IMG/VR virus record: IMGVR_UViG_3300021387_000452
Direction: 5' to 3' (one strand)
DNA length: 64,000 nucleotides
Source of the DNA: a virus
Lineage: Duplodnaviria; Caudoviricetes
Shown here: piece by piece, positions 1-64,000 of the stretch
How the letters are laid out: each line of letters begins with the position of its first letter
Position numbering within the stretch: position 1 is the stretch's first letter
Made by a program: the position numbers and the translations under genes
Notes under the pieces: generated by a model
The model's input: only the letters and a program-made list of their open reading frames with translations
Databases searched by the model: none
Told to the model about the DNA's origin: nothing

Positions 1-601
1 TGGCTGTATGTAACCCAAAGTGAGCTTTATTATCATTTACCTTAAATGTTACTTTACTATTAAATTTGATAGTAGCATTACTCGTATTGAAGTCTATTTC
101 TCCCATTGGGCCTGGAGCTTCTATCTTTGCTGCGTTACCGGCTACACCAGACAACACTGGTGGGATAGGCCCAGCTGTACCTGGAAATACACCGCATACT
201 GCTGGTACTGGTGGCATTGGAGCACCGCCACTTAAATTAGCTCCAGATATAATCGCATTTTGAAGAGATACTTTACCAGTTCCTTTTATATTGCACTCCT
301 TACACTCAAACTCCATCTCATCTATTTCCATTTTTCCATTTAATGTAAGTCTACCTTTGTACTTTAAAACTGGTGGATTCTTCCAAGCAGCATATGCAGC
401 TCTAATAGTCCATGAAGCAATTACTTTCTGAACTGTAGAACCATCCTCACCATGAGGCTTTATTTCTTTTGAACCATCGATGTTATCGAAATCGACCCAC
501 ATTATACCATTCTTTTCAAAGTTCTCGTCTAGTTCATCAATGCGTCCTATAAAGCATGATAGACTATTAATTGGTATTTCTAGCTGATTGCTTATAAACA
601 T
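1..601 (-). CDS. Putative baseplate spike/gp5-gpV-like protein (3' end runs off the window; not in the ORF track)
   Basis: ATG at 601 with GGAG upstream. Frame is open to position 1 (MFISNQLEIPINSLSCFIGRIDELDENFEKNGIMWVDFD...). It follows the baseplate hub gene. The product call rests on context and an OB-like N-terminus. Confidence 0.5.
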   Translation of the reverse strand, partial: MFISNQLEIPINSLSCFIGRIDELDENFEKNGIMWVDFDNIDGSKEIKPHGEDGSTVQKVIASWTIRAAYAAWKNPPVLKYKGRLTLNGKMEIDEMEFECKECNIKGTGKVSLQNAIISGANLSGGAPMPPVPAVCGVFPGTAGPIPPVLSGVAGNAAKIEAPGPMGEIDFNTSNATIKFNSKVTFKVNDNKAHFGLHTA

Positions 602-623
602 TTAAAGTCTCCATGAAAGCTCA

Positions 624-1985
624 TCACGTAGTGCTCTGATCTTTATTATCACCACTGGCAGTCTCTGTTGCAGCAGCTTCTTGATTGCTCTTCTCTTCAA
701 CTTCTTTTTTATTGTTAAATACAAGTGTAGCTTCAACATTAGCTTTAATAACAGCGCCACTTAAATCATAGCTAACTGACTGAACAGTGGCGTACCTGTT
801 CATTTCTGCTTTTGTAATTGGATGTTCTTCACCAAATTCTGTAAATACTCTAAAATTTATCTTCATCTTTGGATCATTTACAACAAATGACATTACATTA
901 TAGCATTCAAATGAAATCTGTATATTGCCACTTGAGCCCTTATTTGCGTTGGCGGCCATTGCGCTAGAAGCTACTTTAGATGAAGCATTTGTAACAGCAG
1001 AGCCAGCTCCAGTTCTATTAACTTTAGTCCCATTTGGGTTTACATTTATACTATACATTAATATAGCATTAGATTGATCTATGCTAAATGAGAACGATGT
1101 CATTGGTATAACGCACTTTCCGCCAAACTCCTGTGGTGTAGAATACGCTGGCTTAGAGCCATTTAAGACAAACACAAAGTCTGTTATATTGTTATCATCT
1201 GTCTTATTACTAGTGTTTGTATTGTTACCAACCCAATTTCTAATCTCAAATGCTTGATCTGAATAGTTATACGAACATGTAAACTTTGTTGGGTTGTCTG
1301 GATCACTATCAGACTTAAGCTTTACTTTCTCCATAAAGAAATCTAATGCCGAGTAGATAGTACCGCGAGCTGCAAGTGCGCCAGGTTGAGTCTTAAATAG
1401 TACGTAGCCAATGTTCTCTGGATAAAGGAACTCAAATAAATTATCAAACTCACTAGATTCATGAGATGCGCCATTTGCATCAATATATACTACTTTCTTC
1501 GGTATATCAGACGCAGTGTTCTTAAGAAGACCAACTGCTGCATCTATAAATCCGCTTGGATTTACATAAGCACCATCAAGATCAGATGAGCACGGGAATA
1601 TAGGAAACTGCTTCCATTCTATTTCGATTGTTGGAACTGCTCCATTAAATGAAAGAGTCCACTTATCAATTACACCATCAAATTCTCTCTTTTTTGAAAA
1701 GCAACTAATAGAAATTTTTAATGGTATTTGAACAGACTTTCCAATATTGTCAGTCTGATAAGTAATGAACCGCGTAAATAGCTCATTTTTATAGTCTACT
1801 AGAGACATTGCCCCTGTACACCCAGCACTAGAATTATCTCCAGCTGATGGGACTTTTACTGAGAGACTTTGCAAGTGAGCATTATCATTACTAGAATACT
1901 TCTTGTGTATGTTGGACACTGTATACGGTTCTTTAAACAGCAATGTAACTGCTACTTCATTATAATCTTTAAACTGTGGGTACAT
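624..1985 (-). CDS. Putative baseplate hub protein (gp27/gpD-like)
   Basis: 453 aa beta-rich protein in the usual order tape measure - tube initiator - LysM/gp53 - hub - spike. Confidence 0.5.
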   Translation of the reverse strand: MYPQFKDYNEVAVTLLFKEPYTVSNIHKKYSSNDNAHLQSLSVKVPSAGDNSSAGCTGAMSLVDYKNELFTRFITYQTDNIGKSVQIPLKISISCFSKKREFDGVIDKWTLSFNGAVPTIEIEWKQFPIFPCSSDLDGAYVNPSGFIDAAVGLLKNTASDIPKKVVYIDANGASHESSEFDNLFEFLYPENIGYVLFKTQPGALAARGTIYSALDFFMEKVKLKSDSDPDNPTKFTCSYNYSDQAFEIRNWVGNNTNTSNKTDDNNITDFVFVLNGSKPAYSTPQEFGGKCVIPMTSFSFSIDQSNAILMYSINVNPNGTKVNRTGAGSAVTNASSKVASSAMAANANKGSSGNIQISFECYNVMSFVVNDPKMKINFRVFTEFGEEHPITKAEMNRYATVQSVSYDLSGAVIKANVEATLVFNNKKEVEEKSNQEAAATETASGDNKDQSTT

Positions 1986-1993
1986 GGTAAACT

Positions 1994-2242
1994 CTATAAT
2001 AGAGGAATCTTAAGCTGTGTACCAGCTGGAACTGCGTTTGGATTTATTATTGCATTAAAGCGTGCAATAATCCACCAATTTACTGGAGTATTATATACAC
2101 GCTGTGAAACAAGATCTAATCGATCAGCTTCAAATTCAGTCACTACTGTTGTGTTATATTTGTAGTAAGTCCTAAATAGATGAGACTGTGGAATGTCTGT
2201 CTCATCATCAACATTATAATACCTAGACGTTTGATTGTACAT
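1994..2242 (-). CDS. LysM-like baseplate wedge protein (gp53/tail X-like)
   Basis: DRLDLVSQRVYNTPVNWWIIARFNAIINP...GTQLKIP is the typical gp53/LysM signature. Confidence 0.8.
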   Translation of the reverse strand: MYNQTSRYYNVDDETDIPQSHLFRTYYKYNTTVVTEFEADRLDLVSQRVYNTPVNWWIIARFNAIINPNAVPAGTQLKIPLL

Positions 2243-2257
2243 TGCACAGCCTCATCA

Positions 2258-3934
2258 TTATATTATAGATGACATAAAATCAGAAGCAGCTTTAGCCATC
2301 TGCGCACTTGCATCAGCTAAACCGCCTGCAGCTTCAAGAGCCATAGCCGCTCCATTTGCGATTTTCTGCATCATAGCCAAAGGATCTTCATTGTCATCAG
2401 CAGCTTTAACTGATAAGTTCTCTGCTAATCTATTAGCTCTAGATAAACTATTTTTTAATTCAGCAGCAGCTTCTTTTTCTGAAAAATCTCCAGTAGTCTT
2501 TTGTAGCTGTACATCTTCAAGTAGTATCATCGTAAATGAAACAGTTAGCTCTGAATAATAATACTCAGTACAAAACTCATTTACATTATCAGACTTTAGT
2601 TGGTAATTGCTATCTCGCACTGCTGAAAAATCACCATTAGCATATTTACCAGTCATTGATCCACCATAAGTAATAGACACTGAAGATATATAGCCAACTC
2701 TTGAAATCCCTGGTAGTATTACACCACAGACCTTCGGCATAAGTGATCCACTTTCAGTTTCCCACGGCCTCTGAAAACTTTCAGCCATTCTTTCTATATC
2801 TTCTAGAGTAAGATCATCACTCACTGCTCTAAGTTCATCAATATGCCATTTTAATTCAAATGTAATTTCTATCTGATTTGCATTTTGATAGTATTGGTAT
2901 GGGACTTGAGATCCTCTTGGAGAAATAGATTCATATGACGAAGCTGCAGTGTATGACACTGATTCTGGCTGTTGAAAACAAAGAAGCATGTTATGAGCTT
3001 TTTTAGTACCAGACTTACCATCAGTAGTACCAAAATATTCTGGAATATCATACACGATAGCTTGAACAACACTAAGTTTAGAAAAGTCACTAACTTTTCT
3101 ATTGTCTATAGGGTTTGTATGCTTACTAACTGGAAAGATTGTAAATGATCTTGCATCCTGAAGAAAATCTCCATTCTCAATTCGTTGAATTAATAATGAA
3201 AATTCGCCCCATGCCATATATGCAGCCATGTACATCTTCCATATATTAAACAACTTATCTCTAATAGTTACTTCTCCAGTTGGGAGCTTATCCCATGAAG
3301 TACTTCCCTTCTCTCCAGAAGACGTTGCCTTAAATGCACTAGTGTCATTATCGTTCTTTCTCTCACTTAGAATATCTGCTATAGTATCTTTCATAGATAC
3401 AGCTAATGAAGTACTTAAGTGAGTATCATTAATGAAAGATTCATCAAACTCATACTTTCTTTCTTTAAGCTTATCATATAGTGGAGAAAAATCTTCTACG
3501 ATCTGCTGAACTTCAAAGTCATCAATTGAAATTATAATCGAAGAACTGCTACCATAGTTTACAAAAAGACAGTATATATCTGATGATCTATCTAGTATAA
3601 GCCAGCCAATCTGATTCCCGGTTCCTTTATTTGATGAGTCAATAGTTCCGTTGAAATCTTTATAGATATTCTTGCCTTTGAAGACTCCATATCGTATATC
3701 TGATTTGTTGTCTAGAAATTTGAATGATACAGTTTTATATTCAGGAAGACTAACTGCTTTATCATAGAGCTCTTTATCAAGCTCATATTCATATTTATGT
3801 GGAAGAATACTCAGTACATCTTTCTTATCAGATTCAGTAGATGCACCCAGACTCTCTTCAACAAGAATTCGGAATGCATCCACTGTACTATTTTTTGCAC
3901 CAAGTGATAGTTTATTATATTCTAATACTGGCAT
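2258..3934 (-). CDS. Tail tube initiator/baseplate tube-like protein with an N-terminal extension
   Basis: C-terminal half (PESVSYTAASSYESISPRGSQVPYQYY...ITFEL...GYISSVSITY...LTVSFTM) fits gp48/gp54/CIS tube-like domains. Lies directly after the tape measure gene. Confidence 0.6.
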   Translation of the reverse strand: MPVLEYNKLSLGAKNSTVDAFRILVEESLGASTESDKKDVLSILPHKYEYELDKELYDKAVSLPEYKTVSFKFLDNKSDIRYGVFKGKNIYKDFNGTIDSSNKGTGNQIGWLILDRSSDIYCLFVNYGSSSSIIISIDDFEVQQIVEDFSPLYDKLKERKYEFDESFINDTHLSTSLAVSMKDTIADILSERKNDNDTSAFKATSSGEKGSTSWDKLPTGEVTIRDKLFNIWKMYMAAYMAWGEFSLLIQRIENGDFLQDARSFTIFPVSKHTNPIDNRKVSDFSKLSVVQAIVYDIPEYFGTTDGKSGTKKAHNMLLCFQQPESVSYTAASSYESISPRGSQVPYQYYQNANQIEITFELKWHIDELRAVSDDLTLEDIERMAESFQRPWETESGSLMPKVCGVILPGISRVGYISSVSITYGGSMTGKYANGDFSAVRDSNYQLKSDNVNEFCTEYYYSELTVSFTMILLEDVQLQKTTGDFSEKEAAAELKNSLSRANRLAENLSVKAADDNEDPLAMMQKIANGAAMALEAAGGLADASAQMAKAASDFMSSII

Positions 3935-3946
3935 AATATATCACCC

Positions 3947-6900
3947 TTATGCATGAGGTAGTCTTGCCGGAGTTGAAGCACCAACTGGCTTTTTAACAAA
4001 CGCAGCCATATCACGTAGATACTTCACAACGTCTTTCATCGCCAAAACAATCTCATCCCTCTGTGAATTACTATCAGATACCTTCTTTGCGCTTTTAGAA
4101 TTTGATACATCATATTTAACCTGACCGTTAGTCTGAGCAATGATTGTGTTTATAGCATTCTTTGAAAGATTCTGTAAAGTCTCAAGCTGTGTATCTGTTT
4201 TTGCTTTAACACCTTCAGCTACAACGTCTGTACCTTCAGCAAGATTTGAATATAGTTGGCTATATTCTTCTGGAGTTAGCTCTTTAACTGCAGGCTGTGG
4301 TGTGTTTGCGTCTTGAGGTACTGAAGATGATGTAGTAATACCATCTGGAGTATCAATCTGCTTTGTAGCTATATACTTTGAAGTTGCGGCATCAAACATC
4401 CCATCATAGAATCCAGCACCAACCATACCCCACTTAGCTTTATTATTCATTGGTACTTCAATAACGCCCTTAGACCCTTCCTTTGCTTTGAATTTACCTT
4501 TAGCATAAGAATCTGACGATCCGCTAGCATTAATCCACTTACCATTAGTAGTTATAATACCCATGTGTTGTGGAAATCCGGTCTTGTCGCTTTTATTAGA
4601 AAATCCAATCATTCCAGGTAAAGCGTCACTTAAATTAACTTTGTGCAACTTTGAGCTATTCCAGTGTGTACCAACTGTGCCAGATGGGAATTTCTTCATA
4701 CCAGCTGATCTAAAGGCTGACTGAACAAGAGTATTACACACAAAACCGTCGCTGTATATAGAGTATGGTTTTCCAACTTGATCCCTTGCATATGCTATTG
4801 CATTATCAGCAATAGAGTTTCCAGATGAAGATAGAGAGTCATCAACAGCAGTTCTTATTTTCTTTTTATCAATGAAAGACATTTTACTGATAAGATTCTT
4901 TAGTACACTTGGTTTATCAAGCGGAATAATAGCTTCTCTACCAGCCTCACCTACTAAGCCAGGCCCGTGAGTCGATGAAGCTCCACCAGCATATGCATTA
5001 AGCTTTGTAAGAAATTCATGAATCTTTAATATAGTCTCTGAAGTCTTAGCTACATGTTGTGTTATTGTCTCTAATAAAGAACCAGTGTTTGGTGGTAATA
5101 CTGAAACTTGTTGCTGATTTCTTGCTGAATCCAAATAGCTCTGTACATTATCAGCTTCAGCTTGATCAAATTTAATACCATTTTGAACTACATCTGAATC
5201 TAATACTTTCGCAAACTCACTGATTGCATCATCAGCATTATTATAGTGAAGACGTCTCTCAGCATCTGCCATAACTACCATTGCTTCAGACTCTGATAGA
5301 TAGTTATTCGCTGCAGACTGAAGAGCTGCAAGAGCATCTTTTCTACTATTTTCATCTTTAGCACTATCAAACGCTTTTTTAGCATCTTCATAGGCTTGTT
5401 GCGCTGCACGATCTTCTTTATTACCAAGTAATCTTCGCTGAGCTTCTTCAAATTCTGCAAGCTTACTTTCATCTTTATCAAAAACGCCAGATAGTTTGTA
5501 TTGCAAGAATTTAAAACCCATCTGTACAGCATTAACTAATGTAACAATTGGAGCTCCTAATGTAGCTGTAACAAGTTCTTTTACTGTACTTACAGCTGAT
5601 AATATCACTTCCTTTATTACTTTAAATCCAGATCGTACTAATGGACCAATTGCATTCTGTAAATAATTTATAGTTCCTGACAACCAGCCAATAACAGTTG
5701 GTATTTTGCTAACAAAGTAATTAAACATTCCATTAATTGTTAAAACTATATTATTTACAAGTGTAACTGCATTATCTAGAGTGTTTAATACATTAGTGAT
5801 TAAATTAGAAATTGCTAATAGTGGTGGCTCAATAACATCTATGATAAGGTTTACTACTCTATCAACAGTTAATGCGATAGTGCTAAGAATTTCTGAAACT
5901 GGTGGTAAAATTACATCTACAAGTTTAGTGAAAGTTTCAACAATTGGTGGGAGAAATGAGTCTACTATCTTTCTAGCAATGTCTAGTATTGGTGGTAATA
6001 TTGTAACAACAACTTTATCTAAAAGCTGAAGCACTTTTGGTAATAACTGCTTAACAGCAAACTCGATTGTACTTACAATAGTTGGCATGACAGGAGCTAT
6101 CGACTTAGCTAAAACATTAATTGATTCAGCAATGAGTCTAATTGGTTCAGTCAAAACAATAATAACTTCTCTTACTGAGTCAATGGCAGTTACTACTATT
6201 TCTCTAACGCCATCAATAAATGACACACCAATTTCTCTTATGCAGTCAATAACTGATACACCTAATTCTTTAACTGCATCAATGATTGGTACTATAGCAT
6301 CTGCGACAGTTTGAAGTACCTGTACAATTGCTGGAACAGCTGGGGCTACAATGTCTATTAACTTACCAATAACTTCAGTTACTTTTAGTACGATGTCTCT
6401 TATTCCAGGAATTGCATCAGCTATAGCACTTCCTAAACCATCAAAGAATCCCTTAAATGTTGGAGCTGCCTCTTTAATAGCATTTCCAATACCAGACAAG
6501 TCTATGTTTGATGCAGCAGATCGCGCACTTCCAGCTAAATTAGACGCAGCAGCTTTTGAGCCAGACATGTCTATCTTAGACAAGCTTGACTTTATCTCCT
6601 GCATTCCTGATTTATCTGAGCTAGACAGTTTACTTGTTAATCCACTGATTGCTCCAGATAAAGATGACCCAGCTTTATCAAATATCCCACCACTAAAGAA
6701 TCCAGAGAATGTATCTTTAATCCCTTTCCATATCTCTGGGAGTAGGCTGCCAATCCCGCTAATAATATCTTCAATGAATCCTGGAATATTTTTTATAAAG
6801 TCAGATAGTATTGGTTTTATTTGTTTAAATACTTCACCTAGTTTAGGCCCTATCTTATCCCAGTTAGCAACTATAGCGACTATAGCTCCAGCTGCTCCTA

Positions 6901-8338
6901 ATCCACCGATGATCCATTTGGTTACGCTACTAGTGTTAAAATATATAGACTTTAATAATGTGGACACTACTTTAAACCCAGTCGATACAAGCTTACCCAT
7001 ATCAGCTGAATCACCAAATAGTTCATCAAGAGTGTTTGAAAATTTGCCTATTGCACCGCCTAAAATATTATTATCAAACTCTCCAAATGCTTTCTGAATT
7101 TCAAAATTAATCTTTCCATTAGATGCATTATCTGAGAGAGCCTTTTTATTCTGTTTTTCTGTGCGAACATTCGTGCCAATATTCTGACCATTGGCTTGCA
7201 TATTTTTAATAGTAAGCAGTTGATTAGCCATTTGTCTAGTGGCTTCATCACCTGAACTGGCTAATGCTCTCAACTGCTCTGTAGAATACTGATTTGCTTG
7301 TTCTACTAAATGCTGGCCCTCACTACCTATTGCTTGAACTCCGCCCTGAATAGCTAGCAGAGCGCCATCAACTTCTTCTGTCATACCATTGGCTGCTCTA
7401 CGATTATTAGCGGCCATCTGTGATGCTTTCTCCCAGTCAGTAATAGCACCACCAGCATACTTAGCAGTATTAGCAGAGCTCTGAGCAATTTGAGACAACA
7501 CTTTATCAACACCAACTGTAGCTCTCTCTGACTCTGATACTGTAGCCAATTGCTGCTTAATAAGCTGTCTTGCACGCGGGTCAGTTGCAGCTGTAGTTAT
7601 CTGCTTAACCGCGGCTGTGCTTGCTTCCATTGCGTACTTATACGCTTCAGCATCATCTAAGCCGGATTTTCTTAAAGCTGCATACTTAGCTCGCTGCTCT
7701 TCTCCCATAGCTTCAAGATCATGCCCGCCAGCCTGTAGCGCATTATAATATTCTACAATCTCAGACTTATCAAGCTTAAACCCCAATAAACTCTCTACTT
7801 GACCTTGAGCAGCATTTGCCATCACCTGAGATCTGTCTTTCTCTTCTTTAGTAAGAAAGTTTTGTCTCATTAGTTTAGCGTATTGAGTCTGAGTTTTAAG
7901 AGTATCGTTTAATACACCCAATAAAGCCGACTTGAGTGTATCAAAACAATTCTTCATAGTATCTTTGAAGTCTTTAAGAGCATTTAAATTATCTCTATTT
8001 TGTCTACCAGATAGAGCTTTATCTATAGCACGGTTATTCGCTTCAGAAGCCATATTTTTCTTCTGATTACTAGTAATGCCAGATAAAGCTCTCTGCACAG
8101 CACGATCATTACTTGCAACAGCTTTGCTCTGCTTAGCAAAGTATTCTTTCTCATTAGCCTGATTATTTAATGAGCTATCAAAATAATTTTTAGCACTTTT
8201 ATTTCTATCACTATCTTCTTTAGACTTCTTAGTAAGATGCTCGTATATACCCTCTAGTATTTGATTAGCTAGATCATCAAACACTGGTAATGGCTTACTA
8301 GGGTCTATATTGAAATTAACTCCGCTATCTATTGCCAT
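3947..8338 (-). CDS. Tape measure protein with C-terminal NlpC/P60 peptidoglycan hydrolase domain
   Basis: 1463 aa, helical, with roughly 11-aa amphipathic repeats and the TMP motif YAGG...LVGEAGREAIIPL. NlpC/P60 motifs AIAYARDQVGKPY...GFVCNTLVQ...HMGI. Confidence 0.9.
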   Translation of the reverse strand: MAIDSGVNFNIDPSKPLPVFDDLANQILEGIYEHLTKKSKEDSDRNKSAKNYFDSSLNNQANEKEYFAKQSKAVASNDRAVQRALSGITSNQKKNMASEANNRAIDKALSGRQNRDNLNALKDFKDTMKNCFDTLKSALLGVLNDTLKTQTQYAKLMRQNFLTKEEKDRSQVMANAAQGQVESLLGFKLDKSEIVEYYNALQAGGHDLEAMGEEQRAKYAALRKSGLDDAEAYKYAMEASTAAVKQITTAATDPRARQLIKQQLATVSESERATVGVDKVLSQIAQSSANTAKYAGGAITDWEKASQMAANNRRAANGMTEEVDGALLAIQGGVQAIGSEGQHLVEQANQYSTEQLRALASSGDEATRQMANQLLTIKNMQANGQNIGTNVRTEKQNKKALSDNASNGKINFEIQKAFGEFDNNILGGAIGKFSNTLDELFGDSADMGKLVSTGFKVVSTLLKSIYFNTSSVTKWIIGGLGAAGAIVAIVANWDKIGPKLGEVFKQIKPILSDFIKNIPGFIEDIISGIGSLLPEIWKGIKDTFSGFFSGGIFDKAGSSLSGAISGLTSKLSSSDKSGMQEIKSSLSKIDMSGSKAAASNLAGSARSAASNIDLSGIGNAIKEAAPTFKGFFDGLGSAIADAIPGIRDIVLKVTEVIGKLIDIVAPAVPAIVQVLQTVADAIVPIIDAVKELGVSVIDCIREIGVSFIDGVREIVVTAIDSVREVIIVLTEPIRLIAESINVLAKSIAPVMPTIVSTIEFAVKQLLPKVLQLLDKVVVTILPPILDIARKIVDSFLPPIVETFTKLVDVILPPVSEILSTIALTVDRVVNLIIDVIEPPLLAISNLITNVLNTLDNAVTLVNNIVLTINGMFNYFVSKIPTVIGWLSGTINYLQNAIGPLVRSGFKVIKEVILSAVSTVKELVTATLGAPIVTLVNAVQMGFKFLQYKLSGVFDKDESKLAEFEEAQRRLLGNKEDRAAQQAYEDAKKAFDSAKDENSRKDALAALQSAANNYLSESEAMVVMADAERRLHYNNADDAISEFAKVLDSDVVQNGIKFDQAEADNVQSYLDSARNQQQVSVLPPNTGSLLETITQHVAKTSETILKIHEFLTKLNAYAGGASSTHGPGLVGEAGREAIIPLDKPSVLKNLISKMSFIDKKKIRTAVDDSLSSSGNSIADNAIAYARDQVGKPYSIYSDGFVCNTLVQSAFRSAGMKKFPSGTVGTHWNSSKLHKVNLSDALPGMIGFSNKSDKTGFPQHMGIITTNGKWINASGSSDSYAKGKFKAKEGSKGVIEVPMNNKAKWGMVGAGFYDGMFDAATSKYIATKQIDTPDGITTSSSVPQDANTPQPAVKELTPEEYSQLYSNLAEGTDVVAEGVKAKTDTQLETLQNLSKNAINTIIAQTNGQVKYDVSNSKSAKKVSDSNSQRDEIVLAMKDVVKYLRDMAAFVKKPVGASTPARLPHA

Positions 8339-8362
8339 AATGCTTATCTCCAGGTAAAATAA

Positions 8363-8397
8363 AAGCTCTATGTAAATTTGATATATACATAGAGCTT
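8363..8397 (-). terminator. Intrinsic terminator with the late-promoter motif ATATCAA in its loop
   Basis: Perfect 12-bp stem AAGCTCTATGTA/TACATAGAGCTT, 11-nt loop, followed by a T-tract on the minus strand. Confidence 0.8.
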
Positions 8398-8428
8398 ACA
8401 TACTAGCAGAGCTATCTTTGCTAATCTA

Positions 8429-9481
8429 CTATATAAGTACTTCAAAATAACGGTTCAAGAATCGCTTAAAGTCATCAATTGATTTCTTAGTTGATATTGA
8501 ATATCGTTTCAAGCATGAAATAATACTATTTGTTGGAATAAATGAAAACTCATCTTTCAATTTAATAGTGAGCTTATAATTTGAATCCTGATTACTATCA
8601 GAGTCAAGCGTAAATACACCAGGGCGTCTCATTGAGATCATGTTGTAATTATAGTCTCTAATGCTATTTACTTCATCAGATAATTCATACTGCTTATTAG
8701 AATCAAATCTAGCGTTCTTCATTATTACTGTATTTGAAATATTCTCAAACCATTCATCTAATTCTTTGCTACTATTATATGCATACGGATATGAGATATC
8801 TTCAGACTTAGCTACAAAATCAACTATACCAAGATCTGTGAATACTACAAAGTGAAAATATTTATAGCTGTCTACAACATCACCCGTTAGATTCTCAGTA
8901 GCTACTTTCTTTAATGTTGGTTGATTCTCAGCTTCATCAATGACTTGTGTATCTTCAACTATGATATTATTTCTAGCTGACTCGTTTGCTGCTATAAATG
9001 ATCTACTATACGAATAATCACTATCAAGCTGACGAACATGCAGAACATAGTGTCTACTTTTAAAATAGTCGCATTCACATAGAAAATCTTTACTCATCTT
9101 AAGAGCTGCAGCATCGTTTGGAGTTTTGCTTGCCTTTGTTGACACTAACTCGAACTTACTATTTATATAATGAATGTTCTCTGTATCTCTATCACTATAT
9201 GAAAGCCATGGAAGAACGTCCTCTTCAGTAAACCCAGCTGATTCTAGATTCTTATAGTCTTGCTTAGTAAATGTCTGAATAAGGTTACTTGGATTTACTT
9301 TAACCTGACTAGAAAATCTATCTACGAGTGATTTAGCACTACTATCACTAGCTTTATCAGCTAATGCTGTAGCTACAGCTGTTGATTTATTTGACTTTGC
9401 TTTACTAGACTCAGATTGTCTAAGTTTAGATAATATGTCAGCCAACCCCTCATCGATTCTGATTCCACCTACATCTGCCAT
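8429..9481 (-). CDS. Hypothetical protein
   Basis: 350-aa ORF with a GGAG RBS; no recognised motif. Confidence 0.75.
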   Translation of the reverse strand: MADVGGIRIDEGLADILSKLRQSESSKAKSNKSTAVATALADKASDSSAKSLVDRFSSQVKVNPSNLIQTFTKQDYKNLESAGFTEEDVLPWLSYSDRDTENIHYINSKFELVSTKASKTPNDAAALKMSKDFLCECDYFKSRHYVLHVRQLDSDYSYSRSFIAANESARNNIIVEDTQVIDEAENQPTLKKVATENLTGDVVDSYKYFHFVVFTDLGIVDFVAKSEDISYPYAYNSSKELDEWFENISNTVIMKNARFDSNKQYELSDEVNSIRDYNYNMISMRRPGVFTLDSDSNQDSNYKLTIKLKDEFSFIPTNSIISCLKRYSISTKKSIDDFKRFLNRYFEVLI

Positions 9482-9493
9482 ACTAAGTATCTC

Positions 9494-9811
9494 CTAGTTA
9501 ATAATATTGAAAAAATAGCAAATCTTCTTATGAAACAGCTCTATTGTCTCATTATTTTTAATCATATCTTTTCGAACAATTCTATCATTCTTTAGAAGAT
9601 AAACCATGTATCTCCCATGTCTATCTTCTACATAAAACTGAAATACATAAGGTGATTTATAGAAGCTGAGATATAGGCTTTTATATCTTCCGCTAGTAAA
9701 GATGAGTTTTACATTTCTTTTATAGCGAGTCTTTATGATCGTTTGAATGCATCGACCTACGTCTTCTAACGATTTTATATAGTCTTTCTTATCTATCATA
9801 GCCATACTCAA
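9494..9811 (-). CDS. Hypothetical basic protein
   Basis: 105-aa Lys/Arg/Tyr-rich ORF, preceded by both promoter motifs. Confidence 0.65.
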   Translation of the reverse strand: MSMAMIDKKDYIKSLEDVGRCIQTIIKTRYKRNVKLIFTSGRYKSLYLSFYKSPYVFQFYVEDRHGRYMVYLLKNDRIVRKDMIKNNETIELFHKKICYFFNIIN

Positions 9812-9864
9812 ATGCGGTTACTGTGTTGGGTCATACTATGTATTGATATTCAGTAGTCACAAAA

Positions 9865-9897
9865 AAGCTCCTATATGAATTATACATATAGGAGCTT
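9865..9897 (-). terminator. Intrinsic terminator after the sheath gene, with TGTATAAT across its loop
   Basis: Perfect 13-bp stem AAGCTCCTATATG/CATATAGGAGCTT plus T-tract. Confidence 0.85.
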
Positions 9898-9916
9898 AGT
9901 AATTTAACTCAATCGA

Positions 9917-12424
9917 TTAAACAACGCCCTCTTCTGCAAGAGTTGTAGCTGTTGAATAGATTGTGTAGGTGAGATCGAAGATTTCTGCTGACTGGTAGAA
10001 AATGAGTGAGATGTTACCTTTAATCATACGATTTGCAATCTCTTCATCAGAGGTTGTATCGGTACCCATCTTAACATCATATTCTCTTAATGCGTTAGCA
10101 GCCTTCAAAGGCTCAAGAATATAATTGGTAACGTAGTTTTTCCAAGTGTCCCAAAGAACAACACTGTTGATTGAGAATTTCAATTTGTCAGTATATTCAT
10201 CAATGGTGCTACGAATATAAACAAGTGTACGGGCAATATGAGCAGCGTTAAGATCTGTGTAACCAGCGTTTAGAGTTTCATTTCCGAAGATCTGAATACC
10301 TCTTGTGCCAGTATCATAGATTGGATTGATTCTGCACTGAACTAGCTGATCTCGCTGAGCTTTTGTCTTTGGATTCTTTACGATTTCGCAAGTCTCAGGA
10401 AGTGTTCCGTATTGATCACCAGCAACTGGATAATGAACACCACGTTCACGATATGAAGTCATGATGTTATTTATTACTAAGTTTGCTGGAGCAGTTAGAA
10501 CTTTAACAGACTTGGCTAAGCCGCTCTCAATCTGTGTGCATTGCTGCTTGAGCCATGAATAATATATTTCAAGATAGAAGCTCTGAATTGAATAGTCAAC
10601 TGTGTTTGTAACGCCATATTCCCAGAGATCTGCGTAATCTTTCTGTGAAGTTACCCAATCACAAGCATCATCTACTTCAAATGGTGTAGTATCAGCAATG
10701 CTCTTGCAGAATGGAGTAGAAAGAATAACTGTGCAGTCCTTGCGTTCACATGCAATCTGTTTTAGATTATAATGAAGTGCTCTACGCTCTTCATGGTTTG
10801 GAGCATAAACACCATCATCTGAACCAGCTCTATCTTCATCTTCCATATCACGGGAAACTGGAGCAGTTAGATCTGCCATTAGGCAACCAACGTATTTCTT
10901 GGCTTTGTACTGCTCAAGAGCTGCGATATAGTCATTCATTGAAACTTTGAATAAAGGCTCGCTAACTGTTACAGGCTGCTCTAGCTCTACTGGATTTCTT
11001 AATGGAGCTGCCCAGTTACCGCTATCTAAACAATATTTCTCAAGTAAAGCGTTAACAATTGAATTAGCTCCACGATCTTTAACTGGACAAGCACCAGCAG
11101 TGTCTTTATCGATGAGCTCAAATCGAACTGCAGTACCAAGTGATGAGTTTAGATTGTTTACCACACTCTGATTTGTTGTAGTCTGCTCAAGTTTGATCTT
11201 TGCAGAGCCAAGAATGTTCTTGCCACCATTATTCTTAACTGCAACGTTTAGATAGTAAACATGAAGTGAATATGGCTTTGTCTGTGAAAGATAAACATCA
11301 AATGTAAGATCTTCAGCCATTGATGAGTAAGCAATCAATGAGTGAGATGCTCTTGTAACACCGTTAATGTTAAAGACTTTAAGTGCACCGCTCTCGGTTA
11401 GCTTACCGTCTAATGTGCTCTTTAGTGTCTCTTTAGTTTCATCAGCAGCTAACTCATGTGTAACTGTGATTTCCAAATAACCGCCACTGAATTTGTAGTC
11501 GATCTTCTTAGGAACTCTTGGATCTGGTGTAGCTTCGATAGTAAACGCAGTTTTAAGATCATTGAGTGCAGAATTCAATAGAATGTACTCATTCTCAAGT
11601 TTAGTAGTACTCTTCAAAGTAAATGAAACTTCTTTTTCAACTGATTCATCATACTTAATAGTAGTGCTATCTTTTGATTCAGTTACTGCTTTAACTTTAA
11701 TAGGCTCTGCGCCCCAAGTTGGGTCTACATAACCAAACGCTACTATATTGGTGAAGCCAAAATCTTCAAGAAGTGTGATCTCAAGATCAAATTTACCATT
11801 TGCTTTTGCAACGCACTTCCATGTGTATTTACCAGTAAGATCAACGCCGTCACTTGGATATGGATTACTATCTGGGCTGCTTGGTTCTACATCATCAGTG
11901 CCTGCTACAGAAAATGGCTCTGAGTAAAGTACAAGGCTACCAACACCTGGTGTAGGTGTTTCACCATAACCTCTTAACTTGTCTACAATATATTTATTGT
12001 TGACATCTTTAATTACCCATTTACGTGAACCAATTGGTTCATTTTCTAACTGGATTTCAGTTTCATTACCAGCTGTATCATCCCGACGAACTTGATCTGC
12101 TAAGAATGTGAACTCATAAATACCAGACTCACCAGAATTTACTTTAGCAACATAACAAGATGTACCGTTACCAACTACTTGCATAATGCTGTAGAGATCA
12201 ATGTACTTTTTAGGGTCGATACGAGGATCACCGAAATTAGCAATTAAGCTCTCTGTGTCACGAATAAGAATTGGGCTGTATAACTTATCAGCATTCTTCT
12301 CTAACTTTGCTATTGGTGTAATAGCAGCAAGAAGAGGTGTGAAGCTGACTATATTTGGAACGACAGATAAGTCTTTTACTCTTGACTTAAGATGCGCTGA
12401 CTCGCGTGTCTCATTTCTAATCAT
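9917..12424 (-). CDS. Major tail sheath protein (gp18-like)
   Basis: N-terminal PILIRDTESLIANFGDP and C-terminal RDQLVQCRINPI...IFGNETL...HIARTLVYI are contractile-sheath signatures. Strong RBS. Confidence 0.9.
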   Translation of the reverse strand: MIRNETRESAHLKSRVKDLSVVPNIVSFTPLLAAITPIAKLEKNADKLYSPILIRDTESLIANFGDPRIDPKKYIDLYSIMQVVGNGTSCYVAKVNSGESGIYEFTFLADQVRRDDTAGNETEIQLENEPIGSRKWVIKDVNNKYIVDKLRGYGETPTPGVGSLVLYSEPFSVAGTDDVEPSSPDSNPYPSDGVDLTGKYTWKCVAKANGKFDLEITLLEDFGFTNIVAFGYVDPTWGAEPIKVKAVTESKDSTTIKYDESVEKEVSFTLKSTTKLENEYILLNSALNDLKTAFTIEATPDPRVPKKIDYKFSGGYLEITVTHELAADETKETLKSTLDGKLTESGALKVFNINGVTRASHSLIAYSSMAEDLTFDVYLSQTKPYSLHVYYLNVAVKNNGGKNILGSAKIKLEQTTTNQSVVNNLNSSLGTAVRFELIDKDTAGACPVKDRGANSIVNALLEKYCLDSGNWAAPLRNPVELEQPVTVSEPLFKVSMNDYIAALEQYKAKKYVGCLMADLTAPVSRDMEDEDRAGSDDGVYAPNHEERRALHYNLKQIACERKDCTVILSTPFCKSIADTTPFEVDDACDWVTSQKDYADLWEYGVTNTVDYSIQSFYLEIYYSWLKQQCTQIESGLAKSVKVLTAPANLVINNIMTSYRERGVHYPVAGDQYGTLPETCEIVKNPKTKAQRDQLVQCRINPIYDTGTRGIQIFGNETLNAGYTDLNAAHIARTLVYIRSTIDEYTDKLKFSINSVVLWDTWKNYVTNYILEPLKAANALREYDVKMGTDTTSDEEIANRMIKGNISLIFYQSAEIFDLTYTIYSTATTLAEEGVV

Positions 12425-12447
12425 AATCTATATATCTCCTCAATGCG

Positions 12448-12873
12448 CTAAGAATTTCTAAGAACTGTTAATAATTCAAAATACTTAAGCTTGCCTTTTT
12501 TGTAATCTCGGTAGTAAGAACTAAAATCCTTCTCAAGAGTATAGTTTCGAGTATAATCAGAAAAGATACTCTTTTCGCTGTCAGACAACTTCGACCAAAT
12601 AGCAGAAAATACATGCTGAACAGTAAATGGCACTATGTGTGAAGTTAATAAATGATGTGGTCTAAACTGTTTATTTTCAGCAAAGCAAAACAAATGCTCA
12701 TTATGTTCTTCACAGAATAGCTTAGCTGCCTTTGTATTAGTGTTATCATGAAATGGGCAGAAGCATGATGTAGTTCTATCCGGAAAACTTATACCAGCAT
12801 ATTTTAATAGATATTCAAACGTGCAAAAATAATCAATGACGTTTACTTCAAGTGCAAAATCTACATCTGCCAT
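12448..12873 (-). CDS. Stand-alone DNA primase CHC2-type zinc-binding domain protein
   Basis: CPFHDNTNTKAA...LFCFAE matches the DnaG zinc ribbon. No Toprim domain is attached. Confidence 0.75.
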   Translation of the reverse strand: MADVDFALEVNVIDYFCTFEYLLKYAGISFPDRTTSCFCPFHDNTNTKAAKLFCEEHNEHLFCFAENKQFRPHHLLTSHIVPFTVQHVFSAIWSKLSDSEKSIFSDYTRNYTLEKDFSSYYRDYKKGKLKYFELLTVLRNS

Positions 12874-12882
12874 GTCAATACT

Positions 12883-14073
12883 CTAATATGCAATAATAGC
12901 TGCTTTTACTGCTGGAAGATTACCATACTGTTTAATGTTTTCTGAATTTGCGCTATCATACTCAAGTACTTTAGCATTAAGTTGATCAGCAACAAACTTA
13001 CGAAGCTTAAGAAAGTTATCATACTCTGTAGAATCACCATCGCTTTTGAACTTTTTGTTAATCCAAGCGCTCAAAGCACTTTGATTTTTATCACTATTTC
13101 TACTACTGAAATCATCTTTGTCTGAATTGTTTGCAGCTTTATCATCAGCAGACTTTACAGAGCCGCCAGTTAATTTGCTCATGTCTAATACATTATAGAG
13201 AACCTTAAATACAGTTTTCTCAGATGGCTTCTTAATACGACCGTCTATAGGTGCAACAGCAATACATACGGTGTTATCCTCTGAAGAATCTTTCTCAGAA
13301 CCAGAGTCCATTGCATATCTGCATCTGCCTATAAAAGGAGCATTCATTGTAAAGTTACTATCTGTTGATACCAGCGTCTTTAGCTGAGAAACGATAAAAC
13401 ACGCAGGATTTGTATCTTTTATTGCAAGTGTTCTGGCTGCTTTAAAGTTACCTGATTTAAGAGCTGATTTAATAGCGTCAATGTTTGTAACTTTACTATC
13501 AAGTATAATAGTCCATATAGAGTAACCTTCTTTTGAAAGTGATACTTTTACATGTAGTGTAGTTTTTGCGTCATTAGTTAGCTTCTGCGCTTGATCATCT
13601 GTATTCTGCTGCTGATTATCACTTTTATTAGCTGAGCTATCAGTGTTCTGCTGAATAGGTTGCTGGACTTGGTCTTGTTGAGCAGCTTGCTGTGAAGAGC
13701 CTTGACTGTCATCTCTAGCTGGCTCATCTTCAAATACTCTGTGAAGATAACTATATGCCTCTAATATTGAGTAATTTCTAATAAAGCTATTATTATCAGA
13801 AGTAGAAGTACTGCTATCTGAACTTTGACTTGTTGAAGATGGTTGAGATGCACTGCTTTGTGACTGCTGCTGCGGCTGTTCATTCTGTGAAGTTGATTGG
13901 TCAGATTCTTGATTAGAATCATTTTCACTAGAAGTATCTACAAACTCAATCTTACAGCTCTTTGATGAAGGCCCTAATAGAAATGTATTTAATAATTGAG
14001 TCGCCTCTTTACTCTGTCTAGTATCATCATCAACTGGCTTATCAGGAAATTCGCAAACTTTTATAAAACTCAT
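12883..14073 (-). CDS. Hypothetical protein with Gln/Ser-rich low-complexity linkers (possible virion protein)
   Basis: 396 aa; preceded by tandem TGTATAAT and ATATCTA motifs. Confidence 0.7.
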   Translation of the reverse strand: MSFIKVCEFPDKPVDDDTRQSKEATQLLNTFLLGPSSKSCKIEFVDTSSENDSNQESDQSTSQNEQPQQQSQSSASQPSSTSQSSDSSTSTSDNNSFIRNYSILEAYSYLHRVFEDEPARDDSQGSSQQAAQQDQVQQPIQQNTDSSANKSDNQQQNTDDQAQKLTNDAKTTLHVKVSLSKEGYSIWTIILDSKVTNIDAIKSALKSGNFKAARTLAIKDTNPACFIVSQLKTLVSTDSNFTMNAPFIGRCRYAMDSGSEKDSSEDNTVCIAVAPIDGRIKKPSEKTVFKVLYNVLDMSKLTGGSVKSADDKAANNSDKDDFSSRNSDKNQSALSAWINKKFKSDGDSTEYDNFLKLRKFVADQLNAKVLEYDSANSENIKQYGNLPAVKAAIIAY

Positions 14074-14129
14074 ATCAAATCACTCCATAACTTATGACTC
14101 AATGTAAGCATGATTCTTACTAATATAAT

Positions 14130-14144
14130 TAGATATATTATACA
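14130..14144 (-). promoter_or_regulatory. Tandem TGTATAAT + ATATCTA promoter motifs
   Basis: Minus strand reads TGTATAATATATCTA just downstream of the 14151-14176 hairpin. Confidence 0.65.
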
Positions 14145-14150
14145 ACAAAT

Positions 14151-14176
14151 CCCTAGCAGATGAAACTCTACTAGGG
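14151..14176 (-). terminator. Intrinsic terminator after the SF2 helicase gene
   Basis: CCCTAGTAGA/TCTGCTAGGG stem (one G-U) followed by ATTTGTTG. Confidence 0.65.
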
Positions 14177-14187
14177 TTACACGAATT

Positions 14188-15714
14188 CTACTTAGTTCTA
14201 CGCCAAAGCATATTATCCTTAAGCATCTTCTTTTCAGCGCCAAGATCGACATCAATATAATTACATTGATCATCAAGACTGTCCAAAGTACCAAGCGCTT
14301 CACTGCCAAGAAGAGTGCTTATTAACGCTTTATGACTCTTAAATAAAGATGTCTTATATGTGTCGATAGTGTCTTTCACTGATATAAAATAGATATTTTG
14401 CTGATCATATGTAGAGTCCATTCTACAAACGCGACCGAGTGTTTGAATTACTCTACCAATCGACCAATCACAGTGAAAGCAGATTATATTATTTGACCTT
14501 TGAAGATTGCGTGACTGTGATGCAGCCTGTGAGCATAGTATGATGTCTTTTAATCCAAGATTTGATTCAATCTTTGCACGATAATCTTCTTTCTCTGCGC
14601 CAGTTAGTCGATATATATTGTTAAATCCAATCTCTGACTTATGCTCTAATAACAGCTGCTCAGCTCTTTCAAGAGAATCAATATATACAAAGTATATAAG
14701 AGTTGATTCATTACGATCAATGATTTCTTTTACTGTAGACAAAAGAAGTTTCATCTTATTTGTAACAAATGACTCATCATTGTCTTTAGTGTCTATAATT
14801 CGCTGTAAGTCATGAACCCTAGCGCCAAAATCTTTTGCATCATCTACTGGACTGCCTGGCTCTCCATCTTTCTTCTTTGATTTTTTCTTCACTTTCTCAG
14901 GATGATAGAGAATGTCAAAGAATCCTTTCGCTGCCATGGTGTAAAGCTTTTCACATTCTTTATCAAGATCACATTCTAGAAAGTTAAAATTTACATTATA
15001 ATGAACACAGCCCTTTATAATAAGCTTATCAAGAACGTCATTCAGTTCTTTCATGTTTTGATAGCCAACTATTTCAGTGATTTTTCTCTGAATTACAGCG
15101 CCAAATCTGTTCTTCATTCTAATAGTTCTATCTTGTGTAATGCAATATCTTGCTCTAAACTTAAACCACGACTGAAACACTCTTGGGTACACAAAGTGAA
15201 GAACATTGAATAGACCCTCAATGTCGTTTAGCAGTGGAGTAGCTGTCATCGCAATAATCTTCTTACAATAGCATCTAATCTCCCATGCTGCACTAGCAAA
15301 CACAGACTTTGGATTCTGTAAAGAGTGAGCTTCATCTATAACAAGATGGCATGTGTTAGTACTAGCAAGAGCAACCAAATCTTCGATGTATTTATTGACA
15401 ACTGAATTCTCTACAATGATATATCTCTTATTGGAAATATCTTCATACTTAATAGTCTTCCCAGCAGTTACAAATATGTAATCATTTTCTGGAATCTCAA
15501 GTTTGGTACTCAACTCTTTCTTAAATGCAGCTCTTGCTGACTTTGGAATGAATAAGATACACTTATGATTGTTGTCTTTTAGTAGATCATCTTTTACATG
15601 ACATAATACGCAGAGCGTTTTTCCGCATCCAGGGGAGAGCGCAAGTATAGCTGCATTCATTGATCTAAGCTTTTCTATTGAGCTCTTTTGAAGCTCAGAC
15701 AGTTCAAATTTCAT
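14188..15714 (-). CDS. SNF2-like superfamily 2 helicase
   Basis: Walker A SPGCGKT, motif II DEAH, motif III TATP, motif VI QTLGRVCR. Confidence 0.9.
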   Translation of the reverse strand: MKFELSELQKSSIEKLRSMNAAILALSPGCGKTLCVLCHVKDDLLKDNNHKCILFIPKSARAAFKKELSTKLEIPENDYIFVTAGKTIKYEDISNKRYIIVENSVVNKYIEDLVALASTNTCHLVIDEAHSLQNPKSVFASAAWEIRCYCKKIIAMTATPLLNDIEGLFNVLHFVYPRVFQSWFKFRARYCITQDRTIRMKNRFGAVIQRKITEIVGYQNMKELNDVLDKLIIKGCVHYNVNFNFLECDLDKECEKLYTMAAKGFFDILYHPEKVKKKSKKKDGEPGSPVDDAKDFGARVHDLQRIIDTKDNDESFVTNKMKLLLSTVKEIIDRNESTLIYFVYIDSLERAEQLLLEHKSEIGFNNIYRLTGAEKEDYRAKIESNLGLKDIILCSQAASQSRNLQRSNNIICFHCDWSIGRVIQTLGRVCRMDSTYDQQNIYFISVKDTIDTYKTSLFKSHKALISTLLGSEALGTLDSLDDQCNYIDVDLGAEKKMLKDNMLWRRTK

Positions 15715-15740
15715 ACTTAATAATCCTATGCAAAATAAAA

Positions 15741-15770
15741 CCCAGCAATGAAATATACATCACTGCTGGG
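15741..15770 (-). terminator. Intrinsic terminator whose 8-nt loop is exactly TGTATATT
   Basis: CCCAGCAGTGA-TGTATATT-TCATTGCTGGG-TTTTATTTT on the minus strand. Confidence 0.8.
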
Positions 15771-15798
15771 CTGATGCTAAATCATATGATGTGTAGTA

Positions 15799-16083
15799 TT
15801 AAAATTCTTTTCCGTTCTCTCTATCTTCAAAAATAGAGCTGAAGCGATCATTAGCTTCTTTTGAGAAAATATTTTCACATACTTTAAGTGCCATATTTAC
15901 ATCGCTATAATTAGCAATATCACTATATGCTAATGTCTTACATAGATCATTTACAATCTGTCTAATACTATCTGCTGCTCTGTATACAGCATTAGCAACT
16001 GGATCAGCTGCTTCATTCTTAGCAGACTTACGATTCATCATTCTTTCTAATCTTGCAATTCTAGCCTCTAATTTCTTATCCAT
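15799..16083 (-). CDS. Small protein with an N-terminal LEARIARLE tag and KNE|A site (candidate internal head protein)
   Basis: 94 aa, GAGG RBS; motif shared with three other ORFs in the window. Confidence 0.6.
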   Translation of the reverse strand: MDKKLEARIARLERMMNRKSAKNEAADPVANAVYRAADSIRQIVNDLCKTLAYSDIANYSDVNMALKVCENIFSKEANDRFSSIFEDRENGKEF

Positions 16084-16092
16084 ATTTGTACC

Positions 16093-16929
16093 TCACAACG
16101 CGTTTAATCTCTCTATCTTTGACTTAAGAAAATCACTTATTGTAACTTGCTCTCTGTCATAGTCGCAGGTAAGATTATCTTCAATGACATTCAACTTCAT
16201 AATGTCAAAGTTGACTTTGAATTTATCATACGCTTCAATTAGCTTATCAATCCATTTCTTCTCAGAATCTTTCAGAGACTCTTTAACACAATCTAATTGA
16301 TATACTGACGGGCAGTCTCCAGAATAATTTAAAGAATTTACTATGTGAGCAGCTAACTTTCTTGGGAACCTTGCTACTGGTGGATATAGAGTATCGCTTG
16401 CATCACCAGCGATTGCTCTAAAGATTGGCAGCTTTGCGGGCTCTATTTCAAAGAACTTATCAGCGTATTCAAACTTATAAGACTCTTCTGTAATCACGCG
16501 GTCTGTGCCATTATCTATGACAGTGTCTGGCTTCAATGACTGTAAAATATCTTTATCGCCTGAGATAATTTTCTTTCTTCCTTCTAAAGTCCTAGACAGC
16601 GTGAAGATAATCTCATCTGATTCATAACTATTATTAAAGTATATTTTTATACGATCATTGTGAATCAAATGAACAAACGATGATAGAGCCTCATAGACGC
16701 TTCTCTGACCATCTCTACATCTGTTGCCTTTGTAAGCTTCACCAAGAAGTCGTCTACCTTTCGTGTCGCGCCCATCAAGTGCTAGATGGACAGTCGCATC
16801 TTTTCTTACAAGCAATGACTCAATTTTCTTACATAAGAAATGAATCTCTGGATACTCTTCCCAAATCTTTGAGCAGCTGAAATAGCCCCTATATAAAAGC
16901 CATGACGTGTCGCATAAATAATGAATCAT
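16093..16929 (-). CDS. 5'-3' exonuclease / flap endonuclease (T4 RNase H / PolA N-terminal family)
   Basis: DTSWLLYR, ALD, ESDEII, SGDKD and GDASD acidic motifs. Start moved to ATG 16929 (AAGGA RBS 7 nt upstream). Confidence 0.85.
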   Translation of the reverse strand: MIHYLCDTSWLLYRGYFSCSKIWEEYPEIHFLCKKIESLLVRKDATVHLALDGRDTKGRRLLGEAYKGNRCRDGQRSVYEALSSFVHLIHNDRIKIYFNNSYESDEIIFTLSRTLEGRKKIISGDKDILQSLKPDTVIDNGTDRVITEESYKFEYADKFFEIEPAKLPIFRAIAGDASDTLYPPVARFPRKLAAHIVNSLNYSGDCPSVYQLDCVKESLKDSEKKWIDKLIEAYDKFKVNFDIMKLNVIEDNLTCDYDREQVTISDFLKSKIERLNAL

Positions 16930-16939
16930 GTGCATATCC

Positions 16940-17614
16940 TTAAATTTCAATAATAGCTGGCTCATAAGTAACTCTATAATCTTCATCTAATATAGACACA
17001 TTCTTAATGTTAGCAAGCTTTCCATTATTAAGAATTACAGGTGTAGTATTATGATCACCTGTATGAATGTGCCCACAAATGTTTAGTTCGATGTTTGATC
17101 TAAGAATATCATTACGAAGATCTACAGAACCAAGCTCCTTATTAAACTGTTTAACAAACCCAACGTTTCCAAATCGTGGTGGCTGATGTGTAATAAGAAC
17201 GTCAGTGTCATCATCAAACTCATATATCTGGTTATACTGATTTGAAAACGCCCACCCGTTTGGTGATTCGCTGTTTGGGTTGCCATAAAATTTCTTTCCA
17301 TCTATAATGACACTATCATGGCAAAGATAATGGACTCTATCATCTATTCTATGACGAGCAAGAATCTTATAAAGATCTTCTTTAAAGAATTTATATGTGC
17401 ATGCAAAGTCATGATTTCCTGGAATGATTATTATATGGCTTGTCTTAAGAGCTTTCATCCAAGGCACATATTTCTTATCCCACCAATTAAGTACAGACAT
17501 GCAGTCTTGCTGACAATATAAAGGAGACCAATCTCCGGCAATTATTACTACATCGCATGATTCTCTAATCTGCTCTAGATTCCCATGCTGATCTGAAAGT
17601 GCGATGATTTTCAT
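16940..17614 (-). CDS. Calcineurin-like metallophosphoesterase
   Basis: DQHG, AGD, GNHD, THQPP and GHIH motifs. Confidence 0.9.
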   Translation of the reverse strand: MKIIALSDQHGNLEQIRESCDVVIIAGDWSPLYCQQDCMSVLNWWDKKYVPWMKALKTSHIIIIPGNHDFACTYKFFKEDLYKILARHRIDDRVHYLCHDSVIIDGKKFYGNPNSESPNGWAFSNQYNQIYEFDDDTDVLITHQPPRFGNVGFVKQFNKELGSVDLRNDILRSNIELNICGHIHTGDHNTTPVILNNGKLANIKNVSILDEDYRVTYEPAIIEI

Positions 17615-17641
17615 ATAAGCTCCAAATGCAAATACAATAAA

Positions 17642-17677
17642 AGGGCATAGAGATAATTCTACACCCTATAGTATACA
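17642..17677 (-). terminator. Terminator after the tail tube gene, with TGTATACT immediately upstream of its 5' arm
   Basis: AGGGTGTAGA/TCTATGCCCT stem (two G-U) plus TTTATT; motif at 17670-17677. Confidence 0.65.
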
Positions 17678-17694
17678 CAAATACTCTTTAATAA

Positions 17695-18270
17695 TTAAAT
17701 ACCAGTATCTTCCCAATAGCGGTCAACAGAAAGCTCTAGAGTAATTGTCTGGCCATCACCAGTACCATCAAATGAAAACTCTGAACCCTGACCAAAGGAT
17801 TTTGGCCAAATTCCTTCTAAGTTCCATTTACGAATTAAGCTGCAATCTGGGGAGTACATGTAAAGAACGCCATTTGTTTTATATGCACTAACTAGACCCA
17901 TGAGCTTGTCTTTACGAGAGAAGACTCTCTCAAACCATTGCTGCATAACATTGATCTGATCTCTACCAATAGTGTCATGAACAGTAAGAGTAAGATCATC
18001 AAATGTAGGTGATTTAGCAACTTTTACGACATCATTGCCGTGACGTAATTCTAACTGCTCAGCATTAACTTTTGGAGCTGAAATTGATTTTGTTGATAGA
18101 CGAATATGTTCTGCCAAAACATCGCCCTGACCACCGCTTAAACCAAGCTTACCAAGATCAAGAACTACTTCAAAATGATTTGTACGCTGAACTTCAAAGT
18201 TGCCAGACTCACTTGCAAAGTGAGACGCATCTGTATAAAACTTACCGGCTAACTTATCTTGTGCTGCCAT
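17695..18270 (-). CDS. Tail tube protein (gp19-like)
   Basis: RTNHFEV...LTLTVHD...QWF...WNLEGIWP...LELSVD pattern, 191 aa, GGAGG RBS. Confidence 0.9.
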   Translation of the reverse strand: MAAQDKLAGKFYTDASHFASESGNFEVQRTNHFEVVLDLGKLGLSGGQGDVLAEHIRLSTKSISAPKVNAEQLELRHGNDVVKVAKSPTFDDLTLTVHDTIGRDQINVMQQWFERVFSRKDKLMGLVSAYKTNGVLYMYSPDCSLIRKWNLEGIWPKSFGQGSEFSFDGTGDGQTITLELSVDRYWEDTGI

Positions 18271-18290
18271 ATTATATCCTCCAAACTATG

Positions 18291-20033
18291 CTATATAGTA
18301 AATTCCAAATTGATACTTTCGAGCGCTCTAGCAAAGACCAGTCTGACATTAATAGTCACAGTCTGGTGCTCAGTAGTGTAGTCTATATTATAATTAGATA
18401 ATATGCCAGACTCAATGTACTGTTCTAGAATCTGACTTTTGATATAATTCAAGCAATTATTAATGTTGTAATATGTGTTCAGCATGAATTTCTTAGTCTC
18501 AAGAAATTCATGAATAGATCTTCTCATTCTAACGAAGTTACGAGCTATATGACTAAATCTCAGGTTTGGTAGAAGTGAAAGCGTTCTATTACCATAAATT
18601 GTAGGCTTATCAGAGTCAAATGAAACTAGTGTATTGCATCTAAGATCTCGTAGTGATTCAGCTATCGACTCACTCACTATAAATTTGATGTTATTATTTG
18701 ATATGTTTAAATCATCGACTGGATTAGCAGAATATACGCTACTGCTACGAACTATATTATAGAATGCTATAGATGCTAATGGGAAGTGAACTCTGTTTGG
18801 GACTTGAAGTATTGTAGAACCAACTACAAAATCAGAAATGGCTCCATAGTATAAATCACAGTTATAATTTTCTGGAAGTAGAGCTATGTGATGATCATTC
18901 TCAGCATCTGATTCTGGGCTAGAATTAATTCCATTTAAAAAATCTACAATCGAACTAGAAGATATATCTGGAGTATTCAAGTAGCAGTAAGTGTAACAGT
19001 CACTTGGAAATAATTCTAGTAATGAGCTCTGAATGTAGACTACAGAATCATAGCTCATATCATCTAGAACAGATCTAACAACTAATCCACTGTCATTCTT
19101 AATAGTGAACGATTTATATATCTTACTCAAGAGTAAGTTATGCGGCTCTGGCTTCTTCTCGCTTAGTCTTTCAATAGCTTCGATATATTTCAAAGAAGCT
19201 TTGTCTTCATCATCAAAGTCATAAATATATTTATCACTATTTATTCTGTACCAATAATGCTCACTTTTTGTATTTCGTTCTATTTTAGTTAGATCATATG
19301 CTTCATGAGTCTTTTCTTTATGTTCATCATAAGACTCGAAATATATCACAAGATTTTTGCATGCTTTGAATTCATCAATAAGTGAAGTCTCTTTAGACGG
19401 ATCTGAATTTACAACCTGAAGCTCCAAGCCATCTTTCAAAAGAGTATCGATCAATAGCTGATCAGTTGTATCTTTCTTTGACGTGTCAAACACGTAGTGA
19501 TTAGTCTTATATAGATTTGCTTTACTAAACGTTCGTAGAGCATCATCTCCCTGAATAAGTGATCTATTCAAGATATATAAATCTACATAAAGATCCAATC
19601 TGTTTATTGCAAATTTTGCTCGTATGATCGGCTGACAAAATTTGATGTCTGATTTTAATCTATATCCAACTGTGTCATACCCGCTATTAACAAATGAAAA
19701 CTCTGTATGGCCATTATATGGCGTTCTAAAATTTTCTTCATAAGTATTTAGCATATCATCATCTATAGATGATATGTACATATAATGGCCATTTGAGACT
19801 AAATGATATGCTATTATTAAATCACAATATTTTACTGGATCGATAAATGGATCGCCATAATAATCAAGAAGCTCTTGAACAGAATTTATCAATTCGCATC
19901 TATGATCTACTGATACGTCATTACCATCTTCACCTTTGTATGAGTATACTACAGTCTTTGGTGTGTGGCATATAATCGCGCCAATGTTAGAATAACTTGA
20001 ATAAATTCTATCTTCAATAACTGGATTGATCAT
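18291..20033 (-). CDS. Second, divergent tail sheath paralogue
   Basis: INSVQELLDYYGDPFIDPVKY and IYGNRTL...HIARNFVRMRRSI align with both ends of the 9917-12424 sheath. Confidence 0.8.
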   Translation of the reverse strand: MINPVIEDRIYSSYSNIGAIICHTPKTVVYSYKGEDGNDVSVDHRCELINSVQELLDYYGDPFIDPVKYCDLIIAYHLVSNGHYMYISSIDDDMLNTYEENFRTPYNGHTEFSFVNSGYDTVGYRLKSDIKFCQPIIRAKFAINRLDLYVDLYILNRSLIQGDDALRTFSKANLYKTNHYVFDTSKKDTTDQLLIDTLLKDGLELQVVNSDPSKETSLIDEFKACKNLVIYFESYDEHKEKTHEAYDLTKIERNTKSEHYWYRINSDKYIYDFDDEDKASLKYIEAIERLSEKKPEPHNLLLSKIYKSFTIKNDSGLVVRSVLDDMSYDSVVYIQSSLLELFPSDCYTYCYLNTPDISSSSIVDFLNGINSSPESDAENDHHIALLPENYNCDLYYGAISDFVVGSTILQVPNRVHFPLASIAFYNIVRSSSVYSANPVDDLNISNNNIKFIVSESIAESLRDLRCNTLVSFDSDKPTIYGNRTLSLLPNLRFSHIARNFVRMRRSIHEFLETKKFMLNTYYNINNCLNYIKSQILEQYIESGILSNYNIDYTTEHQTVTINVRLVFARALESINLEFTI

Positions 20034-20764
20034 GCGTTCTTATCCCAATTGTCATTCCATTCAGATACACCGACTATATTCTCTGTACTAGTCTGATCAA
20101 CATCAGTAGTAAAGCTAACGTACTCAACAGCTTTCTGTTTGTACTTACGATAAATATAGGCGTTTAACTTAACTGTAATTGTTGCTCTATATAAAGCATT
20201 TCCGGTGTCAAAGTTTTCTAAATCTGAAACATCTTCAACTTCTTCAACTATCAAGTGGCATGCTTGCTCTTTGACTAGCTTATCTTGCGATCCATCTGAT
20301 TTAATGTTGTAAAACCCAAGATAAGGAACTCGAAAGAGATTCTCTTGAAGCTCAATCATAATAGTATCAAAGTTATCTCTCTCAAATGAAATAACATCTA
20401 TATAATATGTTAAATCAAAAGTAGAATTTACAACTGATACAGCGTCTTTATGGCCAGAGTCCAAAATTGTTTGATATAACTCAGGGTCCATTTTAGCAAG
20501 ATGATTATCTTTAGCTGGTGAGTTACCAGTTAGATATGTCTGACCTGACTTTGCTCTAGACCATGAATTATACTCTTTAGAAAATATTGGGCATATAGTT
20601 CTACGCACAGTGATGAGCGGAAATTCAATTTCTTTCCCATCTAAAATCTTTCTATCTCTGATTTCCTTTATTGGAATAGTTGGACGCATTATGAAATGCG
20701 TATTATCGAAATAATGCTTGATTCTTTCTGTAAGAGCAATATCATAGTCACGACAATCTAACAT
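20030..20764 (-). CDS. Tail terminator / sheath stabiliser (gp15-like)
   Basis: FPLITVRR...FDLTYYIDV...YRATITVKLNAY pattern; located between neck and sheath genes. Confidence 0.6.
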   Translation of the reverse strand: MLDCRDYDIALTERIKHYFDNTHFIMRPTIPIKEIRDRKILDGKEIEFPLITVRRTICPIFSKEYNSWSRAKSGQTYLTGNSPAKDNHLAKMDPELYQTILDSGHKDAVSVVNSTFDLTYYIDVISFERDNFDTIMIELQENLFRVPYLGFYNIKSDGSQDKLVKEQACHLIVEEVEDVSDLENFDTGNALYRATITVKLNAYIYRKYKQKAVEYVSFTTDVDQTSTENIVGVSEWNDNWDKNA

Positions 20765-21237
20765 TACTCTATCTCCTCATGATCAGTTCTAAGATAATTA
20801 GTCTTCATCTGAGACTCTTCTCTAGGCCTATTCTGCTCTTCTTTATATGTAATTAGCTTAAGTGCATAACTCATATGAAGTAAATATTGGCTTGAAACTT
20901 CTCTTACCTGATAGACATCGCCGTTTGCTAATTTAATAACACTGAACTCATGAATATTAAATTTCTTGCCACAGTACTGAAGTGGAGCAAGAGCAACGGT
21001 AGCTTCACGATCAGCATCTATTGTAGACCATCTTAGATTAGCTAATAATCTTGTATCTACATACTCTTGCAACAAAATCTTGTATGGAATACCTTTATCT
21101 AGAATTCTATCGTCGAGATACATGTTTGTGCTGTGGACATCGTAAACAACGCAGTCTATCCCAAATAATCGAAATGCTTCATCTATAAAGTTAGTATAGA
21201 CGTGCTTCTCTTTATCACTGTATAATAAACTAGTCAT
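20764..21237 (-). CDS. Neck/head-closure protein (gp14-like)
   Basis: EAFRLFGIDCVVY N-terminus, YQVREV motif and gene context. Confidence 0.6.
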   Translation of the reverse strand: MTSLLYSDKEKHVYTNFIDEAFRLFGIDCVVYDVHSTNMYLDDRILDKGIPYKILLQEYVDTRLLANLRWSTIDADREATVALAPLQYCGKKFNIHEFSVIKLANGDVYQVREVSSQYLLHMSYALKLITYKEEQNRPREESQMKTNYLRTDHEEIE

Positions 21238-21241
21238 ACTA

Positions 21242-21628
21242 TCATCTCACATATGTAGATTTCTTTTCTCGCGAAAGCTTTCTTTGCTGAATTGAATTAG
21301 TCTGCCGTTTATACTCAAGATAAAGTCTATGAATAAGATTATTTGTGTTCTTCATCTCATCATACCAGAATCGCTGACTAAGATCATAAACAGCATGATT
21401 TATAAGATCTCTATTATTGAAACGAATAACTCTACCATTTAATCCAAGTGACTCAAGAATATCTTCAGGTGTAAAGTAATTTCTACTATCATCTAAATAG
21501 TATCTTCTATCTTCATTCTTCATCAGTGAGATATGCTTTTTTAATCTGCATTTAAGATACTGAAGTAGATATTCATTGAATTGGAAATCGTCGTATGGTG
21601 ATAGAATTGATTTCATATGTGTATGCAA
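21242..21628 (-). CDS. Hypothetical protein
   Basis: 128-aa ORF in the neck operon; start uncertain (21628 TTG or 21616 ATG). Confidence 0.65.
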   Translation of the reverse strand: MHTHMKSILSPYDDFQFNEYLLQYLKCRLKKHISLMKNEDRRYYLDDSRNYFTPEDILESLGLNGRVIRFNNRDLINHAVYDLSQRFWYDEMKNTNNLIHRLYLEYKRQTNSIQQRKLSREKKSTYVR

Positions 21629-21645
21629 TACTCCAAATACAAAAC

Positions 21646-21687
21646 AAGGGGTGGTGTCTAATATATAGATATTAAACGCTACCCCTT
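21646..21687 (-). terminator. Long imperfect terminator hairpin with ATATCTA at its loop
   Basis: 18-bp inverted repeat with three imperfect pairs, motif at 21666-21672, followed by GTTTT. Confidence 0.65.
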
Positions 21688-21705
21688 AAATTTCACTATA
21701 ATAAA

Positions 21706-22212
21706 TTAGCGATTAAATTTACGGCAAGCTCTGCGACGGCGTGATTCTGTAAAGCGTCTTTCAAGAGCTGCCAAACGATCCTCTAATGAAGGCTGATATG
21801 ATTCTTCAGCTTCAGCTTCTTCCTCTTCAGCTGGAGCCTCTTCTCCACCTTCTTCTCCGCCCTCTTCTTCAGGAGGCATTTCATCTTCAGCTGGAGCCTC
21901 TTCTCCACCTTCTTCACCTCCATCTTCTTCACCTTCACCATCAACAATTGCTAGAGCTTTTTCAAATCTAGCAATAATATCTTCTAGACGAGCAAGAAGT
22001 AAATCAGCTTCAGAAGTATCATTCTCAGTATCAGTCTCTTCAGCTTCTGTAACTAGAGATTCATTTTTAACTTCATCTGTAGCTTCAGCTTTAACTTCTT
22101 CAGTTACAGCCTCTGTAGCTTCAGACTTAGCTGATTCATTTTTAACTTCTTCAGCTTCTGGATTCTCACGAAGCTTACGCATAATTGATTTGATTTCATT
22201 TGTTCTCAACAT
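21706..22212 (-). CDS. Acidic prohead core/scaffold-like protein
   Basis: Very Glu-rich, two KNES sites, C-terminal LEDRLAALE plus basic tail; lies in the head operon. Confidence 0.6.
   Translation of the reverse strand: MLRTNEIKSIMRKLRENPEAEEVKNESAKSEATEAVTEEVKAEATDEVKNESLVTEAEETDTENDTSEADLLLARLEDIIARFEKALAIVDGEGEEDGGEEGGEEAPAEDEMPPEEEGGEEGGEEAPAEEEEAEAEESYQPSLEDRLAALERRFTESRRRRACRKFNR
21824..21915. repeat. 32-bp direct repeat (60-bp period) encoding EEGGEEAPAE twice
   Basis: tcttcagctggagcctcttctccaccttcttc occurs at 21824 and 21884. Confidence 0.85.
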
Positions 22213-22239
22213 AGTTTCACCCTTATATAAGAAAGTAAA

Positions 22240-22893
22240 TTATCTAGTAGCGTAAAATAGCCCTAATACTGTACCAAGCTTTTCTTCTAAAGCGGCTTTT
22301 TCTGTAATCCCCTCTTGCTTCAGCTCTGATCCATTAGTCTCAATAGGAGATCCAGTTATCTTTACTTTTGATCGTATTTCACCCTCTATGCACTTTACTA
22401 AAGCAACTGTATAATCTATAACCCAATTAACAAAATCCTCTGTCATCGTGTCTATAGACTTATCTGTAATTGCTTCTATAGTCCATGGAGAATTACCGCC
22501 GTCAATATACACAGTGTCTCCAACTAATCTAAAGCCTACTTGGTTTAAGTCAGCCTGAACTGAATCTGTATAGTAATTCCACAAAGCGCAATTGACTAAT
22601 GAATTACTACCATTGATTACATAAAAGCCCTGATTGATTGCTTTATCAATATTGATATTTTCATCATTTTCAGCTGATGAAGTTACTCTGACTACAGCAA
22701 ATATTCTGCCATGCTCAAATTGGACCGTCTTAGTATATGTAGTTATGAATTCCATATTATTAAGATATGGGACCACTTTTCGTATAGCAGTTGATATTTG
22801 CTTGTTTATCATCTCGTCAGTAATCGCGAGATCTACAACTGGATAGCCTAATCTAACTTTTACTGTCTCAAGGATATCACATCTATTAAGCAT
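22240..22893 (-). CDS. Neck / head-tail adaptor (gp13-like)
   Basis: VKVRLGYPVVDLAIT...WVIDYTVALVK...GEIRSK...NGSELKQEG is the typical gp13 pattern. Confidence 0.85.
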   Translation of the reverse strand: MLNRCDILETVKVRLGYPVVDLAITDEMINKQISTAIRKVVPYLNNMEFITTYTKTVQFEHGRIFAVVRVTSSAENDENINIDKAINQGFYVINGSNSLVNCALWNYYTDSVQADLNQVGFRLVGDTVYIDGGNSPWTIEAITDKSIDTMTEDFVNWVIDYTVALVKCIEGEIRSKVKITGSPIETNGSELKQEGITEKAALEEKLGTVLGLFYATR

Positions 22894-23416
22894 TTGATTG
22901 ATGTTCCTGTAAGAATGAGATCACATCATCTTTCTTTAGCTTGCAGCTTTCACCAGTGATCTCTTTATATTTTGCTTTTAACTGCTTAAGTGTCCAAGTA
23001 GAATAATCTTCTACTTCTTCAGCTTTAGCTTCTTCAACTGGCTCTTTAGCAGTTTCACTCTCTGCAGCTGGCTCTTCTTTAGGCGCTTGCTCTTCAACTT
23101 TAGCGTCTTCAACTGAAGCTTCTTTTTCTTTAGTCAGCTCTTCTACTTTTTCAGGTTCAGCTGGAGCCTCTTCTTTAACTGGCTCTTCTTTTGGAGTGTC
23201 TTTTATCTCTGGCTTTTTATCTTCTTTAACTGGCGCTTTATCTTCATTCTTTTTATTATCAACAGGCTTAATACAAAGTGCTTTAGCTAATGAAAGATAA
23301 TCTTCATACTCAAGATTAAGAACATTTGAACCTGGATTAAGAAGATATGACTTACCATTTGTAGCATAAACTGTAGTTGGCTTTTTTGAATTAAGCTTTA
23401 ACTTTAACTGAATCAT
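22886..23416 (-). CDS. Head-module protein with a Glu/Lys/Pro linker and C-terminal HeH/Rho-N-like domain
   Basis: C-terminus YSTWTLKQLKAKYKE...LKKDDVISFL. Confidence 0.55.
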   Translation of the reverse strand: MIQLKLKLNSKKPTTVYATNGKSYLLNPGSNVLNLEYEDYLSLAKALCIKPVDNKKNEDKAPVKEDKKPEIKDTPKEEPVKEEAPAEPEKVEELTKEKEASVEDAKVEEQAPKEEPAAESETAKEPVEEAKAEEVEDYSTWTLKQLKAKYKEITGESCKLKKDDVISFLQEHQSNA

Positions 23417-23433
23417 ACGTAAACTCCTATAAA

Positions 23434-24387
23434 TTAATAAAGTCTCTTAAGTCTACGATTTATATATAAACTTTCAAGACGTGAGAGTCGCTTCTCAAGA
23501 TCAGCTAGATATTCTTCTTGCTCATCTGGCTCAACTGGCTCTTCATAAGTGTCTGTTTTATCGCTCTCAAGACTACCGGCTACAGCGTCTTTAAGCTGAT
23601 CAACTTCTCTATCAGCCATTACTTCTTTTGCAGCGTCGACATCAATACAGAGCTCATTCTCAATCTCTTCATCAGACTGAAGTAAACCAACTTTTGCAGA
23701 AATACCTTTGGCTAAATCAACAACTACACAATCATCAACTAATGAAATAACAGCCATTAAGTTATCATTGTCATCATAGCACTCAACAACAGAATCAGAA
23801 AAGTCTTCATTCTTACTTGATTTCCAACTGTAATGCTCACGAAGCATACCTTCAATCTTTCTAAGAATAAAAGCTCTCTTTTCTCTAATAGATTCCATAG
23901 TAGGACGCTCACCAGTCTCGATAGCGTCATTTAACTCATCAAGCTTATCATCAAACATTCTACCACTCTCCGTTGCCTTATTATTAATATAGTCAATTAA
24001 GGCATTCTCTGCTTCTTTATCAGAATTGAAGCCCTTTGACTTGATTAAAAATCTATCTGATATTCTATTCTGCAGCTCATACTGAACAAGCTTAGTAGCA
24101 AGCTGATTAAAGTCACTAATAGATTTCACTTTCTTAGTGCTCTCTTTATCCTGTTCTTCTTTGCTTAGTATATCTGTTATGTCTATATTGTCATTAAATA
24201 AGAGCAATTCTAATGAAATAGACGCATCATTAAATGTAGGTGTAATTTCTATAGACAGCTCACCAGAGTTGCTAAATCTTGTTGGGCAAGATACAGATAA
24301 AGTATTTTTATTAATCAGCTTTGCTGGAAATAGCTCAGAGTTACCGATTGCAGATTCCCATATCTTTTTCCAATCTATATCTGGCAT
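23434..24387 (-). CDS. Acidic head-module protein with a C-terminal LEKRLSRLE tag
   Basis: 317 aa, directly after the capsid gene, with several xxE|S sites. Confidence 0.6.
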   Translation of the reverse strand: MPDIDWKKIWESAIGNSELFPAKLINKNTLSVSCPTRFSNSGELSIEITPTFNDASISLELLLFNDNIDITDILSKEEQDKESTKKVKSISDFNQLATKLVQYELQNRISDRFLIKSKGFNSDKEAENALIDYINNKATESGRMFDDKLDELNDAIETGERPTMESIREKRAFILRKIEGMLREHYSWKSSKNEDFSDSVVECYDDNDNLMAVISLVDDCVVVDLAKGISAKVGLLQSDEEIENELCIDVDAAKEVMADREVDQLKDAVAGSLESDKTDTYEEPVEPDEQEEYLADLEKRLSRLESLYINRRLKRLY

Positions 24388-24458
24388 AATAATCTCCAGT
24401 AAGTTATTAGACAGTAGCTATAAAGAATAGATATTGCATTCATAATGATATACAAAAA

Positions 24459-24486
24459 TACCCAGCTGGGATTAACCAGCTGGGTA
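24459..24486 (-). terminator. Intrinsic terminator after the major capsid gene
   Basis: TACCCAGCTGG/CCAGCTGGGTA stem plus TTTTT. Confidence 0.85.
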
Positions 24487-24513
24487 AATTAGTGTATTAA
24501 ATAATTAATTTAA

Positions 24514-26010
24514 TTAGTGGCGACCAAGTTCACCATTAAGAATTCTACCACGGACATACATAGCTGGGTTGAGCATCTTTACACCATAGTAGCTAACGAG
24601 ACCCTGACGGCCAACAAAGTCATCGAGCATTACAAGATCAGTCTTTGTAATTGGGAGGAAGTCCGCAACTACGAAGCCGGCATCCATATCTGAGCCCTTG
24701 TAACCAACGAGGTAAGAATCTTCTGGAACGTATGGTGAGTAAATAACTTTGATCTGACCTTCGATTTCACCAACAACGAACGCGCCATTGTTAGGAAGTG
24801 TAGCGCCAGTAGCTTTGAAATGATCGGAACCAGCTGATTTAATAATGTTGAGGCCCATACGACCAACAACAACCCAGTTACCAAAGCCACGTTTTGTTTC
24901 AAAGTTGATCTTAGAAGCACAAGCAAAGATTTCGCTTAAGAAGCTGAGATCATGTTCGTGCTGTGAAATGTAGGATGTAACCTGACGATCCCATGTTGAG
25001 GTGTTCTTGGCCTGACGCATGAGGATGCTAATAACTTCATTATCACGTTCCTGACGGATTTCAGCTGTACAAGCATTAACGAGAGCTTCTTCAACGTTGA
25101 TACCATGAACTTTAGAAAGAGCATAGGAAGCGTCGAATGCGAAGTTTGCGCGAATCTTGTGAGGGACAGCTTTGATCATCTCTGTACGGAGACGAAGTTC
25201 AAGACTCTCAGTCTCAGAAGGAACGTGAGAAAGATCCTGGAAGTATGTGAGTGAAACAGTGTCTGTTGCAGCAATTGTTTCACCAGAGTTACCAAGCTCT
25301 AAAGTAAACTCACCACTCTCTGGATTAATTTCAAATGATGGAGCAGTTCCAGTAGCAGCTTTTAACTCAGTGAAGCAACCATCAGCGTCAACTCTTCCAA
25401 CTACCCATGGATCATCATCATGCTTACGACGAGCACGATATGTAACCATCGCTGATTCATTATGGATGTCGATTGGAGTCTCAGGTTTTACCTTAACTGG
25501 TAAATGCATCATAAAACCAGTAACTTTTGTAGTTGAGTCACCTGACGCTGGCTTTACATTAACAGGTTCTTCACTAATGCGTTCGCTAGCGGCCATAATA
25601 CCAGCATCAGCACCACGCATTGCACCCCACTGATCGATGGCGATACCATCTTTCTTAGCGTTACCACGAGTATTGCCATAGGTGTACTGTAAGAAACGAA
25701 TTACACCAAGAGGAGAATCGATTGACTGAACGGAAACGATATCATCAATGATCTGGCTTGCATAAATTGCACTAACCATATCGATGGAGTGCTCAGGGAA
25801 CCAGTCAATGCTATTATACTGAGAAGCAGGAACGCCATCAACTAAAGATTCATTCTTTACATTACGAATGGCTTTAAGATCTGAAAGGGCTTTATTAGTA
25901 TTATTGAGAACGTTTGCAAGTGTGGCTTTAGCATCATCACTCATGCCACCACGAATAGACTCAACTACACTAATCTTGTTTTGAAAAGCTTCAACAACGA
26001 CGTTATTCAT
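24514..26010 (-). CDS. Major capsid protein (T4 gp23-like, HK97 fold)
   Basis: DIVSVQSIDSPLG, EIRQERDNEVI, TKRGFGNWVV, YLVGYKG...AGF and GLVSYYG motifs. Strongly biased codons; AGGAGG RBS. Confidence 0.92.
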   Translation of the reverse strand: MNNVVVEAFQNKISVVESIRGGMSDDAKATLANVLNNTNKALSDLKAIRNVKNESLVDGVPASQYNSIDWFPEHSIDMVSAIYASQIIDDIVSVQSIDSPLGVIRFLQYTYGNTRGNAKKDGIAIDQWGAMRGADAGIMAASERISEEPVNVKPASGDSTTKVTGFMMHLPVKVKPETPIDIHNESAMVTYRARRKHDDDPWVVGRVDADGCFTELKAATGTAPSFEINPESGEFTLELGNSGETIAATDTVSLTYFQDLSHVPSETESLELRLRTEMIKAVPHKIRANFAFDASYALSKVHGINVEEALVNACTAEIRQERDNEVISILMRQAKNTSTWDRQVTSYISQHEHDLSFLSEIFACASKINFETKRGFGNWVVVGRMGLNIIKSAGSDHFKATGATLPNNGAFVVGEIEGQIKVIYSPYVPEDSYLVGYKGSDMDAGFVVADFLPITKTDLVMLDDFVGRQGLVSYYGVKMLNPAMYVRGRILNGELGRH

Positions 26011-27043
26011 ATGAAAACCTCCTGAAATGTGAACACATTCTTTCTAAAATAGAAGTATCTTTTTTATCGAAAATATTTTCTGTTCTAAGACTTTCGTTAA
26101 ACTTAGAGTCATCCCTAAATTTATTGATACTTAGATCATCACTGTCGTTACATTTAATAGATATTGGGTTTGATTTTTGCTGAACTTTTGAAGATGACTC
26201 ATTAACAATCTTGGTCTGAGGAGCTTTAGTTCTACGCTCTTTAGCTTCAGTAATTAACTGCTTTGCTTCTTTTATAAGATTAGATAATTTGTCTTCATAA
26301 GTTACACGATTGAATTTCTTCAAAGAAGCATCTAATGATTCTGATAAACGATTTACAGACTCCAACATTGCATTAATATTGATCTTGTTCTCTCGTTTGC
26401 AGATCTCATTATCCAATGTTCTAATACGAGATTCAAATACTGGATTCTTAAATGACTTCAAAGCTGCAGATGACTCTTTAAGCTCTGATGTAGTCATTTT
26501 CTCTAAAGGTTTAGATATTGGATCAGCTTTTTCTAAACGAGCGCATTTAAAGCCAGGCTCAGTAACAGCATCAAAAGTAATAAGCTCATATGAGTTTTCA
26601 AGGATTACTTCATGGCCGTCTTTCTGAATAGAATCAGCTACTGCTCTAGCAGATATACCGAGCTTAGTACCATATTGAGCTAACGTATTAAGAATTCTAC
26701 CAGTTGGAGTATCAAGAACATCAAACTCGCCATAAAGAAGATTGCCATCTCCATCTGGAACCCAGAGTCTCTTACAAGCAATACCCACTTGTGGATAGCT
26801 AATGTCAATGCGATTTTCAGGGTGACCACCTTCACCCAGCATTGATCTGTTCTTAATACACTCTTGAACTGTAGGGTTATGTAATATCCGATCTTCTACT
26901 AATTTACGTGAATAAATTCTGTTATTTCTATTGACCGCGCCGAACTCCATGCACGGGCCGACTAATGTACAAAGAACTCCAGAAGTCTTATTCTCATTCG
27001 TAGTCTTCATTTCGGATATAATTGATTCAGTAAAAACCTTCAT
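26003..27043 (-). CDS. Prohead protease (T4 gp21-like) with a long C-terminal helical extension
   Basis: NRNNRIYS, GEGGHP (His), GISARA (Ser) and TFDAVTEPG motifs. Start moved to ATG 27043 (GGAGGG RBS). Confidence 0.9.
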   Translation of the reverse strand: MKVFTESIISEMKTTNENKTSGVLCTLVGPCMEFGAVNRNNRIYSRKLVEDRILHNPTVQECIKNRSMLGEGGHPENRIDISYPQVGIACKRLWVPDGDGNLLYGEFDVLDTPTGRILNTLAQYGTKLGISARAVADSIQKDGHEVILENSYELITFDAVTEPGFKCARLEKADPISKPLEKMTTSELKESSAALKSFKNPVFESRIRTLDNEICKRENKININAMLESVNRLSESLDASLKKFNRVTYEDKLSNLIKEAKQLITEAKERRTKAPQTKIVNESSSKVQQKSNPISIKCNDSDDLSINKFRDDSKFNESLRTENIFDKKDTSILERMCSHFRRFSYE

Positions 27044-27084
27044 TATACCCTCCAAAATAGTGTGTATGAATAAACTATATTTAT

Positions 27085-27091
27085 TAGATAT
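27085..27091 (-). promoter_or_regulatory. Candidate late promoter ATATCTA for the protease-capsid operon
   Basis: 42 nt upstream of ATG 27043; member of the recurrent motif set. Confidence 0.65.
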
Positions 27092-27164
27092 TGATGATTA
27101 GTTTCAGTATTGTAGGCTCTTATAATAATAGATAATTAGCATTGAAAAAGTGTGATTATACAGA

Positions 27165-27194
27165 AATAGCGTAGAGAAGCTTCTCTACGCTATT
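27165..27194 (-). terminator. Perfect 30-bp palindrome / terminator, followed by TGTATAAT (27155-27162)
   Basis: AATAGCGTAGAGAAGCTTCTCTACGCTATT. Confidence 0.8.
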
Positions 27195-27216
27195 AATGCA
27201 TTAATTAGTAATTAAA

Positions 27217-27909
27217 TTACCAGCGAATGTTTAGTGGACGGCAATGTTTTACAAATTCCATCATTGTTGGGTTAGGCATACGAGTGCATTCATTGTCATT
27301 GCGAGCACGAGCAACAAGATGAATCTGATAATCACCTGGATCAAGATTTACTGTCTCAGCATTGTTATGAGTTGTAGCAGCGCCAGTTGTAAGAACAAAG
27401 TTAACAGTTACTTTAGTACCAGCTTTTGGAGCTGCAGCGGCTAATCTAACGATGCATTTATCAGCTGGCTCACCCTCAGCAGGCCCAACGATTGTTGGAG
27501 TAGCTCCACCTTCAACGACACAATCACCAACAACTAACTTCTTAGCATTATCATCACCAGAAGCATTAAATAGACCAGAAAGATCTAAATCAGTTGAACC
27601 CTCTGGAACAACACGAGTAATGCTGCCTTTAACAGTAAGAACACACTCATCTGTTTTAATAGCCATACTATCTTCACCAGATGCAGCTTCTGCTTTGTAG
27701 CCAAAGTGACCCTCAGCAACTACGCCGGTACCAACGTGACGAAGATGAATGCTACCATTGGCAGTTTTTGCAGGTACTGCATCAGAACCACTGCCACTAG
27801 CAGCGGCTAACTGAAGAGTAGCATCTGTAATCTTAGCTTCATTTAATAGAGCGGCATAGCCATTAGGATTAACTTTTGGTCCCCAACCTAAATCATCAAA
27901 TTTTAGCAT
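27217..27909 (-). CDS. Probable abundant virion protein (head decoration-like)
   Basis: 230 aa, Ala/Gly/Thr-rich and beta-rich, capsid-like codon bias, own promoter motif and terminator, next to the protease gene. Confidence 0.5.
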   Translation of the reverse strand: MLKFDDLGWGPKVNPNGYAALLNEAKITDATLQLAAASGSGSDAVPAKTANGSIHLRHVGTGVVAEGHFGYKAEAASGEDSMAIKTDECVLTVKGSITRVVPEGSTDLDLSGLFNASGDDNAKKLVVGDCVVEGGATPTIVGPAEGEPADKCIVRLAAAAPKAGTKVTVNFVLTTGAATTHNNAETVNLDPGDYQIHLVARARNDNECTRMPNPTMMEFVKHCRPLNIRW

Positions 27910-28023
27910 ATCAAACCTTCCTTCTTAAGAGTAAGAGAAATAATTACTAAGACTAAAACGAAAACAAAGAATGTAAAAATGAATGATCACTTTTACTCTA
28001 CATTATAATAGATATCATGAAAT

Positions 28024-31000
28024 CTAATCAACGAAGTCATCATCAATAACAACATCTACCCTATCAGCACCAGAATACAATGAAGTCATACCATCAACGA
28101 ATCTATAGCCTTCATTAGAAATGCCACTTCTAGGAACCCAAGTTGTAGTTACGCCAGGTATACAATAGATAGTATTTTCTGGGTGATCTGAATCGTTCTT
28201 ATCATCAACTAAGCAATCAATAATGCCTTCATCTTTTGTAGGATTAAACACTTTAACTTTGTATCTAACTGCACCTCTAGTGTTATCTGAATAGAACTCA
28301 CTATACGAAATATAATTAGACCCATCGAGGCTGATAATTTCATTTGTTGGATCATCAATTGCTTGACTATACTGATCTGTTGTAGTAATGTAAACAAGCT
28401 GACCATTAAGAATTGGCTTAAGAGTCTGCCAACGCATGATATCAGCAAGACCATTCCAATACAGGCTTGATTCTTGATCATACCAAACAAGTGGAGTACC
28501 TGAAGATGTCCCATCACTTGTTAGATAATTTCCATTGTCATCACGTAATATATATGGACATACATGAGTTGTGTAACCATATTTCCATACAGTATCGGTT
28601 GATTGATCCCAGTCAGGCGGCTTTATAGCAATGAAGTCCTCATTAACATACTGTATTGATGAATCATTAAAGATGTATTGGTTATCATTTCTATTGATAT
28701 TAGAATAAACTGTAGCTTCGTACTGAATTAAGACCTGCCCTCTATATATTGGAGTAACGCTTCCAGCTAACATGTAAACGTTATCAGGAACTCGATCTGC
28801 TGTACGCCACAGACGAGGCTCTTCCCACTTAGAAGACCAATACTTACCATTGTAGAAGCGCATTTCGTATGGCTTTGGAATTGCTAAATTATTCTCATCT
28901 CTATATTCTTGATCATACTCATACGCTGCTACTGCAGAAGCCTTTGACGGAGTATAGCCATAGTTACTTATAAGTACTCGCTGTGATTCTCCATCGCCAG
29001 TGTACATATAATCACGATCACTATCATAAATAAAGATGCTAACTGGAACATCAATATCATACCAATTCTCGAGAGTGTAGCCATCAATAATTGATATAGG
29101 TGATTCATAGCAAGCAGCAAATAATTCTTCTGAAATAAACTCTTTAAAGAATCCTACAGCTGATGTTGGATTGCTCTTGTGAGCTTCATCATCGTGATAA
29201 TTAACTAATGTAGAATAGTCATATGTAAGTGCAGAGATTGCATCTGTTTCAGCGTCTTTTTCTTTATCTATGCTAACATTACCATTGAAGATTCCGTACA
29301 TGAATGTATCTTCATTGTCGTTGTCACCATCGAATGACCCGTCTTGATCGCTATCTGATACATAGCATCTATAGTATGTAACAATGACACTGTCTTTCTT
29401 ACGTCGAGCGTAATTGATCGGCACATACTCGTGATCATCAATGTCTATTCTAGACGGTAGTACTTCAGCTTTATCTTCACTATCTAGTGTGCTATATGGT
29501 ATGATTGATAATTTATATGGATATTGCGCGTTTGACTTCTTATAAAGATTCTCATCAAAGTAAGACCAGCCAATATTACCAGTAGCAATGAAGTAAATCT
29601 CATCTTCATTTGGAGATAAGTACTTAGGCTCTCTTATTTGATGACTAGTTGAAACTGCACTGTCATCAGCAGTATAATTCATGTAAATCGGATCGACCCA
29701 CTGATACGCTTTTCTAATTACAACTGGATCATCTGCTAAGTATCTCACGATTGGAGAATCTTTTTCAGCCACGATACCAGTTTTCTGATCAAGATCAGAA
29801 CCATCTGAAATGATGTTATTTACGTTGACCCATAATAAAGACTCAAGATCTGATAATGGAAGACATTCACCCTGAGGCTTTATATTATCCCAGCGTAAGA
29901 TCTCTTCTTTATATAAACTATCACTACCAAGCTTAACTTCAACTTCTATCTCAATCTGTTCATGACCATTATAAAATCTATCCAAGTACTCATACAATGT
30001 ATAGTCATCTTCAGATGTAGAGAATATGAACAGATTCTTTGATGAGCTTTGTTTGTCAATTGGACCAAGCACTATTACATTCTCAGGATGTTCAGTGTCT
30101 GACTTATCTGTAATTGATATCACAAAATGATAATCACTACTAATAGGGAGCGAATCTCCAAATGCCGATAGTATAAAGCATCTATAAGCAGCCGACATAA
30201 CGTGATATGATATATACACGCTTCTAACAGTAGGGTCGCTTTCACTAAACTGTGAATATATAAGTGGCTCAGCAACTGCTTGTTCATTAGTAAGAACTTG
30301 ATCTGCATCATACGTCTTATCTACATGAAGAGCATAGCAATTTAGCTCACTAGCTTTAAGAGGTAGCTCATCTAGCTTATCGATTTCTTTATCACTACCA
30401 AGATTCCAAAGTCTGTTTGGAGTGATTCCCTTATATCTATCACGCATCTCTGCATTAGCAGCTTCATCGAGCTCTGGGATGTAATGAGTATGATGAAATC
30501 TAAATGTGTACCAAGCTGTGCTTACTAAATTCTTGAACTCTCCATTATACCAGAACTTTGGATCTATTCTCCATATAAGTGTTGGACTAAACCCCAGACA
30601 TCTGCAGCCATAGAGAACTCCAAGTGCATATGAATACATTGCATTGTAGTCTAGAAGCTTGTAAATCTGCCCATTCTTTCTACGCTCACTGTAGTATTCA
30701 CTCAAAGTCATATTATACGCCTTTAAATACTTAGCAATGCTAGCGTCTTCAATGTCTGAGGTGTCGATCAAACTCCCACCAGAATAGTCAGCGTCTGAAA
30801 AGATATCTCTAATCTTCTGAGCCTGTCGATCATATAATGTAGCAGTTTCACTAGACTCAAGTCTAGACATTGAGCTGTTCAAGTCTATAGACTTATTATT
30901 TACATCATTCCTAAATATAATAGGAACCGTTCTATCAGACCCAGTACCAGTGAGCTCATTAAGAAGAAGTTTAAGACCATTACAGTTAAATCTCAAATAA

Positions 31001-31263
31001 TATTCGAAATCTTCAATGCTGCTTAGCTGAGAAAGATAGCTATGAATCTTATCATAAATCTTGAAATGTTCAAATGGGACTACATCATTTTGATCTTTTA
31101 TATAGACGCTATTTGCTATTACAAGAGTGTCTGATAAAGCATTCATGTACGATGTTACTGATTCTAAACCTAACAAAAACAGCATGGTTGGCTCGGCTAC
31201 TTGCCATGTGTATAACACTCTATCATAGTAGAACAAAGTGCCATTTCTAGATGAATAAAGCAT
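28024..31263 (-). CDS. Large tail-associated structural protein (composite paralogue of 45024-46817 and 42645-44939)
   Basis: 1079 aa, Asp/Tyr-rich. Shares PTMLFxLGLE and MYSYALGVL blocks with 45024 and YCIPxVT..W blocks with 42645. Confidence 0.6.
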   Translation of the reverse strand: MLYSSRNGTLFYYDRVLYTWQVAEPTMLFLLGLESVTSYMNALSDTLVIANSVYIKDQNDVVPFEHFKIYDKIHSYLSQLSSIEDFEYYLRFNCNGLKLLLNELTGTGSDRTVPIIFRNDVNNKSIDLNSSMSRLESSETATLYDRQAQKIRDIFSDADYSGGSLIDTSDIEDASIAKYLKAYNMTLSEYYSERRKNGQIYKLLDYNAMYSYALGVLYGCRCLGFSPTLIWRIDPKFWYNGEFKNLVSTAWYTFRFHHTHYIPELDEAANAEMRDRYKGITPNRLWNLGSDKEIDKLDELPLKASELNCYALHVDKTYDADQVLTNEQAVAEPLIYSQFSESDPTVRSVYISYHVMSAAYRCFILSAFGDSLPISSDYHFVISITDKSDTEHPENVIVLGPIDKQSSSKNLFIFSTSEDDYTLYEYLDRFYNGHEQIEIEVEVKLGSDSLYKEEILRWDNIKPQGECLPLSDLESLLWVNVNNIISDGSDLDQKTGIVAEKDSPIVRYLADDPVVIRKAYQWVDPIYMNYTADDSAVSTSHQIREPKYLSPNEDEIYFIATGNIGWSYFDENLYKKSNAQYPYKLSIIPYSTLDSEDKAEVLPSRIDIDDHEYVPINYARRKKDSVIVTYYRCYVSDSDQDGSFDGDNDNEDTFMYGIFNGNVSIDKEKDAETDAISALTYDYSTLVNYHDDEAHKSNPTSAVGFFKEFISEELFAACYESPISIIDGYTLENWYDIDVPVSIFIYDSDRDYMYTGDGESQRVLISNYGYTPSKASAVAAYEYDQEYRDENNLAIPKPYEMRFYNGKYWSSKWEEPRLWRTADRVPDNVYMLAGSVTPIYRGQVLIQYEATVYSNINRNDNQYIFNDSSIQYVNEDFIAIKPPDWDQSTDTVWKYGYTTHVCPYILRDDNGNYLTSDGTSSGTPLVWYDQESSLYWNGLADIMRWQTLKPILNGQLVYITTTDQYSQAIDDPTNEIISLDGSNYISYSEFYSDNTRGAVRYKVKVFNPTKDEGIIDCLVDDKNDSDHPENTIYCIPGVTTTWVPRSGISNEGYRFVDGMTSLYSGADRVDVVIDDDFVD

Positions 31264-31331
31264 GCTGCTCCTCCAAATTAATATAACTATACTATAACTA
31301 CTACTTTATTGATATATAACTTCATAAAAGA

Positions 31332-31355
31332 AAGCCCCTGAATATTCAGGGGCTT
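31332..31355 (-). terminator. Intrinsic terminator
   Basis: AAGCCCCTGAA/TTCAGGGGCTT plus TCTTTT. Confidence 0.85.
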
Positions 31356-31362
31356 AACTTGT

Positions 31363-31770
31363 TTATTTTCTTATGCAAGCTGGTTTATCTGGCCAAACTA
31401 CATTTTCTGGAAATCCTTCTTGCTGTGGAATGTCTCTTAATGCCTGACGGTATTCTTTAAGAGACTCAAGATCTTCATTTTTCTTCGCTGGCATGTCTGA
31501 AATTGTAAAGTATTTGTCAGTTTCACTTAATAGCATATCTCTTTTATCTCTTATTTCAAATGCTTTATACTCATATACCGATTCTTCACTAGGTCTCTCA
31601 TAATTAAGTTCATTCTCTGACAACAGTGTGCGAATATAATTCTGTATTTCTGAATCTTCATTACTATGAATGTCGAAAATGTACTCTATTGTTTCACCAT
31701 CAATAGTTAAACTAAGTCCTAGTTGCTCACAATTAGCAAGCATTCTAGCTTTGTTTACTGTAATATTCAT
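31363..31770 (-). CDS. Tail fibre assembly chaperone
   Basis: IRDKRDMLLSETD...YRQALRDIPQQEGFPENVVWPDKP signature; directly downstream of a tail fibre gene. Confidence 0.88.
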   Translation of the reverse strand: MNITVNKARMLANCEQLGLSLTIDGETIEYIFDIHSNEDSEIQNYIRTLLSENELNYERPSEESVYEYKAFEIRDKRDMLLSETDKYFTISDMPAKKNEDLESLKEYRQALRDIPQQEGFPENVVWPDKPACIRK

Positions 31771-31787
31771 GATTTCTCCTAAATGTA

Positions 31788-34700
31788 TTACGATATTATT
31801 GCTAAAGCAATGTAATTCGCAGCAGATGTTGAATTGATATATACTTGTGTTAATAAACGTATAGAGCCAGTTAAGTTAGAAGGCGCTGTTTGTGAGGTCG
31901 TATCTTTATAGCCAGATGTTGGATCTACACCATAAATAGTACTGCCACTATTATACATTCTAAGAATCTTAACAGAATTTACTGTATAGTAACTAGTACC
32001 ACTAACAGATAAATCCTCACCTCTGTTTATGACCTGATAATATGAAGAATTTGTTGATTGTGCATTTATTCTAATTAAGTAAATGTTAATATCATATTTA
32101 AGAAATACGCTGTTTATATAACCTTTATACCATCTGTATGAACTAGTGCCTAAATAACAATAATTAGATTTTTCTGGTCGAATAGTCGGCTCTCCGCCTG
32201 TATTGTCAATAGCAATATAGTGATTATTTGAGTTTCCGCCAGATATATATAAATTCTGCCATTTATATGAAGTTGAACCTAAATCATAAGAATTATCAGA
32301 AGAAGGTATAATATTTGTATTTCCAGAAACAGTTGATGCAGAATAGCTATTTGTGCTAATCATTCTCCACCCACTGCCAACATATCTGAATAAAACTGTA
32401 GCTCCGCTTGCCCAAGAAGTGTTTACAGTAGTTCCTATTGGATTACCTCCATCTCTTGTCATTGAATAATCGGTTATGTTTGGCAATTTTAATTTGGGAG
32501 AAGAATGCGTGTTTGACGCATTAAAATAAATAGCTATAATCATACCAGAATGTACAAAGTTTACTGCTGGTGAAATGCTACTTACATTCCAATATGAATT
32601 GGTTGAATCCCAAGATGCTGTTCCGTATGGAATAACAGGCGATCCAAGGAAAAAGTTAGAATATACATACCTCCACCTGTAGCTTGAACTACCTAAATCA
32701 TATCCTGTTGATGATGTTGTTGGATCTGTGTTTGGAATAATATCATCTTTAGCAGTTACTTGAGAACTTGTAGCAGTTAGTTTAGCTGTTGATGAGTACG
32801 ATAAGTTAGTAGCATTTGTAACTTGAATTCCAGCAATATAAGTAGAAAGCAAAGTTCCATTAGATGTGACATATAAATTATCAATGTAAGCGCCATGAAA
32901 ATGTTTATTCGAGTTACCAATGTACCAATTACCACTGTATGGGATTATATAGCCATAACTATCTGTGGCTATTGTACTACTTATAGCTAAAGAAGAAACT
33001 CTGACCTTACTACTGTCAAATGTTTCAATATAAACATTACTTGTATCTGGAGATGCTGTAAATGAAGGTGATATTTTTGTGTAACCAAAATCTGCATTTG
33101 TTAATTTTATGTATTTGCCACTATTTAGCAGTTCTAAACTTCCACTAAATGTATCTGTTGTAAGAGTATTAGTGCTTGGGTTATATTTTAATGAATTAAC
33201 TGTATCAGTGTATATGGATTTAGATGCAGGTGATGAAGTGCTACTGTTTATTGACTCAGCAAAAACGACTGGGTATGATTCATCTGTACTGTTACCTAGT
33301 AACTTTAATTTGCTTGCACTATCGGCGTTACCAGTTAAATTGCCAGTTAAAGTTCCTGTAAATGTTTTATTACCGGATATGGTTTGTGCTGTATTTGTAG
33401 TAACATAATTTGTGGGGAGATCTGCTGATGTTAAATACACAGTTGAATCGATAGTGCCATCAGCTTTTAAGAAATCGCTGGATGTACCAGTAGTGGTACC
33501 GTTAACGTATTTAAACCCAGCGGCAGTACAAGAACCAGATCTAAATGTACCGTTACCATTCTGATCCATCATCAATGCTTTTGCAGACGTAGGACCAAAG
33601 TAAAACTTATCTTGTGAAGCTTGGCAGTACCATAAATTTGTTCCGCACTTTAGTCCAATTAATGGATTACTTGCGTCAGATCTAACAGCAACGTAAGAAG
33701 TAACACCAGAAGTGTTTAGTAAATTTGCTGAATTTGAAATGCCAAAGTTGCCTATCATAGTGTCGACAGTTTGGCCATTATATAAATACTTACCATCTGA
33801 TCTAGCTGTAGTCTTTGCTGGAATAGCTCTAGTTGAACCGTCTGCGACGTCGTCTAATGTTAAAGTAATATCTGAAGATAGTGCTTTATTGTTTATTTTT
33901 CTTGATGATGTTACATAGTTAGCGTCATTTGTGAAATATGAAACGCCAGCTGGAATGTCATCTAAGTCAAAATAGCTATTACTTACAGCAGCTGCACCAA
34001 CTTCTGTAACTACTGATGATGAGGTTTTATAGACTCTAACAATGATAACTGTATTTGCTCCAACTGAAGATACTAATGTAGCACTCCATGAACTGCCAGC
34101 TGCTATTGTTAATGTTCTCTCATCATTTATTATACCGCCGCTAGATGTTAGTGAGTACGAATTTCCAGAACCATAGCTAACATTTAATGTGTAAGACGCA
34201 GTTGAAGAATACATCTGCACTCTTACTCTATATGTACCAGCTGTTGGCATTGATGGGAATAGGCCTTTACAGTTAGCAGCTGGTATTGAAATATTACCTG
34301 AGCCAGAGACATTATTTCTATAAAATGAACCAAGAACTTCATAAGAAGTTACATCATCAGGAATATGTAAATCTACATTCTTATCTGTAATTGTCTGCGC
34401 TGTACCATCGACTGAAATTGACTCTAATGGAACTGTAATATTAGCTGTAACATTTGAAGATGCGTTTGCTGTGAATGTTTTTACAGTTGTGCCGTTCTTC
34501 TGAATGGTTAAAGTCGCATTATTAACTGTTGGGATAGTAGGTTTATTTGAAAGATCATTATATGAGCCGCTTGTGGCTACTGTAGCTAGCCCAAGATTTA
34601 TTGTTTTACCAGAACTTGCATTTGTGGTGAAACTATCACCTGTGTCATCGCTATTCTTTTTAATCGTAATTGTTGAATTATTGACTGTAGGAATCGTTGG

Positions 34701-37700
34701 TTTATTACTTAAGTCATTATAAGATCCGCTTGAAGCGACTGTTGAAAGTCCTAAATTAATTGTTACATTTGAGGAAGCATTTGCTGTAAATGTCTTAGAA
34801 CCTGTATCATCAGTGCCGCCTTTATTTATTGTTAGTGAAGCATTGTTTACTGTAGGAATCGTTGGTTTATTACTTAAGTCATTATAAGATCCGCTTGAAG
34901 CGACTGTTGAAAGGCCTAAATTAATTGTTTTAGCAGTTGCAGTATTTGTTGTAAATGAATCACCTGCATCAGAAGTGTTCTTTTTAATTGTTATAGTAGT
35001 ATCGTTTACAGTTGGAATTGTGGGTTTATTTGATAAATCATTGTAACTTCCACTTGTAGCGACAGTAGCTAATCCTAAGTTGCATGTTACATTTGTTGAA
35101 GCATTAGCAGTGAATTCTGTCCCAGTATCAGAAGCATTCTTTTTGATAGTAAGCTTTGCATTATTAACAGTTGGTATTAAGCCATCAACTTGTGCTTTAG
35201 TATAATAGTTGTTTGCATCAAAAATGTCTGAAATTGGAATCTCAATGTCTTCTTTACCAGCATCAGTATTAAATGTAATAACAAGATTACCACCAGATAC
35301 TTCAACTGTGTCAACCATGCCGTCTTTAATAAATGCAGATGCATCTATATCAGTGTTTAGTTTAGTACCTGAGGGATTATAGAATTCAATTTTCTTTGAT
35401 GTTGAATTATACTGCGCTGACGCAACTACACTACTTAATGACTGATGAGATGTTAAATAACCTGCATCATTATTAAAAGCGCTAACATTGGTAGGAATAG
35501 AAGCGCTAGTAATATAAGCGCTTGAGTCCAATGACCCGTCTGCTTTCAAAAATTGAGAGGATGTACCTCCAGATACAATAAATTTAGTGCCTGTTAAATC
35601 GTGATATAATGTCTGAGCAACTGTTTTATTAAACACAGACATTTGCTGTAGTGTACCACGAGTCTGATAAAATGCAACCTCAGTTACATTAGCTGTAACA
35701 CTGTCTTTGGCGTTTACTGTAATTTCAACTTGAGTTACACCATAAAAACTAGTATTTACACCACGATATAAAGCCTGATTACTATTCTTACATACATTAG
35801 TTAAAGTAACATCATGCCATCCAGGATTCTGAGTCCAGTCAGAATAAACGCGGCATGTAACAGATTCAGGTACATTAGTATAATAAAAAGCTACTTCAAG
35901 ATAGCCATAAGGGTACCCGCCACCCCACATCTTTGTATTATTTTTACCAGCTATAAGTATAACGCCAGAGCCACTTTTAGGTACTACAACATTTGTTTCA
36001 AATGAACCATCAAATAATGAAGCTGAAGCATTGTTATTGCTAAATCCAGTTAACGTTACATCATATCGTTTATTTGCAGCCCATAGAGTATTATGTATTT
36101 CATACTGCCATAGTCTTCTATTATCAAAGCCATTTATAGTTGAGATAACTTCACTATAAGGTACATAATTATTTAATTTCCTAGTGGATCCATCTAACAC
36201 ATCATCTAAATTTAATGTAATATCAGATGAAAGCGCTTTATTGTTTACTTTTCTTGTTGTAGGAATATAATTTGATAGTTTTCGTGTAGAACCATCTGTG
36301 ACTTCATCTAAAGTATAAGAAGGCTTAGTTGCTTGTTTAGCCCACGCTGGAACAGTGGGATCTGTTTCAGTATAAGACGTCAAATACCCAGCATCATTAT
36401 TAAAAGCACTTACATTTGTTGGAATATCTTCTTCTGTGATAAACCCAGAGTCATTTGTTAAATCTGATGTTTTAGATGGTAAAACAACACCAGACCATAA
36501 CTTAATGCCGTTGCCATCATGATAATACACTGGATGATTTTGGAAAAGTTCAACTGCTGTTGCAGATGTAGCTGTACCTAAAAAGATATAAATATTGCCA
36601 TCACTTGATGCTGGTAAATCTTGAACAGTTGGATTTGTTGCATCAATTATAGCAGAGCCATCTGTCTGCGGAGCGCATTTTACATATACTGGTTTTTCAG
36701 CTGTTAGCGCAAGAGTACCGCCATTTACATTAAATGAATAACCTAGTGCTAAATTATACTGATCCCATATAGTTGTAGCAGCTAAATTAGCGCCTACTGC
36801 ATAATTTGTATTTGCAGATGTGTAGACAATTCTGCCAAATGGATTAATTGGTCTTTGATTTACTGCTCTTGCTGTAGTAGTATCATTAGTAGAATTTACG
36901 GATGCAGGTACCCATAAGTTACAGTTCGCTGATGTAAAGTATAATTTATAGTATCTTGCTGTATCAGATACATTCATTACAGTTGAATTAGTTCTTAACT
37001 GATAACCAACTGAATTTGTATTTGAATCGTATCCTCTATAGCAAATCCAACAACCACCTGATACTCTAGTGCTATCATACACAAATAGCATTGTATATGC
37101 TGCACTGAAGATTGTAGTGTCACGTGTAGAAGCAGCTAAATTTGTATAACATGGCTTAGCGCCTAAGCCATTTACATTAAGAGTAAATCCTGACGCTGAC
37201 GATACTACGCCATTTTTAACCATACATGTAACGCCATCCTCAAGCTTATATATGCCTGGAACAGTGACCGTAAACTTTGTAGATGTAGATGTAGAGTCAC
37301 AAATTCCAAATGGAATGCCAGTAGTCTTGATTACATTGTTAGATAGAGAAATGCCATCGCCGGCTGTGTATGAAACATCTGATATAAGGTCATCTACTTG
37401 AGTCTTACTATAAACTGAATAGTTATCATCTGCATTAGTATCTGGATTTTCTATATGAAGAACTCCATCAGTATTATGAGCAGCATTACTATAACCAGAC
37501 TGAACTGTGGCAAACAAAAATCCATTCGTAAATACAGAAAAGTCAAACGGGAGCAAAACGTTTAATACTCCAGCAGTCTTAAGTATAAAAGACTCTTCCT
37601 GAGAATAGCCAGCTACAACTTTCTTAGTACTACCAGACAGCGTGTAAAATAGTATAGTTCTAATTGCATAGACGTTAGAAGATGTATCAATTACTCTTAC

Positions 37701-37871
37701 ACTGCCAGAGTTTTTGTTTATACTACCACATGCATCAATATCAAGCACAGCTTGTGATAAATCTGCTGAGTCGATATTGTTGACATATTCTGATATTAAA
37801 ATAATACCGTCTATAGTTACTTGTGATGAAGCAACAGACTGACCATAAGTAGTTAGTTCAGCTATAAACAT
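31788..37871 (-). CDS. Long tail fibre protein (2027 aa)
   Basis: N-terminal anchor (LTTYGQ), Ser/Thr/Asn-rich, repeats SGSYNDLSNKPTIP, NVSAFNNDAGYLT, LxLDDVxDGSTR and YDLGSxSYxW; chaperone gene downstream. Confidence 0.88.
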   Translation of the reverse strand: MFIAELTTYGQSVASSQVTIDGIILISEYVNNIDSADLSQAVLDIDACGSINKNSGSVRVIDTSSNVYAIRTILFYTLSGSTKKVVAGYSQEESFILKTAGVLNVLLPFDFSVFTNGFLFATVQSGYSNAAHNTDGVLHIENPDTNADDNYSVYSKTQVDDLISDVSYTAGDGISLSNNVIKTTGIPFGICDSTSTSTKFTVTVPGIYKLEDGVTCMVKNGVVSSASGFTLNVNGLGAKPCYTNLAASTRDTTIFSAAYTMLFVYDSTRVSGGCWICYRGYDSNTNSVGYQLRTNSTVMNVSDTARYYKLYFTSANCNLWVPASVNSTNDTTTARAVNQRPINPFGRIVYTSANTNYAVGANLAATTIWDQYNLALGYSFNVNGGTLALTAEKPVYVKCAPQTDGSAIIDATNPTVQDLPASSDGNIYIFLGTATSATAVELFQNHPVYYHDGNGIKLWSGVVLPSKTSDLTNDSGFITEEDIPTNVSAFNNDAGYLTSYTETDPTVPAWAKQATKPSYTLDEVTDGSTRKLSNYIPTTRKVNNKALSSDITLNLDDVLDGSTRKLNNYVPYSEVISTINGFDNRRLWQYEIHNTLWAANKRYDVTLTGFSNNNASASLFDGSFETNVVVPKSGSGVILIAGKNNTKMWGGGYPYGYLEVAFYYTNVPESVTCRVYSDWTQNPGWHDVTLTNVCKNSNQALYRGVNTSFYGVTQVEITVNAKDSVTANVTEVAFYQTRGTLQQMSVFNKTVAQTLYHDLTGTKFIVSGGTSSQFLKADGSLDSSAYITSASIPTNVSAFNNDAGYLTSHQSLSSVVASAQYNSTSKKIEFYNPSGTKLNTDIDASAFIKDGMVDTVEVSGGNLVITFNTDAGKEDIEIPISDIFDANNYYTKAQVDGLIPTVNNAKLTIKKNASDTGTEFTANASTNVTCNLGLATVATSGSYNDLSNKPTIPTVNDTTITIKKNTSDAGDSFTTNTATAKTINLGLSTVASSGSYNDLSNKPTIPTVNNASLTINKGGTDDTGSKTFTANASSNVTINLGLSTVASSGSYNDLSNKPTIPTVNNSTITIKKNSDDTGDSFTTNASSGKTINLGLATVATSGSYNDLSNKPTIPTVNNATLTIQKNGTTVKTFTANASSNVTANITVPLESISVDGTAQTITDKNVDLHIPDDVTSYEVLGSFYRNNVSGSGNISIPAANCKGLFPSMPTAGTYRVRVQMYSSTASYTLNVSYGSGNSYSLTSSGGIINDERTLTIAAGSSWSATLVSSVGANTVIIVRVYKTSSSVVTEVGAAAVSNSYFDLDDIPAGVSYFTNDANYVTSSRKINNKALSSDITLTLDDVADGSTRAIPAKTTARSDGKYLYNGQTVDTMIGNFGISNSANLLNTSGVTSYVAVRSDASNPLIGLKCGTNLWYCQASQDKFYFGPTSAKALMMDQNGNGTFRSGSCTAAGFKYVNGTTTGTSSDFLKADGTIDSTVYLTSADLPTNYVTTNTAQTISGNKTFTGTLTGNLTGNADSASKLKLLGNSTDESYPVVFAESINSSTSSPASKSIYTDTVNSLKYNPSTNTLTTDTFSGSLELLNSGKYIKLTNADFGYTKISPSFTASPDTSNVYIETFDSSKVRVSSLAISSTIATDSYGYIIPYSGNWYIGNSNKHFHGAYIDNLYVTSNGTLLSTYIAGIQVTNATNLSYSSTAKLTATSSQVTAKDDIIPNTDPTTSSTGYDLGSSSYRWRYVYSNFFLGSPVIPYGTASWDSTNSYWNVSSISPAVNFVHSGMIIAIYFNASNTHSSPKLKLPNITDYSMTRDGGNPIGTTVNTSWASGATVLFRYVGSGWRMISTNSYSASTVSGNTNIIPSSDNSYDLGSTSYKWQNLYISGGNSNNHYIAIDNTGGEPTIRPEKSNYCYLGTSSYRWYKGYINSVFLKYDINIYLIRINAQSTNSSYYQVINRGEDLSVSGTSYYTVNSVKILRMYNSGSTIYGVDPTSGYKDTTSQTAPSNLTGSIRLLTQVYINSTSAANYIALAIIS
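34430..35180. repeat. Tandem ~54-aa repeats in the tail fibre, including a near-identical ~80-bp pair
   Basis: Four SGSYNDLSNKPTIPTVN units. 34684-34764 and 34849-34929 differ at one base. Confidence 0.85.
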
Positions 37872-37947
37872 TCGAATTACCTCATAAGACGGATAATGAA
37901 AATAACGTACATAAATATATGTATTTGATATATGAGATCATACTACA

Positions 37948-37973
37948 AAACCCTCAAGAAGTCTTGAGGGTTT
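37948..37973 (-). terminator. Intrinsic terminator
   Basis: AAACCCTCAAGA/TCTTGAGGGTTT plus TGT. Confidence 0.8.
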
Positions 37974-37979
37974 GTCTAA

Positions 37980-40583
37980 TTAAGCTGAATATGTATTATC
38001 AACCTTTTGTGCAAGCACCAGACAAGGCTCTGTAGCTGTTCGTTTCATTGCTACAGAAAGAAGCTTCCATTTACCAGATAGCGCTTCATTTGTTGCTACT
38101 GCTTTATATGAAATCTGACCTGAAATAGGAAGTGACATACCAACTGGTTTTAGATATGCTCCATTAACAAATTCACCATAAGATTTTTGATTACCAACTT
38201 CAGTATATAAGAACAATCCAATTGAGCCAACTGCATTCTCTGACGAAATTGATTTTACCTTATTATTTACATAATCTACAGTGGTTAGTCTACCATCTTC
38301 AAGTAAAGCGCCATTGATGTCTAAATAGCTGGCAACAAAGCTTCCGCCTACATCTGGAATTGGCTGATCATCTATTGTTGAATTAAAATAAATAGAGTGA
38401 ACACCATTATCTATGCTTGCGCGTCCCGGTCCATTAAGAGTAATACTAGCTACAGTATTAGCACCACTCTTTTGCTGAATGTAAAAGGTGCTTTCACCTG
38501 GAGAACCAGTGGTTAATCTGTAACTATATGGATCTCCAGACGTATTAACATAAGAACCTATAATTTCAAACCCATTTATTGAAACATTATCAACATCAAG
38601 TGAACCAGTAATGTCTACGTCACCAGTGATACTCAGGTCTGATGATATATTCTGAACTGTAGAAGATGTCTTCTTTACATATGCAGACATATCTCCAGTA
38701 TATGATGATAAATAGTCAACTGTAACTAATCTACCGTCAACAGCTGCCTGCATACCTGCATCAGAATAATCAGCTACAGCTGAGCCATAGGCGTTCTCAC
38801 CTGATAAAACAAGGAAGTCAATTGTGGCTGACTGACTAGATGGAGAACCACTTAACTTAATTAATGGGTATTCTTCATTGTTATTATAATCGTCTAGCAA
38901 TATTGCAGCTTTTCTACCATCTTCAGCAGAAATCCAAAGCTGACCGTTTGCAGTTAAATTCCCTGTAGTATATGTAAATGTTTCGGCTCTTGAGCTTGAA
39001 TGATGGGCTGCAGTTTTTATAACAATCTCTGACTGTATTGTCTGTCTTGAAGATGACTGTAACTTTACATAATCACCGCTTGCGGTAGTGATTTGATTTG
39101 TAACATAAGTAGCAACTGCCGCGCTTGAAGGTATTTCATCTTGCTTTGTTGAATCTACTGTTTGTTTTATTTGTGAATCTTCTACAAATAACGAATCAGC
39201 TTCAGACTTAGTATATGAATCTTGACCGTATTTGCCAATGTATGTCCAAGTTTTAGGACTAGTTGATGTCAAGTTATATACTGTTGATGCGCCATCATGA
39301 GTCTCATCTGCTAAAACTTGTACTTTATCTCCAACTTGAAGATTAGTTATACCTAATGTATCAAGCGCTGACTTTGTAGCGACAATATCAGCTAAATTCT
39401 GACCTGCATTTAAAGCATCAATCTGAGATTGTAATCCACTATCGGCTGTTTGAAATGCAGTCGTTACAGCTGAATCACCAGCAGAGATTGCTGATCTTAC
39501 TGTAGCTACAGTTGGAATCTTTGCATTATTGCTTGAGTTAGACCAAGTGTTAGCTGCATAAGTAGAATAAACACCAGTGCCTATATATGAAGGAGATGAA
39601 ACGCTAGTGCTAAATACTGTAGCTGCTGAAAATGTCTTTGCCCCAGTAACTGTTTCAGCCCCATCAATATGAACGTAGTTACCATCTATAGATGATAATT
39701 TATTTGTAACGTATGTATCAACAGCTGCACCAGATACTAGCTTATTTGTTGGATTGCTTGTTGTAGTCTCTGTTACAGAGTTTGAGTACAGCTCTGATAT
39801 GTAATCTTCATTAACTAATGTCTGAGAACCAACTAAAGAGCCAGAAGAAATTGTTGGATAACTCGTTACTACGCTACCTATAATATATGTACCATTACCA
39901 CCAGTTGGGCCGTCTATATATAAGTATGTAACATTGTCTACTGAATTATATTGCGTATGAAATGTTACAGCAGTTTGTTCTTCAGTGTAATCGTCTACTA
40001 TGGAAAGATGACTAACTGTTGTTGAGCCCTCTACTGGCTCACCAGATGAAACGTTCCATGGAACGTATTTATTAGAACCGTCAATCCCAGCTTCAATAAG
40101 AGCTTCAACATCTGCTGCTGAGTATACTGTTCTATCTTTATGCGTCTCATCTGAAGATACTGCCAATCTAATAACACCGTCCCGCGTCTTTGAAGCGTAT
40201 GGTATATTTATATTGGTATTTTGAAATGCACATTTACTTGCGCCAGCAAACTGGCATGAAATTCTAAAGCAAGCTGGCTTACCATTAACTTTTGTAATTG
40301 AAACTGCTTCTGAATTTGCTAATACTGTGTTGCCAGACTTTAAAGATATTTGCTGTATAGTATATGAATTACTAGTAACTGTATCATCAAATACAACTAC
40401 TACATAATCACCAACGTCTGAGTCAGCTGCTACTACAGCGCCGGCAAAATTTGTAACTGGACTAACGCTAGAGAAGCTGCCAGTACCGCTTAAAACTATT
40501 GAATCAATTAGAACTGGATTTGATCCAGGAGTAGCTGCGTTTAATAAACTCTGACCAGCTGTTGTTACATTAAAAGTAAGCAT
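37980..40583 (-). CDS. Second tail fibre protein
   Basis: N-terminus paralogous to 31788-37871 (VTTAGQ; DGVIRL...VYS...V..LI) and ETVTGAKTF fibre motif. Confidence 0.8.
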   Translation of the reverse strand: MLTFNVTTAGQSLLNAATPGSNPVLIDSIVLSGTGSFSSVSPVTNFAGAVVAADSDVGDYVVVVFDDTVTSNSYTIQQISLKSGNTVLANSEAVSITKVNGKPACFRISCQFAGASKCAFQNTNINIPYASKTRDGVIRLAVSSDETHKDRTVYSAADVEALIEAGIDGSNKYVPWNVSSGEPVEGSTTVSHLSIVDDYTEEQTAVTFHTQYNSVDNVTYLYIDGPTGGNGTYIIGSVVTSYPTISSGSLVGSQTLVNEDYISELYSNSVTETTTSNPTNKLVSGAAVDTYVTNKLSSIDGNYVHIDGAETVTGAKTFSAATVFSTSVSSPSYIGTGVYSTYAANTWSNSSNNAKIPTVATVRSAISAGDSAVTTAFQTADSGLQSQIDALNAGQNLADIVATKSALDTLGITNLQVGDKVQVLADETHDGASTVYNLTSTSPKTWTYIGKYGQDSYTKSEADSLFVEDSQIKQTVDSTKQDEIPSSAAVATYVTNQITTASGDYVKLQSSSRQTIQSEIVIKTAAHHSSSRAETFTYTTGNLTANGQLWISAEDGRKAAILLDDYNNNEEYPLIKLSGSPSSQSATIDFLVLSGENAYGSAVADYSDAGMQAAVDGRLVTVDYLSSYTGDMSAYVKKTSSTVQNISSDLSITGDVDITGSLDVDNVSINGFEIIGSYVNTSGDPYSYRLTTGSPGESTFYIQQKSGANTVASITLNGPGRASIDNGVHSIYFNSTIDDQPIPDVGGSFVASYLDINGALLEDGRLTTVDYVNNKVKSISSENAVGSIGLFLYTEVGNQKSYGEFVNGAYLKPVGMSLPISGQISYKAVATNEALSGKWKLLSVAMKRTATEPCLVLAQKVDNTYSA

Positions 40584-40615
40584 ATCACCTCCACGGTATA
40601 TAAGTAAACTGCCTA

Positions 40616-41491
40616 TTATAAATCAAACATATCTACTGATGAACTAGAATTTGGTGCTGTGGATGAAGTTGTAGAATTAGTTGAGCTGTCATCTTCATTT
40701 GGTGGAGCATCATAAATCTTTGTGGCAAATACAATACATGGTTTTGTAGGAGATGTCTCAGCAGTCTCTGTTAATATCTTCCACGTACCTGTAAGTTCTA
40801 TTGAATGCCGCTGGCAAGATAGATCCCCTGACAAAGGCATGTTCAAACTAATTGGCTGAAGTCTACTACCATCAACAAGAGTGCCATAACTTGTTGGCCT
40901 CCCAGTTACTGAATAATATAAAAAGAGTCCAGTGGCGCCTACGGTGTTTATATCACCACTAACATCATGATCATACTCTGGTGCATCATAATACCAGTGA
41001 GCTGTATCTACATCCCAGTACCTATCTGTAGGATGATCTGGATTATACCAACATTTGATAATGTCATTCTTTACAAAGTAAACAGTAGAAGGAGTAAGTG
41101 TAATCCCAAAATTATTGTGCATAACGTCATATGATGTTAGCGCGCCATTATAGTCATACATCTCGCTTGTCTGTCTTTTATATGCATCCAATTGAAGAAG
41201 CTGACCAATTAAGTACACATTGAATTTAGTGCTTAGCTTTATCCAATATGGAAGATCATTTAATGTATACCATTCACCAGTTCTGTCATCTTCAGTCGGC
41301 TCTGGATAAATTAACCAGTAATCATGATTTCCAGAATCATTTTCAATCCAACCGTCATGCGGATGAAGTGAATTATCATACACTTGAGTTGGAGTAGATG
41401 GCGTTAGGGTTATACCATAGTGATCATGAAGATAATCAAATTCACGCCATTCTCCATTGTAGAAATAAACTCTAATGTTATCATCAGCCAT
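40616..41491 (-). CDS. Tail fibre-associated protein sharing the C-terminal domain of 37980-40583
   Basis: Two YxNG...HxxxGITLTPST repeats plus a VGATGLFLY...LTGTWKIL...PCIVFATKI domain. Confidence 0.65.
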   Translation of the reverse strand: MADDNIRVYFYNGEWREFDYLHDHYGITLTPSTPTQVYDNSLHPHDGWIENDSGNHDYWLIYPEPTEDDRTGEWYTLNDLPYWIKLSTKFNVYLIGQLLQLDAYKRQTSEMYDYNGALTSYDVMHNNFGITLTPSTVYFVKNDIIKCWYNPDHPTDRYWDVDTAHWYYDAPEYDHDVSGDINTVGATGLFLYYSVTGRPTSYGTLVDGSRLQPISLNMPLSGDLSCQRHSIELTGTWKILTETAETSPTKPCIVFATKIYDAPPNEDDSSTNSTTSSTAPNSSSSVDMFDL

Positions 41492-41511
41492 AGTATAACC
41501 TTTAATAAATA

Positions 41512-42636
41512 TTAGCCATTAAAGGCACCGTTTGATGGATCCCATCCTAGTGCAATGCCGTTCCCAATATATACAAAATTACCATCATCAAAAGTTTGAC
41601 CAACTGTATAAGCGTCTAATACACTCCTTATAAAATTTGTATCTAAATAACCTTTTAAACCGTCACCTTGAACAATATAATGTGTAGTTGGATCAGGAGA
41701 CATTACACCGCATGATATAGCAACCCATCTATTAAAACCTGCAATAGAGCTATTCGAAATAAGGGAAGTTAATAGCTGACTATCTGATGTAAAGAATATA
41801 CCATGACCATTTGACGAGTGTAAATGATTACCTATTGCATTAAATAAGTCTACTCTATTATACTGATTATAATAAGAATTGCTTATTGATCTCCAAAATT
41901 CGTAACCCCAACTGTTATTACCATCATCATGAGCCTCTGAGTAGTATTGGTATACTAGATGCTTGCTCAACATTTTTGCTGTTGGGGCGTTATCCATCGT
42001 TGGGTGAGCTAATGTTTCTATAACTGGGCCAACAAACCACATACTTCCCATTCTGTTTTCTTTATTTATTCTAAAAACAACAGTTCTACCGTCTGTAATA
42101 ATCTGAGCATGATATGTAGTGCTTCCAGTATTGTTATATGCAACAGACCAGCTGTTATGTGATCCGCTAGTTAACTCAGAGCCATGTATTTTTGTAGCAT
42201 CACTAACTAAAAATCCCTCTTCTGTAGGATTACTACCGTATGACTGAGCACTACCTGCTGGGATCATGCTGCAAAATAAACCAACTGTCGTACCGCTGGC
42301 ATTTGATTCTGAGTACGGATATCCAAAAGGTACCCCTGGATTATAGCCATTTATGCTGTAGCCAATCATTAATTTTTCACATGGTTCTACACCATTATTA
42401 TTTTTAAAGAATAGAAAATAAGTTCCAATATAACCACTACCACCAATTAAGTAAGTCTGATCTTCAGGGTTTGAAGTTTGATTGTGATCTAAATCTAATA
42501 CCCATCCTGTGTTTGTACTTAATAGTAAATCTGCAAATCTTTGTAATATCTCTTGCGCTCTTGTTCTCTTATCTGCATCATTTCCAGCTGACCCAGTACC
42601 TAGCCACTTTGTTTGTCTCATTATATAACCACCCAT
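41512..42636 (-). CDS. Putative virion structural protein
   Basis: 374 aa, Gly/Ser/Tyr-rich, within the fibre cluster. Confidence 0.55.
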   Translation of the reverse strand: MGGYIMRQTKWLGTGSAGNDADKRTRAQEILQRFADLLLSTNTGWVLDLDHNQTSNPEDQTYLIGGSGYIGTYFLFFKNNNGVEPCEKLMIGYSINGYNPGVPFGYPYSESNASGTTVGLFCSMIPAGSAQSYGSNPTEEGFLVSDATKIHGSELTSGSHNSWSVAYNNTGSTTYHAQIITDGRTVVFRINKENRMGSMWFVGPVIETLAHPTMDNAPTAKMLSKHLVYQYYSEAHDDGNNSWGYEFWRSISNSYYNQYNRVDLFNAIGNHLHSSNGHGIFFTSDSQLLTSLISNSSIAGFNRWVAISCGVMSPDPTTHYIVQGDGLKGYLDTNFIRSVLDAYTVGQTFDDGNFVYIGNGIALGWDPSNGAFNG

Positions 42637-42644
42637 ATGTCACC

Positions 42645-44939
42645 TCAATCTTTATCAAAAATTATTTCAATGCTAATATTACGATTAGCTTTATTACCTC
42701 TAAGTCTTATAGTGCCACCGTACATCTGGTAATTAGTCTCAGTGTCTGGCTTATCTGGAAACTCTGGTTCTTGAGTTGGAGTGTATGATTTATTATAAAC
42801 TTTTAATCTATCACCATGAACTTCTGGAGTATCAGTAAAAGGTAAATCATTATATTTCATATCATCCAATGAAGCGTTGCCTATGAGTGTATTATCATTC
42901 ATCGTAATGATATGATTTGCGTAATTGCCAAACTTACGAATAGTTCCGCCATACATCTGCTCTGAAGATTCACCAGATTTAATTGGGAAATCAACACTGC
43001 GCTGTTCGTAAGATGAATTCCAGATCTTTAATCTATCACCATGAACTTCACAACTGCTCGCAAATGAAACGTCAGCATATTTCATTTGATCAGATTTAAA
43101 AGTATTGCATGCTACTGAGAAATCAATATAGCTATTATCATTTACACCAAATTTACGAATGGTCCCTAGTAACTTCTGATAAGAAGTTACATATGAATTC
43201 TTTTCAAAATCTGGCGCAATAGGTTGAATATATGATGAATCCCAAATCTTTATCTGCCCACTATAAATTTCATAATTATCAGTAAAGTTTGTAGTAGGCC
43301 AAACTGGAAGGTCAAGCTTCATTGCTCCAGTTGAAACTAAAACTATGTAATCGCTCGCTTCTGCTGGAGAGCCAGAATCCGTTGGCATTGACCCACATAA
43401 GGCTACTTCTGGAGACTCTGATAACGGTTGCCATATAAGATCTGTACTCGTGTTAGTGGTAATTGTGTATAACTGATCAAATCCGCCAATACTCCACTCT
43501 AATGGAATCCACGGGTGATTATCTTCATCTCTGTAAACTCCTCTCATTCGTGGAAGAATTACAGTATCGCCATAATGGCGTTCAATATTTTTTGGTAATT
43601 GAATTTCTAATTCTGGATGAGAATTATTTGTAAATGAAAGAATCACTTTCATTTTCTCGCAAAGAATATTTGCAGCAGTGTCTGTTCTTAAAATATATTC
43701 TTGACCAAACTGACCAATATCCCATGCGTATGGCGTATACTTAATGTGATCTTCATCTTCATACTCACCAGTGACTGATGGTAAAGTAACAAGATCACCA
43801 TTATCAACAGTTCTAGGATCTGGTAATGGAATCTCAAGAGTTTGATAGTATGCATTTACAAATGAAAGTGTAACTTTTACTTTCTCACACTCAAGATCTG
43901 CTACAGTGTTTTCATTCAAGACGAATGTAGAATTAAATTCACCGATGTTCCATCTTGTAGCAACCCATCTAATTGAATTAGCATCTGTGTAAACACCAGT
44001 GATCTCTGGTAAAACTATCTCTGATCCAATCGAAACCTCTATATCTTCTGGAAGAGTAATCGGCAAATCTGAATGAGAGGTATTAGTAAACGAGAGAGTT
44101 GCTGAGCTTGGTAGATATTTCCAGGGAAGATGTAAAGGTGTTTCACATAGCCACATATCTGCTACGCCTTCTACAAATATGTAACCAAGCTCTAAAAGAT
44201 CATCTTTACTTATCCAAATTTCTGTTACTTCTGGAATGCAATACTCATCTGAGTATGAATCATAATATGTACCATAGACTTCATCGTCTTTAAGTACATA
44301 TACGTTTTCTCTTATGACCCCATAGTTATCATGAGTGTAAAATTCACTTCTACTAATAAATGAATCGTCAATATAGAAATAATCAGCTGCTTCATTCTCA
44401 TATATCTGAGAAGATTCTGTAGCTGAAGAATCATACATAATGACTTTTTCATCGCCAATGGAATCTACCCATCTATGAAACCCATCTCTATCATCAAAAT
44501 ATTTACTTGTAGTTGAATCAAACCATACTATAGGTAGCCCAGAGCTATCTAGAATGATGTTTTCGCATTCGTATGAAGTTATACCATATTTCTCATAAGC
44601 ATCACTTAGAGTTCTAATAAGTGAATTATAGAATAAGTAATTTGGAGTCGACTCTGTAATACTTGCAATATAGCATCTATAATCAGCTGAAGATTCTCCA
44701 CGATAGAATGTCTTATTTCTTACTTTCTTATAAAGATTAAGATCAGCAAAGTCTACTACCCAAGTGTGGTTATCACTATCATAGTATGTGTTATCTCCAG
44801 AATCTTGTTTAATAACTACACTATCATTACTGACTGAATAAAATGTAACTAGTCTCTGTGGTAGTAGTGAGTAGCCTAAACTGTGAGCCTGCTCATACGT
44901 AAGCCAACTACCTTCTATGTAAAACATTCTATCTGGCAT
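42645..44939 (-). CDS. Repeat-containing tail-associated/adhesin-like protein
   Basis: Three ~74-aa LSFxN...LP...WxIGxF repeats and three C-terminal LKIW...GTIRKFG repeats. Likely start ATG 44939 (ORF track starts at TTG 44972). Confidence 0.65.
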   Translation of the reverse strand: MPDRMFYIEGSWLTYEQAHSLGYSLLPQRLVTFYSVSNDSVVIKQDSGDNTYYDSDNHTWVVDFADLNLYKKVRNKTFYRGESSADYRCYIASITESTPNYLFYNSLIRTLSDAYEKYGITSYECENIILDSSGLPIVWFDSTTSKYFDDRDGFHRWVDSIGDEKVIMYDSSATESSQIYENEAADYFYIDDSFISRSEFYTHDNYGVIRENVYVLKDDEVYGTYYDSYSDEYCIPEVTEIWISKDDLLELGYIFVEGVADMWLCETPLHLPWKYLPSSATLSFTNTSHSDLPITLPEDIEVSIGSEIVLPEITGVYTDANSIRWVATRWNIGEFNSTFVLNENTVADLECEKVKVTLSFVNAYYQTLEIPLPDPRTVDNGDLVTLPSVTGEYEDEDHIKYTPYAWDIGQFGQEYILRTDTAANILCEKMKVILSFTNNSHPELEIQLPKNIERHYGDTVILPRMRGVYRDEDNHPWIPLEWSIGGFDQLYTITTNTSTDLIWQPLSESPEVALCGSMPTDSGSPAEASDYIVLVSTGAMKLDLPVWPTTNFTDNYEIYSGQIKIWDSSYIQPIAPDFEKNSYVTSYQKLLGTIRKFGVNDNSYIDFSVACNTFKSDQMKYADVSFASSCEVHGDRLKIWNSSYEQRSVDFPIKSGESSEQMYGGTIRKFGNYANHIITMNDNTLIGNASLDDMKYNDLPFTDTPEVHGDRLKVYNKSYTPTQEPEFPDKPDTETNYQMYGGTIRLRGNKANRNISIEIIFDKD

Positions 44940-44980
44940 ATCGTCTGAGCCCTGTGCAAAAGTAAAAGCCAAAATACAAC

Positions 44981-45015
44981 TAAAGAGAGACTATGAAGCC
45001 TCTCTTTATTGATAT
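44981..45015 (-). terminator. Terminator with ATATCAA abutting its 5' arm
   Basis: TAAAGAGAGGC/GTCTCTCTTTA stem at 44981-45008; motif at 45009-45015. Confidence 0.7.
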
Positions 45016-45023
45016 GTTGCGAG

Positions 45024-46817
45024 CTATAAGTTGTATGCCCAACTGAACTTAAATCCGTACATAGCTATAATATCTTGATCACCAGAATATGAAAGCAGTA
45101 AATTACCACTAGAGTCTGATGTGAATGAAAGTTTAGACGCATCAATGCTAATGCTAGACGTTCCAGTTTCCATGTAACCCCAACCGCTGCCTATGTATCT
45201 GTAGATTCTGCTATTCAATGAAGTAATTTTATATGGAATGTAGTCAGATATCTTTGCTTGAGTGCCATCTTCATAATATAACGATACACCGGGTGTATCT
45301 TCATCTACTCCGCATAGTAAGTAGTATGTTCTTGAATGAATATAACCATACTGACCACCCCAATATGGCCAATTACCAGAGAATGTTATATAATCATTTT
45401 CAATTTCATCAAGCCTAATATTTTCTAATCTTGCAACTGTACGACTAAAGACTTGAGTGTTATTATAATATATTGTAACAGACTTAGAGCCATCATAGTA
45501 ATTGTGTATAGTGAATGATAAATTATTTCCATCTGTACCATTGAGCTTTGCTGTAGCTGTAAAGTTCCCATAAACACCAAAGCACGTTACTGAAGCTGAC
45601 TTAGCTATACCATCAATAATAGGAATAGAATAGTTTCCATTAGAGAATTGGCTGTTTGGCGGTACTAAGTAAAGAGTCATCTCTCCATGAGGTAACTCTT
45701 CAGCTTTCGTTGGCACTTCATCTTGCCACATCTTTGTGTAGCCATTCCAATACTTACTTACTTTGCTATCATACCATGCTATATAGTTGCCGTCTAAATC
45801 TACTAATGGATTCCCATATTGATCTTCTTTAACTATATTGCACTTGTATTCTGTGATCCCATCTGACTCATATAAGCTATCTAAACGAACAAATCCAGAA
45901 TGAATTTCTGTAGACGAGTTATTTAAGATATATCTGATGCCATTATCATCTATGTACTCAAGCCCTTTAAGTAGTAGCGCAACATTTTTATACAATGAGA
46001 TAGTATTTCCAGTTGGCGCATATGAAAAATTCCAAATTTTATTATCTTGTATAGAGTGATATTTTCTGCGAAGCTTTGGATCTATGTCTATGCAGCATAG
46101 TTGATGAGAATAATAGAATGAAAATATATTTTTAGCGCTTGAGACTAAATGAGCATACTCTCCATCATACCACTCAGATGGATCATCATTCCAAATAGCA
46201 TCAAAATTATAACCTAAGCAAACACAGCCAAAGAGAACTCCGAGTGCATATGAATACATCGACTTAATGTCTAACTTCTTATATGTCTGATTCTTACACC
46301 CGGCATTATTAAGAACATCAGTTATCTTTTCATAGATCTCATTATAGTCTGAATCATTCTCTACTCCTAATGTAGAGAATTCTATAATGTCATGAAATAT
46401 AACTGGAGCAATTCTTGACGAATCAGTTCCAGTAAGCTTATTCATGAACTGTCTTAGACCAGCGCAATAGAACTCAACGCGATCTTCAAGCTCTTCTGGC
46501 TTACCATGAATTGAAAAATACTTTATGATCTTATTATAGACAGCTTCATTATTGACGCGATCTTTATAAATAACAACGTGTCTCAATCTAATCCAATCTA
46601 CAACAGTCTCTGTCACAGGTAATCCAGTGTCTGGATCAATTATTGGCTTATGAGTGTCTTGATCAATAACTGGAACTTCTTTATAATACTCTTCTTGTGG
46701 AGTAGTCACAGCTTCTAAGCCAAGAATAAATAACATTGTTGGATCGCATAAAAGTGGCCCATGCTCAACATCATCATAATACTCTACACAGCCAATTGAG
46801 GATTTATAGTATAGCAT
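45024..46817 (-). CDS. Tail-associated structural protein, N-terminal paralogue of 28024-31263
   Basis: Start moved to ATG 46817 (GGAGG RBS); shared N-terminal blocks with 28024. Confidence 0.65.
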   Translation of the reverse strand: MLYYKSSIGCVEYYDDVEHGPLLCDPTMLFILGLEAVTTPQEEYYKEVPVIDQDTHKPIIDPDTGLPVTETVVDWIRLRHVVIYKDRVNNEAVYNKIIKYFSIHGKPEELEDRVEFYCAGLRQFMNKLTGTDSSRIAPVIFHDIIEFSTLGVENDSDYNEIYEKITDVLNNAGCKNQTYKKLDIKSMYSYALGVLFGCVCLGYNFDAIWNDDPSEWYDGEYAHLVSSAKNIFSFYYSHQLCCIDIDPKLRRKYHSIQDNKIWNFSYAPTGNTISLYKNVALLLKGLEYIDDNGIRYILNNSSTEIHSGFVRLDSLYESDGITEYKCNIVKEDQYGNPLVDLDGNYIAWYDSKVSKYWNGYTKMWQDEVPTKAEELPHGEMTLYLVPPNSQFSNGNYSIPIIDGIAKSASVTCFGVYGNFTATAKLNGTDGNNLSFTIHNYYDGSKSVTIYYNNTQVFSRTVARLENIRLDEIENDYITFSGNWPYWGGQYGYIHSRTYYLLCGVDEDTPGVSLYYEDGTQAKISDYIPYKITSLNSRIYRYIGSGWGYMETGTSSISIDASKLSFTSDSSGNLLLSYSGDQDIIAMYGFKFSWAYNL

Positions 46818-46828
46818 AGACCCTCCAA

Positions 46829-47707
46829 TTATGAACACATTAGTGAAAGAATCATGTCATTAATAAATGACTCAAAGACGTATGATTCTTCAGTAGAATG
46901 AACTACAGAGTTTAGCTTATTAGTAAGAGCTTTTATGTCAGAAGAAAGCATGACATTAAAACCATTCTTTTTCTGGTCAATAAGTTTTAGTATGTCTACT
47001 AATGATTTGCACTTACCAATGAATTTACCGCTAAGTGATTTCGCTACAGGTTTTGACAGATCTGCAAGAATCTTACTTGGGTCTACTTTATCATAGAACT
47101 TGCTATCAGTGAATTTATCACCGCTAAGATGATCACTGCTCAAAAAGTCTGTGTAATCTTTATAAAGCTTATCACACGCAGTTTTAAAATCAGTAACTAT
47201 CTTAATGTCAAGCTCAGTTGGAGTGTCGCTCTTGCTATTGTCTTTTATATCAGTTGGCTGAGGCTTATCTTTTCCTTTTGGAATCTGTGCCTTAAACATT
47301 TGGTAAATCTGATCATAATCAGACTTAAGTTTATTTAGCGCTACAAGAATATGCTTGCAAGCCATGCCTTCTTTGTCTGGGTTAGTCTTATCTGGAGATC
47401 TAATCTCTCTATCAATGCCAGACTGGCTTTTCCACATTATGTACTTATACCCCTGATAGAGAAAAGCTGGGCACGTGCAGCTCAGTTTTACATTTCCATT
47501 TATAGCTCCCTTAAGAGAACGAAGCTTATTTCCTGTGAGACCAAGAAGCTGTATCGTAACTATGTACTGTTTGTTGCCCTGGCTAGAAGTCACTGTATAC
47601 AATATCTTATTGTCTTCTACTTTGTACAGCTTTGCAGTAAGACCCTGCTTAGCAGCTCTTTCTTTAGATCGATTATCTGATTTATTTATTATATCTACTA
47701 GACGCAT
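46829..47707 (-). CDS. SWIM zinc-finger protein
   Basis: YIVTI...SCTCPAF...CKHILVAL (CxC...CxH). Confidence 0.75.
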   Translation of the reverse strand: MRLVDIINKSDNRSKERAAKQGLTAKLYKVEDNKILYTVTSSQGNKQYIVTIQLLGLTGNKLRSLKGAINGNVKLSCTCPAFLYQGYKYIMWKSQSGIDREIRSPDKTNPDKEGMACKHILVALNKLKSDYDQIYQMFKAQIPKGKDKPQPTDIKDNSKSDTPTELDIKIVTDFKTACDKLYKDYTDFLSSDHLSGDKFTDSKFYDKVDPSKILADLSKPVAKSLSGKFIGKCKSLVDILKLIDQKKNGFNVMLSSDIKALTNKLNSVVHSTEESYVFESFINDMILSLMCS

Positions 47708-47770
47708 GACTATATCATCTCACAATAAATTCAGTAAAGTTTATTAGTATTTGATATGAAGTCACACAAT

Positions 47771-47802
47771 AAAACCCGAGGTGTTAAAGCATCTCGGGTT
47801 TT
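47771..47802 (-). terminator. Intrinsic terminator (possibly bidirectional)
   Basis: AAAACCCGAGATG/CACCTCGGGTTTT stem with one mismatch. Confidence 0.8.
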
Positions 47803-47809
47803 GAACTAG

Positions 47810-48496
47810 TTACTTTTTGTAACGAGAGACCAGTGAACGTTTAGCAGGTTGCTTAGTTGATTCATTCTTTGCTCTTCTTGCTGGACGCTTTTTGGATTCG
47901 AAGTCTTCATCATCTTCGTCCCAATCTTCATCATCTTCGTCTTCCCAATCATCATCTTCATCATCATCCTGAACTGATCTATATGGATCAACATTTGCAA
48001 ACTTGTCCATACGATCATGAACAAACCAACGGTCTTCATCATCCATATCAGCATAGTAAGTATCTAAATACTCATCAATATCTCTTTCACCAATCCAGTC
48101 ATGTGCATCATAATGATCAAGAATTTCACGACAGATGTCATATGAATTGTAGCTAGGATTTTCATCTTCGTCATCCATATCATCATCGTCCACATCATCC
48201 ATATCTTCATTCTTTACAGACTTATCTGATGCTTTCTTTGATTCTTCAACTAAGTCAAGAGCGTCACAGACTGACCAAAGTTCATCAACTGACATCTGAG
48301 CAATAAGTTCTCTACATAAAGCTTCCATTGAAATATAACCATCAGACGCAGCATCAAGCAAAATAACTGCTGGATCGTCAGCGCTTTCATTCTTAATAAG
48401 ATTTTCAAGTCGAGTAAGACGTTTTTCTAAAATAGTTTTACGCTTGTCATTGTCGATAATCTGTTTAGCTTTATCCATTGCTTCATTCTTTGTCAT
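47810..48496 (-). CDS. Highly acidic protein with a LEKRLTRLE tag and four KNE sites (candidate internal head protein)
   Basis: Asp/Glu-rich with a basic C-tail; directly downstream of the portal gene; GGAGG RBS. Confidence 0.6.
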   Translation of the reverse strand: MTKNEAMDKAKQIIDNDKRKTILEKRLTRLENLIKNESADDPAVILLDAASDGYISMEALCRELIAQMSVDELWSVCDALDLVEESKKASDKSVKNEDMDDVDDDDMDDEDENPSYNSYDICREILDHYDAHDWIGERDIDEYLDTYYADMDDEDRWFVHDRMDKFANVDPYRSVQDDDEDDDWEDEDDEDWDEDDEDFESKKRPARRAKNESTKQPAKRSLVSRYKK

Positions 48497-48513
48497 AGTA
48501 TCAATCCTCCAAA

Positions 48514-50034
48514 CTACATATTAAAATCAAAATCTTCTTCTTCAGATCCCTCATCACCAGCTTCTCCATCTGGAGACTCTTCATCTGAAGATTTATCTTC
48601 ACTCTTTACGAACTGCTCTAAATTAAGAGCATCTATAATGTCTTCATCATTAGATACTCTATTGAGTAGTGCAGCTATAAGTTTAGCTTTATCTGCATTC
48701 TCAAAAATGCCTTCATCAACATTTTTCACTAAGTCAAGGATTGAACCAGTAGTTTCAATCTCTGCTTTTTGAATATCTGATAAACGAGTATCCTCAGCTG
48801 TTAGAATTCTTGGCATCTCAACAGTAAAGCTTGGCGGCAATATGTTGTGAATAGAACAATACCAGTATATTAGATCTTTTAATCCAGATTTAATGATGCG
48901 TTGACATCTTTTTACTGTTCTTGCATAGCGAATGTCTAACTGAGTTAGAGTCGTATCTCCGATTCCACCAGGGGCTTCATCTGACTGACCTAAGAATTGC
49001 TTAGGAACTTTCAATGCACCATAATAACGATCGTCAAAGTAATCAATATCAGCTAATGCTGAAACATTAACTTCACCGCCAACTTCCTGAACTGTTACTG
49101 CACCCTGACCATTACGAGTTGGGAAATAAACATTACCACCTGTTAAAATAGGTGAAGATCTTGAACTAAATACCTCAGTACTAACATTGATCGATTGCTT
49201 TGATGAAACAGCAGTTTTTAACTCACGAATCATTCTTGCTGTATCTTGTGATGAAGCTGCGCCGACATCTACAGAAAACAATCTATAAAATGATGATCGT
49301 GTTAATCTAGCAAGAATTAAAAGATCATCTAATAGCTGACGCTGTTTATAGTACTGCCTTGCCGCCTCAAGAAATGATGATCCATACTGGATATATGAAT
49401 CAGAAGATAGTGCATCTCTATTTGCTCTATCAGAGATGAAATGAATAAATGATCGCTCTGGAAGCAGCTTATCATTATCAATAGCTGATTTATCTTTGCT
49501 CTGTGGCTGATATAAATAGCCTAGAGGAACACCATAGCGATATATGTGAACTACATCTTCTGGCTCTGCTAATGTGAAATAATCACCTACATTGTACTCT
49601 TTTCTATAGTCTATATTGGAATAGTTAGTATCAACAAAACACTCACCAAAAGTGACTACGTTAAAAGCTAGTGGGTAAATAATATCATTGATCCTAAACT
49701 TGTTCTTAAGAAATGATGTCATCATCTCTGCAAAGTCTGGATTATCGGCAGATTCTACCCAAGCGGCTAAGCCAGTATCAGAATCTATAAGAGAAGCATC
49801 TTCTGATATGAGCTCAACAGCTGATAATGTAACGCCATCTTTGAGCATTTCACGATAGTCTTTAATCTTAGATTGTCGATCATTAGACAGCGTCCTCAAA
49901 GATGTCAGAATGTTATTATCTCTGTTTAGAAAGATATTCTCAAGCTTATCATCCCTAACATCATTTGTATCTTTAATGACTTCAACTCTGTTAGAGAGAC
50001 CAAACATATTTCTGAAAAATGATTTAAGTGACAT
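48514..50034 (-). CDS. Portal protein (T4 gp20-like)
   Basis: YREM, IHF, SFLEAAR..YKQ.QLLDD.L.LARLTR, FSVDVG, DIDYF...YGALKVPK and DIRYAR motifs. Confidence 0.92.
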   Translation of the reverse strand: MSLKSFFRNMFGLSNRVEVIKDTNDVRDDKLENIFLNRDNNILTSLRTLSNDRQSKIKDYREMLKDGVTLSAVELISEDASLIDSDTGLAAWVESADNPDFAEMMTSFLKNKFRINDIIYPLAFNVVTFGECFVDTNYSNIDYRKEYNVGDYFTLAEPEDVVHIYRYGVPLGYLYQPQSKDKSAIDNDKLLPERSFIHFISDRANRDALSSDSYIQYGSSFLEAARQYYKQRQLLDDLLILARLTRSSFYRLFSVDVGAASSQDTARMIRELKTAVSSKQSINVSTEVFSSRSSPILTGGNVYFPTRNGQGAVTVQEVGGEVNVSALADIDYFDDRYYGALKVPKQFLGQSDEAPGGIGDTTLTQLDIRYARTVKRCQRIIKSGLKDLIYWYCSIHNILPPSFTVEMPRILTAEDTRLSDIQKAEIETTGSILDLVKNVDEGIFENADKAKLIAALLNRVSNDEDIIDALNLEQFVKSEDKSSDEESPDGEAGDEGSEEEDFDFNM

Positions 50035-50088
50035 AGTACATACTCATCTAAAGCTTCATAATCAAAATAAGTACTTAACTATTATAGT

Positions 50089-50101
50089 TAGATATTGATA
50101 T
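50089..50101 (-). promoter_or_regulatory. Two overlapping copies of the late motif (ATATCAATATCTA) upstream of the portal gene
   Basis: 55 nt upstream of the portal ATG. Confidence 0.6.
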
Positions 50102-50103
50102 TA

Positions 50104-52557
50104 CTAAGCTGTATAATTCATTATGTATGCAGTGCATGTTACTGGTTTTTCAGCTAAATCATAAACGCCTGTACTACTGTTGTAAGTAGAAATAACTGAT
50201 TTATATGAATGAGATGCTGCATAATAATGGAAATGATATAGACCTTCATACTTGGAATCTAGTAGATACTTAAACCCAACTACTACTTTCTTATTAGTTG
50301 TACCAATACTACTACCATAAGTAGTACTATTAACTTTAATATGGTTGTTTAAGAATCCTATTGAGAAGTGAGTGCACCCACTGCTAGATGACATTAAAGA
50401 TTCACCATTTATCTGATCTGAGTTTGAAAAACCAATTGATGAAAGATATATATCATCCCAAGAGTAATTCGGCACTTTAGCCATTAAGAAGCTTCTGAGA
50501 TTATCAGCGTCAGCAAGCTCAAGAGTACCAGTTACTGTACTAAATATAGATGAGCTAGCATCAAATAAAGCAATGAAACGACTATCGTCTATTCGCCAGT
50601 CATTAAGGCCGTAATCATCTTCATATGTAACATCATCAAAATCCCAGTTCTCATGATCTTCTCTAGTGAGAACTTCACTTGGAACAAAAAGCGTATCAGT
50701 AGTATTCTTTTTAGTAAAGCACACTGCAAGACTAGCTTTATTTGTAACTATACTATATTGATCATTAGGCACAGCAAGATAATACACTTGCTGTTGCTGA
50801 TTCATAGATGTATTCTTATAGCACTTCTTAACATATAACTTCTTGAAAGCGTCTACACCATCAACAATACGTCTCTGAAGTATATATCGCTGAACATTAA
50901 ACACGTCATTATAGTTTATTGAAGTCTCTTTGACACCATCACCATCTAAGTCGTAACGTCTTGTCCCATGATAAGTTGTACATTGATATGTAATCACATA
51001 GTCTTTTGAATACTCAACTAAGTCTCTCAAGTACAAGGCTTCTCTAAACTCATTCTTATTGTATGCCTCATTACATCGTATATGAAAGCGATATGTAGAT
51101 TCTCGCGGTGTTTTGTTCACATTCCATTTGCATGGGTATGACACTAAGAATCTATCTTTGCAAAATTTCTTACCGCTAACTGGCTGTTTGTAGCAGCATC
51201 TTATTGACATCGGAATTGCATACTGCTGCCAGTTCAAATCATGAAGCGCCTTTACATTATTGTCTGCAACATCATCTGGATCAGTGCCACTATCAGCTAC
51301 CCACATAACAAGAACTGTTTCGCAGTCTGTAAATGGTGGTCTGTCATTGAGAGTGTATCTTAATAAATCGTATGGTATTTGTAATGGCTTTGCAGTTTCA
51401 TATATAGCTGGAGGCTCATATGAAATTTCTGTGTTATAATAAACGCCAGATAATATTTTAGGAATATCTCCAGTTGGCTGTATAGTGACATAACTAGTAG
51501 TCCCATTATCTGTATATTTTAACTGAGTACTACTGTTATGAGTATCATCATAATATAAAATTCGTCTTGTTGCTTCGAGATCTATAAAGTCTCTCTTTAG
51601 ATCTTCACTAAAATCAGAGTATAATTCTACTGTGCGAATAGGTGAAACTTCAACGCTTGTGTTACTATTAAGAAAGTAGCGAGACCCATCTTTTGTAACA
51701 TCAGATGATGTGTATCTCTGTGATCTTGTAAGAGTTACTGACGGATTATCAGTGAGATAGTATCTGCTAACTTCTGCATGCGGTGGAAAGTCTTTATTAG
51801 TACCAGTGTGAATATTGCCGTTTTTGTCTATACATGACACACTTTCGCGTAAATATTTACTGTTCCCACTATAATAATATACAAAAAATTTTGGAGCAGC
51901 ATGATTTCCGTATGGGAAATTTTCATTAAAATAGTTTTGAACAAATACTCGTTTCTCTTGCCCTACATCAACATTGAAGATATCTTTCCACGCAAGCTTC
52001 TCTTCAATTGTAAAGAACCAGTTGCTATGAAAACGATCATTAACAATTTTATCCCTTAGGCCAGACTTTTTTAACACTTTATCTGGCAAAGTAAATCCAT
52101 AGAAGAAATCACCAGATGACACCATTAGAGAAAAATACACGGTTTTCCCATTAACATGAAGCTTTGTCCACTCTCCAAAGTCACCGCCAACTTCTGGTGT
52201 ATGAGACACCATTAAAGACATACCGCCTTCTTGGCACGGATTAGCATCCCAATAATTTCTAAGATTAAAATACTTTGGCTCACGAAGCCAAGCATCTATG
52301 TAGCTCTTGATTGTATTTTTCTTTACCGATGTCCAACCATTAGTTCCATTAGCGTACATAGAGATTGGATTAGAAGCTGTTAACTGATCATAAGTGATGA
52401 CTCTCTCAGGGCACTGTTTACACAAAGCTCTAACCTCACCAAGCTGATCTGCCCCATCATTAGTTGGTACAAAGCCTGGATTTCCAGGCTTATACGTAAG
52501 ACTATGGTAATTTGTAAGTATAAATTTATAGTAGACTTCTTGTTTATTCATATGCAA
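50104..52557 (-). CDS. Large hypothetical protein
   Basis: 817 aa, Tyr-rich, contains DLDGDGVKE; starts 3 nt after the ankyrin gene stop. Confidence 0.75.
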   Translation of the reverse strand: MHMNKQEVYYKFILTNYHSLTYKPGNPGFVPTNDGADQLGEVRALCKQCPERVITYDQLTASNPISMYANGTNGWTSVKKNTIKSYIDAWLREPKYFNLRNYWDANPCQEGGMSLMVSHTPEVGGDFGEWTKLHVNGKTVYFSLMVSSGDFFYGFTLPDKVLKKSGLRDKIVNDRFHSNWFFTIEEKLAWKDIFNVDVGQEKRVFVQNYFNENFPYGNHAAPKFFVYYYSGNSKYLRESVSCIDKNGNIHTGTNKDFPPHAEVSRYYLTDNPSVTLTRSQRYTSSDVTKDGSRYFLNSNTSVEVSPIRTVELYSDFSEDLKRDFIDLEATRRILYYDDTHNSSTQLKYTDNGTTSYVTIQPTGDIPKILSGVYYNTEISYEPPAIYETAKPLQIPYDLLRYTLNDRPPFTDCETVLVMWVADSGTDPDDVADNNVKALHDLNWQQYAIPMSIRCCYKQPVSGKKFCKDRFLVSYPCKWNVNKTPRESTYRFHIRCNEAYNKNEFREALYLRDLVEYSKDYVITYQCTTYHGTRRYDLDGDGVKETSINYNDVFNVQRYILQRRIVDGVDAFKKLYVKKCYKNTSMNQQQQVYYLAVPNDQYSIVTNKASLAVCFTKKNTTDTLFVPSEVLTREDHENWDFDDVTYEDDYGLNDWRIDDSRFIALFDASSSIFSTVTGTLELADADNLRSFLMAKVPNYSWDDIYLSSIGFSNSDQINGESLMSSSSGCTHFSIGFLNNHIKVNSTTYGSSIGTTNKKVVVGFKYLLDSKYEGLYHFHYYAASHSYKSVISTYNSSTGVYDLAEKPVTCTAYIMNYTA

Positions 52558-52560
52558 TCT

Positions 52561-55500
52561 CTAGTTGTCAGAATCTTCTGAATATAGAAGATCATAATAG
52601 AAGACTTTATTAGATGATGTCCAATATGGTGACTTTGGTACTTGATTAACTCTATATCTGTTGTATACTGAGCTCCACTGGTCTTTTGTAATCTCTGAAT
52701 GTTGCGTTACTACTCCGGCACTCTTAGTTGTATAAACTAAAGTACCTGGATCTAGATCAACTGCAAATGTACCAGATGTAAATGCAGTTGTACCAATTGT
52801 CGTTGGCGTAGCTACTTTAACAGTAATTGACGCAGTACTTACGTTGCTATAATCATCTGTAACAGTTACTGTAAATACGTAAGTAGTCTCTGGAATTGTG
52901 TTCTCTGGTATTTTGAATGTCTTTTGCTCATCATTTATTGAAATAAGATGACTTGCTTCTGGCCCACTCCAAACAACAGTATAACTATCACCATCAACAT
53001 CAATAACATCTATGCTCAATGTAACAGTATCTCCAGGGTTACCTTCAACTAGAGGTGTAAGTACAGTAATTCGCGGAGCTGTATTTGCATAATATGACGC
53101 ATTAACTGAAGTTGTTGCTGTGCTAGATGCTCCGAAATTATCTGTAACTGTTACTGTAAATGTGTAAGTAACATTCCCAGTAAGATTAGCTGGTATAGTA
53201 AAAGTAGGATTTGCTGAAGATGTACTTGAGAATTCTCCATCATGATTGCAAGACCATTCGTACGCTATTGTATCATCACTATCTGGATCTGATGCATTTG
53301 CATGTAATGTAATAATAGCTCCCTGATGACATGTAGTAGGTGATGCTTCAGGATGAGCAATCGGCGCATGGTTAATAGATGCCTCATCTGTTATGTAGCA
53401 TCGCGCACTTACACCGCTAAGAAGCTTATATAATAAGTGATCTAAATTCCACTTAATTTCATGAGTGTCTTCGCTTATTGTGTACACAACACCTTTAGGA
53501 ACTATAAAAGTATCTACACCAACAGACGCGTTGAATGAAACTATTACACCATTTATGTCACTGTCAACGCTATGTTCAGGGCTCATGTAGAATCCAGGCT
53601 TAGAACTATACGTATATAATCTAAATGAATCTGGTGTAAATGGCGCAGTACTATCACTGTCAAGAATTTTCACATCAGTGTATTGACCAGAGCCGCTAAT
53701 TGGCTGAAGATCATCGTTCTTCATTGATTCAGTCGGGAGGCTTGGCCAGTACTGTGGATCATACCAATTAGTGTCTGAGTGGCTATTAAACTGATATACC
53801 CAATAATAATCGGTTGCGATAGCTTTGTCACTATACTTCATTTTACCAATAAATGGCTTAAGATCATCATTCAAATCAGATAAATCACTTGAATAATTAT
53901 CATATATTGTATATATGTCTTCTAGCTCAAGCGCATTTCCATCACCGCTGTCATCATATAAGCTGTTTAGAATACTACATATTGTTGACGCTGGTGTAAT
54001 TATACTAATGATGTCACTAACTGGAACACTGCTCTTGTTTGTTTTGAAAGATCTAATGACAACCGAACTCTTAAGATCTGCGTCTGTTATAACGCTCTCA
54101 ATCTCACTAAGACTAGTCTTATTACAGTCAATCATATGAGCAATGTATTGCTGCTTAAATTCACCATTATCTGTGATTTCAGAATTTACAGTATACAAAC
54201 TTACATTGAGAATGTCAATTATACCATTGAACTTATTATAGTCTGATGGATTTGTGCATAGATATGCCAATTTCTGAAGAGTAAAGTATTCATTGAGATA
54301 TAAATGGCTGATAACGTTATCTCTATTGTCTGATTCAGTGTTGACAAGACTAGAGAACAGCTGCTTATTGTATGGTGATGTGAATACCTTGTCAATGCAT
54401 TTATTTCTTTTAGTATCATCTGCGATATCGCATACATCTTTTAAATCAACTTCGCCATCACTAAATAATACATTTACTACTCCATCATAGACGTTTGTAA
54501 GTCGTGAATCAGTGATAAGTGTATTGAACTTGTTTCCATTATTAAATGGCTCTTTATTTTTCTTATACAGATACGCAATGATATTGTAGCATTGATTGCT
54601 TGTGAATGTGGCTAACTTTGATATGTCATAATTTTTAAGTAGCAGATCATAAATCTTATCATTATGTTCATACTCAATATATTTCACAATAAATCTACTG
54701 CCTGGACCACTACCCCAAGTATAGCTCTCGCTAAGCCAGCTGTAAATGTTATCGTCTGTTACAGAATAACGCAGCAGAGCATTTACTACTGAGTGCCACT
54801 CATGAGCAAAAGCAATCTCAAACACATCACCAAGCGATGAACTACCCACTAAGTAGTGGCATAGCTTTTCAACTAGCATTTCATCTTCATTATCAACAGC
54901 AACAGCTAATGCAGACTTCTTACTATCATCATCTGTGCCACATTCTCTAAGAATATATGAGGCTCTATTAGTTTTAACAAGAGTGCCAAGAATATAATCA
55001 ACAGAAGCGTAGCACGACATCATGCACGCTGAATAAAGAAGTGTAATGTCATAGCTATCAGTAATTTCGGCATAGTCAGAAAAGCTAGTTCTACTGCCAA
55101 GAGCTTCTAAAATATCAGACTTTGGGAGCTTGGCAGCCTCACTCAAATCGGCTTTAGTAACAGTAGCTGGTGTATTTATCTTAGTAGTCGCTTTAAGATA
55201 AGCTACAGCATACTGTGGCTGATATTCATAGTCCCACACATACTCAAACTTGTTTCGTATGTCTTTACATTCTTCGTCTTTCTTGTGAATCTCTGACCCA
55301 TCAGCGTTGCACTGCTTTATAGGATTACCTTCATCATCACGCATTGGCGAATGTGTACCATCATCCTCGTACTTATAAACTATGTTATAGCTCACTAACT
55401 CTGGCGGAATTGGAAAGACTTCACCATCTTTTACAAGTCTACCTAGTTGCTGAGTCACTGGCTCTGCAGTAACAGATAAAGGGTCTTTAAGATTGCTTGG

Positions 55501-55977
55501 ATCTAGTGGATAAACTACTCCATTAGTATCTTTTATATATATCACGTTATCTTCATCGTCGCGAGCTGGAACTGGATTATCATCAGCATCCTTCTTTGGC
55601 TGTTCACTTTCTTGAGCTTCAGTTGTAGAATCAACTACCTCTTCAGTTGTATCGTCATACACATAAACATCATTACCAATCAGAGCATCAACTGACTCTT
55701 TACAGCCAGACATGATTGCGCACTGAAGTGGAGTCTTACCTTTACCGCATTTCTTAGACGGCGCACAACCATGTTCTTTTATAAGGCAAACAATCTTATC
55801 TGGCTTAATACCATTCATAGCCGCAAAACAAAGTGGAGTATACCCCTCTGAGTCATTAGAATTGTATGTCCATGATGAATCTATAGCTATGCATTTGCCA
55901 TAAAGCTCACTTATTGCTTGTTTTGTCTTTAGATCATCAGCAGTGTATGTAATTTTTGGTGGTGTTTCATCAGGCAT
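52561..55977 (-). CDS. Ankyrin-repeat protein with C-terminal PKD/Ig-like domains
   Basis: Ankyrin-like GYTPLCFAAMNG, GKTPLQCAIMSG, ITLLYSACMM and SALAVAVD. PKD-like NHAP...SDPDSD..IAYEWS...YTFTVTVTD and NTAP...DVDGD...YVFTVTVTD. Confidence 0.8.
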   Translation of the reverse strand: MPDETPPKITYTADDLKTKQAISELYGKCIAIDSSWTYNSNDSEGYTPLCFAAMNGIKPDKIVCLIKEHGCAPSKKCGKGKTPLQCAIMSGCKESVDALIGNDVYVYDDTTEEVVDSTTEAQESEQPKKDADDNPVPARDDEDNVIYIKDTNGVVYPLDPSNLKDPLSVTAEPVTQQLGRLVKDGEVFPIPPELVSYNIVYKYEDDGTHSPMRDDEGNPIKQCNADGSEIHKKDEECKDIRNKFEYVWDYEYQPQYAVAYLKATTKINTPATVTKADLSEAAKLPKSDILEALGSRTSFSDYAEITDSYDITLLYSACMMSCYASVDYILGTLVKTNRASYILRECGTDDDSKKSALAVAVDNEDEMLVEKLCHYLVGSSSLGDVFEIAFAHEWHSVVNALLRYSVTDDNIYSWLSESYTWGSGPGSRFIVKYIEYEHNDKIYDLLLKNYDISKLATFTSNQCYNIIAYLYKKNKEPFNNGNKFNTLITDSRLTNVYDGVVNVLFSDGEVDLKDVCDIADDTKRNKCIDKVFTSPYNKQLFSSLVNTESDNRDNVISHLYLNEYFTLQKLAYLCTNPSDYNKFNGIIDILNVSLYTVNSEITDNGEFKQQYIAHMIDCNKTSLSEIESVITDADLKSSVVIRSFKTNKSSVPVSDIISIITPASTICSILNSLYDDSGDGNALELEDIYTIYDNYSSDLSDLNDDLKPFIGKMKYSDKAIATDYYWVYQFNSHSDTNWYDPQYWPSLPTESMKNDDLQPISGSGQYTDVKILDSDSTAPFTPDSFRLYTYSSKPGFYMSPEHSVDSDINGVIVSFNASVGVDTFIVPKGVVYTISEDTHEIKWNLDHLLYKLLSGVSARCYITDEASINHAPIAHPEASPTTCHQGAIITLHANASDPDSDDTIAYEWSCNHDGEFSSTSSANPTFTIPANLTGNVTYTFTVTVTDNFGASSTATTSVNASYYANTAPRITVLTPLVEGNPGDTVTLSIDVIDVDGDSYTVVWSGPEASHLISINDEQKTFKIPENTIPETTYVFTVTVTDDYSNVSTASITVKVATPTTIGTTAFTSGTFAVDLDPGTLVYTTKSAGVVTQHSEITKDQWSSVYNRYRVNQVPKSPYWTSSNKVFYYDLLYSEDSDN

Positions 55978-56004
55978 GTCTATACTCTCTTAAGATATAA
56001 AATT

Positions 56005-56042
56005 AAACCCTCTATGAATTGATATACTTTCATAGAGGGTTT
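56005..56042 (-). terminator. Terminator after recA with ATATCAA in its loop
   Basis: Perfect 14-bp stem AAACCCTCTATGAA/TTCATAGAGGGTTT with a 10-nt loop. Confidence 0.8.
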
Positions 56043-56065
56043 ATCTATAAGATTATGCTAATAAA

Positions 56066-57172
56066 CTATTCAGTATCATCTACATCATCTATATCACAAG
56101 AAGATCCAGCAGTAAGCTCAGCCTCAGAATCAACAACTTCATCTTCTTCATTTGGAATAAGAGCAATCCCGCCAAGTGAATCAGCAAGTTCAACAAAGTA
56201 CTCTAGATGGTCCTTTAAAAATGTCTCTAATTCATCTTTAGGCACTAGAACTGTTTCACCCTGATATTTAACATTCCAACCTTTACGAAGCACTCTCTCG
56301 ATGATTCCATGATATTCTAGCACAGACCTAACTGCGCCAGCATTAGAGATCCCCTTGCCAAAATGAATTGTGATTACTTTCTTTAGTAATGGACGAGCAT
56401 ATCGATTTTTATCTGTCCAAATTGCAAGATCACATCCATACGGAACTGGCTTATCATAACCCGGCAAAGTCTGTTCAAGCATCATTACTTTCTTAAGCAT
56501 CACTCGAACATCCATGTAATAACCTAAAGCTTGACCACCAGCTTGAGTAAGTTTAGTAACCTGACCATAGCCCATTGCAATCTTTGTTCTTAGCTGGTTT
56601 ACAAAGATCACTGTCTTATCAGTGTTCTTAAAACGAGCTTTGAATTTCTGCATGAAGTTTGACTGAATACGAGCTGCGACGCCAGGCTCATTCATTTCAT
56701 CTACGTTCTTTTCTGTTAAACGACCTGGAACTGTTGCAGTGATACTATCATAAATAATAAGCGCTACATCTTTATCATCTAGTACTTTGCAAAGGAAATC
56801 ATCAACTTCGCCATACGTCTGAAGACGTACTGGGATGAACAGCATTTCATCTACATACTGTCTCATACCAAAGCAATCGATCTGCTGACCATTAAGACCC
56901 TGCTCAGTGTCAATATAAATAACTCGTTTTCCCTGTGAGCAATACTTCTTTGAAATATGCAAACACATTGTAGATTTACCACAGCCAGACTCAGATGCAA
57001 TCTCAATAAATGTTCCAGCAGGAATGCCTCTACCATTTGAAATAACAGCGTCTAAGATGATTGAGCCAGATGGAGAAAATTGCTCTTCTTTACAAGTGAG
57101 ATCCATCATTTCTGAATATAGCTTCGAAAAATCTGTCTTTTTCTTTTCTTTATCAGCTGCTGCTTTAGCCAT
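56066..57172 (-). CDS. recA: RecA/UvsX-like recombinase
   Basis: SGSIILD, Walker A ESGCGKST, YIDTE, IIYDS, FVNQLR and GGQALGYY. Start ATG 57172 with GGAG RBS. Confidence 0.92.
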   Translation of the reverse strand: MAKAAADKEKKKTDFSKLYSEMMDLTCKEEQFSPSGSIILDAVISNGRGIPAGTFIEIASESGCGKSTMCLHISKKYCSQGKRVIYIDTEQGLNGQQIDCFGMRQYVDEMLFIPVRLQTYGEVDDFLCKVLDDKDVALIIYDSITATVPGRLTEKNVDEMNEPGVAARIQSNFMQKFKARFKNTDKTVIFVNQLRTKIAMGYGQVTKLTQAGGQALGYYMDVRVMLKKVMMLEQTLPGYDKPVPYGCDLAIWTDKNRYARPLLKKVITIHFGKGISNAGAVRSVLEYHGIIERVLRKGWNVKYQGETVLVPKDELETFLKDHLEYFVELADSLGGIALIPNEEDEVVDSEAELTAGSSCDIDDVDDTE

Positions 57173-57225
57173 AACGTTACGCTCCAAAATTATACAAAGT
57201 GACCGCTAAATTGCATAAACTCATA

Positions 57226-57238
57226 TAGATATTATACA
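57226..57238 (-). promoter_or_regulatory. Overlapping TGTATAAT and ATATCTA motifs upstream of recA
   Basis: Minus strand TGTATAATATCTA; a second TGTATAAT sits at 57189-57196. Confidence 0.65.
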
Positions 57239-57244
57239 AATTAG

Positions 57245-58741
57245 CTAATGACTGTTTAACCCAAAAATATCATCATCAAAGTCAGATACAATATTAGTTC
57301 CAGCTGGCTTCTGAGCAATATCACACGATGATAATGAATCAATCAAATCTGCTGATAACTCAGATTCGTCTACTGAAGCATCGCCTCCAAATTTATACGT
57401 AGAAGGTTCTATGTCAACTGGTATTGGTGCAATTGGTGAGCAGTATCTGCACTTAATAACCTGCACATATGCTTGATGAGATTCAATAAGCACTTTATCA
57501 ACAAATACTGTCATTACAACAGATGAGAATCTTTCAAGCTCATTGGCATCAGATAATGCAGTTGTACTATAACCCTCAACTTGAGTTGTCAATTGATTAT
57601 TCTTACCACCGGGACGAGTAACTGTAGACAGCTTCTTAAATGACGCTGCAGCTGCTTTAAATCCAGTTCTATTTGTCTGTGCTAATAATACTGTAGACAC
57701 TTGGCGCTTCTTACCATCTTTCTTTCTAAAGTCAACTGTCAATTCTCCAAAGAATGACACATATTTATTAATGATTGGCCCTGTGTTACTACCATTATAT
57801 AGCGGACTTCTTAATGCAAGCTCTCCAACGTGATCAACAAATATAGCATCTAATGGTTTTTCGTCATCCAATTGGTATAGAACATCAATAAACTCACTTT
57901 CTGAATAAGTCTTAAATCTTGAACGATCTACAATGTGCAAGTTCGGAACGATTGATTTCTGATACTCTGGCTCTAAAACGTCGCATAAAAAGTTTAACTC
58001 ATCTTCATAAAGCTCATTCTTTCTAATCTTTTGATGATCTAATGGGTGATATCCCATTCTAGTGAATCTCTGATCATTTGAAAACAAGCTCAATATGGAA
58101 TACTCCAACTGATCTTCGGCAACTTCTAATGAGATATAAGCAATATTCTTTCCCTCAAGAGCATTCTTCACTGCCATATTGACAGCCCACGTAGTTTTGA
58201 AACTTCCAGTGTGACCTGCTAATGTGCACATTGCACCTTTTGGTATTGACCCAATAGCATCATCAATCTGTTCTACATATGTTTTAAGACCAGCATTATT
58301 CTTCATACTACGCATGTAGCGTTCACGAAAAGACAACTGCTCTTCTACTATATCATTATCAAAGCTTGCTTGCTTTCGAACAGCCTCAGCCATCTCTGGC
58401 GTAATACCACCAACAGCAGCATCTGAAGCCATCTTATATAACACTTTAGATTTATAGATGTTTAAGTGCTTTGTTACAAACTGCTTTCTATAATATCTAA
58501 AGTCAGCTATTGAGAACGGCTCATAATCATTTAGCTGATCACGGTATTGAGGAAACTTTGATAGAAATACTTCTTGAGTAGGAAATTGCTTGTTACTGTT
58601 ATACTCTCTTGTTAAATAGTTAAATACATCTTTCTCATCTGATGAGAGAATATTTTTATTATCATCTGATAAGATGATTTGAAGCTCATTATAAAACTCA
58701 GTGTCTGAAACCCCAAGCAAAGATTTGACTATCTGAATCAT
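57245..58741 (-). CDS. DnaB-like replicative helicase
   Basis: Walker A GHTGSFKT, YISLE, IFVDH, LAQTNR and KCR. Start moved to ATG 58741 because the listed start lies inside a terminator. Confidence 0.88.
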   Translation of the reverse strand: MIQIVKSLLGVSDTEFYNELQIILSDDNKNILSSDEKDVFNYLTREYNSNKQFPTQEVFLSKFPQYRDQLNDYEPFSIADFRYYRKQFVTKHLNIYKSKVLYKMASDAAVGGITPEMAEAVRKQASFDNDIVEEQLSFRERYMRSMKNNAGLKTYVEQIDDAIGSIPKGAMCTLAGHTGSFKTTWAVNMAVKNALEGKNIAYISLEVAEDQLEYSILSLFSNDQRFTRMGYHPLDHQKIRKNELYEDELNFLCDVLEPEYQKSIVPNLHIVDRSRFKTYSESEFIDVLYQLDDEKPLDAIFVDHVGELALRSPLYNGSNTGPIINKYVSFFGELTVDFRKKDGKKRQVSTVLLAQTNRTGFKAAAASFKKLSTVTRPGGKNNQLTTQVEGYSTTALSDANELERFSSVVMTVFVDKVLIESHQAYVQVIKCRYCSPIAPIPVDIEPSTYKFGGDASVDESELSADLIDSLSSCDIAQKPAGTNIVSDFDDDIFGLNSH

Positions 58742-58772
58742 CTGTGTATCTCTACTTATAATAGTGAAATTA

Positions 58773-58809
58773 AAAAGTCCTAGACAAATATACATCATCT
58801 AGGACTTTT
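58773..58809 (-). terminator. Terminator with TGTATATT in its 13-nt loop
   Basis: Perfect 12-bp stem AAAAGTCCTAGA/TCTAGGACTTTT. Confidence 0.8.
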
Positions 58810-58827
58810 ATATTAAGAATAGTTTAC

Positions 58828-59103
58828 TTATCTAGCTACTGAATCAACCATACGCTCATTTTTACTAAACAATGAACTAAGTCTATCAGCGTATGAGCTA
58901 ATCTGACTTGAAGTTGATTTTAGTGTACGAAAATGTTCTCTCGACATTGGAACAAGCTTTGTAATGTTGCCATCTTCATCATTTTCTTCTACTGAAAGAA
59001 AGCTAGATAAATGATCAGCGAATTCGATGTAATTCTTAATTGTAGTAATTAAGCTTTCACATTCATTAAGGAATCCACAATAATCTGAATTTGAAACTAC
59101 CAT
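58828..59103 (-). CDS. Hypothetical helical protein
   Basis: Start moved to ATG 59103 (AGGAG RBS 9 nt upstream). Confidence 0.65.
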   Translation of the reverse strand: MVVSNSDYCGFLNECESLITTIKNYIEFADHLSSFLSVEENDEDGNITKLVPMSREHFRTLKSTSSQISSYADRLSSLFSKNERMVDSVAR

Positions 59104-59179
59104 TGTACATTCTCCTATGTAGTTAGCATCTACGTTATACACACTATGTATATACCATAAGACGCTACCTGTTAACTAA

Positions 59180-59491
59180 TTATACACAACCACAGCCACC
59201 AACTGAGGTTGTAGTAATTGTGCTTGTTGCAGCATTTGATTCTAAATAATTATCAAACGAAATAAATTCTTGATCAGCGTACTTTGACAAATGAAGAGTA
59301 CCATCTTCATCTGCAGCAGATAAAGCAATAAATAAACCCCATTTACCGCATGGTGTCTGAAGCAATATTATATCGCCTTTTTCAATATCAACGACATCTG
59401 ATTCTTTTGGTAATTTGTATATTTTGCTATATTTTGCTTTATTATCTAGCAAAACATGATTGGAATAATCCCTAGTAAAATCTAATGACAT
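59180..59491 (-). CDS. Hypothetical protein ending GGCGCV
   Basis: Start moved to ATG 59491 (GGAG RBS). Confidence 0.65.
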   Translation of the reverse strand: MSLDFTRDYSNHVLLDNKAKYSKIYKLPKESDVVDIEKGDIILLQTPCGKWGLFIALSAADEDGTLHLSKYADQEFISFDNYLESNAATSTITTTSVGGCGCV

Positions 59492-60231
59492 TTTATACTC
59501 CAATTGAATATTTTTATACACAGCATTTTAATGCTAAATAATAAGATTGTCAACAGCTCATACAATGAATATTTATATGATATTGGAGTAAGATAATCAT
59601 CATTCTTTCTGTATACAAGCGGTCTATCTGAGTCATATCTAACATCTGACGTCTGAAGCTCTTCAGCTAGATATTCTTCAGAAAATCTTGACTGCACTTT
59701 AGCTGAATTTCTATCTCGCACATAGCATTGGCATGTAGAATTACTTAAGCCAAATGAAATTTTCATGCATGGATAAATAATCAATTTATCTTCAAGACCA
59801 ATCTTAAATAGCAAAGAAATTAAGTCTTTGGCAAATGGAGCATCATCAAAGTAATCTAAAAAAGTGATCTTCTTATCTTTAGAAAGCGCAATCAGAATCT
59901 CAACAAGAAGTCTATCTTGGTCAGATAAGTCTGAAAAATGAAGCCATAGCAAATGATTCTTACCAAAGAAGTTCAAGTACTCAGAAAATTTGTCAACATT
60001 AAATCTCTTCTTAATGTATCGAAATATGTTTTCTTTAATGTTGTAGTCTCTACTAATATAAGCTACTATATCTTCTGATTTCACTAACGATTCATTATCT
60101 ACTGTGTACTTAGTATGCTTTATCTTATAAGCAAAGCGGGCTACATAATCAGAATTTGATGAGAACACTGACATAACATTTCTTGTAATTAGTCTAACAT
60201 TATAATCAGTGTCTACCAAATCTGCGATCAT
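59482..60231 (-). CDS. Degenerate ABC-ATPase-fold protein with a hydrophobic C-terminus
   Basis: LSDQDRLLVEILIALSKDKKITFLDYFD follows the ABC signature/Walker B spacing, but no Walker A is present. Confidence 0.5.
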   Translation of the reverse strand: MIADLVDTDYNVRLITRNVMSVFSSNSDYVARFAYKIKHTKYTVDNESLVKSEDIVAYISRDYNIKENIFRYIKKRFNVDKFSEYLNFFGKNHLLWLHFSDLSDQDRLLVEILIALSKDKKITFLDYFDDAPFAKDLISLLFKIGLEDKLIIYPCMKISFGLSNSTCQCYVRDRNSAKVQSRFSEEYLAEELQTSDVRYDSDRPLVYRKNDDYLTPISYKYSLYELLTILLFSIKMLCIKIFNWSIKCH

Positions 60232-60236
60232 ATAAC

Positions 60237-61235
60237 CTAACCTTCACTATCGTCAGTTAAAGCATTCTTCAATTCAATAAGAGTTGGAACATAGTTTCGC
60301 TTAAAGTGATGCTTTAAAAAGCTCTGAAAATCATTCCACATTAAAGTACCACCAGAAAGTTTATATTCATCATATAGTGCTTTCTTCTCTTGCTTTTGTC
60401 TTTTAACTGTGTCAGATATTTTCTTTCTATGTTCTAAATCTGACATAACTCTCTTAGCAGAATCTGACATCTTTGATTTAGTTTCATCTGTAGTGATACG
60501 CTTACGTCTAGCAATACTAAGCTTCTTCCTATGTTCATCGGAAAATTTTCTACCTGAATTAGCTTTGCTAATCTTCTTCCTAGTATCTTCAGATGTTTTA
60601 TGACCTAATAACTTTTCAACTCGCTTAGCTATAGTTTCTGCTGATTGCTTTCTGCCAGTACATCGTTCACTTTGCTGTCTACGATGCTCTTCGATTGACC
60701 AGTAAGCATTAGATTTATCTCTTATTCTCTGTAAAGTTTCTTCATCATAGTGTTTACCATAGAATGGATGTGCAGCGCCTACACACTTACCCTTTCTACT
60801 TATACTTATACGTTTTCGCGTCTCTTCAGTTGGTGACAGTCCTTTATTCCATGGAATGTCTCCTTTCTTAAACTCACGCCCGCGTCTAGCGTCTTTTCTT
60901 GAAAGTCTAATTCTTTGAGAATTACCTATCTTTTTTCTAGTCTCTTCTGATACTGTGTGTATAGCTGAATGCTCTTCTGGAGTTACAAAGATGATATACT
61001 TACCATATTCAAAATGCTCATTCCCATCTTCATTAATTTCAAATCCCCAGAGTTCATAGTGTTCGTCATTATATTTTCTTTGTTCTTCAGTATCACGAAG
61101 ATGATGGCGAACCGTAGCATTAGGATCAGGATTATACTTTAATGATTTCTGAATTTCTCTAGAAGCAATGTCATATTTATGATTTACAGAAAGCCAATCT
61201 TCTTGGCAAGCATTGCGCCACTCTTTAATGTTCAT
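60237..61235 (-). CDS. Free-standing homing endonuclease-like protein (HNH-like N-terminus + NUMOD3 repeats)
   Basis: VRHH...FVTPEEHSAIH plus repeated (S/T)EETRKKIS, PWNKG and HPFYGKH motifs. Start probably ATG 61235 (GGAG 9 nt upstream). Confidence 0.8.
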   Translation of the reverse strand: MNIKEWRNACQEDWLSVNHKYDIASREIQKSLKYNPDPNATVRHHLRDTEEQRKYNDEHYELWGFEINEDGNEHFEYGKYIIFVTPEEHSAIHTVSEETRKKIGNSQRIRLSRKDARRGREFKKGDIPWNKGLSPTEETRKRISISRKGKCVGAAHPFYGKHYDEETLQRIRDKSNAYWSIEEHRRQQSERCTGRKQSAETIAKRVEKLLGHKTSEDTRKKISKANSGRKFSDEHRKKLSIARRKRITTDETKSKMSDSAKRVMSDLEHRKKISDTVKRQKQEKKALYDEYKLSGGTLMWNDFQSFLKHHFKRNYVPTLIELKNALTDDSEG

Positions 61236-61238
61236 AAG

Positions 61239-61290
61239 CTTCATCTCCTATCTTGTTATTAACTATATAAACTAGATATAGAAGATGAAG
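61239..61290 (-). promoter_or_regulatory. RBS-sequestering hairpin with a late promoter motif in its 5' arm
   Basis: CTTCATCTTCTAT pairs with ATAGGAGATGAAG; ATATCTA at 61273-61279. Confidence 0.7.
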
Positions 61291-61300
61291 TATACATAAC

Positions 61301-61744
61301 TTAACCTTCATTACTAGGAGATTCTGAGTCTGTCAGGGCTTCTTTCAACTGCTGTAATGTCGACGATGACATGCCGCGAAGCAAATTATAAATTTCATCC
61401 ACACGAGCTGTGTTGTCAGTATCAATAGCCTGCTTTGATATCTGACTACAAATAGTCATAATTTCAGCCTGAGCTTTCTTTGCCTCTTTGTATCTAGCAT
61501 TGAGCTCTTTAACATCAAGCTTCTGAACATCTACATTATATAGTCTATCTTCTGCTTCAGAAATAAACTTATTCAATGTGTTTAATCTAGTCAAAGATGC
61601 TGCTGAGAAATAACTTAGATACGCAGCCAACTTTCGCGCTAACAAAGTCAAGTTATTACTTAACTCAACTGGTATATCAGCAACTACTGCAGCATCAATA
61701 ATATCTCTTGCCTTATCATCTCTCTTTTTAAGTTCATTCTTCAT
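61301..61744 (-). CDS. Coiled-coil protein, possible terminase small subunit
   Basis: 147 aa, all-helical; size and pattern are compatible with gp16-like TerS, but there is no diagnostic motif. Confidence 0.35.
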   Translation of the reverse strand: MKNELKKRDDKARDIIDAAVVADIPVELSNNLTLLARKLAAYLSYFSAASLTRLNTLNKFISEAEDRLYNVDVQKLDVKELNARYKEAKKAQAEIMTICSQISKQAIDTDNTARVDEIYNLLRGMSSSTLQQLKEALTDSESPSNEG

Positions 61745-62622
61745 GGCTTTAACACATCTTTTGATTTAAGAATTCGATCTATAACAGCTGGAGTTTTATC
61801 ATATTTATTAGATAAATCTTCTACACTAAGGCCATCATCATGATCTTCTAAAATAGATAAGTCAGTCAAAAGATTTTTAATGTAACTAGTCGATGGGATA
61901 TTGAACTTGTCTTCCTGAAAGACATCCAAAAATGGAAGGAATTTATCTCCAAGCAACTGATATAGTGTATTAAAATAATTCTGCCCCAAAGAAGCATCTA
62001 AACACTTTGCTAAATTCTCTATTTGATCTTCTGTATAATCATCGTAAATTGAAATCAAATCACATGGAGTCTTCATATTCTTAACCTCTGAATAAGCTTC
62101 CCAGTCTTTTACATCATCAAGCATCCCGTCTTGCTTACTATGAGAACCGTTACTCTTAAATAGATCCCAAGTACGTCGTGAAATATCTCTAAATGAGTCT
62201 ATCGAATCAATAGTAAGATCATGCATGTCAATGAGATCTGACTTAATCTCAAATGACTTTGGATATACTACGCATCTGTCAAGAACTTCATCTTCTGTAC
62301 TTACAAGACGATTAGATCTAAATACAAAGTTTGAAACAGAATTTCGAATTCTAGTAAATAAAATGTTCCTAAGATTATTAGTCTCTGCATCTGAATTACT
62401 AGCTGCAACTTTCTTAAAGAAAGCTACACAGTCTGTTGTAGCCAGTGAGCATAAATCTTCTTTATTAAAGTGCTCTAAATACTTATAGAAGTACTTTGTA
62501 ATAACTACGCTTGCTAATGTAGAAATATAATCCCAGCACTGCTGATTAGGTACTCCATCTGTTAAAAAATCACATATACGTGGTATTGGAGCGCTATTCG
62601 TATCTGATTTCCGTCTAGCCAT
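61741..62622 (-). CDS. Putative phage sigma-like factor: sigma region 2-like N-terminus fused to a Mor-like HTH C-terminus
   Basis: KEDLCS...LRNILFTRIRNSVSN is region 2-like. LYQLLG...FQEDKFNIP...GLSVEDLSNKYDKTPAVIDRIL is Mor-like. Confidence 0.6.
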   Translation of the reverse strand: MARRKSDTNSAPIPRICDFLTDGVPNQQCWDYISTLASVVITKYFYKYLEHFNKEDLCSLATTDCVAFFKKVAASNSDAETNNLRNILFTRIRNSVSNFVFRSNRLVSTEDEVLDRCVVYPKSFEIKSDLIDMHDLTIDSIDSFRDISRRTWDLFKSNGSHSKQDGMLDDVKDWEAYSEVKNMKTPCDLISIYDDYTEDQIENLAKCLDASLGQNYFNTLYQLLGDKFLPFLDVFQEDKFNIPSTSYIKNLLTDLSILEDHDDGLSVEDLSNKYDKTPAVIDRILKSKDVLKP

Positions 62623-62665
62623 TATATAAATCTCCTAAAGTTTAATGTCTAAAGTCTATACTTTT

Positions 62666-62673
62666 AATATACA
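62666..62673 (-). promoter_or_regulatory. TGTATATT motif upstream of the sigma-like gene
   Basis: 44 nt upstream of ATG 62622; no ATATCWA in this intergenic region. Confidence 0.55.
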
Positions 62674-62679
62674 CTGCGA

Positions 62680-63357
62680 CTAGAGATTCATTAATGAAAA
62701 CTTAATAAACGATACACAGCAGTCGTATGTAAGTGTATCATTCTTAAACAGAAATTCAAGAACATCGCCATAGTCTTTTAACTGAGTACCGCATAAATCT
62801 GACGGTGGCTTGAGACGCTTAATATGAAAGTCTTTGTCTGACCCAGAATGTTTCATGCATATTCTATGAAACCCTTCATTTCCAGCTGTATCATTATCAA
62901 ATGCGCAATAAACAGTACTGCTTGTACCTTTTAAGAAATTCATGCAATCAACTGATACTGATACGCCATTTGTAGCTATAACAAATGGATAGAAATTCCT
63001 TAAAAAGTCTGAGTCTAAGGCTGATTCTACAATTACCCATGGCTTATAGAATGGCTTAGAATTTACTCCAGCTCCGTATGGTATGTACTTGCACTCACTG
63101 TGATAACGAAACTGCTTGCTTGTAATTGCTCTTACTACAAGACCAATGACTTCTCCATTAAGAATATTTGGCATAACTATGCACTTACCATTATCAGATA
63201 CAAATGATCTGAAATAAGCATCAAACTTATCATAACGATAAACGTCATAGCCTGTTATTAGTCTATATGGATTGTTAAAAGCAAGTGAGTATGAAGCATA
63301 CTTGTTATATGGCTTATCTATCTGCGGCAATGAATAAAAATACTCAGTGAGATTCAT
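62680..63357 (-). CDS. DnaG-type primase catalytic (Toprim) core lacking a zinc-binding domain
   Basis: IVMP...GEVIGLVVR, IVESALD, IATNG, AFDNDTAG and KDYGD motifs. Confidence 0.85.
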   Translation of the reverse strand: MNLTEYFYSLPQIDKPYNKYASYSLAFNNPYRLITGYDVYRYDKFDAYFRSFVSDNGKCIVMPNILNGEVIGLVVRAITSKQFRYHSECKYIPYGAGVNSKPFYKPWVIVESALDSDFLRNFYPFVIATNGVSVSVDCMNFLKGTSSTVYCAFDNDTAGNEGFHRICMKHSGSDKDFHIKRLKPPSDLCGTQLKDYGDVLEFLFKNDTLTYDCCVSFIKFSLMNL

Positions 63358-63359
63358 TA

Positions 63360-64000
63360 CTAATCACCTGCATAGTCAGAAGAATCTTTCAATGTAAATC
63401 TACCATGCTCTGCAAAATATGTTCTATCACTGTACTCCATAAACTTTGGATCGTGAGTAATAAGAACTATTGACAGACCTGTGTCATCACATAGCCCATG
63501 AAGAAATTCCATAAACTTTGGAATGTATGTTTTAGACAGCTGAGAAAACTGCTCATCTAAGAACATGTAGTTCGACACATTTGGTAAATTAATAATGTAG
63601 AATATCTGAATGATAGATGCTATAACAACAAGGATACCACCAGCAATGTTTGAATCTTTAACAGGAATCAAATTTCCATCATCATCTAGAAGTAATTCAA
63701 CGCATTTAACGTTTCGTTTCTCAACGACTCTAATTTTGATAGAATAATTTCTGTCAAAGAATATCTGCTTCAAACCTACTGTTAAAAGGCTTTCTAGCTT
63801 CTTCAGAAGTGAATCTGAAAACTTATTGATTAAATCATCAATAATAGGTTTGCACATCTTTAGCACACTTTGTTCATATTGTAAATCATCTATCTTAAAA
63901 GATAATTCATCAATTGACTTCTGCGTACTATCAATAGATGATTGAATCCCACGGTACTTAATTAGTAAATTAGTAATATCACTTTCAAATTCTGCATCAA
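63360..64000 (-). CDS. SbcC/Rad50/gp46-like ATPase, C-terminal part (5' end beyond the window)
   Basis: IAGG signature, MFLDE Walker B, ITHD H-loop. Frame stays open to the window edge (DAEFESDITNLL...). Confidence 0.85.
   Translation of the reverse strand, partial: DAEFESDITNLLIKYRGIQSSIDSTQKSIDELSFKIDDLQYEQSVLKMCKPIIDDLINKFSDSLLKKLESLLTVGLKQIFFDRNYSIKIRVVEKRNVKCVELLLDDDGNLIPVKDSNIAGGILVVIASIIQIFYIINLPNVSNYMFLDEQFSQLSKTYIPKFMEFLHGLCDDTGLSIVLITHDPKFMEYSDRTYFAEHGRFTLKDSSDYAGD

Follow-up and report, generated by a model that had tools for sequence, protein, structure and literature searches.

Promoter-early stem-loop (PeSL) cassettes are known from the T4-type phages RB49/phi1, T4/PST and KVP40/nt-1 (Arbiol et al. 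2010, PMC2839356; Comeau et al. 2014, PMC4122927). The stem-loop of a PeSL lies most often between the –35 and –10 elements or overlaps the –10 box, and in reporter assays representative RB49 PeSLs both initiate and terminate transcription (PMC2839356). In bacteria, promoter-coupled terminators have been described by Fletcher, Forrest, Cooper, Adams, Kapanidis and Grainger, who require a termination site at most 35 bp upstream of the next start; in their layout the –10 element comes right after the T-run, the –35 element shares DNA with the stem-loop and transcription begins ~10 bp past the point of termination, and phages were not treated (bioRxiv 10.64898/2026.08.19.745784). When we scanned T4, the late-promoter 8-mer was found inside hairpins that hide a ribosome-binding site at 67018 (gene e, lysozyme) and 45638 (I-TevII), and no exact 8-mer lay within a terminator-type hairpin, the nearest case being an ordinary terminator followed by a promoter at 155837. 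Late promoters also sit in ribosome-site-hiding hairpins at I-TevI, soc and gene 49 of T4, and RNA from such a nested promoter escapes the structure because the 5′ arm is absent. The early promoters of phage N4 have a short conserved stem and a 3-nt loop; they form DNA hairpins with SSB and are read by the virion RNA polymerase.

Here we describe hairpins of intrinsic-terminator type that carry a promoter-like motif in, across or beside the loop, in an uncultured, giant T4-type phage of the 200-kb class from rumen or gut samples. The stretch analysed (the window) comprises 64,000 nt of a 111.8-kb record that is ~52% complete. We consider it probable that these elements are composite terminator-promoters, at which the upstream RNA would stop while a new RNA starts and escapes the hairpin. 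The layout is not new in kind, being known in outline from T4-type PeSLs, T4 nested late promoters and bacterial coupled terminators.

The PeSLs are similar in that they also belong to T4-type phages, place a stop codon, a stem-loop terminator, a promoter, a Shine-Dalgarno sequence and a start codon in one short gap, and have the stem-loop within or overlapping the promoter. Our scan of RB49 revealed hairpins whose loop is the –10 hexamer and which are followed by a T-run (e.g. complement of ~3150–3201), as well as several hairpins in which the –10 element spans the loop and the 3′ arm. However, PeSLs are near-consensus σ70 early promoters, whereas two of the three motif classes described below are not σ70-like. 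PeSL copies are conserved over ~100 bp and can recombine for that reason, whereas the stems here are unrelated between sites. Finally, PeSLs drive recombination and are concentrated in hyperplastic regions, beside orphan genes and indels, while the genes on either side of the present elements are conserved core genes (sheath, tape measure, helicase, UvsX-like).

Strand-specific promoter-like motifs precede the genes

All genes of the window lie on the minus strand, and the motifs as written in the initial annotation are in coding orientation. Three strand-specific motifs recur between genes: A (ATATCAA), B (TGTATAWT) and C (ATATCTA). They are enriched 5–7-fold in intergenic DNA, lie 29–84 nt before the downstream start codon, and occur in 27 of the 34 intergenic gaps of at least 40 nt, compared with 8 of 34 for the reversed motifs. 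Motif A together with two A/T bases is found 23 times in forward and once in reverse orientation across the 111.8-kb record (controls, 4 and 6). Nearly half of the forward copies of motif B (22/47) have a start codon no more than 130 nt downstream, in most cases 29–84 nt away. Strand specificity, intergenic position and the set distance before start codons suggest that the motifs would act like promoters.

Motif B contains, on the coding strand and at leader-length distance before genes, a –10 hexamer near TATAAT, as in σ70-type promoters; its TG directly adjoins the hexamer, one base off the canonical extended –10 spacing. A weak TTAA-like –35 signal, partly confounded with stop codons, lies 17 bp upstream of the –10 part, and a generic σ70 scan gave no enrichment (78 sites found, 79 expected). 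Motif A has little conserved flank and is a single short core with no –35 element, as are T4-type late promoters, but its sequence differs from the T4 late-promoter core. It stands upstream of the tape measure gene, the portal gene and large structural genes, and motif B upstream of helicase, DnaB-like, UvsX-like and primase-region genes. In the arrangement that we propose, motif B would serve as a –10-like element with its adjacent TG, motif A would mark virion genes, and a phage factor probably takes part in reading A and C, the phage most likely using the host RNA polymerase throughout, like T4. The T4 late promoter system comprises the σ factor gp55, gp33 and the gp45 clamp, with an 8-mer core at –10. 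Phmmer searches with T4 gp55, gp45 and RpbA as queries gave no match in the record, which is only ~52% complete. A σ/Mor-like candidate at 61741–62622 has a sub-threshold Mor match (E = 0.0095) and no PDB match, and no family match to an N4-type polymerase was obtained among the large ORFs of the window.

Terminator-type hairpins carry the motifs

The initial annotation named six hairpins with a promoter motif in or across the loop and two with the motif just upstream of the 5′ arm. All six are present on the coding (window minus) strand as strong folds with T-runs, and so are the other two, their motif ending 0–2 nt before the arm. The unusually large loops that had been noticed in several of them measure 7–11 nt. 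The eight hairpins have stems of 10–17 pairs, folding energies of –16 to –22 kcal/mol and z-scores of –4.4 to –6.6, and none of 200 shuffles folded as well at any site. A T-run follows the stem, as in intrinsic terminators, and is weak at 44979–45010 and in the relatives' variant of the 56001 site. The hairpins lie 30–45 nt before the next start codon, in the order hairpin, T-run, Shine-Dalgarno sequence, start codon:

8359–8401, minus strand: hairpin, –16.1 kcal/mol, z –5.1, 15 pairs, 11-nt loop; motifs B (8382–8389) and A (8378–8384) overlap at the 5′-arm/loop junction; then T-run, Shine-Dalgarno sequence and start of the 1463-aa tape-measure gene
9865–9897, minus strand: hairpin after the tail-sheath gene, –18.8 kcal/mol, z –5.4, 7-nt loop; motif B (9879–9886) lies in the loop and last stem pair; a second motif, A (9843–9849), lies downstream of the hairpin
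15739–15772, minus strand: hairpin, –21.7 kcal/mol, z –6.3, 13 pairs; the 8-nt loop is exactly motif B (15752–15759); SNF2-type helicase gene 33 nt on
17640–17677, minus strand: hairpin 17640–17669, z –4.4; a motif-B variant (17670–17677) ends at the 5′ arm; 224-aa phosphoesterase gene downstream
21646–21687, minus strand: hairpin with imperfect stem, –19.6 kcal/mol, z –4.6; motif C (21666–21672) in the apical part; 128-aa gene downstream
44979–45015, minus strand: hairpin 44979–45010, z –6.6; motif A (45009–45015) abuts the 5′ arm
56001–56046, minus strand: hairpin, –20.4 kcal/mol, z –6.5, 17 pairs, 10-nt loop; motif A (56019–56025) in the loop; UvsX-like recombinase gene on one side, 1138-aa ankyrin/PKD virion-type gene on the other
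58773–58809, minus strand: hairpin, –18.2 kcal/mol, z –6.0, 15 pairs, 7-nt loop; motif B (58787–58794); DnaB-like helicase gene downstream, its true start codon probably downstream of the ORF-tool start

An independent terminator scan, which found 17 sites against 8.0 expected and 21 against 7.1, has 15772–15739, 9897–9865, 17667–17642 and 45008–44981 among its top sites; the large-loop hairpins are missing from it because the scanner's loop limit is 8 nt. A seventh motif-embedded hairpin lies in the same record outside the window, at genome positions 107870–107910. The sites are not copies of one repeat, as the wording "a recurring stop-and-restart cassette" had implied: they have the motifs in common but not the stems, which are unrelated, and the longest strings that sites share correspond to the motifs and reach no more than 12 nt, within the shuffle range.

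At further sites in the window a small-loop terminator precedes the motif, and one site is of another type:

14130–14178, minus strand: ordinary coupled layout; small-loop terminator 14149–14178; motif B (14137–14144) 5 nt past the stem, overlapping motif C (14130–14136)
24428–24486, minus strand: small-loop terminator 24459–24486 after the major capsid gene; motif B (24447–24454) directly after it, then motif C (24428–24434); conserved in relatives L005 and L009
27155–27194, minus strand: terminator 27165–27194 with 4-nt loop; motif B (27155–27162) from 3 nt past the stem
31309–31355, minus strand: small-loop terminator 31332–31355; motif A (31309–31315) 17 nt downstream; then a 1079-aa gene
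37925–37973, minus strand: small-loop terminator ~37948–37973, motif A ~37925–37931 downstream (coordinates derived by hand); then a 2027-aa gene
47751–47802, minus strand: small-loop terminator ~47771–47802, motif A ~47751–47757 downstream (coordinates derived by hand)
61228–61305, minus strand: T4 I-TevI-type hairpin, not a terminator, –20.2 kcal/mol, z –3.2; a homing-endonuclease gene has its Shine-Dalgarno sequence hidden in the 13-bp stem, and the 5′ arm ends within motif C

The gene whose Shine-Dalgarno sequence lies in the 61228–61305 hairpin matches NUMOD3 (E = 7e-17) and a homing-endonuclease PHROG. This site supports motif C as a putative promoter that would start RNA inside a hairpin, and it is the phage's own case of the nested T4 late promoters, which have their core at the 5′-arm/loop junction with equal geometry and logic. 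The T4 arrangement differs from the terminator-type hairpins in that the structure bypassed blocks translation and not transcription.

Loop motifs are retained while stems covary

Loop conservation alongside stem covariation in relatives had been put forward as a comparative check, and the relatives bear it out: the loop motif is kept, and substitutions in one arm of the stem are compensated in the other. Genes next to the eight sites are conserved in all relatives. The best comparative site is 21646, before the 128-aa gene, with 10 distinct hairpins from at least six lineages. In all 10 the 5′ arm is immediately followed by motif A or C, double changes occur in 14 of the 16 stem columns, identity is 0.52 in the arms versus 0.92 in the motif, and pairing is 0.80 compared with 0.33–0.53 in shifted registers.

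These palindromes overlap the promoter core and might be thought to be operators, with a dimeric regulator binding the inverted repeat that flanks the core and thereby controlling the promoter; some terminator palindromes of bacteria do double as transcription-factor sites (bioRxiv 10.64898/2026.08.19.745784). However, there is nothing common to the arm sequences between sites, and among relatives the arms change freely if pairing is kept, which argues for selection on pairing and not on a recognition sequence. We regard operators as an extremely improbable explanation.

At the 8359 orthologous site, motif A is kept inside a different stem in L002/L003/L005. At 9865, motif B is embedded in other stems in L002/L003, L005 and L008 and lies ~40 nt downstream in L010. 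At 15739, motif B is embedded in L006/L007, L008, L011 and the L002/L024 group, and L009/L010 have a small-loop hairpin followed by a TATAAT box instead; the stem of this helicase site is mostly conserved, with only one compensatory pair, and covariation says little there because the stem hardly varies. Relatives at ~84% UvsX-like identity hold a one-mismatch motif in the loop of a different stem at the 56001 site, and in three more distant relatives the motif is not kept in the loop. Motif B overlaps the 5′ arm in L006/L007 and L009/L010 at 58773. The abutting layout of 17640 is also present in the sequences of 8 relatives, and L009/L010 have it shifted to a place just behind the terminator. 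Some orthologous sites of distant relatives have lost the embedding; where lineages have no motif inside (L009/L010, L051), it stands just after the terminator, suggesting that both functions persist and only their overlap varies.

One indel occurs beside such a hairpin in L008.

The position of the motifs at the apex of stable hairpins, conserved while stems vary, would also fit an action on RNA, the loop motif being bound by a phage or host protein, or marking where the upstream mRNA is processed or stabilised at its 3′ end, and not a promoter. Such a role seems to us quite unlikely, since hairpins contain only a minority of the motif copies; the others follow closely on terminators or lie in gaps without structure, spaced from start codons as promoters would be. 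Moreover, the motif is partly paired, and not displayed, in several hairpins, and at some orthologous sites it leaves the hairpin yet stays upstream of the gene.

Presentation at the DNA level had been offered as an alternative, a cruciform or single-stranded replicating DNA providing the core unpaired, loosely as in N4. Sigma factors recognise the –10 element in single-stranded form, the apex of a perfect inverted repeat is here occupied by a –10-like core, and an association of promoter and inverted repeat is what N4 has in common with this phage. By contrast with the short conserved stems of N4, the stems here are of 10–17 variable pairs that differ between sites and covary, and the loops measure 7–11 nt. 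The hairpins are followed by T-runs, which only RNA-level termination explains. Most motif copies lie outside hairpins and dispense with any inverted repeat, and no N4-like polymerase family is represented among the large ORFs of the window. The alternative thus found no support, and we consider it very unlikely.

Motif position and loop size are coupled

Among 77 distinct intergenic terminators from the phage and its relatives, a set in which counts across relatives are not phylogenetically independent, 61 have a motif inside, abutting or at most 40 nt downstream, compared with 12 of 77 when reversed motifs are used as control. The motif lies inside the terminator in 23 cases (reversed control, 3), abuts the 5′ arm in 14 (1) and follows within 40 nt in 24 (8). 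Within the downstream class, 15 motif hits are 1–8 nt after the stem, matching by sequence the bacterial layout of Fletcher et al. Median loop size is 7 nt with the motif inside versus 4 nt, and loops of at least 7 nt are found in 16 of the 23 inside-motif hairpins but in only 10 of the 54 others (Fisher p = 2.8e-5; Mann-Whitney p = 3.8e-4).

The intergenic gaps are short (50–110 nt), and short gaps could force the overlap, so that embedding would be a tolerated accident and some embedded motifs may be inactive; that the three layouts interconvert between relatives, embedding being lost in some lineages, is in line with this. Nevertheless, the loop must be enlarged to hold the motif and its enlargement tracks the presence of the motif, the arrangement persists in at least six lineages while stems turn over, and several embedded sites have no other motif between the hairpin and the next start codon. 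Incidental packing therefore appears quite improbable as an account of these sites.

Predicted starts in a stop-and-restart arrangement

In composite terminator-promoters, the reading that we favour, the hairpin and T-run on the coding strand would constitute the intrinsic terminator of the upstream unit, and the core of the next promoter would be written into the loop, which we propose to be enlarged to 7–11 nt because the core sits there. RNA from an embedded core would start in the 3′ arm or the T-run, giving a leader of ~30–45 nt into the next gene, and would be unable to form the terminator because the 5′ arm is absent. Two neighbouring layouts would accompany the embedded one. In the first, the core comes directly after the T-run (the ordinary coupled layout); in the second, it ends at the first base of the 5′ arm, which would place the start inside that arm. 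We infer promoter activity, start sites, termination and the factor reading of A and C from these sequence features.

With the usual –10-to-start distance applied, the predicted starts of the loop-embedded cases all fall at positions +2 to +8 of the 3′ arm or within the loop (two cases), and the remaining RNA is predicted to hold structure of ~0 to –2 kcal/mol. In several 5′-abutting cases, the predicted RNA retains a hairpin of –6 to –17 kcal/mol, and at 44979–45010 the predicted start is 7–9 nt into the 5′ arm, leaving structure of –3 to –8 kcal/mol; by this modelling, escape from termination is not assured in the 5′-abutting class. The stop-and-restart inference of the initial annotation accordingly gains from the promoter-like motifs, the predicted starts and the conservation of loop and stem, and is weakened for hairpins with the motif upstream of the arm.

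Both here and in the bacterial coupled terminators, a terminator and the next promoter share DNA between tandem genes. The embedded class differs from the layout of Fletcher et al. in that the core lies in the loop, which reverses the predicted order of start and stop: the predicted start would precede the termination point, giving an overlap of ~10–20 nt between the two RNAs.

A core at the apex of an inverted repeat, with its predicted start ahead of the release point, also raises the idea that the nesting goes beyond compaction and acts as a hand-over device, in which the terminating polymerase, or its supercoiling, would open or extrude the core and the polymerase would be recaptured there, the end of one unit firing the next, while a core-bound polymerase would block read-through and thereby increase termination. 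We consider such a device unlikely; if true, it would be a phage-evolved, maximally overlapped promoter-terminator coupling with a phage-specific late motif.

Implications

If the starts that we infer hold, ~35 bp would suffice to end one unit and to start the next with a different promoter class, and a densely packed phage would re-time each gene block without spending intergenic space on it. The clade would then be a natural source of covarying elements in which promoter and terminator overlap as tightly as possible and the start lies ahead of the stop, an extension of both the T4-type PeSLs and the recently described bacterial coupling. Compact insulator parts could be made from such elements, and the three promoter-like motifs can be used in annotating the transcription units of uncultured rumen and gut phages of a large family.

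Motif-bearing hairpins in a distant T4-type myovirus

The window represents the reverse strand of 29850-93849 in a 111,771-bp IMG/VR virus record (estimated to be ~52% complete), has a GC content of ~36% and carries nearly all of its genes on the minus strand. Judged by its gene content, the phage is a distant T4-type myovirus, encoding a T4-like portal (PF07230, E = 6e-37), a gp23-type major capsid protein, a tail sheath, a tape measure protein, a UvsX-like recombinase, a DnaB-like helicase, a Toprim primase piece and an SNF2-type helicase. The 604-aa protein of 45024-46838 resembles the tail-sheath beta-sandwich domain at a sub-threshold level (PF17481, E = 1.6e-6) and may represent a second sheath-like gene besides the 835-aa sheath at 9917-12424.

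Three short motifs are considered here in coding-strand orientation: ATATCAA (hereinafter designated A), TGTATAWT (B) and ATATCTA (C). The initial annotation described six hairpins with a motif in or across the loop and two with a motif just upstream; all eight are present on the coding strand, with folds and T-runs that confirm them. We refer to a hairpin as embedded when the motif lies inside it, as abutting when the motif ends at the 5′ arm, and as downstream when the motif follows the terminator within 40 nt.

Hairpins discussed in the text
8359-8401, minus strand: embedded
9865-9897, minus strand: embedded
15739-15772, minus strand: embedded; the loop is exactly the 8-mer of motif B, as first read
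21646-21687, minus strand: embedded, before a 128-aa gene
56001-56046, minus strand: embedded
58773-58809, minus strand: embedded
17640-17669, coding strand: abutting
44979-45010, coding strand: abutting
Genome 107870-107910, outside the window: seventh embedded case, a 17-pair terminator with overlapping B and A in the loop, upstream of a 116-aa gene and built like 8359-8401
61228-61305, minus strand: 13-bp stem burying the Shine-Dalgarno sequence of the NUMOD3 homing-endonuclease gene 60237-61244

At all six embedded sites in the window, a stable stem-loop is followed by a T-run and then, 10-30 nt further on, by a Shine-Dalgarno sequence and start codon. The six RNA folds have energies between –16 and –22 kcal/mol and z-scores between –4.6 and –6.5, and no shuffle equalled them; the sites at 17640-17669 and 44979-45010, where the motif stops at the 5′ arm, have z-scores of –4.4 and –6.6, respectively. 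An independent terminator scan placed four of the eight hairpins at top rank and returned roughly double the number of terminator-like sites seen in shuffled sequences.

The 5′ arms of 8359-8401 and 9865-9897, which bracket a block of two genes (105 aa and 350 aa), start with nearly identical stretches of 15-18 nt, and their stems are unrelated in relatives. The similarity could be accidental, or it could result from gene conversion or mark a recombination substrate of the kind seen in promoter-early stem-loop cassettes (PeSLs) of T4-type phages. A repeated mobile cassette was rejected, as the copies are not conserved in sequence between sites.

Motifs A, B and C resemble three promoter classes

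All three motifs are enriched 5-7-fold in intergenic DNA, which makes up 5.5% of the record, and are biased to the coding strand; A extended by two A/T bases occurs 23 times forward and once in reverse, compared with 4 and 6 for reversed controls. Between genes, the copies stand 29-84 nt ahead of start codons, and one or more motifs are present in 27 of the 34 gaps that measure 40 nt or longer (8/34 for reversed motifs). B resembles a –10 hexamer directly preceded by TG, with a weak TTAA-like signal at the –35 position across a 17-bp spacer that is partly confounded with stop codons, and is found upstream of replication and recombination genes. A precedes the tape measure, portal and largest structural genes; C is mostly followed within 0-4 nt by a TATAAT-like word. 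These features fit three putative promoter classes. The classes often overlap or stand in tandem (50035-50103, 57188-57244, 14130-14144), as in A plus C and then a TATAAT box upstream of the portal gene, B plus C, or two copies of B before the UvsX-like gene, an arrangement that suggests that one gene may be served by more than one promoter class.

A search of the ~52% complete record for a factor reading A and C gave no usable candidate; the 293-aa protein of 61741-62622 has only a sub-threshold Mor match (E = 0.0095) and no PHROG or PDB sequence match. A generic sigma-70 scan was uninformative.

The motifs are coupled to terminators

From the record and the loci of its relatives, we collected all distinct intergenic hairpins that are followed by a T-run and have 8 or more pairs, of which 3 or more are G-C (n = 77). 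This set replaced an earlier, looser screen, whose 173 hits included many weak or intragenic ones and gave no loop effect.

Position of motifs relative to 77 terminators, true motifs versus reversed-motif control; the counts take in orthologous sites of related phages, and events are therefore not independent
Motif inside hairpin: true 23, control 3
Motif abutting the 5′ arm: true 14, control 1
Motif at most 40 nt downstream: true 24, control 8
No motif: true 16, control 65

The record alone contributes 6, 6, 8 and 6 terminators to the four categories. The median loop is 7 nt with an inside motif versus the usual small loop of 4 nt without one, and 16 of the 23 hairpins with an inside motif have a loop of 7 nt or more, versus 10 of the 54 others (Fisher p = 2.8e-5, over the same non-independent sites). 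Loop enlargement thus tracks the inside motif, indicating that the large loops exist because of it.

The motif is kept while the stems vary

Cultured relatives are remote by tblastn, with capsid identities of ~30% to Listeria LIS04, Streptococcus vB_SagM-GXN1 and Bacillus HSE3 and SP-15, a distance that makes them useless for comparing intergenic DNA; megablast of 8 kb against a phage collection gave no match. A large family of relatives, with genomes of 150-300 kb, is present in metagenomes; we retrieved their loci with three alignments, one for the helicase, one for a 157-aa protein and one for the UvsX-like protein (a locus search with the sheath protein alone found none). Their proteins range from ~100% down to 60% identity to those of the window.

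The site at 21646-21687 is represented by 10 distinct hairpins from at least six lineages, and in every one of them A or C comes immediately behind the 5′ arm. Compared in pairs, the motifs are on average 0.92 identical and the arms 0.52, and both sides have changed in 14 of 16 stem columns. Because MAFFT left these stems (10-15 pairs each) in differing registers, pairs were counted per sequence; the register was fitted by script, which favours pairing, and shifted registers served as the control, giving a pairing of 0.80 in register versus 0.33-0.53 in shifted registers.

Other sites behave in related ways. After the sheath gene, four lineages carry B in the loop of differing stems and a fifth has B 40 nt downstream; before the tape-measure gene, a 76% group has A inside another stem. 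The site before the helicase gene has B in the loop in five lineages, with a mostly conserved stem and little covariation (one compensatory pair only), and in one lineage a TATAAT box comes after a small-loop hairpin. Downstream of the UvsX-like gene, closer relatives have A with one mismatch in the loop of a different stem, and three distant relatives have not kept it. Where the motif is not inside the hairpin, it usually sits just after the terminator, suggesting that both functions are kept and only the degree of overlap varies. At L008, a locus from a metagenomic relative, the B-in-loop hairpin that in other relatives stands before the helicase gene is followed by ~780 nt without a coding-strand gene (8637-9418); the position of this stretch points to an indel right at the cassette, as with PeSLs.

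Conserved stems with unconserved loops had been named beforehand as the pattern speaking against the proposal, and the opposite was found. Interpretation of the inverted repeats as operators fails, given that the arms are unrelated between sites and covary, and a pure accident of overlap is unlikely in view of the enlarged loops and the persistence of the arrangement across lineages. A role of the loop motif at the RNA level is also unlikely, since copies mostly lie outside hairpins in promoter-like positions and the motif can exit the hairpin during evolution. Presentation of the motif by cruciform extrusion or in single-stranded DNA, as in an N4-like system, was offered initially as an alternative; stem length, conservation and gene content (as read from the large ORFs of the window) lend it no support. 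On sequence grounds a cruciform is improbable, and we reject an N4-like system.

A stop-and-restart model

Stop-and-restart, in which upstream transcripts would end at the hairpin and new ones begin within it, is the best-supported reading; it infers the promoter activity, the termination and the start sites from sequence. If the motif is a core promoter element, a start 6-8 nt past it would fall in the loop or at +2 to +8 of the 3′ arm in all loop-embedded cases. The RNA left after the predicted start folds at ~0 to –2 kcal/mol versus –15 to –22 kcal/mol for the full hairpin, and such a restart RNA would be unable to terminate at its own hairpin. Escape requires only a start downstream of the 5′ arm, making the prediction robust to the exact distance between motif and start.

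In the abutting class, the motif begins 5-9 nt (most often 7) before the arm, a tightly constrained distance that places the predicted start 4-12 nt into the 5′ arm. Many of the predicted RNAs keep little structure, but several retain –6 to –17 kcal/mol, which leaves escape uncertain for this class. The stop-and-restart proposal of the initial annotation is consistent with residual folds and conservation for embedded hairpins and less secure for abutting ones. At 61228-61305, the 5′ arm ends within C, and a B variant lies just upstream; this arrangement, of the translational-gate type of T4 I-TevI and gene e and also seen in T4 at I-TevII, lends independent support to RNA starting inside a hairpin.

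Relation to known terminator-promoter elements

PeSLs are composite terminator/promoter cassettes of T4-type phages (PMC2839356; PMC4122927), with the stem-loop mostly between –35 and –10 or overlapping the –10 box and with both activities demonstrated (PMC2839356). Our scan of RB49 recovered typical PeSLs, in which the hairpin occupies the spacer. It also recovered hairpins in which the –10 hexamer forms the loop and a T-run follows, and several more with the –10 across loop and 3′ arm. One hairpin of 14 pairs (NC_005066, complement of ~3150-3201) has as its entire loop the –10 hexamer of a consensus early promoter, and a T-run follows. The embedded geometry is thus already present in the published system, though not singled out there. 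Unlike PeSLs, the elements of this phage are not conserved in sequence between copies and are found at junctions of core genes, not in hyperplastic regions; they are not strict PeSLs, yet appear to work like them.

Promoter-coupled terminators, which a 2026 preprint shows to be common among bacteria, have their –10 immediately behind the T-run and their start ~10 bp past the stop (bioRxiv 10.64898/2026.08.19.745784). The downstream class matches this arrangement, whereas the predicted starts of the embedded class reverse the order of start and stop. In the T4 sequence, late promoters are nested in hairpins at gene e and I-TevII, which block translation, not termination, and an ordinary terminator at ~155800-155850 (NC_000866) is followed at once by a late-promoter core. 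Literature searches turned up no paper that directly describes a promoter placed within a terminator loop, and the arrangement is not reported in long-read phage transcription studies.

Taken together, the observation is real, non-random and conserved, and the kind of element is already known. New are the phage-specific motif classes, the placement of a core in the loop at core-gene junctions, and the conservation with covarying stems across an uncultured clade.
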